A stretch of DNA of 63,928 bases, the filler included, from Atractiella rhizophila (Eukaryota): assembly GCA_021432655.1 (NCBI GenBank). It is 3 parts of 3 records of this genome, joined end to end, with 100 filler letters (N's around TTAATTAATTAA, not from the genome) between each part and the next. Parts side by side here need not be neighbours in the genome. Positions count along the whole stretch, not along the records: positions 1 to 25,464 come from MU271743.1; 2 more parts are not named here. One strand, 5' to 3'. This document shows positions 1 through 63,928 of this stretch, piece by piece; position 1 is the first letter of the stretch; each line of letters opens with the position of its first letter. The position numbers and the translations under genes were made by a program. The notes beneath the pieces are model-generated. The model did no database searches and was not told where the DNA came from. It worked only from the letters and a program-made list of their open reading frames with translations.

Positions 1-2853
1 GCAGTGGGCTTGCCCCTGCCGATCTTCTACCACCTGGTAGAGCTCCTTCGCCTCCTCGAAACACCCCAGCGCTTCCTCCATTCGACCCCGATGCTGCTCG
101 ATCTCCCCAATGCTGCGAATGCAGTGGGCTTGCCCCTGCCGATCTTCTACCGCCTGGTACAGCTGCTTCGCCTCCTCAAAATGTTTTAAGGGTGTTTGAG
201 GAATTCCCTGCTGTTGAAATGCAAGACCCATTGCCATTTTCAATTCGGCTTTGGAATTCATTTGAAAACTATTGGATTTCGTGGTTGATACAGCCTGCTG
301 CAACAGTTTGATTGAGAGAAGGCGCTGGAGATATTGAAAGTGCCAACTTTCCACAAGGAAATGGACCAACATTGTCGAATCCTGCAGACGTTCAAAACTG
401 ACCAGAAGCACATACTCAAGATTTGGATGATCGTTGCGGAAGCACAACAGCCCTATCTGTTTGCCCTCAACTTCGAATCGTTGGATATTTTCCCGAGCTT
501 TGTGCATAAGACGCTCAGTAACGGGCTCAAGGGAAGGTACAATGGTTTTAAAACTAGGATCGGAATGTAAGACTGAGTAGTTGACATGTTCACGAATTGG
601 CGCAAGCATCCGCAATCGTGTTGAGTTCGTCAGGCCGTCTTCGTTTGTTTCAGCGAGTCCGACGGAGAAAATTGAAGTGATGACCTCGTAGGATTTCTCT
701 GAATCAGGAAGGCAGGATTTCTCCGTAAGTGCGACAATGTCCGTGTCCAAAAGCCCATCAGGTGCCCAGGACAGAGCGGCGAGTATAAAGGTGCTTAGGT
801 CGTGATGCATTGTGAGAAGAGGTAAGCTAAGTGAAAAAGATATCGACGTTGCAAGAGTTGGAGTCTCCTCGCTGTCCTTGTCCCATAGCACCTTTGTCTT
901 CTTTGCCTCCCACTCCTCTAACAGAGTTGAAATATGTTTTGTTGACTCTGCGTTGGCACGAAGAACAAAGAGCTTGATCGACAAAGTGTGATGATCCAGC
1001 TTAGCGAAGATGGTCTTGAGCACCTGTTCCGTACAAATCTTTCTTCCCGTGTAAAGGTGCTTGAACAGGTCCAGCCAGGCAGCGTCAGATATGCCTCTGA
1101 TTGTCAGCTCTCGAAATTCCACATCTGTGACGTTCACTCGATAGATTCGACGTCCCCGATGGGCTACGATGAGAATGGACCCCAAGGTATTGTTTGCAGA
1201 AAGAAGAGCTTGCAAGAATGGCTGCAGTTGCTCCGTGTCACGCTCTGCGGTGGTTTCAAAATTGTCCAAGATAAGGAGACATTTGTTGTTACTGAAATAT
1301 CGTGCAACAGCAGCGAGTTCAGTTTCTCCAGGTAGAGGGGCTATTCCGAAGACCTGCCTGCAAAGGTATGTAGAGAGAGATGAAAATGTAGAGAAAACGT
1401 CGCATCGTGCCCAGAACCGAAAGTCTTCCTCCTCGTTCTCCGCAATGGTCGTGAATGCATCTTTGACTTCCTTCGCATGCAGGACCTGTCGGGCCACAGT
1501 AGACTTCCCATTGCCAGCGCCACCGATGATTGCAAGATGGTTTTTGTCGGTGAGGATGCACTTGATTGCCGTCTCAACTTCGTCATCTCTTCCATAACAA
1601 TCTCCTGTATGAGGCAACGGAAGCTTTCTGGGCACAGCAATGCGTTGTTTACAGCCTAAACAAGTGCAAGTCAGCATGCCGCCATCAATCACGCAACATG
1701 GAGAATACCTCGCACAAGCGACTTGGTCGCAGAGGAAACTTCATGATTCATATCCTCCATGTAAGCCTTTGTGCAGCCCACAACGTCCTCTTTTCGCTCC
1801 CATTCCTCCCACTTGAAGTCTCTGAATGTATCCACCGAGAAACGATGATAGCAATGACCCATCTCGCGGTCCTGCATCTTCACCTTCACGTCGTTCGAAA
1901 CCTTCGAGCAATCCGCGACTATCGCTTTGAGTGCTTTCTCAATATCGTCCCGAGTGCGGCCTAACTCGACAGCCCGTGCAACTCCTGGGCCGAGAGACAC
2001 AAGACAGGCAATCTCACTGCTGGCTCCCCAAATCCGGTTGGCTTCATCGACGGCTACCAATGTAGGGTTGTTGGCGCTAAGCTGAACGTAGCCGGTGGAA
2101 TCTTCGTTCATGGGAGGAAAGAAAGGAGGACGGGCAGACGTAGCCCTTGCGGCTTGCCAGACGAAACATGGGGAAGCGGAGCGAGAGGCAGATCCAGCAT
2201 GATGAATGTCATAGGTGCGCATCTCCGTTGAAACGACAACGCTGGCTTGATAGCTAGAGAGGACGAACGTCCTGCACCTATCCTGCGGAGAAGGGTCCTT
2301 CATAGGAAGAGGCTCCGTGGGATCTTCAAGGGGGGGCGTGTGTCGCTGGATGATGGATATCAACGTCTCTTCCAGCCTCGTTGCTGAGAACAAGTACCCG
2401 CCACTGGGGTCCGAATCCTCTTCTAGAAAGCCGTCTCGCGCGATCTCTTCGTACGCTGCAATGCACTGACGTACTGTCATCCCCAGCCTGCCGAGCATAA
2501 GTGCGATCCACCCGCCAGTCGAAGTCCCACAAATGAGATCGAAGACATCGCAAGGTCGAAGCTCTTCATTCTCGGGGACGTTGAGAAGATGTGCGGCTTG
2601 ACGCATGATGGGTTCGAGCATGTAAGGAGCTGAGAAAGTGCCAACGCCTCCGTTGTCGATAGAAAGGATCCGTAGTCCGAGCGGATTCGTTTTCTTAATA
2701 TTCTCGGGAATTTTGAACACTTTGACGGAATTCGCGGACATGAAGGGCAAAGTGTTGGATTGCAGGATGAATCTCCAAAAACAGCGATTGAAATCGTGGT
2801 TATAGGTAGAGGAAGGAACTGCCTGAGGATGGTACAATCTAGTCACCTTCCAT
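1..2853 (-). CDS. Fungal NLR copy 1: patatin + STAND (NB-ARC-like) NTPase + TPR repeats; 3' end runs off the window
   Basis: The patatin ORF 2846-1689 (SIDNGG, DLICGTSTGG, ARATSA..NNP) is joined by a 53-nt phase-1 intron (1708-1656, GTATTC..GCTGAC..TTTAG) to an exon I read stop-free from 1655 to base 1. That exon has Walker A GGAGNGKST, Walker B LLILDNFET and then FEEAKELYQVVEDRQGQAHC repeats. The ATG homologous to copies 2/3 (2853) is out of frame by one extra base; the conserved in-frame Met of MSANSVK is at 2741. Confidence 0.9.
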
Positions 2854-2928
2854 CAGTCTTGCTTCTACACGTTCGTTGCATATAACATAATTGAATCCAG
2901 CTTTGTGTCATTGTCCTCGAGTTAATAT

Positions 2929-4370
2929 TTAAGAGAGCAGATGATCGTACCCTCGCCAAACGTAGTGCTTTGCTGCTCTGTTCGTTGCCTTTGTGCCATC
3001 ACATATGACACTGTACCTTTCTCTCAGCTGGACGTAGAAACTCTCTCCCTTTGTTGAATGAATTAAATCTTGTAACTCTTTTTGGAACTCTACCAGCGTA
3101 CGTGCGGTCTGGAAGCAGACGAACTGAAGAAAGCCAAATCGCGAGTGCTCCTTCGCTATCTTTTGAAGAGCAATTTCAAGGCAACGGCAAAGCCACATCT
3201 CTGTCATTTCTGCGTTTTTCCTGCGGCGAAACAAGCAAATACTCACCTCTGCACGAGAATTCACGAAATCACGATTTCAGCTCTCTCCAGCTCAGATGCC
3301 AGGGCCGCTCAATGTTAAGTTATCCCAATAGCTCTTTCCAATTTTCCCGACTTCTTGAGCTGCCTTAAATTTTCTCGCTAAAGATTCAACACTTTCGTCT
3401 TTCGTCGTTCTCACGGTTTCATCATCCTCCACAATTGACCCTAACTCATTGAGACGCGTGACGCGTGAACCCTACTTCTTCAGTCACCGCGACTTAGCGC
3501 TCCACTCGTTCGCCTTCTCCTGCCTACAACGGATCGTATGAGGGACTCCAGCTAGCCAACTCGACATCGTCCCGCGGCCGCTGCTCGTTCCTTAATAAGT
3601 TCCTGATTCCTCTCTGCTCGATCAGGCGACAGGATCGAGTTACTAGTACTTATGCCTGAAGTTCTTCAGGTCAGACGAGGAGAGGTGCTGGTCGATCTCA
3701 TGGGTTGATAAAAATATTGGACACAAAGGGAGAGGAGCGTCCTCGAGACGGGTAAAGGTCATGGATAGCGGGTAGATTTGGTTCACGTCCAATTGTTTTG
3801 TTACTTCATCACCCTTTGGCATTGAAAGCATATCCGAAGATCAATTAATACCTGGAGGGACAGAGAGTTAATCAGCACAATCTCGTCACAACCTAAGAAG
3901 AGTTGATCGCACCCTTCGTCTCCTACCGAGCAGCACTGTCCCCTTCAAAGTAGCAGCTAACTGAACTAGCTTCTTTCCCGCTCTTCAACCCGTCCTGAGC
4001 ACATAACCTCTAACTGGTATTGCTGTCTCTTGACGAGGAGTCTTTATGGGAAAAGGAGGGAGACTCGGCAGATGCGAGCAGCAGGGTGATTTCGCTAATC
4101 TACGCTCAGAAGTTGGAACTTTGATGCGGTAATCAGTGCGTATAAGACTGACGTGATCGCGGACGAAATGAAGGGAGGATGAGGATTCCTGTTGAAACGT
4201 TGAGAGCAACGGTTCTACCCCAGCAAGTGAGGGAAAAAGTACATCCTGAGTAGCGAGCTATGTAGGTAGGATGTAGAGTTAGGAGGCTCAATGTAACTCC
4301 CGGTATAAAGATGTTAGGATGGCAAAAGAACTAAATGAGTTGCCCGCACGGACTCCGGAATAGCGCCGTT
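2929..4370 (-). pseudogene. Decayed gene remnant of unknown family upstream of NLR copy 1 (paralogous remnant at about 13380-14870)
   Basis: Short broken ORFs and a GTGAGT donor at 3246 are shared with the unit-2 copy (about 13699). Stops and frameshifts differ between the copies. Confidence 0.35.
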
Positions 4371-4899
4371 GAAACAACTTGAGCTGTGAGGCTTGTGAAG
4401 CCTAACCTAACCCTGTCGTCTTTGGTAATTTGTGACCCGTAGAGGTCAGGAAGTGTCCGGTACGAGACTTGAGCCATGTCTTCCTCCCACAGAGAGAAGG
4501 TGCAAGTTGGGTGCTCCACCATGATGAGTCTTTCGCGCGATCTTTCGAGGGATTGAGAGTACCAATTATACTAGTAACAAGACCAGATTCGCGAGGACAA
4601 AAACTCCTGTGCCATTCAAGAGGATGTAACGGATATTTTGATTGAGTAGCCATGTAGATTGCCCGCGATGGAAAACGTTCCTTCGCTCAGACTTGGAAGA
4701 GCAAGAAACGGGTTCTTCCTTAAAGGGGGATCTTGGGGTGCCTGACGGCGGATGAAGTTGCGGACGAGCCAGTTGGGAAGAAGGTGCTTTCATTTTTTCA
4801 CCTCAAAGCCAAAGATCTTGTGTATTTAAGCTGTATTTGGTCCATGTCCAGTTCCATGTGTACCACTAGTACGAGTCAGACCTTTTCGTGTATGTTGGG

Positions 4900-6370
4900 A
4901 TCAGGTGAGACTGCACTGGACGCCTGTGATCTTTGATGAGGAATGTGAAGTGGTGCTTGCTGGAATAGGTGTAAATGTGCCAGAATCTCGGCGCTGGATG
5001 ATAATCAAAGTATCCAGTGAACGTCGCACTCCTTCTGATCAAGCAAAATTAGTGCCGTTTCCTATCAGCTCCCCTTCAGTAGTTTCCCAATCTAGTGTAT
5101 TTCTCACACAGATTAGCTGCCGTAATAACTGATACCCCCAATACCACAACACTGTTCATCTTCCTGCGCGAATCTGAACTCCCTCGGCTACAATTCCACG
5201 CAGCCAATGACACTGAGATTCGGTACCGTGCATTTACGAAAATTATGCCAAGGTCTTTTCCCTCGTTCGGATCGTCAGCAAAGTAAGACATCTGTCCGCG
5301 AATCAACGTGACCCAAAATTTCCTAACATCTGCTTCTTCCCCAACGTCAGCAGCGACCCATAAGGACGCATAAGGACGGACTGACCACAGTGGTTCAACT
5401 GTTTGCGTGAATATGATATTCAGAGTAGGGAAAGGAAGGTTTGAAAGTTCTCTCACGCATAACAGCGTAGCTGAGTGGCCTTCAGAACACCTAGAACGTA
5501 TTACACCTGTTCATATAGGACTCATTACGGGGAATCATGGAAAATGTCTCTTACTCGAGAAATTCTGTGACGGGCTTGCCGCAAAACACAGGAACATTCA
5601 AGCTGTTGCAAACGCCCCACCTCCCCGTTACAAATTGCAAGAGGTGAAGCAGTGTGTCTAAGACTGATTCTAGCCATAGACACAATTTGACTGTCTTTGT
5701 CCCACCCCTGAACGGATGCCAACTACAAATCATCCTAGGAACACACCCCTCAAAGGTCAAAGAAACCATTTTACTCGGCCCCAGCGCTCCTTCCGTCGCA
5801 ATGTCATTGCGCTACTGGTCCGTTTCCTTTGTTCTTTGAGGTTTGGCGAAACCGCAGGAGCACCGCATGCATGATGTAGAAATATAAAAGCTCTCGATCC
5901 TGGCTGCTTCAGGACCAAGCATTTTTCCGGTCAGAAAAGGGTACTCAACAGTCCAAAAGAAAAAATGCAATTCTCTGCGATTTTCTACAGCGTCATGGCA
6001 TTCTCCATGATATCCTGCTCTTCGTCTGCCCCGGCAGTTGGTAGTGCTGGTCCTATCATGGTTTCCGAAGAGGAGGTAAGCACCTGCTTCCGTCGACCCA
6101 TTCAAAACTGATAGCCAAGCCAAGTTTTGGACTAATTGGGCCACTGGAAACTTGACCATTGACACTGCTTGTAAGTCGAACTTCGACGGCCACAACGTTA
6201 GCTGAAATATCTCGACAGGTTGCGGAGCGTGCTCCGTGGTAAGCATTTTTCATAATCTGAGTCGCGAACGCCAAAACGATCTCTACAGAGTTGCGGCAGA
6301 TGCTGCTCTTGCGTTACCTGCCAATGCACCGGAACTTGTTAAGAAATCCCGGAGAAATGATGTGTAATGC
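4900..6370 (+). pseudogene. Decayed gene remnant of unknown family (paralogous remnant at about 15480-17290)
   Basis: Homologous peptide fragments in both units (FDEECEVVLAGIG / CDEEDDTVFAGVG; CDGLAAKHRN / CDRLAAKHRN; MAFSMISC..GSAGP..SE.E followed by a GTAAGC donor), interrupted by stops. Confidence 0.35.
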
Positions 6371-6422
6371 TTTTTTCTAAATTCGAGATTTAGCGGGTCT
6401 TGTGTTCTTTCATTGGAATCTT

Positions 6423-8240
6423 TCAATGTACAACGATAGCTAGGTTTCTTGCACTCCCGCTTTCCTCCTGATCAAACAGATTCCACAATTCCAGCCTAAG
6501 CTCCTTGCCCGCATTCTCGTCTAGAGCCAGTCGCTCTTGCAACAGCAAAGCAAGCCCCGTATATCTCTCCAACACAATATAGCTCTCCAACGCCGGTCCG
6601 AGAAGACATCTGAGCGTCCAAAAGAACATGAATTTCTTCTCGAATCCTTCCCATTCTCCTTGAGGTTCAAGTCGTGCAACGTCATCCTCGTTGAGATGCA
6701 TCTTCTTCAACGCTTTTGAACGAAAGATCTCTTATGAAAGAAAACAGGAGTCCGCCAGTCTACCGACCCTATTCTCAGAAGGAGAAGCAGCCCCAGATGC
6801 TTCGAGCTCTACTTGAAGACGTGCTCGATAGACAAGTTTGCGCACGGATAGCTTTGCGGATTCCCAGGATGACGCTGAAGACGACCACGGTATGGGAGAT
6901 TGAGTGGCGAGAACAAGGTGGTTGTGAGTGAAAGTAGGGGAAACATTGCATGGATGAAATGGGAAGTCTTGAGAAAGAAATGAGACTATTCAACAACAGA
7001 TTGACCGGAGAGAAACCCACTGGAAGAGGAAGTAAGATTGTAGCAACACGCCATCGCGACCAAGACATCTTGACATTCCGCACTCCCAGAGCTAACGAAA
7101 GCGCGCAACGTGTCGACAGTAAGATCTCCACAGGCATGCAAAGCACAAACGACCCTCCCCTCTTCCTTCTCCGCAGGTCCTTCCTGCAGAATTCTCCTGA
7201 TACCGTTCTCATCCAACACTTCCGCTTTCAACGTCAATGTTCCTATCTTCTCCTGCTCCTGCTCCTGCTCCTTCTCATATTTCAAACGGTTTGAAACTAA
7301 CTTCTCTGCTCCAGTGACTTGAGAGGAGCTGCCCTCCATCGCACAAACATCAAGAAGCAGGGGCTCTCTGGTCAAAGGAGCAGAAAGGTGTGCTCGTCCG
7401 GATGCAATATCAATCGCGCTCTCAATTTGTGGTCTATTTGGAAAGCAGCGTTTGGGCAAGTGCGATGAAGCGATTGACCTCATGCGCTTTCTTCGAAGAC
7501 GTGCCGTGAGGCAATCCGCCAGGAAATGTTTTGGATGTGCTGGAGATGGCATGTGAAGACGAAGTCGCTCTAATTCCTTTGCAATCGATTTCCCAGCTGA
7601 GAATGGGTTTGCCACTTGGCTTCCGAGGGAAAAAAGATTCACGACAACGGTCCGTGAATGCTTTCAGTAAAGCAGGAGCGTCTGGCTAGGCGGCATCTCA
7701 GCCAGTATTTCTTGAAATGAAGATCAAGATTGCAGATGAATGTGTGTGACAAGTTGTGAAGGGAATCTCCGGGAGCAGAAAGCCAATTCCTACATGCCCA
7801 ATGACGTTGCAGGGTTAGGACAAAGCCACCGCGTTGAATATCGGTCTAAGCCATTTAATAGCGAGCAGGGGTATGTCCTACACAGTGCTCTGCCATTGGT
7901 AAATAGACCCAAAATGTCACCAAAACCATTCCAGTTTACAGGGATGTCCAATGAAGTGCGACTTCTCTCAATTTCTTCTCAAGAGAGGAAACACACCTTC
8001 ACCACTTCCTTGACTCAGATTTTTCAACGTGGATTCCACAACACTCCTTGCAAGAATTCCGTCGTACCATCCCTCCCATTCGCTTGGGACCATTTCTGCT
8101 GCTTTGTTCACATCGAAAGTACCTGGATTGATAGGAGACTGCCTGAAGAAAGAATTGCTGGATGAGGAGCAGAGCCGAGCGACAGTGGAATCGTGAAGGA
8201 ACTCGAGGTTTTTGCAAGTGAAAAGGCAGCGGTGGGAACA
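6423..8240 (-). pseudogene. METTL25/RRNAD1-like SAM methyltransferase (Methyltransf_32), frameshifted copy A
   Basis: Motifs IDIASGRAHL, ALHACGDLTVDTLR, MACCYNL, FFWTLRCLLGPALESYIVLERY and LFDQ..SARNLAIV. Frameshift near 7436 relative to copy B (MSPKKAHEVDRF is out of frame). Confidence 0.8.
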
Positions 8241-8299
8241 TTATCGACATTTCTCCGACGAGGTCAAATTGAAACTTGAACAAAAGATCCTAGCTGCAG

Positions 8300-9500
8300 T
8301 GCTGAGTCATGCCCTCCGCCCTCACGGTTCTTTGCTTCGCTCCATTTCCTCCGTTCCAACTCGGCGAGAGTTTGCGGCATCGACCACTGCATCCGCTCAC
8401 AACGCAACGTATCCAAAATCCAAACATCCCTTCCTCCAGCAAACGAGCTCTTGCCTGCGCCTCTAACCCGTGCACTCGGATTTTGAACCATCCTCGTTCC
8501 CGTCACCGCTCCATCGTCCATCTCCTCCCGTCTTCAACTTGTCGGATCCTCTCCAATCACGCCTGTCGGATCGAACAACACGTAGCCAGTTAGGATGCGA
8601 GCAACGAACTCGCTAAAAACGACTGGTTGAACAGAGAACGAATGGGGAGGGAGAGCGAGCGGTGTATGTGCCGCCTTTCAACCACGAGGGAAATGCGAGT
8701 CTGGTGCGGGAAATCAAGGACCAATGGGTAAGAGGGCTTCAATGCAGATGGAACAAGTGGTGGATTGCTTGGAGGTAGGCTTAAGGGGCTTGAAGAAGTA
8801 GGCTGCGTTCACAGTGCGCTTCCATTCCTTATCCTCCTCTGTATGAGATTGAGATTCACAGCTGATACGTTCAACAAAATGGAACAGTATCAGTCGCTGC
8901 TGTCGAAACGAGCGAAGCCGCCTCTTTCCGCCCCTCCTCGCCTGACACGCGCACAACATTGCGCCGACTCCGAAGCTCGCGTCATTGGAAGCAATAACCT
9001 CCATTGCCGGCTATTTAGGGGCAAAGACGGTCTCGAAAGAATGTTTCAGGCGTTGGCTTACTCACAAAGGAGGCGTAACGAGTGTGATAGTTGAAGACTT
9101 AAGGGTAGTGGACATGATTGAACGCTTTGCTGGTTCGTCTCCTACTCGCCTTGTTTCATCAACAAAAGCCCTGATGCTTATAGGGATCAATGGATGACCA
9201 TCAAATCCTTGTTGAGCCGCCGTCGCAGCTCTTGCACCTTTCTACGCCGATGGAGCGCCGGAACTCTTGAGGAGGATATTCATGGATCTGCCGAAGGATA
9301 GAGCACAGGGATTTGTCGTTGTTTATGGAGGCAGCCAGGTGTCAATGGCCAAGTTGATGGAGTGGGAGTGACGGTGTGGCGTGGTCGATATTAAGGTCTT
9401 TCGTGGTTGGACGTGTCGGGCTGTCGTTTCATTCCGAAAGCTGATCCCATCAAAATCTGGTTCAACGCTATGGGATAACCCATCTGGACTTTATATTGAG
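8300..9500 (+). pseudogene. Decayed gene remnant of unknown family (paralogue at about 19210-20150)
   Basis: Shared peptide fragments (NELAKNDWL.R.RMGRESERCMCRLSTT; FNKMEQYQSLLSKR; EARVIGSN). Unit 2 lacks the block 9000-9280. Confidence 0.3.
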
Positions 9501-9516
9501 GCATTGTGTGGAAATA

Positions 9517-12500
9517 TTACGTCCTCCATTTTATGATAAATGATAACACGCCTATGCACAATGTTATAATCCTGTGAGGGAAGTCAGCATGCACAAGGCA
9601 ATAAGAGAACGGAACGTACCAAAACCATTTCGACCAATGCGTCGTGGTCAATCTTTTGGACCGCCAAGCATGAGGAGCACATTGTTACACTGGTCCACGT
9701 CGGAAGTGGCAAAACAATCTGTGAAGAGCTGACGCGCCTGAATGATTTCCTCCCTGGCCAGGTCGTATTGGCACGATAGTAAGAGGAGTCGGGCCAGCCT
9801 CCATCTACTCCGAGCTTCGTAGTAGCCGCTGGCTGCTTTGCTCAAATTGACTGCTTCCGCGAGAAACTCGATTGCTTTGAACACGCTCTGGGAGTCCCCA
9901 CTGTAAAGCTCGCTGATATTGAAAAGACAGTTAAGTTGACCTCCTAGGTTTTGATCCAGCAGATACAGCTGCTTCGCCTCCTCGAAATGTCTCAGCGCTT
10001 CCTCCATCCGACCCCGATGCTGCTCAACCTCCCCGATGCTGCGAATGCAGTGGGCTTGCCCCAGCCGATCTTCTACCACCTGGCACAGCTCCTTCGCCTC
10101 CTCGAAACGCCCCAGCGCTTCCTCCGTCTGACCCCGATGCAGCTTGATCTTCCCGATGCTGTAAATGCAGTGCGCTAGCCCCCGCCGATTTTCTACCGCC
10201 TGGTACAGCTCCTTCGCCTCCTCGAAACGCCCCAGCGCTTCCTCCTTCCGACCCCGATGCTGCTCAACCTCCCCGATGCTGCGAATGCAGTGGGCTTGCC
10301 CGAGCCGATCTTCTACCGCCTGGTACAGCTCCTTCGCCTCCTCGAAACGCCGCAGCGCTTCATCCATCTGACCCCGACGCTGCTCGATCTCCCCAATGCT
10401 GTGAATGCAGTGGGCTTGCCCCTGCCGATCTTCTACCACCTGGTACAGCTCCTTCGCCTCCTCAAAACGCCGCAGCGCTTCCTCCATCTGACCCCGATGC
10501 TCCTTGATCTTCCCAATGCTGCGAATGCAGTGGGCTTGCCCCAGCCGATCTTCTACCACCTGGCACAGCTCCTTCGCCTCCTCGAAACGCCCCAGCGCTT
10601 CATCCATCTGACCCCGACGCTGCTCGATCTCCCCGATGCTGCGAATGCAGTGGGCTTGCCCCAGCCGACCTTCTACCACCTGGTATAGCTCCTTTGCCTC
10701 CACAAAATGTTTTAAGGCTGTTTGAGGAATTCCCTGCTGTTGAAATGCAAGACCCACTGCCATTTTCAATTCGGCTTTGAAATTCATTTGAAAACTATTG
10801 GATTTCGTGGTTGATACAACCTGCTGCAACAGTTTGATTGAGAGAAGGTGCTGGAGATACTGAAAGCGCCACATTTCCACAAGGAAATGGACCAACATTG
10901 TCGAATCCTGCAGATGTTCAAAACCGACCAGAAGCACATATTCAAGGTTTGCATGGTCATTGCGGAAACACAACAACCCTATCCGTTCACCATCCACTTC
11001 GAATCGTCGCCTATTTTCCCGAGCTTTATCCATGAGACATTCAGTTAGGGGTTTAAGGGATGGTACAGTGGTTTTAAAAGGCGGGTCACATTGACACACT
11101 ACGTGGTTGATGTATTCGCGAATCGGTGAAAGCATGCGTAGTCGTATCACGTTTGACAAGGCATCCTCCATGTTTTCGGCGAGCCCAGTCGACAAAATCG
11201 AGGTCATGACCACGTAAGACTGCTCTAAATCAGGCAGACAGGACTTTTCCGTAATTGCCACAATATCATTGTTCAAAAGTCCGTCGGGTGTCCAAGATAG
11301 AACGGCAAGAATAAAAGTGCTTAGGTCTTGATGCATTTGAAGGAGAGGTGAACTGAGTGAAAAGCTATCGACCTTGCAAGCGTTGGAGTCTCCTCGCTGT
11401 CCTTGTTCCACAGTGTCATTGTCTTCTTTGCCTCCCACTCCTCTAACAGAGTGGANNNNNNNNNNNNNNNNNNNNNNNNNNNNNNNNNNNNNNNNNNNNN
11501 NNNNNNNNNNNNNNNNNNNNNNNNNNNNNNNNNNNNNNNNNNNNNNNNNNNNNNNNNNNNNNNNNNNNNNNNNNNNNNNNNNNNNNNNNNNNNNNNNNNN
11601 NNNNNNNNNNNNNNNNNNNNNNNNNNNNNNNNNNNNNNNNNNNNNNNNNNNNNNNNNNNNNNNNNNNNNNNNNNNNNNNNNNNNNNNNNNNNNNNNNNNN
11701 NNNNNNNNNNNNNNNNNNNNNNNNNNNNNNNNNNNNNNNNNNNNNNNNNNNNNNNNNNNNNNNNNNNNNNNNNNNNNNNNNNNNNNNNNNNNNNNNNNNN
11801 NNNNNNNNNNNNNNNNNNNNNNNNNNNNNNNNNNNNNNNNNNNNNNNNNNNNNNNNNNNNNNNNNNNNNNNNNNNNNNNNNNNNNNNNNNNNNNNNNNNN
11901 NNNNNNNNNNNNNNNNNNNNNNNNNNNNNNNNNNNNNNNNNNNNNNNNNNNNNNNNNNNNNNNNNNNNNNNNNNNNNNNNNNNNNNNNNNNNNNNNNNNN
12001 NNNNNNNNNNNNNNNNNNNNNNNNNNNNNNNNNNNNNNNNNNNNNNNNNNNNNNNNNNNNNNNNNNNNNNNNNNNNNNNNNNNNNNNNNNNNNNNNNNNN
12101 NNNNNNNNNNNNNNNNNNNNNNNNNNNNNNNNNNNNNNNNNNNNNNNNNNNNNNNNNNNNNNNNNNNNNNNNNNNNNNNNNNNNNNNNNNNNNNNNNNNN
12201 NNNNNNNNNNNNNNNNNNNNNNNNNNNNNNNNNNNNNNNNNNNNNNNNNNNNNNNNNNNNNTCCCACCTGAAGTCTCCGAATGTATCCACCGAGAAACGA
12301 TGATAGCAATGACCCATCTCACGGTCCTGCATCTTCACCTTCACGTCATTTCGAAACATTCGAGCAATCCGCGACTATGGCTCTCAGCGCTTCCTGTATA
12401 TCGTCCCCAGTGCGACCCACCGTGACAGCCCGTGCAACTCCCGGACCGAGAGACACAAGACAGGCAATCTCACTGCTGGGTCCCCAAATTCGATTGGCTT

Positions 12501-13309
12501 CCTCGACGGCTACCAATGTAGGGTTGTTGGCGCTAAGCTGAATGTAGCCGGTGGAATCTTCGTTCATGGGAGGAAAGAAAGGAGGACGGGCAGACGTAGC
12601 CCTTGCGGCTTGCCAGACGAAACATGGGGAAGCGGAGCGAGAGGCAGATCCAGCATGATGAATGTCATAGGTGCGCATTTCCGTTGAAACGACAACGCTG
12701 GCTTGATAACTAGAGAGGACGAACGTCCCCGCACCTATCCTGCGGAGAAGGGTCCTTCATAGGAAGAGGCTCCGTGGGATCTTCAAGGGGGGGCGTGTGT
12801 CGCTGGATGATGGAGATCAAAGTCTCTTCGAGCTTCGTCGCCGAGAACAAGTACTCCCTACTGGGATCCGAATCCTCTTCAACAAAGCCATCCCGCACGA
12901 TCTCTTCGTACGCTGCAATGCACTGACGAACTGTCATCCCCAGCCTGCCGAGCATAAGTGCGATCCACCCGCCAGTCGAAGTCCCACAAATGAGATCGAA
13001 GACATCGCAAGGTCGAAGCTCTTCGTCTTCTGGGACTTTGAGAAGATATGCGGCCTGACGCATGATGGGTTCGAGCATGTAAGGAGCTGAGAAAGTACCG
13101 ACGCCTCCGTTGTCGATAGAAAGGATCCGTAGTCCGAGCGGATTCGTTTTCTTAATATTCTCAGGAATTTTGAACACTTTGACGGAATTTGCGGACATGA
13201 AGGGCAAAGTGTAGGATTGCAGTATGAATCTCCAAAAACAGCGATTGGAATCGTGGTTATAGGTAGAAGAAGGAACTGCCTGAGGCCGGTACAATCTAGT
13301 CACTTCCAT
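9517..13309 (-). CDS. Fungal NLR copy 2: patatin + STAND + 6 conserved TPR units + probable tail-anchor exon; spans a gap and carries 1-nt indels
   Basis: Patatin ORFs 13309-12710 and 12678-12346; the NTPase core is in the gap 11456-12261; the helical/TPR part runs 11360-9648. Single-base indels in homopolymers near 12728, 12350, 11361 and 9655 may be sequencing errors or real lesions. Confidence 0.8.
9965..10710 (-). repeat. 120-bp (40-aa) TPR tandem array of NLR copy 2, 6 units
   Basis: The unit ALxRFEEAKELYQVVEDRLGQAHCIRSIGEIEQHRGQMEE is visible as near-identical alternating 60-base lines. Confidence 0.95.
11456..12261. other. Assembly gap inside NLR copy 2
   Basis: Run of N; the flanks match 22946 and 23832 of copy 3. 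Confidence 0.99.
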
Positions 13310-16300
13310 TAGCCTTGCTTCTATACATTCCTTGCATACAACATAAATGAATCCAGCTTTGTGCCATTGTCCTCGAGTTAATATTTAAGAGAGCAGATGA
13401 TCGCAACCTCGCCAAACGTAGTGCTTTGCTGCTCTGTTCGTTGCCTCTGTGCCATCACATATGACACTGTACCTTTCTCTGCGCCGCACGTGGAAGCTCT
13501 TTCCCTTGTTGAATGAATTAAGTCTTGTAAGTCTTTTTGGAACTCTGCCAGCGTACGTGCGCTTTGGAAGCGACGAGATGAAGAAAGCCAAATCGTGAAT
13601 GCTTCTTCTGTATCCTTTAAAGAGCAGATTAAGGACAACGGTGAAGCCATATCGATATCATTTCTGCGTTTTTCCTGCTGCGAAGCGAGCAAATACTCAC
13701 CTCTGAAAGAGAATTTACGAAATCACGCTTCAGCTCTCTCCAGCTCAGATGCAATGGTCGCTGAATGTTGCAATGTCCCAAATAACTCTTTTCCAATTTT
13801 TCCAGACTCCTTGCGCTAGCCTTGGACTTTCTCGCTAAAGATTCAACACTTTCATCGCCGTTTCTGCGCTCAACAACTGACCCTAACTCACTGAGACGCG
13901 TGACGCGTGAACCCTACTTCTTGGTTCGCCTCGCCTTCTTCCACGACGACGAATCCTCTGAGGAACTCCAGTTTGCCAACCCTGCATCTTCCCGCCGCCA
14001 CTGCTCTTTCGCTATTAAGTTCCTGATTCCTCCCTGCTCGAAATCGAATCGCTCGCACGCCTGATCTCCCGTGTTCAAGTTCCCTCCATCAGGCGATAGG
14101 ATCGAGAGTTACTCGTACTTATGCTTTGAGGCACTTCGGGTTGGATGAGGTGAGGCGCTGGTCGATCTCTTGGGTTGATAGAAATATTGGAGACAAAAGG
14201 AGAAGAGTGTCCTCGAGACGGTAGGCGTCAAGGATAGCGTCTACATTAGGTTTGGATCACGGTCATTTTTAGTTGCATCATCACCCCTTGGCAATTGAAA
14301 ACATATAGAAAGATCAATTAAGACCAGGAGGGGACACAGCGTCAATCAGCACAACTTGTTACATCCTAAGAAGAGTTGAGCGTGTACCTCCAATTGAGCT
14401 ACACTTTCCCATTTCAAGCAGCCGACAACTGAAACAACTTCTCTGCCGCTCGGTTCCCTTCAACCCCTCTATCAATCCCCCTCTCCACCCATCTTCGAGC
14501 ACATAACATCTAACTGGTATCCCTCCCTCCTGACGCCGATTCTTTAAGGGAAAGGAGCGGGGACTCGCAGAGGTGAGTGGCAAGCTGATTTGGGGCTAAG
14601 CCACGCTCAATGTTGGAAACTTGAGAGGGGGCTGATTCACGGGGAATAGGACTGACCACGTGGCGAATGCTCGCTCGAGGAGGACGTCGATTCCTGCTAA
14701 AGTGGCGAGAGCTACGAATCTAGCGCAGCAACTGAGCGAAAGCGTACATCCCGAGAAGCCAGCTACGTGGGTAGGATATTACGCTAGGAAGCTCAACGTA
14801 ATTCCTGGTATACGGAGGTTAGGATGGCAGAAGTACTAGAGGATTTGCCCATACGGGCCCCGGGAATAGTGTATTTGAGACATTTGAACTCTGCTACCCG
14901 ATACTACGCCATCTTTGGCCCGTGCTAGGCAGAGCTCAGGAAAGGTTCAATGGGTAGACTTGAGAAATGCCTTTCTTACCAGAGAGAGGAGATATGAGAC
15001 GACCACTGATGGTCTTTCGAGGCGCTCAGGACTAGCGAAAGCGATGAGACCCGTGAGTTTCAAGAGGTCTAGCTCTAGCTCTATCTCTGTCCCGTGGCTC
15101 TGCCAAGCAGAATTGCAACTTAAGTTTTGGATGCGTGGTTGTGCTAGCTGTACGCATCGCCCACTGTTGCCAACGTTTCCTTCGATCAAAAACTCGAGAG
15201 AGCAGGAACGCGGCAGTGTTCTCTTTTGCTTTAGGCCCGGTGATCTTGGGTGGGCAGACTGCAGATAAACATGTGGAAGAGCCTAACTGGAGGAATGTGG
15301 CTGTTTCGAAGTCGTTTCGTCACCAAAAGTGGTGACGAAGCTTCCTGAATGTAAGCTCCATGTGATCCATGTTTCCTCCGCAAAGCTCGCTACGCCTCGC
15401 CGTTCTTCGTGTAGTACGTGCCAGACCAATTCGAGGGCGTCGTGAAACCTGTCGCACTATGGTAGGGCCGAGAAAGACTGAACGGGATGTCTCTGTGCGA
15501 TGAGGAAGATGACACGGTGTTTGCGGGTGTAGGTGCAAAGGTGCTAGAATATCTACACTGCAAAATAATCAAAGCCGTCAGCGAACGTCACAACAATCGC
15601 TCGTTCAATCTAGGTACCATTCACGCGTCTGCTAGAACTGATATCACAGGAATGTTGGCCTTCCTATGCGAATCTGCACTCTCTCGAGTAATACAGGCCG
15701 CCTGCAATCGCAATTAAAATGATGGGAACGTCTGCTCCATCCAATAGTCGAGTGGCTGGAGATCTCTGTTGATCCCCATGCTAAATTGTCAAAGATGAAC
15801 AGGAAGATTGGCAGCGATTCCATCTAAATCGAGCATTAGTGGACTGACTGGTGCATCGTTCAATAGACGCACTTCTCAACAGTATTTTCATCTGCTTCTC
15901 CATCCACATTGTGGACAGTCTGCACCAAGTGTCCATTCCGAAAGGGAAACATGGGCATATTCTGGACATACATCGACCAGACAATGCACCGTCCGATATT
16001 TGTGCCAAATGGCGTGCGCACTGGTCAACAGCACTCCAAACTAAGCAGAGATACATCTATCTTCCTCCTTTTCAGAAGAGGAAAACATGATTTCTTCAAC
16101 GCAACGGAGGCATTTAAGGAACTGTAAAAGTGAGTCTTGCGCTCCATCGCAAAATCTCGCTTCCATAAATCTTTCTACTCAGACGATTTCACTGTTCCTT
16201 GACAGTCACAAACAGCAGTCTACATTATCAAACGACATATAAGACGTTCGGATATTACTTTCAGCCACGTCTGTTATCAACACTACTAGAACAACACGAT

Positions 16301-17341
16301 GCACTTCTCAGTAGTTTTCTAGAGTGCGACGTCTTTCTCTATGTGGACCGACAACAGTGGTTCAACTTTTTGCGTGAATATGATATTCAGCTACTGAGTG
16401 ACATTCCTGAACTCCTCGAACGTCCCTGTCTCGAGAGAACTGATCAAACGTACTCATATGGGGAATCCTGGAAAATGTCTGTTACTCGAAAAATCTGTGA
16501 CAGACTTGCCGCAAAACATAGGAACACTTGAGCTGTAGCAAACGCCCCACCTCCGCGTCACAAATTACAAGACGGTGAAGCAATGTTTCTAGGACCGATT
16601 CTAGCCATAGACGCAATTTGTCTATCTTTGGCCCACCGCTGAACGGATGCCAACTACCAATCATACGAGGAACACATCACTCAAGGTCAAAGGAACCATT
16701 GTTCTCGGTCCAGCACTCCTCCCGTCTCAATGTCATTCAGCTACTGGACCGTTTCCTTTACTCTTTGAGGTTTGGGGAAACCGCGAGAGCACCGCAAGCA
16801 TGATGTAGAAAATATAAAGCCCTCGATCCTGGCTGCTTCAGGACCAAGCTTTTTCTGGTTAGAAAAGGGTACTCAACAGTCTAAAGAAAAAATGCAATTC
16901 TCTACGATTTTCTACAGCGTCATGGCATTCTCCATGATATCCTGCGCTTCGTCTGCCACGGCAGTTGGTAGCGCTGGCCCTATCATTGTTTCCGAAGTAG
17001 AGGTAAGCTCCTGCTTCCATCGACCCATTCAAAACTGATAGCCAAGCCAAGTTTTGGACTAATTGGGCCACTGGAAACTTGACCATTGACACTGCTTGTA
17101 AGTCCAACTTCGACTGCCTCAACCTTGACTGAAATATCTCCACAGGTTGCGGAGCGTGTTCCGTGGTAAGCATTTTTCATAATCTGAGTCGCGGACGCCA
17201 AAACGATCTCTACAGAGTTGCGGTAGATGCTGCTCTTGCGTAACTGCCAATGCACCGGAACTTGTTAAGAAATCTCGGAGAAATGATATGGAATGCTTCT
17301 TTCAAATTGGAGATTTAGCGTGCCTTGTGTTCTTTCATCGT

Positions 17342-19173
17342 TCAATGTACAACGATAGCTAGGTTTCTTGCACTACCGCTTTCCTCCTGATCAAACAGAT
17401 TCCACAATTCCAGCCTAAGCTCCTTACCCGCATTCTTGTCTACACCCAGTCGCTCTTGCAACAGCAAAGCAAGCCCAGTGAATCTCTCCAACACAATATG
17501 GCTCTCCAGCTGGTCCGAGAAGACATCTGAGTGTCCAAAAGAACATGAACGTCTTCTCGAATCCTTCCCATTCTCCTAGAGGTTCAAGTGGTGCAACGTC
17601 ATTCTGGTTGAGATGCATCTTCTTCAACGCTTTCGAGCGAAAGGTCTCGTATGAAAGAAAACCGGAGTCTGCTAGTCTACCGACCTTGTTCTCAGAAGGA
17701 GAAGGACCCTCAGATGCGTCGAGCTCTACTTGAAGACGTGCTCGATAGACAAGTTTGCGCATAGATAGTTTGGCGGATTCCCAGGTTGACGCTGAAGTCG
17801 ACCACAGGATGGGACATTGAGTGGCGAGAACAAGGTGGTTGTGAGTGAAAGTAGGAGAAATGTTGGATAGATGAAATGGGAAGTCTTGAACAACACATAT
17901 GAGACTATTCTACAACAGATCTGACCCGAAAGACACCCACTGGAAGAGGAAGTAAGATTGTAGCAACACCCAATCGCGATCAAGACATCTTGACGTTCCG
18001 CACTCCCCCAGCTAACGAAAGCGCGCAATGTGTCGACAGTAAGATCTCCACAGGCGTGCAAAGCACAAACTAGCTTTCCCTCATCCTTGTCCGCACGTCC
18101 TTCTTGCAGAATTTTTCTCATGCCATTCTCATCCAACACTTCCGTTTTCAACGTCAACATCCCTCTCTTATGTTCCTCTTCCTCCTTTTTCTTATACTTC
18201 AAACGGTTTGAAACTAACTTCACTGCTCCAGTGACTTGAGAGGAGCTGCCCTCGTTCCCACAAACATCACGAAGCAGTGGCTCTCTGGTCAACGCAGCGG
18301 AAAGGTGTGCTCGTCCGGCTCCAATATCAATTGCGCTCTTAATCTGTGGTTCATTGGACAGGAGCGTTTGGGCAAGTGCGATGAAGCGATCGACCTCATG
18401 CGCTTTCTTCGGAGACATGCCATGAGACAATCCGGTAGGAAACGTTTGCAGATGCTAGAGATGGCGTGTGAAGATGAAGCCGCTCTAATTCCTTTGCAAT
18501 CGATTTCCCAGCTGAGAAGGGGTTTGCCGCTTGGCTTCCGAGGAAGAGAGAATTCACGACGACGGTTTCAGTGAAACGGGAGCGTCTGGCTAGGCGGCAT
18601 TTCAGCCAATATCTCTTGAAATGAAGATTAAGATTGCAAATAAATGTATGTGACAAGTTGAGAAGGGAATCTCCGGGAGCAGGGAAAGCCAATTCCTACA
18701 TGCCCATTGACGTTGTAGGGTTGGGACAAAGCCACCGCGTTGAATATTGGTCTAAGCCATTTAATAGCGAGTAGGAGAATGTCCAAGACGGTGCTCTGCC
18801 ATTGGTAAATAGACCCAAAATATCATCAAAGCGATTCGAGATGACAGGGATGTCCAATGAAGTACGACTTCTCTCAATTTCTTCTCAAGAGAGGAAACAC
18901 ACCTTCACCACCCCCTTGACTCAGATTTTTGAACGTGGATTCCACAACACTCCTTGCGAGAATTCCGTCGTACCATCCCTCCCATTCGCTTGGGACCATT
19001 TCTGCTGCTTTGTTCACATCGAAAGTACCTGGATTGATAGGGGACTGTCTGGAAAAAGAATTGCTGGATGAGGAGCAGAGCCGAGTGATGGTGGAATCGT
19101 GAAGGAAACTCGAGGTTTCTGCAAGTGAAAAGGCAGCGGTGGGAACATTATCGACATTCTCCGACGAGGTCAA
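17342..19173 (-). pseudogene. METTL25/RRNAD1-like methyltransferase, frameshifted copy B
   Basis: MSPKKAHEVDRF, IDIGAGRAHL, ALHACGDL, IGCCYNL and FFWTLRCLLGP, followed by a 2-nt deletion near 17508 relative to copy A. Confidence 0.8.
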
Positions 19174-20167
19174 ATTGAAACTTGAACAAAAGATCCTAGC
19201 TGCTGTGCTGAGTCATGCCCTCCCCACTGAACACGGTTCTTTGCTTCGCTCCATTTCCTCCGTTGCAACTCGGCGAGAGGTTGCGGCATCGACCACTGCA
19301 TCCGCTCACAACGCAACGTATCCAAACCTCCAAACACTCCTTCCTCCGACAAACGCTCTTGCCTGCGCCTCCAACCCGTGCACTCGGACTATCAGCCACC
19401 ATCGGTCCCGTCACCACTCCATCGTCCATCTCCTCCCATCTTCAACTTGTCGCATCCTCTCCAATCACGACTGTCAACTTGAGCAACATGTAGTCAGTTA
19501 CGATGCGAACAACGAACTCGCTAAAAACGACTGGTTGAAGAGAGGACGGATGGGGAGGGAGAGCGAGCGGTGTATGTGTCGCCTTTCGACCACAAGGTTA
19601 TCACACAGGGAAATACCAGTCTGGTTTGGGAAATCAAAGACCAAATGGGAAGAGGGCTTCAAGCGGCATAGAATACATGTCTGTATCGGGGGTGGTGGAT
19701 TGCGTGGAGGTGTGCTGATGGGACATGAAGAAGTACGCTGGGGTCACGGTGCGTTTCCATTTCTTATTCTCCTCAGTGCAAAGATCTACGGCTGATGGGT
19801 TCAACAAAATGGAACAGTACCAGTCGCTGTTGTCGAAACGATCGGAGCGGCTTTCCTCCACGCCACAGTTCGCCGACTACGAAGCTCGTGTTATTGGAAG
19901 CAATAGATATGCAAGGATCTGCCGAAGGATAGAGCACCGGCGTTTGTCGTTGTTGTTTGTGGGACGCAGATAGGTATTGATGGCGAAGTTGATGGAGTGG
20001 AAGAAATTGTTTGAAGGTGTTTCTTTGGGAGAGATTAAGGTCTTTCGTGGCTGGACTGGTGAAGACGTCCTTTCACATCAACAAACTTGATTCCACCCAA
20101 TCTGATTTCACGGCACCGTTGCGTCCCATTGGGACTTCCGGATATCAAGACATCGTGTCGATATAAA

Positions 20168-23100
20168 TCAATACGTCCTCCATTTCTCTATGTCAAATGA
20201 CAACACTATGCAAAATGTTACAATCCTGCCAAGGATATCAGTGTGCACAAGACATTGAGTGAAGGGAAAGTACCATAACCATTTCCACCAAAGTCTCGTT
20301 TCCGCTTGCCCAATCATCTGAAGCAGATTGTCACAATCATCTACATCGGAAGTGGCAAAACAATCCGCATAAAGCTGACGGGCACGACCGACTTCCTCTC
20401 GCGCGACGGGGTATTGGGATGATTGCAAGAGGAGTTTAGCTAGGTTGTCTCTGCTCCGAGCCTCACAATAGCCGCCAGCTGCTTTGCTCAAATTGACTGC
20501 TTCCTCTAGCACCCTGATTGCTTTGAAGGTACCCCGGGACTTGGCGTCTCCAGTGTAAACCTCACTTATATTGAAAAGACAATTAAGTTGCGCTCCTAGG
20601 TCTCGCTCCAGCAGGTACAGCGCCTTTGCCTCCTCGAAACGGGACAGAGCTTTATCCGTCTGACCCCGATGCAGCTCGACCTTCCCGATGCTGCGAGTGC
20701 AGTTGGCTTGCCCATGCCGATCTTCTACCACCTCGTACAGCTCCTTCGCCTCCTCAAAATGTCTCAGCGCTTCCTCCATCTGACCACGATGCTGCTCGAT
20801 CTGCCCCAACATGGAGAATGCAGTGGGCTTGCCCCAGCCGATGTTCTACCACCTCGTACACCTCCTTCGCCTCCTCGAAATGTCTCAGCGCTTCCTCCAA
20901 CCAGCCCCAATGCTGCTCGATCTGCCCCACACTGTGAATGCAGTGGGCTTGCCCTAGCCGATTTTCTACCACCTAGTACAGCTCTTTCGCCTCTTCAAAA
21001 TGTCTCAGCGCTGCATCCATCTGACCTCGACGCTTCTCAATAATCCCGATGCTGCGAATGCAGTGGGCCTGCCCCTGCCGATCTTCCACCGCCTGGTAGA
21101 GCTCCTTCGCCTCCTTGAAAAGTCTGAGCGCTTCCTCCATCCGACGCCGACGATGCTTGATCTTCCCGATGCTGCGAATGCAGTGGGCTTGCCCCAGCCG
21201 ATCTTCTACCACCTGGTACAGCTCCTTCGCCTTTTCAAAATGTCTCAGCACTGCATCCATCTGACCTCGACGCTGATCAATAATCCCGATGCTGCGAATG
21301 CAGTGGGCATGCCCTAGCCGATTTTCTACCACCTGGTACAGCTCTTTCGCCTCTTCAAAATGTCTCAGCGCTTCATCCATCTGACCTCGACGCTGCTCAA
21401 TAATCCCGATGCTGCGAATGCAGTGGGCCTGCCCCTGCCGATCTTCCACCGCCTGGTAGAGCTCCTTCGCCTCCTTGAAAAGTCTGAGCGCTTCCTCCAT
21501 CCGACGCCGACGACGCTTGATCTTCCCGATGCTGCGAATGCAGTGGGCTTGCCCCAGCCGATCTTCTACCACCTGGTACAGCTCCTTCGCCTTTTCAAAA
21601 TGTCTCAGCGCTGCATCCATCTGACCTCGACGCTGATCAATAATCCCGATGCTGCGAATGCAGTGGGCCTGCCCCTGCCGATCTTCCACCAACTGGTACA
21701 ACTCCTTCGCCTCCTTGAAACATTTCAGTGCTTCATCCCTCTGACCACGACACCGGTCGATCTCCCCGATGCTACAAATGCAGTGGCTTGCCCCTGCCGA
21801 TCTTCTACCACCTGATACAGCTCCTTCGCCTCCTCGAAACAGCTCATCGCTTCATCCATCCGACCACGATGCCACTCGATCTCCCCGATGCTGAGAATAC
21901 AGTGAGCTTGCCCCTGCCGATCTTCTATAACCTGGTACACCTCCTTAGCCTCCTCGAAACGTCTCAGTGCTTCATCCATCTGACCCCGATGCTGCTTGAT
22001 TTCCCCGATGCTGTGAATGCAGTAGGCTTGCCCCTGCCGATCTTCTACTACCTGATACAGCTCCTTCGCCTCCTCGAAACAGCTCATTGCTTCATCCATC
22101 TGCCCATGTTCTTGAATGATTTTCCCCACATTGCAAATGCAGTCAGCTTGCCCCTGCCAATCTTCCACTGACAGATACAGCTCCTTCGCCTCTTCAAAGT
22201 GTATCAATGCTGCTTGAGGGGTTCCCTGCATGTAAAATGCAAGACCCATTGCCTTTGTCAAATCGGCTGTGCAGTTCATGCAAAAACTATCACCTTTTGT
22301 GGTTGACACGGCATGCTGCAATAGTTTGATTGAGAGAAGGCGCTGGAGATACTGAAAGTGCCAGATTTCTGCAAGGAAACAGGCCAACGATGTCGAATCT
22401 TGCAGATCTTCAAAACCAGCCAGAAGCACATATTCAAGGTTTCGATGGTCGTTGCGGAAATACAACAACCCTATCCGTTCACCGTCTACTTCGAATCGTT
22501 GCCTATTTTCCCAAGCTTTATCCATGAGACGTTCCGTTAGGGGTTTAAGGGATGGTACAGTGGCTTTAAAAGGCAGATTACATTGACGGACTAAGTGGTT
22601 GATGTATTCGCGAATCGGTGAAAGCATGCGTAGTCGTATCACGTTTGACAAGGCATCCTCCATGTTTTCGGCGAGTCCGGTGGACAAAATCGAGGTAAGG
22701 ACCACGTAAGACTGCTCCAAATCAGGCAGACGGGACTTCTCCGCAATTGCCACAATGTCATTGTCCAAAAGTCCGTCAGGTGTCCAGGATAGAATGGCAA
22801 GTATAAACATGCTTAGATCCTGGTGTATTTCAAGGAGAGGCGAACTGAGTGAAAATGCAATCGACCTTGCAAGAGTTGGAGTCTCCTCGCTGTCCTTGTT
22901 CCACAGTGTCATGGTCTTCTTTACCTCCCACTCCTCTAACAGAGTGGAAATACGTTTCGTTGACTCTGCGTTGGCACGAAGAACGAAGAGCTTGATTGAC
23001 AAAGTGTGGTGATCCAGCTTGGCGAAATAGGCCTTGAGTACCTGTTGCTCACAATCCTGTTTTCCCGTGTACAGGTGGTTGAACAGCTCCAACAAGGCTG

Positions 23101-24879
23101 TATCGCTTAGGCCGCGAATCTTCAGCTCTCGAAACTGCATGTCTGTGACGTTCACTCGATAGATCTGATGTCCCCGATGTGCCACAATGAGAACGGACCC
23201 CAAGGCACTCTTGGAAGAAAGAAAGGCTTGAAAGAATGACTGTAGGTGCTCCGTGTCACGCTCTGCCGTGGTTTCAAAATTGTCCAGGATGAGGAGACAT
23301 TTGTGACTATGGAAATATCGCGCAACAGTACCGAGTTCACTTTCGCCAGGTCGAGGGGCTATTGCGAAGACCTGTCTGCAAAGCGCTCTGGCGAGTGATG
23401 AAAATGTAAAGAAAGCGTCGCATCGAGCCCAGAACCGAAAGTCTTCCTCCTCACCACTCGCAATGGTCGTGAATGCATGTTTGACTTCCTTCGCATGCAA
23501 GACTTGTCGGGCCACAGTAGATTTCCCATTGCCAGCGCCACCAATGATCGCAAGGTGTTGTTTGTCGGTGACGCTGCATTTGATTGCAGTCTCAACTTCT
23601 TCATCTCTTCCATAACAATCTCCTGTATGAGGCAACGGAAGCTTCCTGTGCACAGCAATGCGTTGTTTACAGCCTAGCCAGGGGCGAGTCAGCATGGGCT
23701 TGCTGCCGTTAATCACGCAACATGGAGAATACCTTTCACAAGCAATCTCGTTGCAGAGGACACTTCATGATGCATTGCCTCCATGTAAGCCTTCGCGCAG
23801 CCTACAACATTGTTCTTCCGCTCCCATTCCTCCCACCTGAAGTCTCCGAATGTATCCACCGAGAAACGATGATAGCAATGACCCATCTCACGGTCCTGCA
23901 TCTTCACCTTCACATCATTCGAAACATTCGAGCAATCCGCGACTATGTCTCTCAGCGCTTCCTGTATATCGTCCCCAGTGCGACCCACCGTGACAGCCCG
24001 TGCAACTCCTGGACCGAGAGACATAAGACAGGCAATCTCACTGCTGGGTCCCCAAATTCGATTGGCTTCGTCGATGGCTACCGATGTAGGGTTGTTGGTG
24101 CTAAGCTGAACGTAGCCGGTGGAATCTTCGTTCATGGGAGGAAAGAACGGAGGACGGGCAGACGTAGCCCTTGCGGCCTGCCAGACGAAATATGGGGAAG
24201 CCGGTCGAGAGGCAGATCCAGCATGATGAATGTCGTAGGTGCGCATCTCCGTGGAAACGACAACGCTGGCTTGATAGCTAGAGAGGACGAACGTCCTGCA
24301 CCTATCCTGCAGAGATGGGTCCTTCATAGGAACGGGCTTTGTGGGATCTTCTGCGGGGGGGGTGTGTCGCTGGATGATAGAGATCAAAGTCTCTTCGAGT
24401 TTCTTCGCCGAGAACGAGTACTCGCCAGTGGAGTCCGAATCCTCTTCAACAAAGCCGTCTCGCGCGATCTCTTCGTACGCTGTAATGCACTGACGTACTG
24501 TCATCCCCAGCCTCCCGAGCATAAGTGCGATCCACCCGCCAGTAGACGTCCCACAAATAAGATCAAAGACATCGCAAGGTCGAAGTTCTTCGTCCTCAGG
24601 GACGTTGAGAAGATGTGCGGCTTGACGCATGATGGGTTCGAGCATGTAAGGAGCTGAGAAAGTACCGACGCCTCCATTGTCGATAGAAAGGACCCGTAGT
24701 CCGAGCGGGTTAGTTTTCTTCATATTCTCAGGGACTTTGAACACCTTGACGGAATTGGCGAACATGACGGGCAAAGTGTTGGATTGCAGGATGAATGTCC
24801 AATAACAGCGATTGGTATCGTGGTTATAGGTGAAGGAGGAAAGAACTGCCTGAGACTGGTGCAATCTAGTCATTTCCAT
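20168..24879 (-). pseudogene. Fungal NLR copy 3: patatin + STAND + 13 TPR units + C-terminal hydrophobic tail; TPR array disrupted
   Basis: Exon 24879-23733, then a 59-nt intron 23732-23674 (GTATTC..GCTGAC..CTAG, phase 1), then the exon with GGAGNGKST and LLILDNFET. Lesions: -1 near 21785, CAG>TAG at 20975-20973 and +1 near 20810. A truncated 3-repeat protein could still be made. Confidence 0.85.
20620..22200 (-). repeat. 120-bp TPR tandem array of NLR copy 3, 13 units, containing a 360-bp higher-order duplication
   Basis: GQAxC motifs occur every 120 bp from about 22140 to 20700; 20941-21300 is nearly identical to 21301-21660. Confidence 0.93.
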
Positions 24880-25099
24880 TAGCCTTACTTCTATGCGTTC
24901 TTTGCATATAACTTAATTGAATTCAGCTTTGTGACATTGTCCTCGAGTTAATATTCAAGAAAGCAATTGATCGCAACCTCGCCAAACGTACTGCTTTGCT
25001 GCTCTGTTCGTTCCCTTTGTGCCGTCAAAACTGGCACTGTACCTTTCTCCGAGCTGCACGGAGAAGCTTTTTCCCTTTGTTGAATTAAGTCTTGTAACT

Positions 25100-25464
25100 T
25101 GTTGAAGTTATTACGTTTTTGACTTTTACTTTCTTTCTGCCCTTTTGAGCTGGCTATCGCATCTGGTGTCAGTTCCGCCCGCTCCCGTAGTTTAGTCTGT
25201 TTTTCAGCTATCTGAGGTTCATCTTTTCTTCGTTCTGTCACTCTGATGAACCTCAGGTAGGTGACTCCTCACCAACGTTCATGCAATGCTGATCTTTTCT
25301 TCGTTCTGTCACTCTGATGAACCTCAGTTTCAACAGGTTATGAGCCCAATCGTTCCCTACTGATTGAGCACTCCATTGTCCCGCTCAATTCAACACCTTT
25401 CTTCGATCAACAGTCGTAAACACCATCAAACAAACACGACGCGCCGCGCACAACTAAATTGCAC
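25100..25464 (+). mobile_element. Ty1/copia retrotransposon 5' LTR (25100-25335) plus primer-binding site, truncated by a gap
   Basis: TGTTGAA...TTCAACA termini are followed directly by GGTTATGAGCCC (copia-type PBS, 25336-25347). There is an internal 36-bp direct repeat (25221-25256 and 25292-25327). The element starts exactly where unit homology ends. Confidence 0.85.
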
Positions 25465-25564
25465 NNNNNNNNNNNNNNNNNNNNNNNNNNNNNNNNNNNN
25501 NNNNNNNNTTAATTAATTAANNNNNNNNNNNNNNNNNNNNNNNNNNNNNNNNNNNNNNNNNNNN
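25465..25564. other. Scaffolding gap with artificial six-frame-stop linker TTAATTAATTAA
   Basis: N44-TTAATTAATTAA-N44; the same structure occurs at 53125-53224. Confidence 0.95.
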
Positions 25565-25973
25565 CTTTCGTTCGTCCACGATGTCATCCCATCCAGGACC
25601 ACACATCCCGACTACTACACCGACGATCAGCTCCACCTCAACTTTCCCGCTCTGAAGAAACTGTCAGTGCGTGCGACGTGGGCCAAGAAACGATTCGACA
25701 TGCTCTGTGTTTTGGTGCGCGATGTCGAAATGCGGCGGTTGGACAAACTCGAGAACGTCGAGTTGCGGTTAAGCGATGTACGTCTCTCCTCCGCTGCAAA
25801 TCAGTGAGAAGTTGAGGAGTTGGTAGTATGAGTTCAAGCTGGTATCGTGGAGACGCAATGATTTGGTGAACAGGCTCAAGAAAGCTGGTTTGACCGTGGT
25901 TGTTTGCAACGACGATATGCACGATGAGTCTAGTAGATGGAACGCTTGGAAAGAAGATGTTCTTCGAAATTGA
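25565..25973 (+). CDS. 3' end of an unknown gene (LRR-like, possibly F-box/LRR family); decayed paralogue at about 30490-30780
   Basis: LNFPALKKLSV..LDKLENVELRLSD, intron 25778-25826 (GTACGT..GGTAG), then YEFKLVSW..KEDVLRN*. Confidence 0.45.
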
Positions 25974-26966
25974 AGCTGTCAGTGTGTGCAAGAACATTTT
26001 TCTTGAATTGTTCAACACAACGATTCAACAGTTTCTCGCTCCAAAAGCTGCACTGTACCGACTCTCCTATCAACCAGCTACGAACCTCCAAGCTTCCACA
26101 GGCCTGCAGGTCCCGCCGTTCAATTTCGATTTCATCGTCACCTTCCAAAGGTAGCATTGTTCCAACCGATACGCGAACAAATTCAAGTTAGCTCTACTTT
26201 TACAGTTCATATATCCCAGCAGTACCTGAATTCTTCCTCCCAGCCATCCCACCTCCTAGGATAAATATCGACGACTACTCGGCTCCTAAAGTTGCCCCAG
26301 GTTGTTAACTCCCTCAACCAATCCTGCCTGCCGTCCAAGGGCTTGCCAGACGCGGATTTATTTTTGCTGATGGATAATATCCTTATATGTCATTGAATCC
26401 AAAAGATTTGAACGGAGCTCGAGTCTTCAATGAATGAATAAAATTCCATGCGCCACTGGTTGATTATAATACTAGCTTATTCCAGTTGTTAGCCCGTACC
26501 GCGAAGAAACATCGTGCTGTACGTGCCGGATTCATATTGCGCAACCGCAAGGCAATTCTCATTGCAAGAAAGCATACGGAAAGAAAGGATTGAGGACGGC
26601 GCAATCTTGCATTGCAAGGGAGAGTGCGATGCACAGAGCTAATGCCAGATTGAAAGCGAAGACAGAACCAGCGACTGAAGAAACGATGAATTAAATAAAG
26701 CAACCTGCTGCAAATATTCAGGAGGTAACAACTAAGAAACGGAGCAAACATTAATGGCCGTGCTGGTTCGATAGACAACAAGTGGGAGAAGGAAAATTAT
26801 AAGGGCTCATCATCCTTTACTTCCCACCTCATTCAGGTCAACTGTTCATTGTACGGAAGTCCAACATTAGCGGCAGTCACGTAGTCGGATCCTGATTCAC
26901 CTGATCCTGTTTGAATCTGGATCCTAAACCACATCGGAGTTCAGCTAGTAGCGGGTTCGGCAGTGG

Positions 26967-27182
26967 CTAGTTACTCGACATCAGATGAGCAGAAGTTGAA
27001 GCAGCGGACCTACGGTTGTTGTGGGCAGTCCCATTCATTGCCGCTTGAAATGCCATGGCAAGTGGACTTCCTGGGATGTAGGTGAGAGAATGCTGAAAGG
27101 CTTGAACTACTTCTTCCGGAGAAAGCAGAGAAAGCAGATTGGCTGGACTGATGTCACGGCCTGTCGATAGTCCTTCATCCAT
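26967..27182 (-). CDS. Small orphan ORF (family D), paralogous to 37012-37395
   Basis: VVQAFQHSLTYIPGSPLAMAFQA matches LAQILQLSLTYAVGTPIATAVRA, and the flanks are homologous (26690-26740 vs 36830-36880). Exon structure is unresolved. Confidence 0.4.
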   Translation of the reverse strand: MDEGLSTGRDISPANLLSLLSPEEVVQAFQHSLTYIPGSPLAMAFQAAMNGTAHNNRRSAASTSAHLMSSN

Positions 27183-27502
27183 GAACGAAACAACCGTCGT
27201 GTAGGATAGCTATGAGAGATCGTGATGACAGATGCCTCACGTTCGGAGATGGTGAGCTTCTATTCAGGAAGTGGTCAGCCTCTCAACAAGGGTCGTGATT
27301 TTTACACTGTGAGTATCTTCCAGCACCAACGAGAGACTAAGAAGTGGGATAACTTCTTTTGAAATTGAGACAATGGTATCGTAAAATGACACAAGCCGAG
27401 CAACTGTGAAGAACTGCTGGATAATAGTGTATGTGAAAGACTGAAGTTTACGATAAGTGATGTCAATGGAATTAGATTTTGCGATTTACGGAAAGGGGGA
27501 AG

Positions 27503-27596
27503 TGGTTTATGAGTAGATTGGTTTTATGAGTGGATTGGTTTTATGAGTGGATTGGTTTTATGAGTGGATTGGTTTTATGAGTGGGTTGGTTTTATA
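27503..27596. repeat. 17-bp minisatellite (GATTGGTTTTATGAGTG), about 5 copies
   Basis: Period-17 head-to-tail units start at 27516, 27533, 27550 and 27567, with degenerate flanking copies. Confidence 0.9.
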
Positions 27597-28589
27597 GACC
27601 ATTATCACGACGAGTGGGACGTCACAGACGTGAGTCGCGTCTCACAAGTCTCACGTTTGTATGTGCTTAGACGTGCCTTGCGGCCTGTTCGTTCAACATT
27701 CAACATTCAACGCTCAACGTCCAGCTCGGACGTTCAAGATGAGTAATAAACGAGTAAACCACTTGACACTTGGACTATTTGAGTTCTGTTCTCACGGCCA
27801 CTGGCAGTATTCAAGTTGTCCGTCTGTACCATTGGCTGGTCAATCAATCTCTTCTCTCCCAAATTGCGATGCATAGAGAATACCAGATTAGCTAATACTA
27901 CACCCTGCCAGCTCTTTCACATAGTGCCTAACTTTCAATTCGACAGCTTGTACTAACTTTGAGTAATGAGGCTACAAGCTTGAAGTCTTCAACTGTCAAA
28001 GTCTCCCAGAATAATTAAAGATATGGACACTCATTCTATTACAACTTTTGATACTATGTCGAAAGGAAGCCAACGAAAGCCCTGTGGGTAAAACTTTGAT
28101 AAACCGCACTTTGTGTAGATAAAATTGTAGGCCAAGCAAATTTGACATTAAACGGTGAGAGTCAAGTCAACACGAAATGACAGATACTGAATGTCTTCAG
28201 TGAGTTCCACAACTAGAGAACCCAAACAAAAGCTCTCGAAATCGAACGAGAAGACACATACACAGAGCCATCCGAGAGGAGAGAGACAGGCCGAAACGAT
28301 CGTAGGGAGAAAAGACATAAGGCAGCCGAAACATGAACATCGATGACAACACGAAACCAACGCACGAACGAAAGTTGAAAGTGCAAAGTCTCAGTTGGAT
28401 GCCACATTGATGAATGATGGTTGAGCGTCGAAAGAAGACTGCGAGAGTGATGCACAGGATGGCTAGTCGTGGAAATCGCTGTAGAACCCGAACCAGTTAT
28501 TTTTTGAGCCTTGATACGCAATAATTATCTTTTTATGATTTTCGGAGTTTGGTCAAAGCTGGAACTGTGGATTCTGTGATGACCATGAT

Positions 28590-28968
28590 TCAAGCACGGT
28601 GGAACTGTCCAACTCCTTTCGATGCAAGTATATAAGGACCGGAGGAAGTGACATTACAAATGGCATTACCATTGTTCCTTTCCGCCAGGGCTGCATTGAA
28701 CGCCGTCCCCAAAGCGCTCAACGCTTGCGCTGAAGGTCCTCCAGGATCAGGGGAGGTGGTGTATTCGAATAGCCAAACCAATTCCTCCCTCGAGAAGCCG
28801 GCGACGATGCCGGCAAGCGTTTGTGCTGATCCGGAACTGAGTGGTCTGCCTCAGATTTGAAATCATTCACTTACGCGGCGCGATCTCGACGTTACGCCCA
28901 CTTTCAGACAGAACTTGACCTCCTCGGAATTGTCTTCTAGACTCGTGTCTGGAACAAGGCGTTGACAT
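28590..28968 (-). pseudogene. Orphan module A, left gene (family L), frameshifted
   Basis: MSTPCSRHESRRQFRGGQVLSE.. hits a stop. The family core FSREELVWLFEYTTSPDPGGPSAQALSALGTAFNAA is in another frame. Confidence 0.6.
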
Positions 28969-29488
28969 CGTACGTGGTTTGGAGACTTAGACTGGGATAT
29001 CTCGTAGCTTTGGCTTATCAAGGTGGTGGACTGAGTAACAAGGCGTGCGGAAGACTCAGTCAAAAACACGGCCTATAAGTATACACATGAAGGCTGTGCC
29101 CTCCTGCCGACGAGGAACCTGAATTGACTGGGTGAATTGAAAAGGAACGAGAAGAACGTAAACAATAATCCGTTGATCGAGGTTCTGAGACTTTACGTCT
29201 GAGGCGTCTAAGACGAGTTGAACGCTCTCCCAGTTACGTATTTTTGTGCCAGTGTGTCATCGTTCGTGCGCCGAGTACGGGGCTCGTGGATAAGACATGG
29301 GAATCCTCTAAGTTAGAGCGCAATGCTCAGCTTGAGCGCTTCCACGTTGCCATGAAACGTCCCCGACGTGCTGGAAAACGTCCTAGACGAATGTTAGGTT
29401 ACGAGAGTAGACATAAAAAGCTCCAGAAGTTATCCGAACGTCTCAAAGACAAAGTGGACACAACTTCCTTGGCTAATATTGTCCCATA

Positions 29489-30116
29489 ATGCCGACGCCA
29501 TTCCAGTCACCTACAACAAGAAGATTAACTGCTAGAGGGAAATCTGCAAGTTTTTCTCTATCCCTCAACTAGGCCTAACGAGAGTACAGTTTGTGCACAA
29601 AATCAAGGGAACATTTTGGGTGAACGGCATACTATTTATAGGCAAGAAGGAGGAACGACCAAAGGTTCACATCTGTCAGAGCTATAGGCATTCATCGACG
29701 TGTCATTCTGTCGAGAATGAAAACAACAGCCCGACGTCATCGCTGGCAGAGTCCTCCCTCTTCACCTCATCCAAAAGCTCAACCCCTTCTCCAACAATCT
29801 CATCCCCAGCGGTGCTTCGTCACCAAACCACAGCTGCAGAAAGTGAAGTGGACAATGCGATCGCTGAAAGCGAAATCCCGGTTGCACGTAATTTGCGAGT
29901 CGATAGCTTGGGAATTTATGTCGAAATCGAGAATACAGAGCACTTTTTTACCTGGGACCAGTTCGAACAATTTTTGCTAGACGAAAGAAATACTGCGCAT
30001 CTCCCACCCGACGACGTTGTACGGCGGACCGCTGACATTCTGCGAGGTGATTCTCTCCTCCCTACGATGTAATGTCACTGACAAAAGAAGCAGAGAACAA
30101 GAAAGTTCAACAGTAA
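29489..30116 (+). CDS. Orphan module A, right gene (family R), 3 exons
   Basis: Exon 29489-29545, GC-AG intron to 29589, exon to 30047, intron to 30093, then ..LRENKKVQQ*. Carries the conserved PVARNLRVD..GIYVEIE..EHFFTWDQFEQFLLD..HLPPDDVVRRTADILR domain. Confidence 0.75.
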
Positions 30117-31665
30117 CATGAATGTGTCGCAAAATCTAAAGTATTACCTGATTTTCCAAGACAATCCAACAGTTCTGCAGTGTGGCCAGTCCTTCTGCAC
30201 GACTGTTGGTTCTTGTTGTTGCATTGCATTCTAACTAGTTCGAATTTGTTTATGCGTGCATCATCCACAAACACAGTTGTATATGTAGGGGGACAGATTG
30301 TTTCTTCGTCTCTTTGACTAGACTCAAACACTATATCAGTATTACAATGGGATTTTATAGAATATTGCAAAAGAAACAGGGAGATGAGTAGACAGTTGCT
30401 TCCATAAAAGCAGGTCAAGGACGTTACGCACTGCATGGTCTACTGCGTTGAGATAAATTTAAAGTAGCGCGCTGCTTCCACACTGGGAATGGAGCAACTC
30501 CTTGTCACTGCTCCGCTGTCTTCACTATTGGGCGTACTGGACACTCACCGTTGTCTATGATGCCGACGACCTGCTCCACTCCCATTTTCCCGCTCCGAAG
30601 AAACTGTCTGGGCGTGCGACGTGGGTGAAGAAACGATACATTTGTTACCACGTGCTCAGGGTTTTGGCGCGCGATGGAGGCTGAACAGCGTACATTTCTG
30701 CCTTAGCTGCAAATCAGTCAGAAACCAAGGATATTTCAGTGGTCGCAACAACTTTAGAGCTCGGAGGCGGACGTCAGCGGACGATGCATGAAGAAAAGAA
30801 GAAAAGACGGTGGTACCCATAGAGAGACAGCAGGGGAAAGGTTGTCAGAAAAGTTGGACAGTGATTACTATCGCAATCGAATGCATTCAATATTCAATCA
30901 TCCAGACACTTCGAGTTTAGGCGAATTTAGGCTTCAAGCGTCAAGCTTGTCAAGGGTCAGGTTGACCAGTTCTCACGAGTTTGCTGGACAGGTTTTCATG
31001 TCTTGAAACGTCCAAAATTTTACATGAACTGGAGTGCGCATTACGCTTCCAAACGTACCAACAATTCCGGACACAACCGACAGAGAGAGGCCATCCGTGT
31101 CCTGAAGGTAAAATTTTGACAGCCAAGCACTTGTCTGGGTGAAACGGGAAAGGATTTAACATTGTTAAAGGTGGTAGGTTGGGGTCAAATTGGATGCAGG
31201 GCACAGAATGTTGTCTCCTTCTGCAACTAGGGAAACCGAACAAGAAAAGGAATGAGAAGACATGCAGACAGAACCATCCGAGACGAGCGAGACAAGCCGA
31301 GACTGTAGTAACGATATCGAGTAGAGAGCAGCCAAAACACGAACGTGGAGGACTGACTAGTGGAGATGAATGCTATGTTCGCCAGTTGAGGTTGAAGGTT
31401 GAACATTGAACATTGAACGTCGCACCGTCGGATCAGAAAGGGAGGAATACAGACTGCAAAAAAAGTGGAGCAGGTGGTTAGTAGTAAAACGGGTATGCAG
31501 GTGAACTTACATGCTTTACGACATTGGTTTTAACTTTTTTTTGTTGTATTTTGAAAGTTTGTCACAGAAATTGATACCTCAGTCCTGATGGATTGAGCTT
31601 AAGGGTCGTGAATCTGCCCAATTCATTTTGAAAAAGTTATAAGAACTGATGGAAAAAGGAATAAC

Positions 31666-31989
31666 TCAGCACGCGCCAGAGGCCTTCTCTGCCGTCGCCC
31701 GATTAAAAGCCGCTCCCAAATCGCTCAAAGCTTGCGCCGAAGCGCCACTAGGATTGGATGAGGCAGCATATTCGAGGCACCTAGCCACCTCCCTCGCTGA
31801 GAACGTAGTGACAAGGTCGATGAGGCTTTGAGCTGATTCCCATGATGAGAAGTACATTTCCAACTCTTGGAACGACTCACGAGCTGTTGTGGAGGGATTA
31901 TTATTTGTGTTCCGCTCAGACAAGGCTTGACGTCCTCGAGCGCGACGTCTCCTGGTCTGTTTGCGGGAGTGAGAGCGAGAAGGGGCCAT
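31666..31989 (-). CDS. Orphan module B, left gene (family L)
   Basis: 107-aa ORF with a basic N-terminus RRRRARGRQALSERNTN and the core CLEYAASSNPSGASAQALSDLGAAFNRA. A short terminal exon is possible. Confidence 0.65.
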   Translation of the reverse strand: MAPSRSHSRKQTRRRRARGRQALSERNTNNNPSTTARESFQELEMYFSSWESAQSLIDLVTTFSAREVARCLEYAASSNPSGASAQALSDLGAAFNRATAEKASGAC

Positions 31990-32588
31990 ATCTGTTCAGT
32001 TTGAGGCGACGCCCCTCGACGAAAGTGTCAAATCTTTTGATCAAGAGGACGATTAGAGTGCGGTCTAGACGTAGTCTTCAAGGGTCTCTACTCCCGAAGT
32101 AGCGCGGGAAAAGCCAAAGCTGTGGTTGGTTGTCGAGGGAGTGACGTTGTGATCTAATGGGGCTCAGTATTTCGAAAGAGCTCTTAAATTTAGAAGACGA
32201 GAATAACAGAATTGTCGAAGTGATCGACAACGCCCCACACGTCGAAGACGACCTGAGCGCTCAACGTGTTTCCGTGTTCGTGCATAAAGGTGTCACCGTT
32301 CGTGCGTCCGGTACGCGCCGTGAAGGTTGGCCATTGAACGTCCTGCTTCCAATTACGATTCCTAGCCTCGGAATTCCCCGTTGGACGAGATTTGCAAGAC
32401 GCCTAACACGTCTTGGAAAGATTTGTTGAAGGAATTTGCTCACCCCCTTCGTTTGGTCCGCGTCTTAGATGAGTTCCAACTTGGGTATATAAGCAAGTTC
32501 GGGTCAAAGCTTGAAGTTCTCAGATTTTGAGGAATCAGCTTGCCGGTTTTTTCATAACCATTTATTGCACGTGACTCGATCATTTGGG

Positions 32589-33119
32589 ATGAATCCTTGG
32601 AAACATTCTGTGACTTTTAGTCGGAAAATATTAGTATGTTTATCTTCCACTTAACCAGGCTAACGAGTTGCAGATTGACTCCTACAAAATTGTCAAAAAC
32701 ACTGTTCGCATCCAAATCCCAAGTGCGAAGAAGCCAAGTGCGAAGAAGCCAACGGGGGATGGGCACTCGCCCACGCCTACAGCGGCTCCCACATCAGTTT
32801 CTCAGGACCCGACTGCGTCGTCCTCCAACTGCAATGTCAATCATGGCGATAATGGCGTTAGCGAAACGCCGGTTGCACGTAATCTGCGCGTTGACGAACG
32901 GGGGATTTATGTTGATATCGAGGGCCGAGAGCACTTTTTTACTTGGGATCAGTTCGAACAATTTTTGCTTGATCCAAGGAACACGGAGCATCTCCCTCCG
33001 GACGACGTGGTTCGTCGCACCGCCGACATTCTGCGAGGTAAAATTGCTCCTTCCCCTCTCCCTCTTGATAGGACTGTTGGCTGATGTATGGAGCAGAAAA
33101 TAAGAAAGCCAAGGCATGA
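32589..33119 (+). CDS. Orphan module B, right gene (family R), 3 exons
   Basis: MNPWKHSVTFSRKIL, intron 32634-32673, conserved C-terminal domain, intron ending 33096, then ..LRENKKAKA*. Confidence 0.75.
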
Positions 33120-33819
33120 GCAAAGGGGGTTTGTTTATCGGCACAGGGCTACACTACCGCCTCATCTCCATAAATGTCATATGTGTTGCGCGACTGTTAA
33201 GCTCCTGTGTACCTTCCATGCTTCAGATGGTCTACTGAAGTATGCATCGTCCTCGTGGGAATCTAGAATCCGAGTTTTGTTCGTCGTTAACGATATTAGA
33301 GTAAGTATGACGCATGAGACGACCCTTAGTTATCTCTTGACACTATGTCAAACTATTTTGAGCAGCATTCTTGTAATAAAGATGCGACGACGTCGTAATA
33401 TGAGAGTAAGAAGAAACAAGAAGAGAAACAGATGATGGAGTCAACAAGAATAGTGGGAGTTGACGAACGCCTCGTCTACAGGTATCGAAGACTACCACTA
33501 GCAGTTTGCGATTCATGGAATGGTAGCTGTCTAGAATAAAAGCAACGAATACGTTTTGCGAGCTGAGCTGCAGCAACCTAAAGCAGAGGATGTTGCAGCG
33601 AAGTACTCTACGATCAAGGCGACAGATCCGGGAACCATCAATTGATATCGAATCGACGGTTCTCATCTCCCTGACTTGAACGTAGTGTAGGAAATAGGTA
33701 TTGACCACCTACTTCCATGAAGCCTTCAACCTCAGCAGCACGCCATTACACCATTTCGACCTGTCACATAACTGCGTTGAGTGTCGACCGTTGAGAAAGT
33801 GAGTTGACAAGAGTTAGCT

Positions 33820-34740
33820 AGTTGGTCAAAGAAACTGTTCAGGATAACATTCGTTTTCTTTATATCCTTCTTCAACCTCGACCTCTCCATTCGTGAGGCA
33901 GTCATCACACCAGGAGACTCCTATACATCGATGGGGGATGCAGGAACTGAGGGAGAGGTCAGAGAGAAGGAAAGCCGTACCACCCTCTGCCCAACCTCCA
34001 ACCCAGAGCTGCGGTCGTAAAGTTATCTTCCCAGGCAATACTCTCAAACCCCAAGATTCTACTCCGACGTTATTCTCAGAGTCCACCTTCTTTACTTGGT
34101 GAAAGTGGTAACTGAACAACATACCTATCAGAGTGCGGACTTGCTTTTGAGCTAGTTTCTGGTCCATCCTTTTAATAGCTGAGCAACTGAGCATACATAG
34201 ACAAAATGAGGCGTACTCGTAGATGCATATCCACAATACTACACCGCCAAAGATCGTCTTGACAAAAGTGTACGACGCAGAGAGGCGCTTTTCTTCCTTC
34301 CGTCACTCCCGTCAGCAACGTTTACAGACCAGCGTAGGCGAGGAGCATATTACACAGATCGTTCCTTCACCTGTTTCTCCTCCTTCATCTCAAAACGCCG
34401 TCGATAACTCGACGACTCCTCTCCTTCACAGCTTCAGCTTCATCCGTCTCAGTCCACCCATGCTTTAAACCATTACATAACACACTCGTCAGACGTCTGG
34501 ATATGAAGTTAGTTTGAGGGAATAGTACCCACATCTCGATTCATTGCTCCCGAGACGACGCTCGAATTCTTCCACCATCATATGCATGCATATCATATGC
34601 TTCTTCACCTACTTCCTTCTCCTGCTCTTCTGGAGCCCATGGTCGTCCTTGAGTTGCGGCCGTGAGCATCACTTGATCGTTCGACATGCTTCGCGCGCAA
34701 TCAGCTATGGCATCTCCGTTAAATTGTGATTCCTAACCAT
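33820..34740 (-). pseudogene. Decayed phosducin-like (TXNDC9-type) gene copy
   Basis: Collinear with 44033-45010: LCVVHFCQDDLWRCSIVDMHL and KLAQKQVRTL, with deletions and frameshifts. Confidence 0.75.
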
Positions 34741-34869
34741 ATAGGTAATCATATCTTCTCTCAAGTTCTTACACACTCTCGAGTTTTGGACAGGCACCTG
34801 AACCTGGTCATCCTATCCTATCAGTTCTTGGCATGAATCATAAGACGCACTTTTGAGCCATCACACCTC

Positions 34870-36550
34870 CCTCACCATGCACAATATATTGAAATGTATT
34901 CTACCAGCATAACCCAAATTCTGGCCCCTTTCTGAACCTGCAAGGAAATTTTATTCTGCAAGGGTTTAAAAAATGTGTTTCGTCCTGGACTCGAACTGTG
35001 GGGTTCAAGGGGCCATGCCCCTTGCGAGTGGGTATAAACATCCGATCGGAACGTCTGAAGTGAAGCGTAGTTGCAGACTCTCACACCACTTCCTCCCAAC
35101 TGCACAATGCGAGGGACTAGAAGCAGCCGCCATGGCTAGTGTCATACAATAACATACCGCTACCACGTATGGCGAGACGTCACGCGTTCGACTCCGAACA
35201 CTGTGAAGAGTTTCCCTGGCTGGTGAGCCCAAACTTTGGATAGAGGAGGGTGGAGTGGTTTCTCGTGGGTCGTCAGGGGCTGAGAGGAGAGAGCGAAATA
35301 CATTCGTTACCTGTAAGCCCAAATTCTACTCTGACTTGAATGGGGATTGTGTGCCACGTCCGCTCCAGCTCGATTCTGGCTTCCTCATCCTCAAATGATG
35401 GCTTCGTGCATGCAGGGAATGAAATCTTGCGCACTTTCCTTAGTAGTATACACTTCTCCGCGCAACCATACAGTGATGTCTTTGGGACAGTTTTGCTGGA
35501 AGGAGTGTGCTAGCCAACGCAAGTCGTGCCGTTTCTCTGACTTCGTGGCAGATCCCTCTTCTATTTGGTGCATTGCAGCATTACCCGTCGGATGGTTTCA
35601 ATCATAGAATTCGTTTGGTTGTTTGGTTGTTTGGTTGTGGTTTGGGCACAAAGCACCTCCCTCCAACGGAGAGCGCGCACAGCATTCGTCGAGCGGGAGT
35701 TACCTCTGATTTGAATTTGTGCCATAGCAGCATCTCCAGAGTGCGAGTAAAGCGAGGGCCAGGATGGATCCTTGATTGACATGGGCCCGTTTCCCCTCGA
35801 GTCCCCCGCCTCTAAACTCTTGACGTTCTGCCGCTGATGGTGATTGGTGAGGGTTTTTGACCAAACTGTCTTCGAATTGAGGACCATCATTCATAATCAG
35901 TGCATACTTGTCAGCGACAAAAGGGGTGGAACTGAAGAGTTGTTCTTTTGTGCGCCGCTTTTGCCAGTTGATGGATGATTAAGTTTGGGAGCTTCATCCT
36001 CCCGTTGCGTGTGCACTTGACATGGAGCGCTGGCAGCGTACCATCAGGAAATCGGGAAAGAGTCCCACACCCATCGGTATGATGATCGTACTGGGTAGTG
36101 TTCTTGAGTTGCTGTTTTGTCTCAACAAACTTCTCGAAATTGAGATGGTCAATAATGACAGTCACATGAGTGAAACTTCCTCCTTGTAGTTCCCTAGGAG
36201 CGCGATGATGATAGCACCTTGTTGCGTTGTGGACTGGCTTGAGGCAAGGCGGAAAGCAAAATCAGCTACACCGGAGCTGCTGGTGGTAACAACACTGGTC
36301 ACTCGGAAGCTTCCGTGATCAAACCTCAGGCTCAGCTCCTTACCCTGGCGCAACTCTCTCGTCGTATCTTTTCACAATAGATACCGCGCTCCCGTATAGA
36401 CAGAAGATCCCACAGCGACGCTTGGTAATGTTGATACGGGACTGCAGCGAGTGGAATATGTACGGATTGTAGCCAAAATTGGGATTGCGATAGACAGAAG
36501 ACAGCAATAGTCATTAGTTAATCAGAGGGACCAGAACAACGTAGAGGACA
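34870..36550 (-). mobile_element. Possible highly decayed DNA-transposase remnant (pogo/DDE_1-like)
   Basis: A chain of broken minus-strand ORFs; PLEPHSS..FFKPLQ loosely resembles the LPPHSS..QPLD..F.PLK motif. No terminal repeats were found. Confidence 0.2.
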
Positions 36551-37011
36551 CTTTCTCATCATGCGATGTAAGCGCGACGGACGTGGACTGCATCGCTAAT
36601 AGTAAACTAAATACTTGACACTGAAGGGTTCTGTTAATCGTCCACTTAGAGAGTCTGAAGCTTAATAGCAATCCTTTTTAAGATACATCTGTAACGATGA
36701 CAGTGCGGTAGATACATATTTGGTGAAAACATCGATACGGTAATGCGTCTCGTTTTGCAAGCAAACTTGCGCAGATCTGCTGAATTTCAAACACAACAGC
36801 GCATCAAATGATGCTATGGATTGTGAAACAAAATTAAAAGCAACCTGCTTCCAAAATTCAAAAAGGCTACAGACAAGACTACTGATTTGATCGGTCTGAT
36901 CTCGTTAGAGAGTGAGGTTGGAAAGAAGGATCACGATGGAGGGGAGGAGAATATCATGGCTCAACATCTTTCTATCCATCCACGTAGTCAGCATTAGTCT
37001 TCTGTGCGAAT

Positions 37012-37395
37012 TTAAAGGATGGAGATAGTACCAACATTGGTCACACGTGTCGGGATCGGTCGGCAGATCACTGGGTGGTTTTGGGGTGTGAGTAGGGGGA
37101 AGAGGATCGTTGGCTGGCCCACGTCATTTAGAGTCGATATGCAAGGAGGTGAGGAAGACTCACCATTTTTGTTGGTGTCCTCGAGGATTAATGCCCGTAC
37201 GGCAGTGGCGATTGGCGTTCCAACGGCGTATGTGAGGGAAAGCTGAAGGATCTGGGCTAGAGGAAGTGACCCCATGATCGCATTGTCATCAGAGCCTCTG
37301 AGTCTGAACTGGCCGTTAATCGGTGTAGGAAACGTCCTTAAGTTCGGCCTAGTACCGTGACCTTGACCCATTCTGTCTGTTGAATATCCTGACAT
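37012..37395 (-). CDS. Small orphan ORF (family D), second copy
   Basis: Similar to 26967-27182; probable GTGAGT donor near 37163. Confidence 0.4.
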   Translation of the reverse strand: MSGYSTDRMGQGHGTRPNLRTFPTPINGQFRLRGSDDNAIMGSLPLAQILQLSLTYAVGTPIATAVRALILEDTNKNGESSSPPCISTLNDVGQPTILFPLLTPQNHPVICRPIPTRVTNVGTISIL

Positions 37396-38594
37396 GTCAT
37401 GTCAGTGCCTGAGACAAAGATGATCATAAGCGTCCTACCAAAATGAAATGGAGAGGCAGGCGAGATATTAGTCTTTTGCTTCCTGAAACTAAGATAAGGA
37501 TATCTTGACAATGCCTCGGTTGAAGCGGATGTGAGTGTTGTGAACGATGGTAATTAGCTAACTGATTGACTGAAGAGTGAACGTTTCAAAAGCTGGATTG
37601 ACTCCTAGTCCAATCCAAGAACAAAAAGAATTCGTAAAAAAGGCGTCTCTGTTGCAACGTCAGGGTTAGGGGGAAAAGGTGGATTCTTGAGTTAGTTATA
37701 AAGGGAGTGGTTTACGATACGGACGAGCGTGACGTCTCATGTAGCTCGTGCGTATCTCGTAGCTTACAAGAACGAGATCTTGTGAGTACCGAAATCCAGG
37801 TCTGTAACGAACGAAAGGAACTCGGCAAGCCGCTGTTACGATTTTGTTGCACCTAAGGTACACCCCATGGGACAACTGACTTTGTGACAATGAGAACTAT
37901 TTGCCTGCCACATGCCACAAGCTGCTCAAAATGATCAAAGTGCACATCCAGTTTACTTCGAAAAAAGGCCAACCTCCCAACTGGCTGAAACAGGCCACGC
38001 CACCTGATGTATTGGAACCTCTTTCAACGTCGAAGTGTTCGTCGGTTTACAGAAGATGGACGCCTAGTTTTGAGGCTACTCTGTGCTGTCATTCATAGCA
38101 TAAATGCAGCTGCATTAAGGTTCTAGGTACGCCTGACAAGAGCTATCAAATGTTTTGATTTCCACAACCTTTAACAGAAATCACTTATTGTGTTTAAATC
38201 CGCCTATGATGGAACATCAAAAATGGAGGATGCGGGACACCTTCTTGTTCCAGAACCACAGAAACTGAGCACTATTACAAGCGGAGCCTTGCGAGAAAAC
38301 GGGACAGGGAACAACGGCAACGATATGAAAAGCAGCGCAAAAATGACCACAACAGGTTGAGCAGGTGACGATCTGGTTGAGGAATGAAATTTGCCCTGAC
38401 GGGCGTCGAAACCAATCAGAAACAGGGAAATATAGTACAAGAAGGGATGCAGAGAGGGCTTTACAGTAATCCTAAAAGTGTGGAAAGCAATTGGACTCCA
38501 TCTTTTTTGACTCTGAGGTACATATTTTTCGATTTTTTTGCATGTCGAATTTTTGTCAAGAAAAACAGTCCTACACCATGACGTCTCAAGTTTT

Positions 38595-38988
38595 CAAGGA
38601 TGGTTACCCTGTTCAATCCCTTGTCGGATTTATATGGACCCAACCAATGCGAATATGAGAGACTTGGACCACTCACCATCCTGGTCCTTTCCGACTTAGC
38701 TCGAAGGTATGCGGCTCCCAACTCGCTCAGCGCTTGTGCTGAAGGACCCTCAAGATTGGAAGAGGCGGCATACGCGAGGCACGCAGCCAACTCTCCTATC
38801 AAGAGGGCAGTGACTAGGCCCAATTTCGAGGGTGAGAAGAAATCCGCTTCAGATCCTTTGAACGACTTACAAGACACCACAGAGGTATTGCTTACGTTCG
38901 TGTTGCGCTCGGATAACGCTTGAGGTCCTTGAACTCGCCGTCTCCTGCTCTGCTCTTCGGAGTGAAGTCTGGATCTTGGCATAGTCAT
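38595..38988 (-). CDS. Orphan module C, left gene (family L)
   Basis: MTMPRSRLHSEEQSRRRRVQGPQALSERNTN..CLAYAASSNLEGPSAQALSELGAAYLRA. Probable intron GTGAGT..AACAG followed by GNHP*; unspliced, the ORF would end at 38461. Confidence 0.65.
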
Positions 38989-40260
38989 CCGTTGCGTTTC
39001 GACACGGTCTTTGGGAAAGTGTTAATTCTCAGTTTCAGCCTTGAGTGTATTATTTGATCGATTGAGGACTGATGTGCCAGCAACTCTGCTTTCTCGAAGG
39101 AATTTCCGTTGGTAGAGCCAAATTGTGAGGACTGACATATTCAGGGGGGGCTCTGTTGATATAGTACAAAACATGACGGGCGAAGAGTCGAGAAGGTCGA
39201 GGTCTACGTCCGGAACGTCGAAGACGTTGCCGTTTCCGAATTTACGAGTGAGCCCTCGTGCACCTCGTTCGGAGCGTGAGAAGCTGATTATCATACTCTC
39301 AGTTCCCCTGCATTCTATTCGTGGAGACTGCCAACGTTCTTTGCAATCCCAAACATCGGTTGTCATTGCAGAGTTGCAGGGTTCAACTTGGATCCTCTTT
39401 GATTGGGTTGCATCGGTATCGACGCCAGATGCATCGTTCCAGGGAAGCCCGCAACATTTAGACGGTGCCCGAAGGAGAAGACATTCGATTGTTCTCGGCT
39501 GTCCAGTTCGCTATCTCTCGACTAACTTCCAGCTGGAGCAACCTGAAGTGCCTCAGCTCATAGTTTCGGAGGAATGGCCTGATTGCCCATTTCCCGACGA
39601 TTGGCCAGCGGTCAAAGAGAGAACCGTCCTGTGTTCGCTTTGTAAAGGCATTGGCATTTAGCAATTGTCTAGGTTTTCTTTGAACAAAGTTCAAGTTTGA
39701 GGTTGAACCCCTGCAATTACGAGCGTAGGCATCGTACCAGTTAAGTGTCCTGCCAAGGTGGATTTGCAAGCTGGAAGATATCTCAGTCAAAGCTTTAATT
39801 CCCGAAACTGAGCCATGAAGTCGTAGACTGGATGTACCGATTTCGTGACCAGGTACAAGTTGAGAAGAGCTGCAAGCTTGAGCTGAAGTTCCTGCTCTCG
39901 TCGGACTGATCAGTTTCTGATTCTGTTTTTGAAGCGATCAAGACCTTTCCAGATTGCTAGAAACTTGAGAACGCTTAATATATTTTGGGGAAGGAAGGAC
40001 GTGGGGCTCGTCTCGCGTTTGTACATACCCGTGGCCTCATCATTAATTGATAGGTGTAGGTTTGCGCAGGCTATGGGATACCACAACGTTCGTCGTTTGC
40101 GAGCTGAAATTGAAAGAAACTCGATCAATGACCATCTCGGGGTTGGGGTTGGTTATGGACGTAGGACTATCATTACTCGGATTTGGAACGAAAGTACAGT
40201 GCACAGACGGATTGTGGAAGTGCAACGAAAGTTTTCCATAAGAAGTGCTAACAAAACAAG

Positions 40261-41449
40261 TAGGGATGGCTATCGGAGTCGAATCGTACCAGCTACGCCG
40301 GGTCCGATGGCCAGTCGTGTATCGATCGAAGACAAAAAAGGACCACGACTTACGATTCGATACGAGTACGGCTCCCAAGGCGTATCGAATCGCCAGCGTG
40401 TGGATTTTACGACTACGATACGATACACGATTCCATGCGCACGTTTTTGGGGGAACGGCACTAATAGTAAGCTATTCACATCACTCTCAGCTGCATGTGC
40501 TTACAGTCCTCAGCCCCATGGCTGCTGTCTGCCGCCAGCATATAAATCCTCACTATCTTCTCCCCGTTGACGTCGCGCCACCATGGCAACACTGGACATT
40601 CTTGGGCTAGGAAAAGGTCAAGGACTTCAGTGGATATTGCGAAGAGGAACAACGAGGATGGGACTGCACTTAGCCAGTCCAAGAAGCGAAAGGATGAGGA
40701 GTCTGAGTGGGTCTTCTCTCCTTACAATGGACGCTTGTTGATTGAAATTGCACACAGACACCAAAAGATAAGCGGAGTTCGAAGCCAGGCAAGAAGTCGA
40801 TCACTACATGAAGCAGCCACAACTCCCTGCTTCGGTCTTATCTTCGAATTGTACAAGGTTCAATCGACTGCCTCGCTGCCCGCATGGTCTCGGATGGCAA
40901 GAGACATACTCTCCATCCCTGGTTTGTCCTCTGCCTCTCCTCTACTATGTTTAGATTTGATAACTTCAAAGGGTGCGCTGTTGGTGTGGAACGGGTATTT
41001 TCAGGTGCAAGGGACACAATCGGCATCCGAAGACATCGTTTAAAGCCCTCCACTATTCGTCTGCTGATCATTACGAAGGCTAAGCTTAGGTTAGATCGGA
41101 CAAGAGAGAGGATGGAGCTGTTGAGGAAGCTGGAAGAAGCTGAAAAGATGCACGAGATGCAGGTTCTGGCCAAAGCACAGAGCTGAATTTTGTCTTTACC
41201 ATAACCATCTTGTATTTTATTTCATAATGCAATACAGGCAATTACTGTCTATTAAAAGAGAATGGTCGTCAGGCACCTTCCAGCAACCCGTACCGCCGAT
41301 CGACCTACGACGCCGAAATCGTATCGGAGGCTATATCGAACGAAGCTGATTTTGAGCTACGACTACCGATACGATACGACTACGGCTTATAAGCCGCCAC
41401 GAATCGACCAGGGCCTCTCCGATACGATACGATTCGATAGCCATCCCTA
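40261..41449 (+). mobile_element. Non-autonomous hAT DNA transposon (1189 bp)
   Basis: Perfect 15-bp TIRs TAGGGATGGCTATCG / CGATAGCCATCCCTA; 8-bp TSD AAAACAAG (40253-40260 and 41450-41457); subterminal CGATA repeats; hAT dimerisation domain LPAWSRMARDILSIP..VGVERVFSGARDTIGIRRHRLKPSTIR. Confidence 0.95.
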
Positions 41450-42183
41450 AAAACAAGGGACCTTCCTCCCAAATTCTGACATTGACCACACACAAGGGGT
41501 ACTCCGGTTAGTCATGGTTCGAAATGCACTTGTAAATGCAACGAATCATGAAAGGAACGAACCTTAAAAAAAAAAAAAAATTGTCAACTCCGTCCTAGTC
41601 CCGCACTGTCGGAAATGAAGGCGGCATTGGAGAAGACCTGGTACCGGAAATGCGGACGGATGAATGTTCCAAATTCATCTCCAGATCAGATCGAGCTCGC
41701 GTTCAGGTCACTGAGCTGTCAGCGCACGTCGGCTGGGAAACAAAATTCGAGAGATACGGTCTTCTCGTTCCAGGAAGCAGCTATCAAAGACAAGGCCAAC
41801 GTTGGACTAGTAAGGGTTGAATTAGGAACGCGATACTTACACAAATAGAGAACGAAAAGAATGAATTTGAAAAACACGAGACTTGAGTTGGGACAGTTGC
41901 GTTTTTCGAGTCTGTACGTTTTATGCAGCAAGGGATTATGTGTGTTAGGGGAGCTCCCAATCCCTCAACCCTCAACCTTGAACGAGGAGCGTAGAGACGT
42001 CGCAGACGTCCCACATGGACACATCACATATAGTTCGAACGCGGAACTGAACTGCATGTCCTCTGTGGTATATATTCTACCAGTATCTATCCTGCCATCT
42101 ATCATCCTCTGAATCCACAGCAGTCTATCCACATCTTTCTCCTGGTTCAATTCCGTAAATCTCAAGAAAGCGCGGCTACAACG

Positions 42184-42865
42184 ATGCCTCTCAACATGCG
42201 TCATCGGTACCACATCCAACGACCCTTGATAAACTCTGTCACGTTTACAGTAAACATACTTGTGTGTCTGTTCTCTTCCTTTCTACCAAGCTAACGAGAG
42301 CTGCAGGTGGTCCAACCTTACATCAAAGTGAAAGAAGCGGAGTGGTTGAGACGTATCGTGACGGTTGTGAGGAGGCACACAGGAGGAACGAACGAGAATG
42401 CCTCCTTTATCGAGCCTCGTCACAAAATCTTCGACAACTCATGCGGAGCAGATTCCTCTTTCTTCACTTCATCAGAATGCTCTCGTCCTTCTCCGACAAT
42501 CGCAACCAGGACGGTGCCTTGCACCCTAACCGCCGAAAGGTTCAGGTCATCGACACCAGCGCCTCCCGAATGCTGGATCAGTCATGGCGATGTGGACCAC
42601 AACATGAACCAGAGCGAGACTCCCATTGCGCGCAATCTCCGAGTTGATCAATTGGGGATTTACGTCGAAATCGAGAGCCGAGAGCATTTTTTTACTTGGG
42701 GTCAATTTGAGCAGTTTTTGCTCGACGAAAACAATACAGCGCATCTCCCCCCAGATGATGTTGTCCGCCGCACCGCCGACATACTCCGAGGTGAGCTTTT
42801 CTCTCTTCTTCATTTTAGAACAGTGGCTGATGGGGGAAACAGAGAACAAAAAGGCTCAGGCATGA
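42184..42865 (+). CDS. Orphan module C, right gene (family R), 3 exons
   Basis: MPLNMRHRYHIQRPLINSVTFTVNIL, intron 42262-42306, conserved domain, intron ending 42842, then ..LRENKKAQA*. Confidence 0.75.
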
Positions 42866-43264
42866 TTGAAGAAATTGTTCCCACCATTGTGGCATCACGT
42901 GAATTTTTTTTCTTTCTTTCTTGTAAGATTCGTGTACCTCCCTTTGGCGTCTAACCAGATGTCATTTCTCCTGTATTTCCCCCTTGGAACGCGGCTCGAA
43001 GTATGCATAGCTCTCATCATATTCTGTAAACAGACCCTGTTGTTCTTGTTGAAATCAATTATAGAGCGTTTTTAAGGCAAACAAGGCCATGAAGTTCTTC
43101 ATCAAATCTAATCTCACAAAGAGACAGATTTTCCCTCTCAAGACGCCAGGCCCATTTCCCTTCTCCGTCCGCCTTTCTTCCCCGTCTGTAAATTGTTTAA
43201 GGCAATAAAATAAAGTTTAACTTCGGAGCCGGCTGGCTGTGGTGAGGATCATAGCAAGCAAGGC

Positions 43265-43552
43265 TTAAACTACCAGTTGAGAGTAAATCGTGCAAGTAGC
43301 ACTTGAGAGTACAGAGGCCTTAATAATCCAAAGTGAGGTCACACAACAGGAAATATGTCGATAATCTGCTTTTTCAAGCTCCCTTTTCCAGATACTACAT
43401 TCTGTTTGATTGCTGGCTTTGTGGTTCCCTTGACAGAGAGCACACTTATGGTGGATGTGTATGCAAATTGATGGTGGCTCAACCAGATCCATTTGCTTTA
43501 TCATATGAGAAGCATGTAGAGGAGGCTCTCCTATCCTCGAATCCATGCACAA
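43265..43552 (-). mobile_element. Fragment resembling a LINE ORF1 (gag-like) zinc knuckle
   Basis: KCALCQGNHKASNQTECSIWKRE (C-x2-C-x3-H-x-A..C). The block has no counterpart in module B. Confidence 0.4.
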
Positions 43553-44032
43553 TTAACATCTGTTCCGAAATTGATTGCTAAAATGGAGATATGTGAGGAC
43601 CGAGTAATATGGGAGTTAGAAGGAACATCAAGCGAGTAGGAACGCCGGAGAGTGACAATCGCCACACTTGTTGGTATCAAGGACGAGGACGACAAAGCAG
43701 CTTGTAATCAGTGGAACTGGCAGTTCTACAATTGTGGATATGAGCACACCTTGCGTGTAAAGGGACTGGCAAACAGATATGGAGCGTGGGAAACGAAATA
43801 AATATGATAAAGACGGGCGGAGATGCGAATTGTCGAGTCAACCGAGTAAAATCGAAATCGGCTCGACGATTTTCATCCCCGACCAGAACGTGACATAGGA
43901 GACAGGCAGTGACCCACTTACTTCGCTAATCACATACCCAATGATTTTTTCTGTTTCTAACCTCCTCTCAATGCACTTGATTCCTTGTCGACGTATGGGG
44001 AAGGCGAGTAGACGGAACGGTTCAGATTGTGG

Positions 44033-45010
44033 TCATAGATCCCATTCTTCGTCACTGTCTGGGTTCTTCACATCCTTCTTCAATGTAGACCTCTCCACTT
44101 GCAAAACACCTGACCATCATCCACACTTATCAGATCCTCATGATGGCGGATGAAGATGTAGGTAGAGCGGAAGAAAGGAAGCCGCACCAGCCTCTGCCAA
44201 CCTCCACTCCAAGGCCTCAGTAGTAAAATTGTCTCCGCCCGGCAATCCTTCAAAACCGACAACTCTGCAGCATTGTCAGCGTCCATTATCAACGTCCACA
44301 TTCATAGCATCGTGAGAAGGGAGCGGGAACGGCCTACCGATCCTTTGACACTCCATCGATGAAAATCATCACGCATGGAAGCACTTGAATGGAGAGTTTG
44401 GTGACAAGGAAGGGGGAATTCAGCACGTTGATTTTGAGGAACAGGGTACGGAAGTGTTTTTGAGCCAGTTTCTAGTCCAGCTTTTCTGTTAGGAGGTTTC
44501 ATCATGGATAGGAAAGGAGTCCCACTTGGAGATGCATGTCCACGATTTTACACCGTTTAAAATCGTCGTGATAAAAGTGGACGACGCAAAGTGGCGCTTT
44601 TCTTCCTTCCATCGCTGTCGTCAGCCTTGTTCACACTTCAATAGCGACGACGAAGGACGTACACAGATCGTTCCATCACCTCTTTCTCCTCTTTTATCTC
44701 GAGGTATTGCCCATGACTTCCCTCCTTCATCTCTCTTAGTCGCCCCATCCTTTAAATCATCGACACAATGATCAGTCGTCGTTAAACGTGCTTGGAGATA
44801 AGAAACTCACTCTCGATTCATTGCTTCGAGACGACGTTCACGTTCTCCTGCCATATCATATGCGCCTTCATCTATTTCCCTCTCCAACTCCTCGAGCAGC
44901 CCATCATCGTCCTCTTGAGTTGCTGCCGTGAGAATCGCTTGGTCCTTGGATATGCTTCGCGCACGATCGGCCACCGCATCAGTTGAATGAGCGAACACCT
45001 ACCTAGCCAT
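44033..45010 (-). CDS. TXNDC9: Phosducin-like / thioredoxin-domain protein (TXNDC9/Plp1 type), multi-exon
   Basis: DDDGLLEELE..RERRLEAM, CVVHFYHDDFKRCKIVDMHLQ, KLAQKHFRTLFLKINVLNSPFLVTKLSIQVLPCV, GFEGLPGGDNFTTEALEWRL and the acidic end PDSDEEWDL*. Confidence 0.85.
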
Positions 45011-45184
45011 GTCTTTCTCCTCTCACTTCCTACGCAATGTGCTCACTTTCCTCGTCCTGGTCGCCCAACAATAAGAGTTTGTCCACTGCGTTCTTGTGAA
45101 AGTCAACATCCGGCCGGACTTTCTAGGGCATTCCGCTTCGTGTCACGCGTCTTTGTAAAACCATAAAACGACTCCCCGCGATCG

Positions 45185-48100
45185 ATGAGAGCTTTCCCCA
45201 GGCTCTCTCAGATCCACCACCACCTCCACACCTCCAACTTCTCCAGCGTCAAGCTCACGAGAACAGGGATCACTCCAGCGCTGCAACAGCGACTCAGATA
45301 TCGAACAATATCCTCAAAGATGGTCAACCAAGCCCAATACTTCGCAGACCTTGAGCCACCCTTCTGCTCCTTGGCGGTCATGAAGAGCTTTGACGGATTG
45401 ACGAAGGAGGAAAAGCTTTACGCGCATTGGATTTGTTAGTCCACCTTTACCCTCTAGATCCTTCCTTTGCATAAGATACTCATTTATGCTTACTTGTGGG
45501 CAGCCAAAGCGAGCTGGGCTGGTGCACGTGTGATAATGGTCTGGTTCTCTCTCTTGCGGCATTCATCTTGAAAGGAGCTAAATGAATATGGCGAATAGGA
45601 GCAATGGGCTCCTCACGCTAACTCCCTATACGACTTCCTGATCTTGCTCTTCACCGATCCTTCTACTGGCACCATCTTTGCAGACCTGGAGGAGGTCAGA
45701 ACGAAGGCAGGTGTGGAGCAAAATGAGTTCAAATATTTCGTTGGATACACCGCGCAGGTTCGTCCTCACCTGCTTGTTGTTCACGAGGCAGGTACTGACA
45801 ACGATGTGTGGTTCATAGTCCCTTTCCAACCTCGTTAATTACAAAAATTTTGGCAACACCAAATTCATTCCTCGCAGTTCACCCTCCACAATCGACAAAC
45901 TTATCTCCTCCCATCCTGCAAGCTCCAAACTTTCCAAATACTGGCCAAAGGTATTCATCTTCTCCCTGTGAAATTGGCGTTTTCTCAATTTGATAATTCT
46001 CAAACCCAGCTCAAAGAAGCAATTTACTCCCTTGATCCAGAACCCATTCTTCAAATCGGAAAACCATCGTCTGGACACCTCTCCAACATCTATCCTGACT
46101 CTCCAAGCATCAGTGATGCAGAAGTGGAACAAGTCTCCGAGCTGATGCGAAAAGAGGGAATCGAGCCACAGAACACTCGGTACGCTCATCGTGCTCTCTT
46201 CTGCTCTTCGCCTCCTTCCCGTGGTTCTGGGATAAATAATGACTGACTGACCCGTCTCAGGTTGAGGAAGGAGGGGAACGGAAAATTCACTCTTCTGATC
46301 GCAAGTTCAGAGGAGGGAGAACACGAGAAGAGCCCTCTGAAAGGAGATGGGGTGGAAGTGAAGATCCAACTCGGTTCGTATTTTCCTCTACCTCGCCTCA
46401 CTCGGGGGACACTGATGATTTGAGATGAGCAGGAGACTACAAGGACGCAATGGCAAAGGTAGTCTCCTCCCTCGAGGAAGCGGTAAAATGGGCTCGTGCG
46501 TCTTCTCCCTCCATCCACCGAAAATTCCAATTTATCCCAACTCACAGAGGATGAGAACCGCGCCGGGATGCTGAAGGACTACATCACCTCCTTCCGTACC
46601 GGTTCCGTCATCGCCCATCGTGAGGGATCGAAGAAATGGGTTAAGGATGTGGGGCCAGTCGTCGAGAGCTACATTGGGTTTATCGAGGATTATTTGGACC
46701 CTTATGGCTCAAGGGCGGAGTGGGAAGGTTTTGTGGCTGTCGTTGACGTATGCATTACTCTCTCTTCTGAGTTATGAGTTAGACGGAGACTGATTGGCTT
46801 CTTGACTTACCGATTGGATTGGGTTCGGTGGAAATAGAAAGAGCAAAGCAAGCTCTTCAAGCAGATGGTCGATCAGGCACCGGAGTTGATTCAGGTTCTT
46901 CCTTGGGGGAAGGATTTTGAAGTAGACGAATTCAAAAAGCCAGACTTTACCTCGTTGGAGATTCTCTCTTTCGCTACCGGTGGAATACCAGCTGGAATCA
47001 GTTCGTTTCCTCCTTTCGCTGAAAGAAGGCTTTGTGACGAAAGATGTGATGCCTCCCAGATATCCCCAACTACCACGACATCCGTGAGAATTTCGGATTC
47101 AAGAACGTCTCCCTCGGGAACGTGATTGGCGCCTCTGCACCAACCGAACCCAATACTTTCATTGCTCCTGAAGATGATGCCATTTATACTCAGTGGAAGA
47201 AGAAGTCGTGGGCCATGCAGGTGGCTTGCCACGAGCTTCTGGGTAAGTAGCTTACGTCCATCTCACTCTACTTGTCTACTTCCGGAAACTCATGTCGATT
47301 GTACACAGGCCATGGAACTGGAAAGCTCCTGACAGAGGACAGGGACGGAAACCTCAACTTCGACAAGGAGAAGGTCATCAATCCAATCACCAAAGGCAAG
47401 GTCAAGACTTGGTACAAGCCAGGCGAAACTTGGAGCACTTTCGGTGGAGAGATCAGCTCGAGCTTTGAAGAGTGCCGAGCGGAGGTAGTTGCTCTTTTCC
47501 GTTCGTCACTCAACCCCTACCCACAGCCCAACAAGGGAGCTGACCTCAGTTCCGTCTGGCAGTGGCGAACGATAAACGTATCGCGAAGATCTTTGGTGTC
47601 GAGACGGAGGAAGACGTGGATCTCATGCAGTATACCACCTTTTTAGAGATGTGCCGTGCTGGTGTCCGAGGCTTGGAGTGGTTCGACCCGAAGACGAAGA
47701 AACATGGGCAGGCGCACATGCAGGCCAGATGCGGTATCTTCGTTCGTCAACCCTCCAACCTTTCAACGGGTGCAGGCTAATGGAGCCGGATGCAGAAATG
47801 GCTCCACTCTAAGGACATTGTCACTCTAGAGGAAAAGCGGGATGAAACCGGAACCCTTGTAGATGCTCACATCAAGATCGATAGAGAAAACCTGAAGAAG
47901 AACGGTCAAAAAGTCGCTGGCGATCTCCTGCTCCTTCTTGGAATCTACAAGTCGACAGCAGACCCCACGGCGAAGAGCTTCTACCATGATCTGACCACTC
48001 CTCATCAGAAATGGCAGACAGAGCTGAGGGACCTTGTTGTACGTCCAATTCCTTGCCCCTCTAATTTTTTGGCTGCGATTTTAATGCTGATGGTTTGACT

Positions 48101-48242
48101 CCTTCTGCAGTTCAAGAAAAAGCTTCCGAGGAAGATTTTCGTGCAGGACAATACATTCGTGAAAGATGACGAAGCAATCCTTAAGGAATACGAGCTCTCG
48201 ACTAAAGGTGCTATTCAAAGTTTTATCGAAAGGGATCTTTAA
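45185..48242 (+). CDS. DPP3: Dipeptidyl peptidase III (peptidase M49), copy 1, multi-exon; second ATG at 45320
   Basis: Spliced motifs EKLYAHWISKASWAGAR, ESYIGFIE, RAEWEGFVA, GINIPNY, the zinc motif HELLGH (split by an intron), EECRAE and HGQAHMQAR. Confidence 0.95.
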
Positions 48243-49674
48243 TTTAAAGATCTGTATTTATTGCACGAATCAACTCAATCTACTGAAATGTATCACACCG
48301 TCTTGAATCTGAATTGTCGAAGTGTGCACCAAAGCTTTACAGTCTCGATTTCGTTGTCCAAGCGAGCTCCAATATGGATGTGGTACGTGTTTCATTGGTC
48401 CGCTCGAGAGCCATAAGCTTGATGATGATACTTATCAGAAAGCCAGCAAGGAAAGGTCCCGTTAATATGCCAACAACCACAGGCAGTGATAAAGTTGTAA
48501 AGTGCTCAATAAATCAACTCCTTGTACAGAGGTGCCAGTGACTGTTTCCTTCTCGTGAAAGCTCTAGAGAGGGGGTGGATGCTCGCGGAGATACCACTCA
48601 CATAAAGCCAAAACGAACTTCAGGCTCATTAGCTCACTCCCGGTTCAAGTTACATAAAATTTGTATAACTTGATTGGCCCGAGGAAACATATGTAATACT
48701 TAAATGCTCCAGCATCTGCCCACATACAATCTCAAGCGCTAAGCAAAAGACATGGATTCCTGGCGGTGAAGCACTTGGATGAAGCAACTTTGATGATGGC
48801 AACGATCCTTCCAGACTTCAGAGCTGTTGGAACAGGATCTGGAGTTATATATCACTCTACCGACGACTTCTAGTGCACCTTTGTAGTGCCTGGAGGGGTA
48901 GAGCGAAATCTCATCTATTTATTCTATTACGCAGCGGATGGATGTATGACTGACCAAAGCACGTGACAGGGTCCGTCAAATTAGATGGGCTGAGGATGAC
49001 AGAGGCTACTGAAGTGGGCCGTGTTGCGGTGGGGTGGTGCATTGTTCCTTTCATTATTTTCAGTCCATCGCAGACCACCAATGCTGTCTCAGAAACCGAA
49101 GTATGTGTACTTCCAGTGTCTTCAATACGCTACCTTTATTCCCACAGGGTCTCCTTGGCACTAAAGCTGCTAGTGCGGTCCTGCATACCACCCATAAGTA
49201 TTCTCGTTGAAGAGGACGTGGCTAATTGCGTTGCGTGCTGAGCATAGCGAAACGACACTTACAGCTACGAGTTAAAAGTCAAAAGGACAACTATAACCTG
49301 TCTTCTGCAAAAATTTGCACGCTGTCATAGCGGCTGACATTTTGCCTCTTAATTTTAGTTGGAAGGGTACCTGGTGATATACCTTTCTCTTCCTCCTTTC
49401 TATGTGCTGACCCTTGCTCATCCTGTCAGCATCAATGCCTTCTTATGTAAGGAAATATTCCACCGGAGTTTCTCTATATATTCATGGCATTCCGGCTTTC
49501 TGTCCCGCTTCTCGAAATAAAACAAATGACATTAATGACTCCTCACGATCTATAAGACCTTTCGCCAGGCTATCTCAGAGGTCCATACCCTGATCGGCTT
49601 CAGCTTCAGCTTCAAGCCAACAAGAACAGGGATTCCTTCAGCCCAAAAGCCAGGGAAAGGAAGAATCTTCGAAA

Positions 49675-52566
49675 ATGGTCAACAAATCCCAGTACATAGC
49701 AGACCTCGAACCGCCATTCTGCTCCTTGGCAGTCAAGAAGAGCTTCGATGGGTTGACCAGAGAGGAAAAGCTGTATGCGCATTGGATTTGTTAGTCCTGC
49801 CTTCCCTTCTAAATCCTTCGCGGCTATGAGTGTTTCCGGTATACTTATTCGTGCTCATGGACAGCCAAAGCGAGTTGGGCTGGTGCACGTGTGATAATGG
49901 TCCGATTCTCTCTCTATTGGCAATCCTTTTCAGAAGGAGCTGGATGAATACAATAGGAACAATGGGCGCCTCACGCCAACTCGCTGTACGACTTCCTGAT
50001 CTTGTTCTTCACCGATCCTTCTACTGGCACCATCTTCGCAGACATGGAGGAAGTTAGAAAAAAGGCTGGCGTGGAGGAGGACGAGTTCAGGTATTTCGTT
50101 GGATGGACAGCGCAGGCTCGTCTTTATCTCCTGCTTGGCGTTCTACAGGCATGCTGATAACACTATGTGGTTCACAGGTCCTTTCTAATCTCGTGAACTA
50201 CAAATGTTTTGGCAACACCAAGTTCATTCCTCGCAGTTCACCATCCACAATTGACAAATTGGTCGTCTCTCATCCTGCGGGGCCCCAAACTTTCCGAATA
50301 CTGGCCAAAGGTACGCAGGCACCATCTTGCTTGCTCAGACATTACCTATCTCTTAGAACTGAAACTCATAATTTTCCAAACCAGCTCAAAGAAGTAATTT
50401 ACTCGCTCGACCCAGAACCAATTCTCCAAATTGGAAAACCATCATCTGGACACCTTTCCAACCTTTATCCCGACTCTCCAAGCATCAGTGATGCAGAAGT
50501 GGAACAAGTTTCTGAACTGATGCGAAAAGAGGGAATTGAGCCGCAGAACACTCGGTAGGCACTTTCTCTACTATTCTCTTGCCCACTTTGGGATAAATGA
50601 TGAACGATGGGCGTGTCTCAGCTTGAGGAAGGACGGTAATGGACAATTTACCCTTCTGATTGCTAGTGTAGAGAATGGGGAACACGAAAAAAATCCCCTG
50701 AAAGGGGAATCCCTGGAAATAAAAGTCCAACTTGGTTCGCTATTCTACTCCTTTCATCTCACCTCATGCAGACAATGCTCATAAATAGGTGTGAATAGGT
50801 GATTACAAGGACTCAATGGCCAAGGTCGTCTCCTTCCTCGAAGAGGCAGTGAAATGGGCCAGTACGTCTCCCTCCCCTAACCACGAACTTTGATTCATCC
50901 CAAATCACAGAGGATGAGAATCAGGCTGGGATGTTGAAAGACTACATCACCTCCTTCCGAACGGGTTCTATGTCGGCCCATCGCGAAGGCTCCAAGAAAT
51001 GGGTCACAGACATCGGGCCAGTCGTGGAGAGCTATATCGGGTTTGTCGAGAAATATTTAGACCCGTACGGCACGAGGGCAGAGTGGGAGGGCTTCGTAGC
51101 TGTCGTCGATGTATGCATCACATCTCCTTTAAAACACATGATGGCAACTCATCGGGAAATAGAAAGAGCAAAGCAAGCTCTTCAAGCAAATGGTCGATGA
51201 GGCACCTGAATTGATTCAGGCCCTTCCTTGGGGAAAAGATTTCGAAGTAGACGAATTCAAAAAGCCTGATTTCACGTCTTTAGAGATACTCTCTTTCGCA
51301 ACTGGCGACATCCCAGCAGGAATTAGTCCGTCTTCTCTCTTCATCTCGCAAAGACATAGTGAGAGAGTATGTAACACGGAGCAGACATCCCCAACTACCC
51401 CGACATCCGTCAGAGTCTAGGATTCAAAAACGTCTCCTTGGGGAACGTGACTGGCGCTTCTGCACCGACCGAACCCAACACCTTCATTGCCCCAGAAGAC
51501 GATGCGCTGTTCAACGAATGGAAGAAAAAGTCATGGGAAATGCAGGTTGCATGTCATGAGCTTTTGGGTATGTCAATGATGTCCAACTTTCTGCTCCCTA
51601 TAAACCATACGTGATGGTCACAGGTCATGGAACTGGCAAACTCTTAACAGAAGACAAGGATGGGACCCTCAACTTCGACGTAGAGAACGTGCTCAATCCA
51701 ATCACGAAAGGAAAAGTTAAGACGTGGTATAAGTCCGGCGAAACCTGGAGTACCTTTGGAGGAGAAATCAGCTCGAGTTTCGAAGAGTGTCGGGCTGAGG
51801 CCGTGGCTCTTTTCTGTCCGTCATCACCTATCTACGCTTTTCCTCAAAACCAACGAGAGAACTTACGGCCTGTCCCGGGGATAGTGGCGAATGATAAACG
51901 CATTGCAAAGATATTTGGTCTTGAGACTGAAGAAGAGGTGGAACTGATGCAGTATACGACCTTCTTGGGAATGTGTCGTTCTGGCCTCCGTGCCCTGCAG
52001 TGGTATGATACCAAGACAAAGAAACATGGTCAAGCGCACATGCAAGCCAGATGCGGGATCTTGGTTCGTCGTTCCCGTCCTGGACCTTGGCCTCCTCTAC
52101 CCTTGTATGGATGCAGGCTAACCAAGCGGGATGCAGAAATGGATGCACTCGAAGGGCATTGTTAATCTGGAGGAGAAGCATGATGCGGATGGCACCTTGA
52201 TAGATGTTTACATCAGGATCGACCGAGAAAATTTGAAGAAGAATGGCCAAAAAGTAGCTGGAGATCTCTTGCTCCTCCTTGGAATCTACAAGTCGACTGC
52301 AGATCCCACGGCGAAGAGCTTTTACCATAATCTAACGACCCCTCACGAGAAATGGCAAACCGAGCTAAGGGACCTTGTTGTACGCTATTTTGTTGATCCG
52401 CGAAGTCAATGCTAACTTTTTGATTCTCATCTAGTTGAAGAAAAAGGTTCCGAGGAAGATTTTTGTGCAGGATAATACTTTCGTCCAGCATGACGAGGCA
52501 ATTCTTAAGGAATACGAACTCTCTGCCAAAGGGGCCATTCAAAGTTTTATTGAAAGGGGTCTTTAA
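49675..52566 (+). CDS. DPP3: Dipeptidyl peptidase III, tandem copy 2
   Basis: Same exon series and motifs as copy 1 (HELLG|H, EECRAE, HGQAHMQAR); stop TAA at 52564-52566. Confidence 0.93.
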
Positions 52567-52736
52567 ACAAATATCCGGTTTTTTTTTGCATCAATTAACT
52601 GAAATACAAGGCGCAATTTGTGAAATGGCATTATCAAAGTAAAAGTTCAAGGGAACTTTCAGAACAGCAAGGCCAAAGCACAGCAGGACTCTTGACAGTC
52701 TTAGTCAAGCAGAAAGCTTTTAATGTCTCAGTCTTG

Positions 52737-53124
52737 TCAAGGACCGTAGTGCTGGCGATTATCAGCGAAACAAGGTTGATCAGCAACGAAAGTGCTCTTA
52801 CGGTGTAGTCAAAAGTTCCAATTCCTTTTTCTTCCTTTCCCCCCACTTCGCCACCAACTACCATCGCTGAATATCTAGCGTAGGGCACGTCGTTTCCGCC
52901 TGCATTCGCCAGCAGAGCACTAAGCCTCACTAAGCGTGTGTGTATCATCTTCAAGTAGTCAAACGTACCTCTTTGCTTCGAAGTGCCACGTTTTTCCTTC
53001 TTCCGAAATAGTTATCTTCATTCCATGCTCCCCTTTTGTTCCATCGTCCGTCGGGAACCCTGTTTCGTGGGGTTTCGTCTTCCATATGTCCCCAACGAGT
53101 TCAAGGTGAAATTTCAACTTGTTC
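52737..53124 (-). CDS. 3' end of a spliced gene cut by the gap, possibly CrtC/Diels-Alderase-like beta protein
   Basis: GMKITISEEGKTWHFEAK, intron GTACGT..CTTAG, YARYSAMVVGGEVGGKEEKGIGTFDYT, intron GTAAGA..CCAG, HYGP*. The family call is a weak resemblance only. Confidence 0.45.
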
Positions 53125-53224
53125 NNNNNNNNNNNNNNNNNNNNNNNNNNNNNNNNNNNNNNNNNNNNTTAATTAATTAANNNNNNNNNNNNNNNNNNNN
53201 NNNNNNNNNNNNNNNNNNNNNNNN
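53125..53224. other. Scaffolding gap with TTAATTAATTAA linker
   Basis: Same layout as 25465-25564. Confidence 0.95.
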
Positions 53225-53641
53225 AACGAAAAGGTGCTCCAATCAAGGATATGTCTGCCTTATCCTCTGGTGGGCGATCAACGCCTTATGATTCTAGTGT
53301 GGGACACGCATCTGTGTCTTCTTCAAGCCCCAATGTCACCCTCTCCACCATCCTCGATAACGTTGTAGTGTTAGAAGAAGCTATCAAAGAACTGGTCGCC
53401 ATCATTCAAGTACGGAAAAGTTTGGGCATAGATTCTTTACGTTTCATTTAGTTCTTTGGTGTTCGGGTTTTCAAGAAGTTGTTAGGTTATGCAAATATGT
53501 TTGTCCTTCTACAGAGCGAAAATGCAGGTTGATACAGATGACACCTCGGCAGCTGAGGCTATATATGCAACAAATCGAAACGATGGAAAACAAAATGTGC
53601 AACAAAATGCAATGCAAGCACACCAACATACTCCAGGACGT

Positions 53642-56600
53642 TCAAGATGGAAGTAAGACAGCTGACAAGTAACTGTCACTGATCAATTGATTGCCTTCAC
53701 GCAAGACTATGCCCTCCTCATTAGGTGGTCGCCAGTGGTCGAGGATATACCGTGCGCAAGCCCACGCGAAGTAAAGCTATTATTGCCTTGGTGTCAAGAT
53801 AGAACCAATGTCAGAAAAACCTACCATCCATCGAAAGCGAACAGCGTCTCTGTGCCACCATTTCTTCTTGTGATTGAGTTCCCTTAGGCTATCTAACGTG
53901 CGGAGCGAAGTGGTAATACTCTGAGGACTCAGGAATGGCGTCCGAATGAGGACGCAATTAGCTAGCGGGCAGACCTATGGAAAAACTTAAGCTAAATTCA
54001 AGGCTAAATGACGAGGACCGTACCTGGTATATAGATGAAGCGGGGAGAAAGACACCTTCTCCCAGCGCTTGTTCTATTCGCCAGGCGACGATGCCTTCCT
54101 CCTTTAGCTTTGATAACATCTCATCGTTAAGGTAGACTTCAGAGCTGTGAATCGGGTCTCCAAACCTCCTCTGTGCTTCTTCATAGGAGCAACCAAATTT
54201 GCTAGCGAGGTCACTAAGAATGTACCTACGAAGCTAAAGGGATTGTCAATAGTGTTACGATATCCAAAGGTAAGAAACGAACGCGAGAGGCAGTCTCTAC
54301 TGGAAACACGTCCCACACCGCTTTCCCACCATCACTAGTCCATGCCATGATACTCAGACAGTCCACAAAATTCTGCTCCGAAAGTGAGAACTCAGACCAA
54401 AAAGAAACAAAACATACTGTGTGCAGTCCGATTACCCCAGCAATCCGTTCAGGCTGGGATTCAAAGGCAATGTCCAGCTTAGGACCACTATCAGAAAGCA
54501 TTGATGAGATGTTTCTGCTATGTGGACATCAAGAACAACTGACTTGTCAGGGGGAAGATTGTCGCTAGGGAGGTATGCAGCGACATTTGAGGGTCCTTTC
54601 GAATGCGTTATAGCCGGCAGAGGAAGGAAAGTGTTGTAGTCCTTGAGTTGGTCCGCAAACAATTCGAGCGGCAAACTGGCGGAGCGAACCTACCTGTGGG
54701 TTAGTTGAGCACCATGAAAACGAGCAGAACGGACCAACGGTTTCTTGTAAAGCTTAATACCATTTTGAAGCAACTCCAGCACAGCTGCAACAGCGTCACG
54801 ACGATTCGCATCCAGTAGCTGTTCATTAGCCACAGCCCAAGCGGCGAAGCTTGTGCGGAGAGTGGCAGGCGTCCATAGGTTGGATGTAATTGGTAAGTTG
54901 GCCACTACAAAGGGGCACCTCTTTACCCAAAACTGTCGAAACGTTTCATCCGAGAGCCTCTCAACAGGAAATGTTCTTGGAACTAGTTGATTGACGAAAG
55001 TAGCAGTGTCGGCTGACGTTGTTGCAGAAGGATGACTTGCGACCTGTAATCTAATTGACTGGATCGCGGCTCGCATGTTATCAATTTCGCATATGTCAAA
55101 AAAAACACATGGTACGAAATGTTCGCGCTGGTGATGAGAACTCCGAATGCAGATCTGAGGATGTAGCACAACAGCAGAGTCGCGGTGATCCAAATCGTGG
55201 AGACACGCTGAGCAAAGCCGCCTTCCGCATCGTCGACAGAGCCAGAATGAGGCAAAAGTACCAGATAGACAAGCGTCGCATGTAGTAACAACACTGCTGT
55301 CTTTTTGACATCGAACAGCGCCTGGGCCAAAAATCGCTGCCTTTTCGGAGTCGAGGTTGAGCATAATGCTGTCGCTGGTTGCGAGGAATACCTCCATTAC
55401 TTGTTGACGGGTCGGATCCCCTAAAAAGTCGAATAGAAAAGATACGTTGAGATCAGGTACCGTGGTCCCCATAAAAAACGGTCCATCCTTCACACGGCCA
55501 CTGAGATCGTAAGAAAACCACCGCATACCGTGAAATCTGCAAGGCGGTCCAAGGAGTTCGTAGCAATTGACACAAGGGGCAGCGTCTGAGAATCTACTAC
55601 AAGGTTCATTTTGAACTTTCAGCTTACTAATTGCTGGAGGTGGTGTTTGGGACTTTCGCAACGCGCGCGGGGACCAGTCAGGATCGGTTACCCTGTTGAA
55701 AGTAACCGCCCGCTTCATCTCGTCCGTTGACGTCGAAGGAACCTTGAAGGTGATTGTGCGTCTGGTAGGGCTGTGGACTGCCTCTGGATTTCGGGCAGCG
55801 TCGTTATCAGGAGGTGGAACCGGAGGTTGCTCTGCTTCCTGGAGGGTTATACTAGTTCTCAATGGAGTGACTTCCTTGATGTCTGGGAATGAGCGATATA
55901 TGCGTTGAGCTAATGGAGTCGTCACAGGCGGGTGCCTCGGAGTATGGTTCAATGCTCCAGTATTTGCGAAAAAACGCCCTTTCTCACCGAGTTAGTTTTC
56001 CTAGAGACAATGTTAATGATACTTACGAGATTCTGCAGCTGTCTTTCCCAGCCTCCTGGTCTTCGGTCCAGTAGACGATTGATCGCTGATCTCTACTGGA
56101 TCTGGCGTAATAGTTCGCCCACCTCGTGAACCCCTAGGTCTACCCACACGACCTCGAACTCTGCCACGACCCCGACCACGTTTCGTCGCAAAACCATCCT
56201 GAGTGTTCTGCGCCGCATCCTGTAGAGGCTGAGTTAAGCTTCTGTCGCCGTCGCTCGAATCACTATCAGCTTCCCTGGGAGCGTCAATTTTGCCGACATT
56301 TTGACCCACAGCAGGCATATGTACTGGAGACTCTGGTGGAGAGGTTGAAGTTTCGCTAATTGGGGGAGAAAGAGGTGATGCAGCTCGTGTTGAAGGAGCT
56401 TGTGGTTGGGAGTCTGGAGGGGCGGTATTGTCGACAACGATCTCAGCTAACGAGGAGGGTGATAGCTCTGACTCTGACTTTGATTGTTGGGATGACAAAG
56501 AGTCTCGTGGTAGCAGTCGAACAGTTGCAACAGGTACATCAGGAAACTGTGATGCCATCACGGCATTGGACAGATGGGTATCAGCCGGTTGTGCAGTTGG

Positions 56601-59091
56601 GATTTCGGGTGGTCCACCTGTTGAGGTAGCATCTTCGAAATCTCCTCCAAGATCCATATCAAAACTCTTCTCGGTCAAGCGTTCTGTATTAACCTCATCT
56701 ACGCTAGTCGGGACACCCAATTCCGTTTCCTTGTCTCTATCATCTACTGACTGTTGCGCTTCAATGCTGAACGGTGCCAATGGTTTTTGTTGCTCGCTGG
56801 ACTCGGTCTCTCTTCCTGGCGCGGGAGAAACGGTCTGCTCCACATTGGCTGGTTTTGAGGCTTCATCGGGATTTTTCGAGTGCCTCAACCTGGCTGCATA
56901 AGGAGTTGGGATGCCTTCGCCTCGTTTTCGATCCAAAGCAGACTCGAGTAGTTCTTCGACATTCAGAGTAACAGGACCTCTTTTACTTTTGGTAGCACTA
57001 TTTGAAGAATCCGTAACTCGAGCAAAGGGGTTTCTTCCAGGATTTGCTCCATCTGGCGGCGCCTTGATAGGCGAATAATCGACTTCTCCTACCAACTCAG
57101 TTTCAACAACGTGAAATTCCAACGGGCATACATGATCGCACCTGGTTGTTGATTCTTTATCAAATGATTTGAGTTATCCGTTCCCACAAGTATTGATCTC
57201 CCGGAATGGTCGATGATGTGCTTCCAAAGACTGTTATCTTCTCCAGCACCTAATGCAACACCATTACCTTTGTCTGAATTCAAATGTTCGCTTTCCTGTT
57301 CTGATGAAGAAGGGCTATCAAGTCCTTCTACCTCTAAAACAGCTGTGATCTTCAGGTCTTCTCCCTCTTCATCCTCAATCTCTTCATAACTGCGCTTCCT
57401 ACTCCCAGAGTATACGACGCCATAATCAGATCCAAGAGAAGCCACCGTATTCCGAGAGAAGATCGGAACGCTGGGAGAGTGAGGTTTCTCGCTCGTCAAA
57501 GGGGTAGATACGGGAATTGTGGATGGCGAGTCTTCACCGAAAGGAGAAATAGTTGCATTCAATGAATCTTGTGCCCTTTGAGGTTGTGGTGCAGAAGCAT
57601 TGAACTCGGCAGCTTTCGACCGTAGATTGTTGACTTTCTCATCCCGCCCACGGGGCGAGGCAGTCAAGGTGCTCAATCTGCGTCCTTTGATAACGGGGCT
57701 GGGTGATCTAGCTCTTTTGAAAACCACTGGCATAGATGTTTTGGATGTCGAAGCTGCGGACGGGAGCGATGACATTGATGGTTTCCCAGACCCATGATGC
57801 TCGCGAGTGACTCTAGGGCCTACTGGAGACACTGGTGCCCGAGGCTCCGGTTGAAGATGAGGTTCTCCGTGCATGCCAACAGATCGGTGTTGTGGAAACG
57901 CCAAGGGTTCAAATGGCGTGTACTCGGCATCCTGAATTTGCTGAGGCTCCGTATACTGAAATGATATTGGCGTAAAAGGATGGGCCCAAGCGGGTGGTGG
58001 AAGAGAAGGCGGGAGAGGTATTGTAGTCCAATAATTGGGTTGAAGGATAGAAGCAGGATGTCCAAGTGGATGTGGTGGATAATCCCAAAGCGGTGTCAAT
58101 CCAAATGGCTGTGGGACTTGGTTTGGAAATTGCTCTCCCGACAGGTCATGTGACTGATCATAAGGCGATTGCCCAAAAGTAGTGGCATGGGAAAATGAGG
58201 CCGCATGACGCTGATTAAGCACTGATTCTCTATGAGGGTGACTGACGCCTGTAGGCAATGATGCTGAACGACTCTGAGTAGCTATTTTCATGAATCAGTT
58301 TATCCACAAATTATTGACACAGGGAAGCGGTGAGAACAAATGGACATTCAGTTACGGCGGTTATCCCATGCAATGTGCAAAGGTGCACAAAAACAGCACT
58401 TCCGTAGGAAAAGCAAAATTTCTGCCTCTGAAATTCAGAATTGAATAAACTCTTAACTGTGGCCAAATTCAGAATTGAATAAACGGTTAGCTGTGGTCCA
58501 AATTCAATTTTCACAATGCTTTGAAAGGGGTGAAGTCGACATCTGACAGGAGGTATGTCAAGCAAAAGTCTTTTAATAATGTTGCTAATGTTGCTAACCT
58601 ACTCGTCATGAAGTTAGCCTAACAAGACTTTGCTCCCGCACAAGAATGAAACGGGGAGATAACCAAGCCTTTTTAGGCTAACAACATAATCATAATTACT
58701 ACTGCCATTCTCGCTGCACACAAGTGATAAATGTAGCAGATAACGGTCAGTGCGACAGCTTTAGCTCGCTTAACCTTCCACATCGGCGCAATTTAATGTT
58801 AAATAGGCGGAGTAAACACTTTGAAACATTGGACCACACAAAAACAATATCGACAGATCAGGAAATACAGCCAAAAGGTATCAAGACATAAGACGCAATC
58901 CCTCTACCAAATCAGGACGAAAAGGGCTCACCTGAACCAAAATCTCTCCGTCTTTCCTGTCGGTATACCTGCTCGTACCTCCTCGATCCACCTTCCCCAA
59001 AACTTTCTTGTCTCTCTCTTTGATCCCTTCCTCTCCCTCTACCTCTCCGTGTTCCGCCTCTATTCCCTTCTCCCCGATACTTTGGCGGCAT
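53642..59091 (-). CDS. KDM3/JHDM2-like JmjC protein with zinc finger and AT-hook; catalytic residues substituted
   Basis: CDAC..FWLCRRCGRRLCSAC, FRQFW..PFVV, WTP, GPKL.IA, AVWDVF, GDPIH..YL, EQALGEGVFLPA, FLSPQ, MLYFAW and a GRPRG hook. Putative exon 1 (59091-58932) joins in phase to the acceptor at 58282. Confidence 0.85.
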
Positions 59092-59353
59092 CGATTTCAG
59101 CGGTAACAAGGCAAAGTCGAATGCGCAGATGAGAAGAGCGTGAAAGCAAAGAAGAAACGTAATTGGGATTCTCCCGACGCGGCTCTGCTGCAGTCGCTGA
59201 TTCGTCGGTGTTGACAATGTTTCTGATTCTCTGACAGGAATAAGGTTAAACGTTAACGTGTATTTTCCTTGTTTGGCCGGAACCGAACATTTTCACGGGT
59301 GCAGTGTGTTTTCAGTATTCGTCGCAGGATTACCTTTAATTTCAAAAGTTGCT

Positions 59354-60076
59354 ATGAAATCTACCGACATTCTTCGTCGCATCCATCCTTCATCACCTCG
59401 TCAGCTATTCCCAAGCTCTCGCCAAATTCCACGACTCTCACAAACCCTGAAAATGTCCACATCATGCGATTGCGTGCATCCCGAGCCGTCTCCTTCTCAA
59501 CCTCAATCAAAACGAAAATCTCAACGGCCAGATTACAAAGTCGTACATCCTCGGGCGAGCCAAATAGACTCGAATGGTTCAGGCTTTTCGTTTTCAGGGA
59601 CGGAACCGCAGAGTATGGAGAGGGAGTTCAAATTCAGTAGATTTTCTGAAGCCATGTTCTTTATTTATCGAGTCGGTATCCTGTCGCATTCTGTTGCGGT
59701 TCGTTCTGTTCTCTTTCTAACTCCAAATTGCATATAAATGACAAATTGGTGCAGCACCATCCGACAATAGAAAACACCTACCTTGGGTACGTATCTAGTC
59801 TCAGATATCTGAAACTTCCTGATTCCATACAACAGCGTCAAAATCACGCTAACAACTCATGCTACAAGTTCACTAACAACTCACGACCTACTCCTGGCAA
59901 AACTCATTTCGGAAGAGTTCGACAGAATCACATCCACAGGTCAGGAGTATGCAGATCAAGATGTGTACAAGAAGACTTTCTTGGACCTTGCGAAGAGCAA
60001 GGATTTGAAGGAAGATGTGGTGAAACGGAAGGCAGAGTTGGATACTGAGTTTCAGAAAGAAGAGGGAGGGACTTAA
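59354..60076 (+). CDS. Pterin-4-alpha-carbinolamine dehydratase family protein with a basic N-terminal extension
   Basis: MEREFKFSRFSEAMFFIYRVG..A|HHPTIENTYLG|VKITLTTHA..LTTHDLLLAKLI across two short introns. Confidence 0.85.
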
Positions 60077-60408
60077 CCACCTCGTTTCCGTTTCCCTTAT
60101 CTGCTCCCTTGTGAATGGCGACGTCGGATGAAGGTTGTAACTTAGATGACAGCTTCAAATCAGCCCGGTTGTTACTTCGAGTTTGGATCAGAGAAGGCTA
60201 CATAGAGAAACTTAAAGTACTTGATACCTTCTTGATACCTGGAAATGATCTTTGGAATAATTTGAAAGCAAATCATATCGCGCATCAAAATACCACAACC
60301 TACTCAATTTGTCTCAATCTCCACCAACCACTAAAAGCCCGGTCGGAACTACACTAGCCGATAATTATTGTTTAATCCTCCCAAATCATTAACAAACCAG
60401 CGAAAAGA

Positions 60409-61856
60409 ATGTCCTCAGACGCCACCGCAGCTCCTTTGTTCAAGCGCAAGTCCGCCCCCACCCGCTCGCTCAAGCGCCCACGTCCGCGCTCTCCCTCTCC
60501 CGCCTCTGGTGCCGCATCCGGCGGTGCGTCCTCAGCGGCTGAAGATTCCGGGCCAGGCGCGAGCAATGGAGGAGGAGGAGTGGAGGAGATACTCCTGCGC
60601 AGGAAGCTAGCGAAGTTGGTGGGAGGTGCGAAGAGGGGCATCGATGTGGAGGTGTTGAATGCGGGCGAGGAGAAGGGGGATGAGAAGGAGGAGGGGACGG
60701 AGGATGTGAAGGGTGGGTTGACGAGGATGAGGAGGGATAAGGATAGGGTTAAAGATTGGGAGGGGATGTTCGTATTTCTTTCCTTTCTCTATCTTTCTCT
60801 TGGAGGTAGTAACTCTGTTCTGTTTCTGTTTCTGTTGTGCCTAGGGACCTGGACGAAGCTGCAGCTAAGGTGCGAAGAAGTGTGAAGAGCAACAATTTCA
60901 CACAACAAACGAACGCCTTAGACGTAGACAAACACCTGTATGCTCCACCCCCCTTTGTCTTTGCCCCATACGCTCAACTAGGAAAGATAGGATGGCATAC
61001 ATCGAAGCGGAGCTACCCAAACGGAAAGCGCTCCTCATGGGTGCAGCTGGGGATGCGTTAGCGGAAAAGGAGGAGCAAGGCTCAGGAGGGAAGAATGGGA
61101 AGAAGGATGAGTTGTATGAGATTCAGGAGTCGTGGAAGGTGGAGAAGGTGCGGCTTCCCTTTCCCCTTTCTGTAGAGTTGGCATGTTGATGAGTTATGTG
61201 GATGGGTATAGTTTAAGGCTCAAGAAGGAACAGTCAGCGGGAGCCTGGGAATGTTGACCAACATCCCAGAAGTAGACTTAGGAATCGAGTGCGTGTCTCC
61301 CTTATCTTTTACCCAAAGTACTCTATTCATGAAATGGGAGTACAGCAACCGCCTAAAGACCATTTCCGAAACCGAAATCGCCAAACGTGCCCTCTTCGAC
61401 TCTCGTTCCCAATCCAAGTCCACCTCCGCATCCACATCCAAAGGTCTCTCTTTGACCTCCACAGACCTCGAGATCCTCAGCGCATCCGTCCCCTCCTCCT
61501 CCTCCCACCGCTTCCCTGCGCTCACCCCTCTCCCAACCACAGGGCAAGAAGAAGACTCGTCCACCTGGCGCGCACAGCGGTTCTACGTCCCTCCGGAGGA
61601 TGAGCGACACGATTTGGACTTGGATTTTGATCCGGTGGAGTTTGAGAGGGAGAGGGTGGTTGAGGAGGGGAGGAGGAGAATGGAGAGGGAGAGGAAGTTG
61701 AGGGAGGCTGTTGGTGAGAAAGAGAAGAATGCAGAGGAGAGGAGAGAGAGGAAGGAGGGGGGAAGGGGAAGGAAGGCGTGGGAAGGGAAGGCGACGGATA
61801 AGGAGGTGGCGGAGAGGTTTAGGAGAAGGATGAGGGAGGGAGCGAGGAAGAGGTAG
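60409..61856 (+). CDS. C9orf78: C9orf78/Tls1 (Hep_59 family) splicing-associated protein, multi-exon
   Basis: NNFTQQTNALDVDKH|MAYIEAEL, MLTNIPEVDLGIE, RLKTISETEIAKR and ATDKEVAERFRRRMR. Confidence 0.88.
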
Positions 61857-62447
61857 TTGTAGTCCTTTTTGGTCCCTTTTTTTCCTGATGACAGCGTTGG
61901 ATGAGCAAATTCTTTGTACATAGATTGTGCTTTTACAGCCTCCTACAGAAGTCAAGCAGTACCCTGAAGATGCCCATGTAATCTCGTCTACCTTCCTATC
62001 CCGACTCTCCTACATACGTCAACCCATCAGATCATCCGCAGGGACATCAGTGCATAAACATGCCAAGGGTTGCCTGTCCATTATTCTGATTCGGCGAACG
62101 GAAATAGAGGCACAGGAACTACCGGGTAGTGTAAGCATAGTCATTCATCGCATCAACAAGCAACAGCATTTTTTACAATGGAGGAGAACACACAAATAGT
62201 TAGGAGAGCCACCGCGCGTAAGCGAACCTCCGATGCGAAAGAGAACCGAAAGCGAATAACTAACAACTATCCTTAAACATGAGAAGATTTGGCTGGGTTT
62301 GGTGAGGTCCTCAACTTTCTTGCCCATGCACAACATTGCACCGCCTTCCAATGGTGATGTTTGGAAGTGCTGCTTCAACTTCCATCACCTAACACCATCC
62401 AACAGCACCAAAAGCTAACCTTTTCCAAAGCGTAGTTCTGTCAAAAA

Positions 62448-63928
62448 ATGTTCATCATTTTCTTGTCTATTTTCTTGTCTGTTTTCATAGTTTTGATTAT
62501 GTTGTTCGCCCTTAAAATGGTTGAGATGGTTCAAGCTTCATCATCTGACGATTTCCCGACAGCGCAGGTATTTCCCCCTCTCATCTGACCTAAATTATGG
62601 ACTATACTTTGACGTCTCTTCTCAGGAAATGATCGAGCGGCAAACGAAGACCCCGTACCAGAATTCTCGGGAAGACATCCAACCGTCAACAGTTTCCTTA
62701 CACCATGATTCCCATTCTCGAGAAGAATTTGGGCAGCAAGCACGTTGCACAAGCCAGCATTCTCGGGAAGACATCGAGCAGCCAATAAAAATCTCAAACC
62801 ATGATTCTCGTGAAGAAATTGGGCCACAAGCACCTGGCGCGCGCCATGATTCTCAATCAGAGTCGACGGCACTTGTCCATTTCATCACGCCAGCGACACG
62901 TACTCGTTTGTTCTACCTATCCGTTCTTCGCTCTTTCCTCTCTGGCCTGCCTTCGTCAACTTGCGTGCTCCGGATCAATTTTGCTATACCATCTCGGTTC
63001 ACGGATGAGGACCCCGCTTGGATCTCCTCGAAACTATCCCATTTCTCATTTGAGCATCTCGAAGAAACAGTCGACGGCGACGGTGTATGTGTAGCGAATC
63101 TTGACATCAACTTAGGAGGGGCGGCTAGCCCTCCTCCAGTTGTTGATTCATCTGCCCATTCATTTTGCGACTCGTCGCATGGTTCAATTTTCGACTCACC
63201 TTTCAACCCATGCCCAACTATCAATTCACTTGCTAATTCATCTATCAATCCATCTGTCGGTTCATCTGCCAACTCAACTGGTCTGCCCAGGGAAGTGGAA
63301 CACCTCACCACTTGGACATTTTGTCTCCTGCCAGAATATCGCTCTCAAGCCATCTTCGTCCCGATCGCTCTGTACTCTGATACTGAACACCGTTTTGTCC
63401 CTTTCAGGGATGACGAATCATCATCGCTTCTGTTTCCTCATCCGAACGCAGTGGCCATCATACAACTCTCTCTCTCTGCTGCTCCATTGATTAGTTCATC
63501 CCCTATCTCTCGCCTACCTATCGAGCTCTTGTCTCTTATCTTCGCCCTTCTCGGAGATTCTCTGCTCGGATACCACACAGTTTCTATTCTGTCTGACGTG
63601 TGCAAGCTCTGGAGGAAAGTTGCAGTCCCTTATATGTACGAACCTGGATCTGTCAGGGAGAAATACGCCCGCGTACAATCAAACTCTGGTGCTGGAATTC
63701 TCTGGAAAACACTGTGGCTTCAAGGATGTATTAATGTCGAAATGGCCAAAGTGGTCATTGAGGCATCTCCTCACGTGACGCGAGTGTACCTGGACGCGTG
63801 GTGGGATAGTGAGGAGGCGAAGATTGTGTTGCGTGCGATTTCAGGTTTGAGAGGGTTGGTGGAGGTAACCTTTGGATCTGAAGGTCGGAGGAAGTGGAAG
63901 AAGGACGAAGTCGAGAACTTTACACATC
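62448..63928 (+). CDS. F-box protein, 3' end beyond the window
   Basis: Short first exon, intron GTATTT..CTCAG (about 62568-62625), then an open frame to the window end containing PISRLPIELLSLIF..LSDVCKLWRKVAVPYMY and LRR-like segments. Confidence 0.8.

Follow-up and report, generated by a model that had tools for sequence, protein, structure and literature searches.

Fungal NLRs are numerous, with a trigger or killing mechanism known for almost none of them, and those of basidiomycetes are the least annotated (PMC9815663). In the portions of PMC4986451 drawn on here, patatin is an established effector domain of NLRs, accompanied almost without exception by NB-ARC; high internal conservation together with repeat-number polymorphism is seen in about 21% of the TPR arrays of fungal NLRs; and the TPR motifs are mostly of 42 residues, with a minority of 34. 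Among the closest described systems are PLP-1 of Neurospora crassa, HET-Z1 (PaPlp1) of Podospora anserina and the vic2-type patatin NLRs. According to excerpts of PMC12881547 and PMC10197012, PLP-1 is built of a patatin, an NB-ARC and a TPR part, and systems of this kind appeared in several lineages; the former source, in the same excerpts, reports that PLP-1 cell death requires patatin activity.

The locus described here lies in a stretch of 63,928 nucleotides (filler included; hereafter the window), and shares with the PLP-1/HET-Z1 type an N-terminal patatin domain, a STAND nucleotide-binding domain (NOD), which in the window leans towards the NB-ARC side, and a C-terminal TPR array. In both cases the modules form a single polypeptide (for PLP-1, as stated in the excerpts of PMC12881547). 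There are also differences. The window patatin has neither the Asp of a Ser-Asp dyad nor the oxyanion Arg/Lys, the host is a Pucciniomycotina-like basidiomycete rather than an ascomycete, and the genes form a tandem trio, as compared with the approximately 1.7 patatin NLRs per species reported for fungi in the portions of PMC4986451 used here. We regard the locus, which belongs to a basidiomycete near Atractiella, as probably a tandem cluster of paralogous fungal NLR (STAND) genes that would have arisen by duplication of a unit of about 10.9 kb and whose receptor mechanism is proposed by analogy.

Organisation of the locus

An ORF map and translations place three paralogues on the minus strand, at 1-2741, 9648-13198 and 20168-24765, and together with the Pfam matches bear out the trio that had been proposed in a sequence-only reading of this DNA. 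The trio is not due to chance, because self-BLAST of the window reveals a tandem segmental unit of about 10.9 kb, the copies of which are 78-91% identical. Besides the NLR gene, each unit holds a Methyltransf_32 gene. The ORF of tandem unit 1-2 (6989..7663, minus strand, Pfam 54.3 bits) forms part of a gene in the duplicated block 5520-8918, which matches 16452-19848 at 88%, and its paralogue by self-BLAST in tandem unit 2-3 is the ORF at 17729..18454 (minus strand, 66.2 bits). The spacer gene had been considered as a candidate SEC9, and was rejected on this Pfam assignment. Unique spacers of about 2 kb each, at 3480-5520 and 13922-16452, lie between the copies. For the patatin exon, dS between copies is 0.16-0.30 and dN/dS is 0.20-0.22, and for exon 2 of copies 1 and 3, compared over 491 codons, dN/dS is 0.32; these values argue that the copies are constrained paralogues, and not alleles.

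For an M49 peptidase encoded nearby, the best named relatives are two proteins of Atractiella rhizophila (83% and 70%), and for the patatin and NOD regions they are likewise A. rhizophila proteins, at 40-45% identity. Since the closest named relatives are from this species, the host is a basidiomycete, as had been suspected. Among the A. rhizophila hypothetical proteins, P0009 (patatin and NOD, 731 aa) and P0130/P0131 (NOD/TPR) show 44% identity for patatin and 40% for NOD; all three models are shorter than the window genes, or partial.

Gene structure of the three copies

In the case of copy 1, exon 1 (1709..2741, minus strand) is open from the Met codon, an ATG at 2741, for 344 codons plus 1 nt, and encodes the patatin-like domain (Pfam Patatin, PF01734, 50.8 bits against a cut-off of 27.7). 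A phase 1 intron of 53 nt follows (1656..1708, minus strand), with GT..AG borders and a CTGAC branch site, across which the frame continues as LVR/G/CKQRIAV by sequence and frame check. By translation and Pfam, the partial exon 2 (1..1655, minus strand) encodes the STAND NTPase, the helical part and, of the TPR array, the first 1.5 units, the gene leaving the window within the second unit. Copy 3 has the same arrangement, with an open exon 1 of 344 codons plus 1 nt (23733..24765, minus strand, Patatin 46.3 bits), a phase 1 intron of 59 nt with GT..AG borders and a CTGAC branch site (23674..23732, minus strand; read from the sequence and from a contig of run X2, below), and an exon 2 (20168..23673, minus strand; translation and TRF) that encodes the NTPase, 13 canonical TPR units, one degenerate unit and a cap. 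In the copy 3 array, unit 4 has a 1-nt deletion (at about 21785), unit 11 contains a TAG codon (20975-20973) and unit 12 has a 1-nt insertion (at about 20808-20815), and as assembled the first stop is met at 21725-21727.

Copy 2 is interrupted by an 806-N assembly gap (11456..12261) that takes in the C-terminus of patatin, the intron and the N-terminus of the NTPase, a stretch for which self-BLAST finds 880-883 bases in the paralogues. The truncated exon 1 (12262..13198, minus strand, Patatin 31.9 bits) differs from copies 1 and 3 by 1-nt insertions at 12730, in a G run, and at 12351, in an A run, each of which shifts the frame. What remains of exon 2 (9648..11455, minus strand; translation, TRF and TPR_12) encodes the helical part of the NOD, six canonical TPR units (10706-9987) followed by a degenerate one, and the C-terminal cap, with the stop codon at 9648-9650. 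The claim that a short intron fuses patatin to the NTPase holds for copies 1 and 3, at the positions given for it and with GT..AG borders in frame; the intron is visible in only two of the three copies because the copy 2 junction falls within the gap. No copy is seen in the window both complete and intact (copy 1 is cut, copy 2 gapped and frameshifted, copy 3 broken), and at most copy 1, which is partly in view, is shown to be free of frame-breaking lesions in the assembly.

Splicing and read-derived contigs

One contig of the public run X2 (depth 217.3, side 65) skips 23672 to 23732, which corresponds exactly to the 59-nt copy 3 intron (CT..AC on the plus strand, cut +1), at the junction 23732/23674 that had been singled out for checking; the same joint is found in none of the contigs of runs X1 and X3. 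The contig was placed at a threshold of 90% likeness, so a paralogue, in place of copy 3 itself, may be its origin, and as the X2 library type is not on record, an intron-free DNA copy could in principle be its source. In addition, the gene models of the relatives P0009, P0134, P0139 and P0247 pass from patatin to NOD at the equivalent point; for instance, residues 354-456 of P0134 align to NOD residues 1-104. The X2 contig, with these two provisos, and the fused models of the relatives together place the patatin, NOD and TPR modules in one transcript.

The contigs also bear on one of the frame lesions. The extra base near 12728 is missing from most of the contig depth, namely 400.7 of 487.1 in X1, 563.7 of 716.6 in X2 and 78.9 of 78.9 in X3, and among the indel rows listed it is the only frame lesion seen. 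A further joint, 20808 to 22146, would remove 1320 bases net, equal to 11 units, but its sides are only 25-34 letters long; it was discounted as probably produced by short contigs falling in a repeat. Over the NLR parts the summed contig depth is 1000-9000, compared with roughly 130-150 in unique contigs, a figure that is not a copy number. Run X2 has no cover over 22242-22908 and over intergenic bins, which carries no evidential weight.

The nucleotide-binding domain

Translations of copies 1 and 3 contain a Walker A motif, GGAGNGKST, and a Walker B motif, LLILDN, of which the G, G, K and D-N residues are nearly invariant among 60 NOD relatives. Pfam detects Patatin, the P-loop NTPase and TPR_12, in agreement with the domain composition originally read from the DNA. 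With single sequences, Pfam scores NACHT at 32.3 and 31.6 (cut-off 26.7) and NB-ARC at 17.0 and 22.9 (cut-off 23.5). A NOD profile of 15 sequences, when compared with solved structures, finds ZAR1 as the best match (E 3.5e-17), followed by MLA13, NRC1/2/3, AfsR, PH0952, Roq1 and Sr35, with no NACHT-type receptor among the 60 profile matches listed; those of STAND type are NB-ARC-type receptors, AfsR and PH0952. This search supersedes one with a single NOD sequence, in which only a weak match to NRC2 was found (E 0.008). As a whole the results lean towards an NB-ARC-like NOD, while the single-sequence Pfam scores point to NACHT. Across the 60 relatives, the domains recorded are TPR_12 (39), nSTAND1 (24), NB-ARC (20) and NACHT (6), and effector domains have been swapped on the NOD chassis, with SIR2_2 in ten relatives, MLKL_N in four, and TIR_2 and Pkinase in one each.

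The TPR arrays

The repeat unit is 120 bp, or 40 residues. TRF reports a period of 120 with 6.2 copies in copy 2 (9964-10701, 738 bp, 89% matches) and 13.3 copies in copy 3 (20614-22206, 81% matches, 1% indels), in line with the six and 13 units counted beforehand; TPR_12 scores are 31.6, 102.1 and 141.8 bits, the last for copy 2. The repeats are also variable, as had been proposed, in that unit number differs by copy and variation is focused on nine of 40 positions. When 18 in-frame units are compared, eight positions are invariant and nine highly variable; pN/pS is 1.29 at the nine variable codons and 0.31 over the remaining 31, pS being the same in both sets, although the former value is biased upward and amounts to no test, since these codons were chosen for their variability. 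Two pairs of units in copy 3 are nearly identical in DNA, 21599/21239 at 99.2% and 21479/21119 at 98.3%, which points to a recent duplication of three units.

The window arrays have in common with those fungal NB-ARC/TPR NLRs whose internal repeats are highly conserved, such as the P. anserina loci of Dyrka et al. (2014), near-identical tandem units, unit numbers that differ among paralogues, variation concentrated at a few positions, and traces of recent unit duplication. The 40-residue unit differs from the length of 42 residues that prevails in the portions of PMC4986451 used here, and the copy 3 array is broken.

The patatin-like domain

The patatin domain keeps the nucleophile elbow, GTSTGG, with its Ser. 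In all copies, however, the column of the catalytic Asp of the DGG motif holds Q followed by a two-residue deletion, and the oxyanion Arg/Lys column holds G. Of 120 homologues, 34 have a gap in the Asp column; of the 86 that align there, 85 have D and one has N. The oxyanion column is R or K in 117 and a gap in three. The DGG Asp is also lost, with the same two-residue deletion, in the relatives P0009, P0134, P0139 and P0247, the first of which is the A. rhizophila protein mentioned above. The oxyanion Arg/Lys is likewise missing from the domain's closest relatives. The best solved relatives of the domain are the bacterial CBASS patatin effectors (CapV-type) and iPLA2-beta, matched by a clade profile at E 1.8e-09 to 2.9e-05. 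They have in common with the window patatin the GxSxG elbow and an NNP/NDP motif, but carry [FY]VDGG where the window clade has YV[QAL] and two residues deleted.

With neither the catalytic Asp nor the oxyanion Arg/Lys present, phospholipase catalysis in the style of PLP-1 is doubtful in this lineage, and the domain may act non-catalytically or through a re-wired site. We would put forward, tentatively and as something that may well prove wrong, that an Atractiella-lineage clade possesses a patatin head without the Asp and oxyanion residues, held under purifying selection (dN/dS of about 0.2), non-catalytic or re-wired, and expanded in tandem by 11-kb units. If so, the clade would signal or kill otherwise than by classical phospholipase A activity, and its 11-kb tandem expansion would contrast with the usual fungal number of one or two patatin NLRs. 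A patatin head is assumed to act as a phospholipase killer, as reported for PLP-1, and a conserved clade that retains fold and elbow without the Asp or the oxyanion residue would directly test this assumption.

Proposed mechanism and alternative explanations

The cluster would have arisen through duplication of the 10.9-kb unit, containing one Methyltransf_32 gene and one NLR gene, the latter of two exons with the patatin exon joined in frame by a 53-59-nt intron to the NTPase-TPR exon. The array of near-identical 40-residue units would grow and shrink by unequal recombination. By analogy with STAND proteins, the array may keep the protein off until a ligand binds, whereupon nucleotide exchange would permit the NOD to oligomerise, and the oligomer would gather the N-terminal patatin-like domains for an action at the membrane by which the cell is killed or walled off.

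A PLP-1/HET-Z1-type allorecognition system, in which a polymorphic SEC-9 SNARE linked to the NLRs is guarded by them and killing proceeds through patatin phospholipase activity, would agree with the identical domain order, with the 30% identity of the patatin domain to the Podospora patatin/NB-ARC protein P0079 (which may not be PaPlp1), and with the several lineages in which the excerpted reviews place such systems. Past the order of the domains, kinship to PLP-1 and PaPlp1 is not supported. No SNARE, SEC-9 or SNAP-25-like Pfam domain is present in the spacer ORFs of at least 60 aa (115 of 115 searched; short exons would escape) or in 144 of the 165 ORFs of at least 75 aa to the right of 25 kb, making 259 ORFs in all; the window is made of three joined contigs, and the left flank lies outside it. 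In addition, the NTPase-TPR part gives no significant BLASTP alignment with P0079 (1262 aa; best E 1.7), again with the proviso on its identity, and the Asp is absent from a domain whose activity PLP-1 killing reportedly needs. The likeness to PLP-1 is confined to architecture, and this type of allorecognition is very improbable here. Proteins that are not immune or cell-death receptors at all, but handle lipids or transmit signals under STAND control for housekeeping or development, would suit a degenerate catalytic site that speaks against a simple lytic lipase. This too is unlikely, given that high-identity, number-variable repeats, tandem paralogy, fast divergence (40-45% to the nearest named relatives versus 83% for the neighbouring peptidase) and the swapping of effectors on one NOD chassis are features typical of fungal NLR repertoires (PMC9815663, and PMC4986451 in the portions used).

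The state of the copies raises two other explanations. Copies 2 and 3 could be recent pseudogenes of a birth-and-death process, with no present receptor function save perhaps in copy 1, a serious contender that we nonetheless place below even chances. There are five frame-breaking lesions over the two copies, the TAG substitution is unlikely to be a homopolymer error, and dN/dS of about 0.2 is consistent with genes that were functional for a long time and decayed only recently. On the other hand, the 12730 insertion lies in a G run, and since most contig depth in three runs is without the extra base, this lesion at least may reflect a mistake in the assembly, or else the contigs stem from paralogues placed on the wrong copy; the assembly, moreover, is a draft with gaps and with 100-bp artificial linkers joining its parts. 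The same draft state, with the gap in copy 2, and the fact that no read-derived contig spans two copies, could suggest dikaryon haplotypes or collapsed repeats set out in tandem. Such an artefact is very improbable in view of the dS between copies, their different intron lengths and unit numbers, and the unique spacers that part them. X1 contigs also agree, to within 0-1 differences, with stretches of the spacers and with stretches specific to single copies, a match that is not independent support because X1 may be the assembly's own data.

The reading that we prefer is that of a cluster of fungal NLRs of an ordinary kind, whose patatin head is specific to the lineage and possibly non-catalytic. 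The description of a rapidly diversifying non-self-recognition locus, given at the outset, goes further, and such a role is a proposal; in the assembly, two of the three copies carry frame-breaking lesions. The patatin/NLR design is already known, and in other respects the locus is unremarkable within a class of genes that has been well described. Its apparently clean, gapped and broken copies, with six versus 13 units, form a natural series that is usable for the study of NLR birth, repeat shuffling and death outside the ascomycete models.

Gene architecture and class of the receptor cluster

The ORF map and translations place three related minus-strand genes within the 25 kb at the left end of the window, at 1-2741 (copy 1), 9648-13198 (copy 2) and 20168-24765 (copy 3). 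Each gene begins with a patatin-like ORF (Pfam Patatin, cut-off 27.7: 50.8 bits in copy 1, 46.3 in copy 3 and 31.9 in copy 2), and continues into a P-loop NTPase with a GGAGNGKST Walker A and an LLILDN Walker B motif. Past the NTPase come TPR repeats, for which TPR_12 scores 141.8 bits in copy 2, 102.1 in copy 3 and, owing to truncation, 31.6 in copy 1. ORF map and Pfam together bear out the sequence-only reading of three patatin/P-loop NTPase/TPR paralogues; the NLR cluster is genuine and for the most part ordinary.

For the P-loop NTPase part encoded by exon 2 (the NOD), single-sequence Pfam searches were ambiguous, with NACHT at 32.3 and 31.6 bits (cut-off 26.7), NB-ARC at 17.0 and 22.9 bits (cut-off 23.5), and further weak matches to nSTAND1, nSTAND6 and AAA_16. 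A profile of 15 sequences (the two NODs of the window plus 13 short relatives) matched ZAR1 best (E 3.5e-17), followed by MLA13, NRC1/2/3, AfsR, PH0952, Roq1 and Sr35. The remaining hits were ABC or Clp ATPases, and the 60 profile matches listed included no NACHT-type receptor. Relatives of the NOD in 1.84 billion representatives numbered 985 at E<=0.001 and 6 at E<=1e-30, the best with 45% identity. Sixty relatives carried TPR_12 (39), nSTAND1 (24), NB-ARC (20) or NACHT (6), with varied N-termini that included SIR2_2 (10), MLKL_N (4), TIR_2 (1) and Pkinase (1). Because of these profile matches and domain counts, the NOD is probably NB-ARC-like but divergent, and its NOD-TPR chassis is one that bears many different heads. 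An NB-ARC-like NOD behind a patatin head agrees with the pairing of patatin with NB-ARC that is reported as a rule (PMC4986451).

The best patatin match was P0009 (44%), an A. rhizophila patatin-NOD protein, and the best named NOD matches were the A. rhizophila NOD/TPR proteins P0130 and P0131 (40%). With the best M49 peptidase relatives also being A. rhizophila proteins (Pucciniomycotina), the earlier call of a probable basidiomycete was correct; as long as the joined pieces all belong to one genome, the host can be placed more narrowly as a relative of Atractiella.

The cluster had also been likened to Neurospora PLP-1 and Podospora PaPlp1, patatin NLRs of SEC-9 allorecognition, a likeness shown for domain order alone. 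A SNARE-type domain was found in none of the 115 spacer ORFs of at least 60 aa (115/115 scanned, by a scan that could miss short exons and with the left flank outside the window), nor in 144 of the 165 ORFs of at least 75 aa right of 25 kb, where 21 short overlapping ORFs were left out. In addition, BLASTP of the NTPase-TPR part against one Podospora patatin/NB-ARC protein, not necessarily PaPlp1, gave a best E of 1.7, which is not significant. The PLP-1/SEC-9 reading is thus unsupported, and since only domain order is shown to be common, the genes are assigned to the fungal NLR class with patatin, NB-ARC-like and TPR parts, not to the PLP-1 family.

The patatin active site

The one feature of the cluster worth pursuing is that, in this lineage, the patatin domain shows a conserved loss of the catalytic Asp and the oxyanion residue. 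It keeps the nucleophile elbow, GTSTGG, whereas its glycine-rich motif reads IDNGGVGT in the window, at a site where R or K is the rule among homologues (117 of 120: 107 R and 10 K, the other 3 being gapped). The catalytic-Asp motif reads YVQ-LS, with two residues deleted; in the 120 homologues this column holds D in 85, N in 1 and a gap in 34, most of the gapped rows being proteins cut at residue 520. The clade profile (...kyva--lgnnnP...) aligned to ...EYVDGGLFANDP... in a bacterial patatin of solved structure, and phmmer with copy 1 as the query gave the same picture at the Asp motif. Among the closest relatives, both changes occur in P0134 and P0139. The Asp-site change is also present in P0009, which has a different glycine-rich region, and in P0247, whose sequence is without that region.

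The patatin exon has a dN/dS of about 0.2, so the domain is probably still useful to the fungus. The head may be an inactive enzyme that serves some other role, or it may have a re-wired site; death dependent on PLP-1 is reported to require patatin activity (PMC12881547).

Splicing of the patatin and NTPase exons

A short intron had been proposed to join patatin to NTPase in all three genes. This stood at the exact junctions in copies 1 and 3, whereas the copy 2 junction lies within an 806-N gap. On the minus strand, the copy 1 intron runs from a GT at 1708 to an AG ending at 1656 (53 nt), and that of copy 3 from a GT at 23732 to an AG ending at 23674 (59 nt), each with a CTGAC branch site. 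From ATG codons at 2741 and 24765, exon 1 spans 1033 nt in either copy, or 344 codons plus one base, and removal of the intron keeps the frame (...LVR-G-CKQRIAV...).

Splicing is supported by two independent lines. When contigs of three public sequencing runs (X1, X2 and X3) were aligned to 4900-24899 at a likeness threshold of 90%, a single X2 contig (depth 217.3, shorter side 65 letters) skipped 23672->23732, a 59-nt cut with CT..AC ends on the plus strand ('cut +1'); no X1 or X3 contig on this interval has the skip. Given the 90% threshold, the contig may come from a paralogue rather than from copy 3. X2 is taken for RNA because a contig otherwise without mismatch to the window makes a further GT..AG skip, 19747->19817. 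The second line is the gene models of relatives, in which the patatin C-terminus passes directly into the NTPase at the position seen in the window genes. For instance, the alignment of P0134 with exon 1 extends to about residue 350, and residues 354-456 of that protein match residues 1-104 of the NOD; P0009, P0139 and P0247 have the same run from patatin to NTPase.

The tandem unit and the state of its copies

Self-BLAST resolves a tandemly repeated unit about 10.9 kb long, with matches between 1-3077 and 22019-25099 (85%), 1807-3480 and 12262-13922 (91%), 12262-13530 and 23831-25097 (91%) and, in the spacer, 5520-8918 and 16452-19848 (88%), separated by unit-specific stretches of about 2 kb (3480-5520 and 13922-16452). 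Each spacer block contains a minus-strand Methyltransf_32 ORF (6989-7663, 54.3 bits, in 5520-8918; 17729-18454, 66.2 bits, in 16452-19848; Pfam), and thus each tandem unit carries a methyltransferase gene beside an NLR gene. In the patatin exon, dS is 0.16-0.30 and dN/dS 0.20-0.22 for the three pairs, and exon 2 has a dN/dS of 0.32 (copies 1 and 3, 491 codons). On these values, the copies are old paralogues under constraint rather than alleles.

Patatin NLRs are put at about 1.7 per species (PMC4986451), and in Sordariales paralogous NLR clusters are rare (16/272 clusters; PMC12258605), so that a tandem trio is somewhat unusual for a patatin head. NLR expansions are described as common in basidiomycetes (PMC10197012). 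Over the 20 kb at 4900-24899 there were 1645 X1 contigs, of which 603 reached 99%, 563 lay between 95 and 99% and 479 between 90 and 95%, and summed depth was 1000-9000 in the NLR and spacer-gene parts as against about 130-150 for unique contigs. This excess, in a summed depth that is not copy number, is a hint of further paralogues or of another haplotype.

The sequence-only reading overlooked a gap, frameshifts and a stop; the window shows none of the three copies both whole and intact. Copy 1 exits the window within its second TPR unit. Copy 2 has the 806-N gap (11456-12261), and its patatin exon is longer than that of copies 1 and 3 by two inserted bases, an A at 12351 and, within a run of G, an extra G at 12730 that ends the ORF at 12710. 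Contig depth without the extra base near 12728 was 400.7/487.1 in X1, 563.7/716.6 in X2 and 78.9/78.9 in X3, a depth that would also take in paralogues about 91% identical and so does not decide whether the lesion is real. In copy 3 the patatin and NTPase parts are open, and the array carries three lesions: a 1-nt deletion (CCC to CC) at about 21785 in unit 4, a TAG at 20975-20973 in unit 11 where other units have CAG, and a 1-nt insertion at about 20808-20815 in unit 12. As assembled, the reading frame of copy 3 would close at 21725-21727, about 3.4 units into the array. In this assembly, copies 2 and 3 are broken or unresolved; if they are dead, death was recent.

The assembly is clearly a draft, as evidenced by the gap and by two artificial 100-bp linkers (N44-TTAATTAATTAA-N44) at 25465-25564 and 53125-53224. 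With these linkers, the window is three contig pieces joined, the NLR cluster lies within the first, and its adjacency to anything right of 25.5 kb is not assured.

The TPR repeat array

Tandem Repeats Finder recovered a 120-bp period in 6.2 copies at 9964-10701 in copy 2 (89% matches) and 13.3 copies at 20614-22206 in copy 3 (81% matches, 1% indels), in line with the 6 and 13 units counted earlier. Beyond each array lie a single degenerate unit and, after it, a C-terminal cap. In 18 in-frame units (11 from copy 3, 6 from copy 2 and 1 from copy 1; two indel units left out), 8 of 40 repeat positions are invariant and nine (10, 15, 22, 26, 28, 29, 30, 39 and 40) have an entropy of at least 1.2 bits. 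At the nine variable codons pN/pS is 1.29, compared with 0.31 for the remaining 31; pS is 0.27 in both sets. The contrast is no test of selection because the sites were picked for their variability. Two pairs of copy 3 units, starting at 21599/21239 and 21479/21119, are 99.2% and 98.3% identical, which points to a probable recent three-unit duplication within this copy. The window arrays follow the pattern described for those fungal NLR repeat arrays that combine high internal conservation with repeat-number polymorphism; their unit is 40 residues, whereas fungal NLR TPR motifs are reported to be mostly of 42 residues with a minority of 34 (both PMC4986451).

Other genes in the window

Just 3' of copy 3, the plus-strand stretch at 19103-20178 lies partly within the duplicated unit. 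An X2 contig skips 69 nt there (19747->19817, GT..AG) and is otherwise without mismatch, which suggests an expressed, spliced gene without a Pfam match. Two multi-exon Peptidase_M49 (dipeptidyl-peptidase III) genes form a tandem pair on the plus strand (~45310-48242 and ~49665-52566; DNA identity 77-78%). An M49 ORF is 83% and 70% identical to two A. rhizophila proteins encoded on one 27.5-kb contig, the next matches being about 50%; since the two best named relatives share a contig, the duplication predates the split. The plus-strand ORFs 29536-30069 and 42295-42951 have in common a conserved C-terminal stretch of about 60 residues, belong to no Pfam family, and make up another small family of paralogues in the window. 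At 53961-58294 on the minus strand, a JmjC-domain ORF (27.1 bits) precedes long ORFs of low complexity, also on that strand; these and an F-box-like ORF at 62497-63927 look like ordinary neighbours.

Follow-up and report, generated by a model that had tools for sequence, protein, structure and literature searches.

The last exon of a family of patatin-NACHT-TPR receptors in the root fungus Atractiella rhizophila encodes two kinds of C-terminal tail, one ending in a CaaX motif and one hydrophobic, and the two tails are the same exon read in different frames. On balance, we think that the exon serves as a switchable, three-state C-terminal membrane-address module. In the putatively ancestral state, a phase-1 splice would lead to a CC-x-x-S (CaaX) end, predicted to be farnesylated, with the neighboring Cys probably palmitoylated. 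In the derived state, represented by six loci, phase-2 entry and the loss of stops would yield a hydrophobic helix that is led by Trp and closes in a short basic stretch, a predicted tail anchor. In the off state, a 1-nt change or a stop ahead of the intron would leave the protein untailed. Recombination would exchange tails between paralogs.

The window analyzed is a stretch of 63,928 nt (paired 44-N runs at 25465-25564 and 53125-53224 are contig joins). Its first 25 kb holds three tandem patatin-NOD-TPR gene copies, all on the minus strand, each with a Pfam patatin domain (PF01734) above the cut-off. The central STAND NOD of copy 3, with the P-loop GGAGNGKS, fits NACHT (31.6 bits; cut-off, 26.7) better than NB-ARC (22.9, slightly under its cut-off of 23.5), and its C-terminal array of highly identical 120-nt repeats matches TPR_12. 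Copy 1 (1 to 2741) continues beyond the window into G000:C564:1-2195. Copy 2 (9648 to 13198) consists of the patatin, an 806-N gap (11456-12261), the NOD end, the TPR array, and the cap; the gap conceals most of its NOD. Copy 3 has a patatin exon (23733 to 24765) that a predicted 59-nt intron (23674 to 23732) joins in frame to the NOD, TPR array, and family-specific cap (20274 to 23673); an intron is predicted at the same place in copy 1 (1656-1708). As assembled, the copy 3 array carries a -1 lesion (about 21785), a TAG (20973-20975), and a +1 lesion (about 20810).

The sequence-only reading of this window had claimed a 48-nt intron near the end of copies 2 and 3, and both introns are there. 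That of copy 2 (9572 to 9619, minus strand) reads GTACGT..GCTGAC..CACAG, a GT-AG intron with a GCTGAC branch site, and that of copy 3 (20226 to 20273, minus strand; phase 2) reads GTACTT..ACTGAT..GGCAG. Splicing them out reproduces both of the tail peptides given earlier. We compared sequence pieces of four runs (X1, X2, X3, and X10, the first three in small shares) with positions 9300-10300. A 599-nt contig of X10 (depth, 115.9) omits exactly 9572-9619, with CT..AC on the plus strand (GT..AG on the minus strand) and the frame intact, and depth was 0 inside the intron (bin 9572-9605). The splice joint was seen in one of the four runs, in a single contig; X1, X2, and X3 gave short near-identical pieces, and among those listed none crosses the junction. 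We infer that X10 is an RNA-type run, because the skip has canonical splice ends. An intron homologous to that of copy 2 is found in most paralogs. A chance GT-AG pair is ruled out by the X10 splice and by this conservation. The exon had also been described as hidden, but the public model P0154 already splices the copy 3 intron and ends with the in-frame hydrophobic tail of the last exon (20168 to 20225, minus strand), identical to the copy 3 end. The copy 3 intron contains no stop, and its retention would likewise keep the frame.

The spliced contig is a mosaic, because its upstream part matches the paralog L008 and its downstream part does not; it represents either a graph chimera or a recombinant locus missing from the assembly. 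In 9619-9929, it differs from copy 2 by 14 substitutions and one insertion (an extra C after 9663 on the plus strand); L008 shares this insertion and also has 14 substitutions there, and each of the 13 that are listed at the depth of the contig is found in L008. In 9300-9570, the contig has 1 difference from copy 2, against 22 in L008. The last L008-specific base of the contig is 9647, 28 nt from the junction; if words of 31 letters are assumed, the in-frame haplotype is therefore the spliced one.

Copy 2 itself most likely stops before the tail. It had been proposed that a +1 slip in the A-run at 9654-9657 masks an open frame, but in-frame L008 and the X10 contig keep this run unchanged. The real frame difference lies at 9664-9665, where copy 2 has GG and both L008 and the contig have GGG (minus strand). 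The missing base is common to L010, L011 (copy 2), and L012, three of the four closest loci, with L008 as the in-frame sister; over 630 nt, L010 and L012 show 13 and 6 differences from copy 2, respectively. We regard copy 2 as untailed because the deletion is shared by these three loci and the public model P0156 has the same GGPKD end. The native TGA (9648 to 9650, minus strand) lies 28 nt ahead of the intron, and the last exon (9517 to 9571, minus strand), although the frame of L008 reads it as a hydrophobic tail, would thus be untranslated 3' UTR in copy 2 as assembled. A tail anchor on copy 2, as first suggested, is therefore not borne out.

The suggestion might still be defended if copy 2 were intact, its apparent break being a sequencing slip near 9655, and if the tail carried a working patatin phospholipase to the membrane of an organelle. 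We consider this improbable. Copy 2 has three private 1-nt homopolymer indels near the N gap (12730, 12351, and about 11364), so the assembly does produce slips of this kind, and the tail resembles mitochondrial tail anchors, which the available part of one source describes as short, moderately hydrophobic, and flanked by basic residues (PMC7446849). Patatin activity is also required for cell death by PLP-1, as stated in the accessible text of PMC12881547. However, the difference at 9664-9665 is common to three loci, and the patatin lacks a catalytic motif. Aligned to iPLA2beta, the copy 3 patatin keeps the GTSTG serine motif but has no DGG catalytic-Asp motif at the aligned position, and DGG is likewise absent from the patatins of L032, L033, and L037; another Asp sits a few residues upstream of that position. 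At the sequence level, the catalytic Ser-Asp dyad that PLP-1 needs is thus incomplete. Because the serine motif is kept and DGG is absent, the patatin may signal by scaffolding instead of by lipase activity. Placing the patatin at a membrane is also a weak part of the proposal in that the anchor adjoins the TPR sensor, at the opposite end from the patatin. The glycine loop is altered, reading DNGG, in all three patatin domains of the window (23733-24765, 12262-13198, and 1709-2741).

The two tails share their exon in the literal sense. In three-frame reads, hydrophobic exons retain CCHLT, CCLLS, or CYHLS plus a stop in a frame that is blocked by stops. In copy 2, the fossil is CYHLS-stop (9531 to 9548, minus strand), with two blocking stops upstream, and in copy 3 it is CCHLT-stop (20188 to 20205, minus strand), also behind upstream stops. 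Conversely, in the four CaaX exons that we read, the hydrophobic frame meets a stop two codons in. The hydrophobic exon is entered one base over, in phase 2 instead of phase 1. CC remnants occur in the more distant paralogs L022, L027, and L030, which fall outside a 13-row group holding both tail types in the tree of the upstream cap (support, 92/91, not starred). For this reason, we take the CaaX end to be the older state and the hydrophobic tail to be derived from it by frameshift. Copy 3 has a second AG at 20206 (minus strand), 20 nt inside its last exon, that would give a 68-nt intron and the CaaX motif CVVI-stop; with its weak branch site, and being conserved in neither L002 nor L008, it is probably a chance occurrence.

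To place these copies within the family, we searched the same genome with the last 225 residues of copy 3, retrieved the best 30 loci of 251 matches plus 25 stretches, and classed 41 cap-bearing gene ends, some of which may be alleles or duplicate contigs (L043 failed the filter, and the duplicate L029b was dropped). The hydrophobic tail is in frame at 3 of the 41 ends (copy 3, L002, and L008), and a hydrophobic-type exon lies off frame at another 3 (copy 2, L010, and L012). DNA searches found only these six loci with a hydrophobic-type end. CaaX ends are in frame at seven loci, reading CQLS in L003, L004, L006, L007, L013, and L040 and CHIS in L022 (which has a weak donor); a CaaX-type exon is off frame in copy 1 (L005) and L009. 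About 15 ends stop at or before the intron. The others end in CKLSM (2 of 41), in a Lys-rich tail (3 of 41), or in a long downstream frame reached via an earlier intron (3 of 41), and three are unclear. The survey of homologues thus upheld an in-frame hydrophobic tail in a subfamily, not as a constant of the family, and a conserved family-wide anchor is ruled out by the 3 in-frame ends of 41. The end of copy 1, which had been singled out for inspection, carries the CaaX-type exon, and a 1-nt loss makes the protein stop at ETEN ahead of it. Given the roughly 15 ends that stop at or before the intron and the three of six hydrophobic exons that are off frame, a tail is dispensable.

The remaining classes of ends have features of their own. 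The spliced ends of L018 (G000:C139) and L041 (G000:C3) read CKLSM-stop, with the Cys five residues from the end; farnesylation of extended C(x)3X ends is known. In L021, L024, and L026, the homologous intron opens onto tails that are short and rich in Lys and may act as a polybasic signal for a membrane or the nucleus. An earlier cap intron of 48 to 62 nt joins open frames of 298 to 454 codons in L046, L048, and L049, and the public model P0002 has a long C-terminal extension like theirs.

The CaaX ends read CCQLS or CCHIS, with a Cys four residues from the C terminus and acceptable a2 and X residues. The public models P0009 and P0153 end in CCQLS, matching the predicted splices. These ends resemble those of Ras2 and CLN3 in the position of the Cys, and Ras2-type ends in the adjacent Cys; here, however, the motif sits on an NLR of roughly 1,500 residues, and lipidation is predicted from sequence. 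Yeast Ras2 carries a Ras-type CC-a-a-X end, and by analogy with it the Cys beside the CaaX Cys is probably palmitoylated. Farnesylation of the CaaX ends is likewise a prediction; in CLN3, the CQLS motif accepts farnesyl well in vitro, according to the available text of PMC6900386. In L013 (G000:C17) and P0009, the CaaX end is preceded by three extra Cys-Gly units and one further Cys, a stretch that is likely a multi-palmitoylation patch.

Whether the hydrophobic tail would insert into a membrane is less clear-cut. We used the best 19-residue Kyte-Doolittle mean (KD19), for which the transmembrane threshold is about 1.6. L008 (1.69) and the tail frame of copy 2 (1.74) exceed it, and copy 3 (1.52) and L002 (1.34) do not; 1.8% of random stop-free 25-codon frames from the window (n = 20,000) reach 1.6. 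Internal segments of the same proteins have KD19 values of 1.34 to 1.52, and in the scanned patatin and NOD-TPR frames of copy 3, L032, and L033 no 19-residue window exceeds 1.52, which leaves no second transmembrane segment predicted there. By sequence, the tails of copy 3 and L002 are therefore borderline, no more hydrophobic than internal segments, and that of copy 3 has an Asp and a Glu close to its end. Intron-retained tails stay in frame and have KD19 values of 1.55 to 1.81. Hydrophobic and CaaX tails span 13 to 25 residues. The tail had been described as a hydrophobic helix followed by basic residues: a spliced in-frame form exists and is modeled as a helix, but the hydrophobicity is borderline in two of the three in-frame copies. 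Likewise, the claim of a tail-anchored NLR fits the tail of the subfamily, taken as a moderately hydrophobic, basic-flanked anchor, and fails for copy 2 and for the family at large. Mitochondrial and endoplasmic reticulum tail-anchored proteins share the single short C-terminal hydrophobic helix with basic flanks, as far as the part of PMC7446849 at hand describes them; the anchor predicted here differs from them in being recent and derived from a CaaX exon, as well as borderline.

A tail of this hydrophobicity could also act outside the membrane, by prolonging the final helix that caps the TPR solenoid, packing on it, or mediating oligomer or partner contacts. AlphaFold2 places the tail of P0154 as the distal part of one continuous helix (154-196; pLDDT, 82 to 97), and the tail is as hydrophobic as buried internal segments. 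The alignment, however, has no homologous rows for the tail, and the model says little about its packing. The same cap carries a polar CaaX tail or nothing in most paralogs, so the fold needs no extension, and the tail stands where a lipid-anchor signal stood. We therefore judge a purely structural helix to be very unlikely. For the membrane anchor, the strongest argument is this positional one, in that the helix took over the place of a lipid-anchor signal. The strongest argument against it is the state of the genes, since the assembly contains no intact full-length gene with a hydrophobic tail: three lesions interrupt copy 3, the frame of the L002 gene is broken twice, and L008 exists as a contig fragment of 1.9 kb. 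By comparison, the CaaX gene L033 runs from NOD to tail without a break; its patatin frame has 413 codons and its NOD-TPR-cap frame 1,208.

Sequence comparisons suggest that the exon has been kept better than its surroundings. Identity between L008 and L001 is about 48 of 52 positions in the exon versus 90 of 133 in the intron plus UTR (P = 3e-4 by Fisher's test), that between L008 and L002 is about 47 of 55 versus 93 of 130 (P = 0.06), and the exon of the CaaX pair L003/L013 is also better kept than its flanks (P = 0.04), although the counts were rebuilt from rounded identities of 55-nt exons and are small, and the pairs are nonindependent. For L008, this corresponds to 85 to 92% identity in the exon and 67 to 72% in the intron plus UTR. 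Between L001 and L002, conservation of the intron (87% identity) matches that of the exon (85%). The hydrophobic exons contain three indels, each of 3 nt. The pN/pS ratio was 0.56 in the hydrophobic tail frame versus 0.93 and 0.90 in the other frames, and 0.49 in the CaaX frame versus 0.63 and 0.71, in both cases from small, nonindependent counts. The excess of exon identity could also come from gene conversion.

These data bear on a further alternative, in which CaaX is the sole functional anchor and the hydrophobic tail is a neutral by-product or a degradation mark, created by a frameshift into a T-rich exon with many Cys and Gly codons at six loci that are now decaying. The exon does contain 31 to 35% T, and the Trp residues ahead of the junction stem from preexisting TGG/TGT-GG sequence. 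Of the six loci, three are out of frame and not one is intact. In mammalian cells, hydrophobic C-terminal tails readily arise from noncoding sequence or alternative frames and are sent to degradation or to membranes, as the available text of 10.1101/2022.07.20.500724 describes. On the other hand, the in-frame form is the spliced one (depth, 116), the new frame has lost stops where the old one has gained them, and the in-frame indels, a pN/pS of about 0.5, and an exon more conserved than its flanks all speak against this alternative. We hold the by-product explanation to be rather unlikely and retain the address module as the preferred reading.

The tails also have a history separate from that of the caps beside them. 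In a tree of the tail region (21 rows), the six hydrophobic loci form a clade (99/99). In a tree of the upstream cap (36 rows, without five partial ends and one duplicate), the six are split, and a single clade, a group named before the tree was seen, is rejected (p-AU, 0.003). Because the two trees conflict, tail and cap have recombined, and tails have moved between paralogs.

The layout of these receptors is of a known kind, that of fungal patatin-NOD-TPR NLRs, and the terminal tail exon is the new element. PLP-1 of Neurospora crassa and HET-Z1 of Podospora anserina have the same order of patatin, P-loop NOD, and TPR, but as patatin-NB-ARC-TPR proteins, whereas the Atractiella NOD scores better as NACHT, the patatin is without DGG, and a family-specific cap and a CaaX or hydrophobic terminal exon are added. 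The portions of the PLP-1 and HET-Z1 descriptions available to us mention no C-terminal anchor of either type (PMC12881547 and PMC10197012). According to the same portions, PLP-1 senses the t-SNARE SEC-9. In the Atractiella proteins, if they are produced with their tails, either anchor would keep the TPR sensor end at a membrane, near a membrane-bound ligand or guarded protein, and such a target would parallel SEC-9. Ligand binding would then lead to NOD oligomerization and clustering of the N-terminal domains, as described for PLP-1/SEC-9 in those sources. More tentatively, it is possible that one terminal exon encodes two mutually exclusive anchors in different frames, a prenyl/palmitoyl CaaX end and a de novo tail-anchor helix, with 1-base changes switching them off and recombination swapping them, such that related sensors watch different membranes. 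If this two-anchor reading is true, fungal NLRs diversify their location in addition to their sensor repeats.

The closest functional parallel is human OAS1, an immune sensor in which a splice-site variant adds or removes a C-terminal CaaX (p46 versus p42), setting endomembrane targeting and activity, as set out in the accessible part of PMC8357416; its two forms recall the CaaX and off states seen here. OAS1 is an unrelated protein, however, and the Atractiella variation lies among paralogs, stems from frameshift and recombination, and has a helix-type end as a third state. If the tails work, location would be an evolvable trait of fungal immune receptors, as with OAS1 p46 in people, and one could trace in this exon how a frameshift turned an older lipid-anchor signal, which can still be read, into a new membrane anchor.

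All clear relatives of the family in the databases searched are named Atractiella rhizophila. Protein database searches gave 1, 4, and 6 matches, all named Atractiella rhizophila except for one short TPR match; of 150 representative matches listed, 7 were inspected, and the 4 family members among them were all A. rhizophila. None of 250 candidates from a metagenome protein scan was confirmed, and a search for the tail-exon pattern gave 13 loci, none similar beyond the pattern. For a conservation test, these protein, metagenome, and pattern searches thus yielded no relative outside A. rhizophila. The tail had been called unfamiliar from characterized fungal NLRs, and the literature agrees: a search covering a minority of the subscription papers found no C-terminal lipid or helix anchor for a fungal NLR, nothing joining fungal NLR, patatin, and CaaX, and only an unrelated review for Atractiella and NLR. 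In the main text of two fungal NLR surveys (PMC9815663 and PMC12258605), the terms transmembrane, prenyl, and palmitoyl are absent.

Two further loci showed unusual gene structures. L037 (G000:C189:53500-63499) has one patatin followed by two tandem NOD-TPR units (1071 and 644 codons) and then the cap, which reflects either an internal duplication or a misassembly. The public model P0001 (G000:C189 L033/L084) joins a TPR-cap fragment to a neighboring methyltransferase-like gene and looks like a gene-model fusion.

Follow-up and report, generated by a model that had tools for sequence, protein, structure and literature searches.

In the A locus of mushrooms, the HD1 and HD2 homeodomain mating-type genes are arranged as head-to-head pairs in tandem. 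Each partner carries a homeodomain, alleles are many, and heterodimers form only between different alleles. Two-gene allorecognition loci such as sec-9/plp-1 include a patatin-NLR partner. Divergent neighbouring pairs that are co-expressed and interact are also described for AvrLm10A/AvrLm10B and SIX5/Avr2 in Leptosphaeria maculans and Fusarium oxysporum; effectors of the AvrLm10A/SIX5 type are secreted, carry clade-specific cysteine patterns and occur in ascomycete pathogens, in more than 30 species (PMC10346447).

We compared these systems to three gene pairs, each of a left and a right gene, in the window, the whole stretch of Atractiella rhizophila DNA that was analysed (63,928 bases). The Atractiella pairs resemble HD1/HD2 in being head-to-head, divergent and tandem, and in placing a conserved domain beside a variable N-terminal part. 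Unlike HD1/HD2, neither protein has a homeodomain (E ≤ 1), both are far smaller, the variable part is modelled as disordered, and there is a second, non-allelic cluster. As with sec-9/plp-1, linked gene pairs lie in a region with Patatin-NACHT-TPR genes, but the pair genes have no NLR, HET or SNARE domain and NACHT-TPR is found only elsewhere in the window. With the AvrLm10A/SIX5 pairs they share neighbouring, divergent genes for small proteins and several pairs per genome (three in the window). They differ in having no signal peptide, cysteine pattern or sequence similarity to those effectors, and in being basidiomycete families of one species only, against more than 30 species.

The sequence-only reading had proposed three head-to-head pairs, and these were borne out (LA/RA, 28590-30116; LB/RB, 31666-33119; LC/RC, 38594-42865; Table 1). 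Its coordinates stood except for the start of LC, where the annotated ATG is at 38982 and 38988 is an in-frame upstream ATG. Searching the whole window with the six ORF translations (tblastn, E ≤ 1) gave three places per right ORF and three per left ORF, with a single stray match at E 0.92. A direct-repeat search of the window returned one family, of 180 nt, with three copies at 29869, 32860 and 42613 (100, 80 and 77%). The two introns per right gene were recovered in RA, RB and RC, all with GT/GC..AG ends; intron 1 of RA is GC-AG, and CTAACGAG stands ahead of the intron 1 acceptor in 3/3 right genes. LB encodes 91 aa when the 48-nt intron 31833-31880 is removed and 107 aa unspliced. No matching database protein was found for LB in searches that returned, as left-family proteins, LA and LC only. 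P0004 is 148 aa long via a 25-nt intron 1, compared with 143 aa for the RB model, and RC has no identical database protein, the nearest being P0003 on another contig.

Table 1 Features of the paired genes and their surroundings, in window positions.
Feature	Position	Strand	Remarks
LA (left gene A), 91 aa	28968-28875, 28825-28670, 28615-28590	-	identical to database protein P0008
RA (right gene A), 178 aa	29489-29545, 29590-30046, 30094-30116	+	model reproduces P0001
LB (left gene B)	31989-31881, 31832-31666	-	ORF; splice model by homology with LA
RB (right gene B), 143 aa by model	32589-32633, 32674-33037, 33097-33119	+	close to P0004
LC (left gene C), 87 aa	38982-38871, 38813-38677, 38608-38594	-	model reproduces P0007
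RC (right gene C), 194 aa	42184-42261, 42307-42790, 42843-42865	+	intact ORF
Conserved intergenic block, pair A	29205..29279	+	opens with CGTCTAAGACG, 237 nt upstream of the LA ATG
Conserved intergenic block, pair B	32240..32315	+	opens with CGTCGAAGACG, 251 nt upstream of the LB ATG
Motif, pair C	39216..39226	+	234 nt upstream of the LC ATG; then partly conserved bases
Non-coding block, LA 3' UTR	28210..28347	-	counterpart 31224-31353 below LB; within X3 contig record 9
Non-autonomous hAT-type element between LC and RC	40261..41449	.	terminal inverted repeats TAGGGATGGCTATC
Segment downstream of RB	33379..34714	.	homologous to 43588-44980 downstream of RC

The right proteins (143-194 residues) combine an S/T/P-rich N-terminal half with a 63-residue C-terminal domain. 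This domain had been called almost invariant, and its identity among seven family members is indeed 80-98%, with an omega of 0.03-0.08 indicating strong purifying selection. The N-terminal halves are barely alignable between types, as had been claimed (20-35% identity), but are alignable within a type (41-66%). The C-terminal domain was modelled with a pLDDT of 81-89 as three strands followed by helices, and the N-terminal 115 residues, with a pLDDT below 50, were modelled as disordered. In the left proteins (87-91 residues) the N-terminus is rich in arginine and retains the motif R-x-x-G-x-Q-[AV]-L-S-E. Alignment and the pI of the first 30 residues (10.1-12.0) confirmed the basic N-terminus and conserved core expected of them. 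The small core after the motif is probably helical, according to a low-confidence model built from 3 sequences (mean pLDDT 56.7), and omega for the left genes is 0.24-0.36. The maximum 19-residue hydropathy is 0.56-1.88 in the left proteins and 0.35-1.24 in the right proteins. Judged by basic N-termini and hydropathy, neither has a signal-peptide-like or clear membrane segment, and neither family alignment has conserved cysteine columns.

Neither family had been recognised from sequence, and HMM, PDB-sequence and right-domain structure searches yielded no accepted relative. The six ORF translations searched against Pfam-A (hmmscan, E ≤ 1) matched no homeodomain, HET, NACHT/NB-ARC, toxin-like or repeat sensor family and no transposase or other transposable-element domain; the best unrelated match, at E 0.014, fell below its cut-off. 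Neither family thus has a Pfam match. Both family profiles found nothing below E 0.8 among PDB sequences, and the ESM Atlas gave no usable feature match for either protein, with all structure rows under threshold. A wide fold search with the right domain reached a best Z of 3.0 among 48,161 chains, and Foldseek against the PDB a best E of 0.6; several RRE/PqqD-like Foldseek rows were dropped after a second look gave a best Z of 2.5. The known folds considered for the domain were COMM, chromo-like and RRE/PqqD-like. Database proteins number six for the right family and two for the left, all from Atractiella rhizophila. Scanning metagenomes produced 350 pattern matches to the right family, 0 of them confirmed, and 245 to the left family, of which one (L001) passed tblastn at E 6e-6. 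L001 was rejected as a left-family member: its contig is 64% G+C, the alignment contains a stop codon, the match covers the pattern-seeded N-terminus only, and the locus has no right-family match. Rfam gave 0 matches over 27500-43500. A profile comparison of left against right returned a probability of 0.3%, and thus the two families are not related to each other. The titles and abstract openings of the Atractiella rhizophila genome and Atractiella mating literature do not mention the pair genes, and no paper was found to contain the term BT69DRAFT.

Expression of the pairs was confirmed by RNA-derived contigs over parts of all six genes, with four explicit splice joints. Run X3, taken as RNA from its spliced contigs, contains the joints of both LA introns and of RB intron 2. 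Its LA contig (record 9) joins 29032-28875, 28825-28669 and 28614-28050, with CT..AC ends, and so extends past the gene to 28050; blocks 29590-30044 (record 10) and 42307-42788 (record 14) fit the limits of exon 2 of RA and RC. LB is covered by X4 contigs at 31893-32148 and 31262-31453. The RB intron 2 joint 33035>33095 (GT..AG, cut +2) is present in X3, X4 and X5, and an X4 block (record 17) begins at 32674 in RB. For LC there is an X3 contig at 38200-38609 and an X4 contig at 38685-38813 with the joint 38609>38685. The genes of pair C lie 3.2 kb apart after a transposon insertion, yet RNA contigs fall on both, indicating that close spacing is not needed for transcription. These contigs report the presence of transcripts and joints, not co-expression levels. 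Gene modelling of a further transcribed stretch, at 36.7-37.6 kb, gave no clean frame.

The partial conservation described between the intergenic regions of A and B was confirmed, 29205-29279 aligning with 32240-32315 at 70% over 76 nt (blastn). Exactly three matches to the 11-base motif CGTCKAAGACG are present in the 63,928 bases, where 0.04 are expected; all are on the + strand, one upstream of each left ATG (237, 251 and 234 nt from LA, LB and LC), with none elsewhere. Because pairs A and B supplied the pattern, it is the copy in pair C that counts as independent. The proposed co-regulation of the pair is plausible, given a short promoter region shared by divergent genes and the motif conserved within it. 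Conservation is also seen below the left genes, where the LA 3' UTR block and its LB counterpart align at 69% over 142 nt (blastn). Substitutions there are spread evenly over the three phases (13/46, 13/45 and 12/47), and this 138-nt block was rejected as a third coding gene because it has no codon periodicity.

Synonymous sites between the copies are saturated (pS 0.63-0.76), and the copies are therefore old. On our reading, the tandem array consists of copies of an anciently duplicated cassette, roughly 3-4 kb long. The segments 33379-34714 and 43588-44980 align at 69% over 593 nt (blastn) with further collinear blocks and stops in all frames; thus, the ancestral duplicated unit extended beyond the two genes. 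Four right-family genes (A', B', B'' and C') lie on two other contigs, of 242,761 and 123,509 bases, and each type has a paralogue outside the window; the 242,761-base contig holds a second cluster, arranged A', B', C' to judge by the accessions. In the database search no left-family protein was recorded beside these four genes, which is weak evidence because the annotation also missed LB and RC. That the second cluster might be a haplotig of the window was rejected within the reach of a single test, on M49 peptidases: the species' M49 relatives (2/51 matches) are both on the window's own 27,560-base contig.

Patatin-NACHT-TPR NLR genes occur at 1-2852, 12.7-13.4 kb and 20.1-24.9 kb of the window. 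The pairs adjoin them across a gap, as had been noted, with a run of N at 25465-25564 in between, and tblastn of the pair proteins found no match in the window's NLR genes. Other genes are repeated as well, with Methyltransf_32 present twice, Peptidase_M49 twice and Patatin-NACHT-TPR three times. The hAT-type element between LC and RC has 14/14 inverted end bases and an 8-bp target duplication, AAAACAAG, on both sides. It has multi-copy depth, and an X1 DNA contig joins 40260 to 41461. At 1,189 bases it is too short for a full transposase, and a weak Dimer_Tnp_hAT match covers 26 residues (E 0.0063; 16.7 bits, short of the 21.4 cut-off). In DNA run X1, contigs over 30615-32919 (pair B) have a depth of 80-84, compared with 138-173 for pairs A and C and 1,000-4,400 in repeat bins; the bin 32840-33373, which holds the C-terminal exon of RB, sums to 566 over several contigs.

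We put at about even the chances that the pairs form a co-transcribed, lineage-restricted two-protein intracellular module. A short promoter region between the two genes would serve both, one in each direction, and the left and right proteins would be produced jointly and cooperate as two subunits within the cell. The basic left N-terminus may point to a role in the nucleus or in association with nucleic acids, the right C-terminal domain could be the constant working or docking part, and the variable right N-terminal halves would be drifting linkers, not specificity determinants. In favour of such a module, head-to-head order is kept in three pairs despite saturated synonymous sites. The purifying selection on both genes, the upstream motif and the block shared by A and B, the spliced RNA contigs, the well-modelled right C-terminal domain, the basic left N-termini without signal-peptide-like segments and the order of the second cluster also speak for it. 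Against it, head-to-head genes duplicated as one block remain paired without any functional link, the left model is of low confidence, both genes of pair C have RNA contigs despite their wide spacing, and, as weak evidence, the other four right-family genes have no recorded left-family neighbour. It is somewhat unlikely, with a real chance nonetheless, that the pairs are simply two unrelated neighbouring orphan genes whose pairing has no functional meaning, the array existing because the scaffold duplicates everything in tandem. The multiplied NLR, methyltransferase and peptidase genes fit this account, as do a duplicated unit larger than two genes (the 3' UTR block and the segments downstream of RB and RC) and the missing left-family records beside the other four right-family genes. 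It sits poorly with the state of both genes, which in each of the three copies remain intact and show purifying selection although synonymous change is saturated, and with an upstream motif at the same distance in all three pairs.

The sequence-only reading had favoured variable specificity ends and drawn analogies to mating-type, incompatibility and poison-antidote loci. Neither idea was supported: the variable right halves are modelled as disordered, further genomic paralogues exist for every type, and the analogies are ones of layout, since at E ≤ 1 nothing resembling a toxin and no homeodomain, HET or NACHT family was matched. A cassette for recognition or conflict (allorecognition, mating-like or a poison-antidote driver), in which a harmful or signalling protein is neutralised or recognised by its neighbour and the variable halves would set specificity, is improbable. 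The HD1/HD2-like layout, the NLR genes 4 kb away and the species-restricted families speak for it, and the lower depth over pair B would fit a hemizygous or very divergent second allele. However, that dip is a single unexplained contig observation, a diverged paralogue of each type lies in a second, non-allelic cluster, and no non-synonymous excess is demonstrable because dS is saturated, which leaves fast change in the variable halves indistinguishable from drift. A long shot of similar kind is a homeodomain-free basidiomycete self/non-self or drive system, in which the constant right C-terminal domain would dock the helical left protein, fast-changing halves would decide partners, and the nuclei within an individual would carry different copies, which is what the halved depth at pair B would suggest. 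We see only a slight chance that the pairs encode cooperating host-directed effectors exported without a classical signal peptide. The multigene, divergent, co-expressed and interacting pairs of the AvrLm10A/AvrLm10B family (PMC10346447) and spliced RB contigs in runs of other studies (X4, X5) are consistent with this, whereas the basic, non-signal-peptide-like N-termini, the low right-protein hydropathy and the absence of a cysteine pattern or sequence match argue against it. That the genes are passengers or coding genes of a transposable element is barely credible: the region is repeat-rich and holds the hAT-type element, but that element, which has inverted repeats and a target duplication of its own, was inserted separately, the pair genes have far lower X1 depth than the repeats outside the bin that sums to 566, their ORFs contain no transposase or other element domain, and purifying selection acts on the copies, which are old.

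The 63-residue right domain, for which the fold searches recognised no relative, would merit structure determination. Should the pairs be only co-duplicated orphans, they would be ordinary fungal genome content; a true recognition or conflict system would be a new type for basidiomycetes. Two families, without a relative among billions of sequences, have remained linked, expressed and selected through several old duplications, and they offer a clean case for studying the origin and function of lineage-specific gene pairs.

The head-to-head arrangement is a real cassette of two genes with a new small domain, and it is expressed, old and species-restricted. We compared translations of six stop-to-stop ORFs with the whole window by tblastn and each right ORF was found in exactly three places, as was each left ORF, with one stray match besides (E 0.92). 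The sequence-only reading was right about the three pairs, including the strand and start codon of each gene. The only plain DNA-level repeat, from a repeat search and blastn, is the C-terminal exon of the right genes (180 nt, 100/80/77%). Database counterparts exist for four of the six genes, LA (P0008, 91 aa), RA (P0001, 178 aa), RB (P0004, 148 aa) and LC (P0007, 87 aa). No protein search returned an entry for LB or RC, and their reading frames are intact despite this absence.

Coordinates of the gene pairs and of neighboring features in the window
Feature	Strand	Positions
Pair A (LA/RA)	LA -, RA +	28590-30116
Pair B (LB/RB)	LB -, RB +	31666-33119
Pair C (LC/RC)	LC -, RC +	38594-42865
hAT-type element, pair C spacer		40261-41449 (site 40253-41457)
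Spliced transcribed stretch between pairs B and C	-	36700-37630
Patatin-NACHT-TPR NLRs		1-2852, 12713-13384, 20171-24912
Methyltransf_32		6989-7663, 17729-18454
Peptidase_M49		45839-47643, 50058-52162

Neither protein family had been recognized from the DNA, and Pfam, PDB sequence and fold searches likewise gave no usable match. Neither reached a curated cut-off in Pfam (best match E 0.014), and PDB sequence searches and the ESM Atlas contributed nothing usable for either. A search of 5.8 billion sequences for the right family (80 candidates) left six proteins at E<=0.001, all named Atractiella rhizophila. These proteins and RC sort into three types, A (RA, P0002), B (RB, P0005, P0006) and C (RC, P0003). 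The C-terminal domain is 80–98% identical over 56 scored columns, while the N-terminal halves share 20–35% identity between types and 41–66% within types. For the left family, an exhaustive phmmer search with LB against 1.84 billion representatives and a profile search with 1,128 candidates each returned two proteins, in both cases LA and LC of the window itself. A metagenome locus (L001, 1183-1341) passed the tblastn filter as a candidate left-family member; its contig has 64% G+C, and the match, which is limited to the arginine-rich start of the left protein and contains a stop within the alignment, was taken as chance. The left and right families are unrelated to each other by profile comparison (hhalign probability 0.3%).

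We modelled RA with AlphaFold2 on a 7-sequence alignment. The model has pLDDT below 50 at residues 1–115 and 81–89 at residues 116–178, where the domain is predicted to form three strands (118–123, 128–132 and 135–139) and three helices (141–149, 151–154 and 162–177). No fold relative of this domain was found by VIA among 48,161 chains (best Z 3.0) or by Foldseek (best E 0.6), and the best Z in a re-check was 2.5. For the left protein the model is of low quality (mean pLDDT 56.7); its predicted helices fall at residues 35–40, 44–54 and 62–82. The left N-termini are basic (pI 10.1–12.0 over the first 30 residues), and the motif R-x-x-G-x-Q-[AV]-L-S-E is kept in them.

When the copies in the window were aligned by codon and counted by the Nei-Gojobori method, synonymous sites proved saturated in all comparisons (pS 0.63–0.76), thus the copies are old. 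The right C-terminal domain has dN of 0.09–0.12 and omega of 0.03–0.08 where dS is computable. Given this saturation, the near-invariance of the domain is due to purifying selection, not to recent gene conversion. Omega is 0.24–0.36 for the left genes. The right N-terminal halves have dN of 0.7–1.0, values not comparable with the saturated dS, and these counts gave no sign of positive selection on the halves that the sequence-only reading had taken for specificity ends.

For transcription, we mapped Logan contigs, which carry no strand or level information, from four sequencing runs to 27500-43500. The contigs of run X3, whose library type is unrecorded, leave out short segments bounded by GT..AG or CT..AC and are therefore RNA-derived. 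A 908-nt contig from X3 links 29032-28875 with 28825-28669 and 28614-28050, which places the two introns of LA and indicates ~540 nt of 3' UTR, and the RB intron-2 joint 33035>33095 is present in X3, X4 and X5. Further X3 blocks, at 29590-30044 (RA exon 2), 42307-42788 (RC exon 2) and 38200-38609 (LC 3' part), have ends that coincide with predicted exon limits. X4 contigs map to LB at 31893-32148 (5' end) and 31262-31453 (3' region), and on LC at 38685-38813 with a joint from 38609. Thus, all six genes are partly covered by RNA-like contigs, with four splice joints directly seen. All introns of the pair genes have GT or GC..AG ends, and CTAACGAG is kept ahead of the intron 1 acceptor in RA, RB and RC. 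P0004 uses an RB intron 1 of 25 nt; an intron of 40 nt at 32634-32673 (GTATGT..CTAAC..CAG) is in keeping with RA and RC, and an X4 contig block begins at 32674, which favors this longer intron and an RB protein of 143 aa. Within RB, a 15-nt tandem duplication at 32725-32760 yields two SAKKP units; 15 bases are gapped in the X4 contig that covers 32674-33035, which would fit one copy missing in that sample. Separately, the transcribed stretch between pairs B and C has contigs in X3, X4 and X5 and is spliced (36971>37036, CT..AC, and 37387>37438); we sought a clean reading frame there and derived none.

Four blocks run in the same order through units A and B, namely one in the left 3' UTR (138 nt), the left core, one in the intergenic DNA (76 nt) and the right domain. 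In the 3' UTR block, substitutions are spread evenly over the three phases (13/46, 13/45 and 12/47), with no codon periodicity. At the start of the intergenic block stands CGTCKAAGACG, a pattern derived from pairs A and B which has exactly three matches in the window (0.04 expected; three matches in 0/100 shuffles), the third being in the pair C spacer. In every case the match is to the + strand and lies upstream of the left ATG, at a distance of 237, 251 and 234 nt for pairs A, B and C. In an X3 contig (record 10, 944 nt), 346 nt extend past the block starting at 29590; if these run through exon 1 intron-free, the RA transcript would start near 29200, at the motif. Since the LA contig has its 5' end at 29032, the two starts would be ~170 nt apart. 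The RA leader contains an upstream ORF from ATG 29353 with its TAA stop at 29487-29489, the last A of which doubles as the A of the RA ATG (TAATG).

The three pairs lie in a 27,560-base segment between N runs (25564 to 53125), on a scaffold where tandem duplicates abound (Patatin-NACHT-TPR x3, Methyltransf_32 x2, Peptidase_M49 x2). These duplicates are what would be expected if the paired genes were mere neighbors within a duplication-prone region, a reading that we consider doubtful beside the motif common to all three spacers. The segment below RB (33379-34714) matches that below RC (43588-44980) at 69% over 593 nt plus more blocks, therefore the duplicated unit exceeded the two genes. A short repeat between RA and LB (30563-30723) resembles 25620-25810 upstream of pair A (77%/114 nt and 82%/34 nt), and loose ends of X3 and X5 RNA contigs fall at 30586 and 30637. 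GenBank accession endings in the window are ..493 (LA), ..494 (RA), ..496 (RB) and ..498 (LC); on a 242,761-base contig, further right genes of types A, B and C end in ..237, ..238 and ..241 (KAH8930237 to KAH8930241), thus this second cluster keeps the type order. One more type B gene is located near KAH8926426 on a contig of 123,509 bases. We rejected the second cluster as a mere other haplotype of the pair contig, as far as an M49-peptidase test reaches: two of 51 hits are from this species, both on the window's contig. No left-family proteins are annotated beside its right genes in the phmmer and profile searches, but within the window annotation missed two of the six pair genes. Carriage by a transposon is very improbable, although the 3.2 kb pair C spacer does hold a non-autonomous hAT-type element of 1,189 bases, with perfect 14-base terminal inverted repeats, an 8-bp target duplication (AAAACAAG) and multi-copy depth. 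One contig of the DNA run X1 links 40260 to 41461 with the element absent, which points to a possibly polymorphic or heterozygous insertion.

Conflict or recognition systems were also suggested by the layout, which HD1/HD2 pairs have in common with the Atractiella pairs; however, Pfam found no homeodomain in the pair proteins, nor do they match HET/NLR incompatibility genes. Besides layout, a single dip in depth is all that speaks for a mating, incompatibility or drive role: over pair B (30615-32919) X1 contigs are identical to the window at depth 80–84, against 138–173 with 1–6 differences per kb for pairs A and C. This could reflect a hemizygous state or a very divergent second haplotype; the bin 35510-36043 has an X1 depth of 78. 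Overall, we judge a recognition or conflict cassette improbable. By layout, the nearest described case is the AvrLm10A/AvrLm10B-SIX5/Avr2 family (PMC10346447), whose paired genes are divergently transcribed and co-expressed and whose products interact. The signal peptide and cysteine pattern that define this family are not seen in the Atractiella pairs, sequence inspection found no signal-peptide-like N-terminus in left or right proteins, and unconventional effectors are quite unlikely. A literature search found no paper mentioning the locus-tag prefix of these genes.

A co-transcribed intracellular module of two proteins is the reading that we favor, at about even odds. We propose that one bidirectional promoter with the kept element would drive both genes. 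In the right protein, the constrained C-terminal domain would be the part that works or docks, and the N-terminal half probably a drifting disordered linker; the arginine-rich left protein may carry the right protein into the nucleus or onto nucleic acid.
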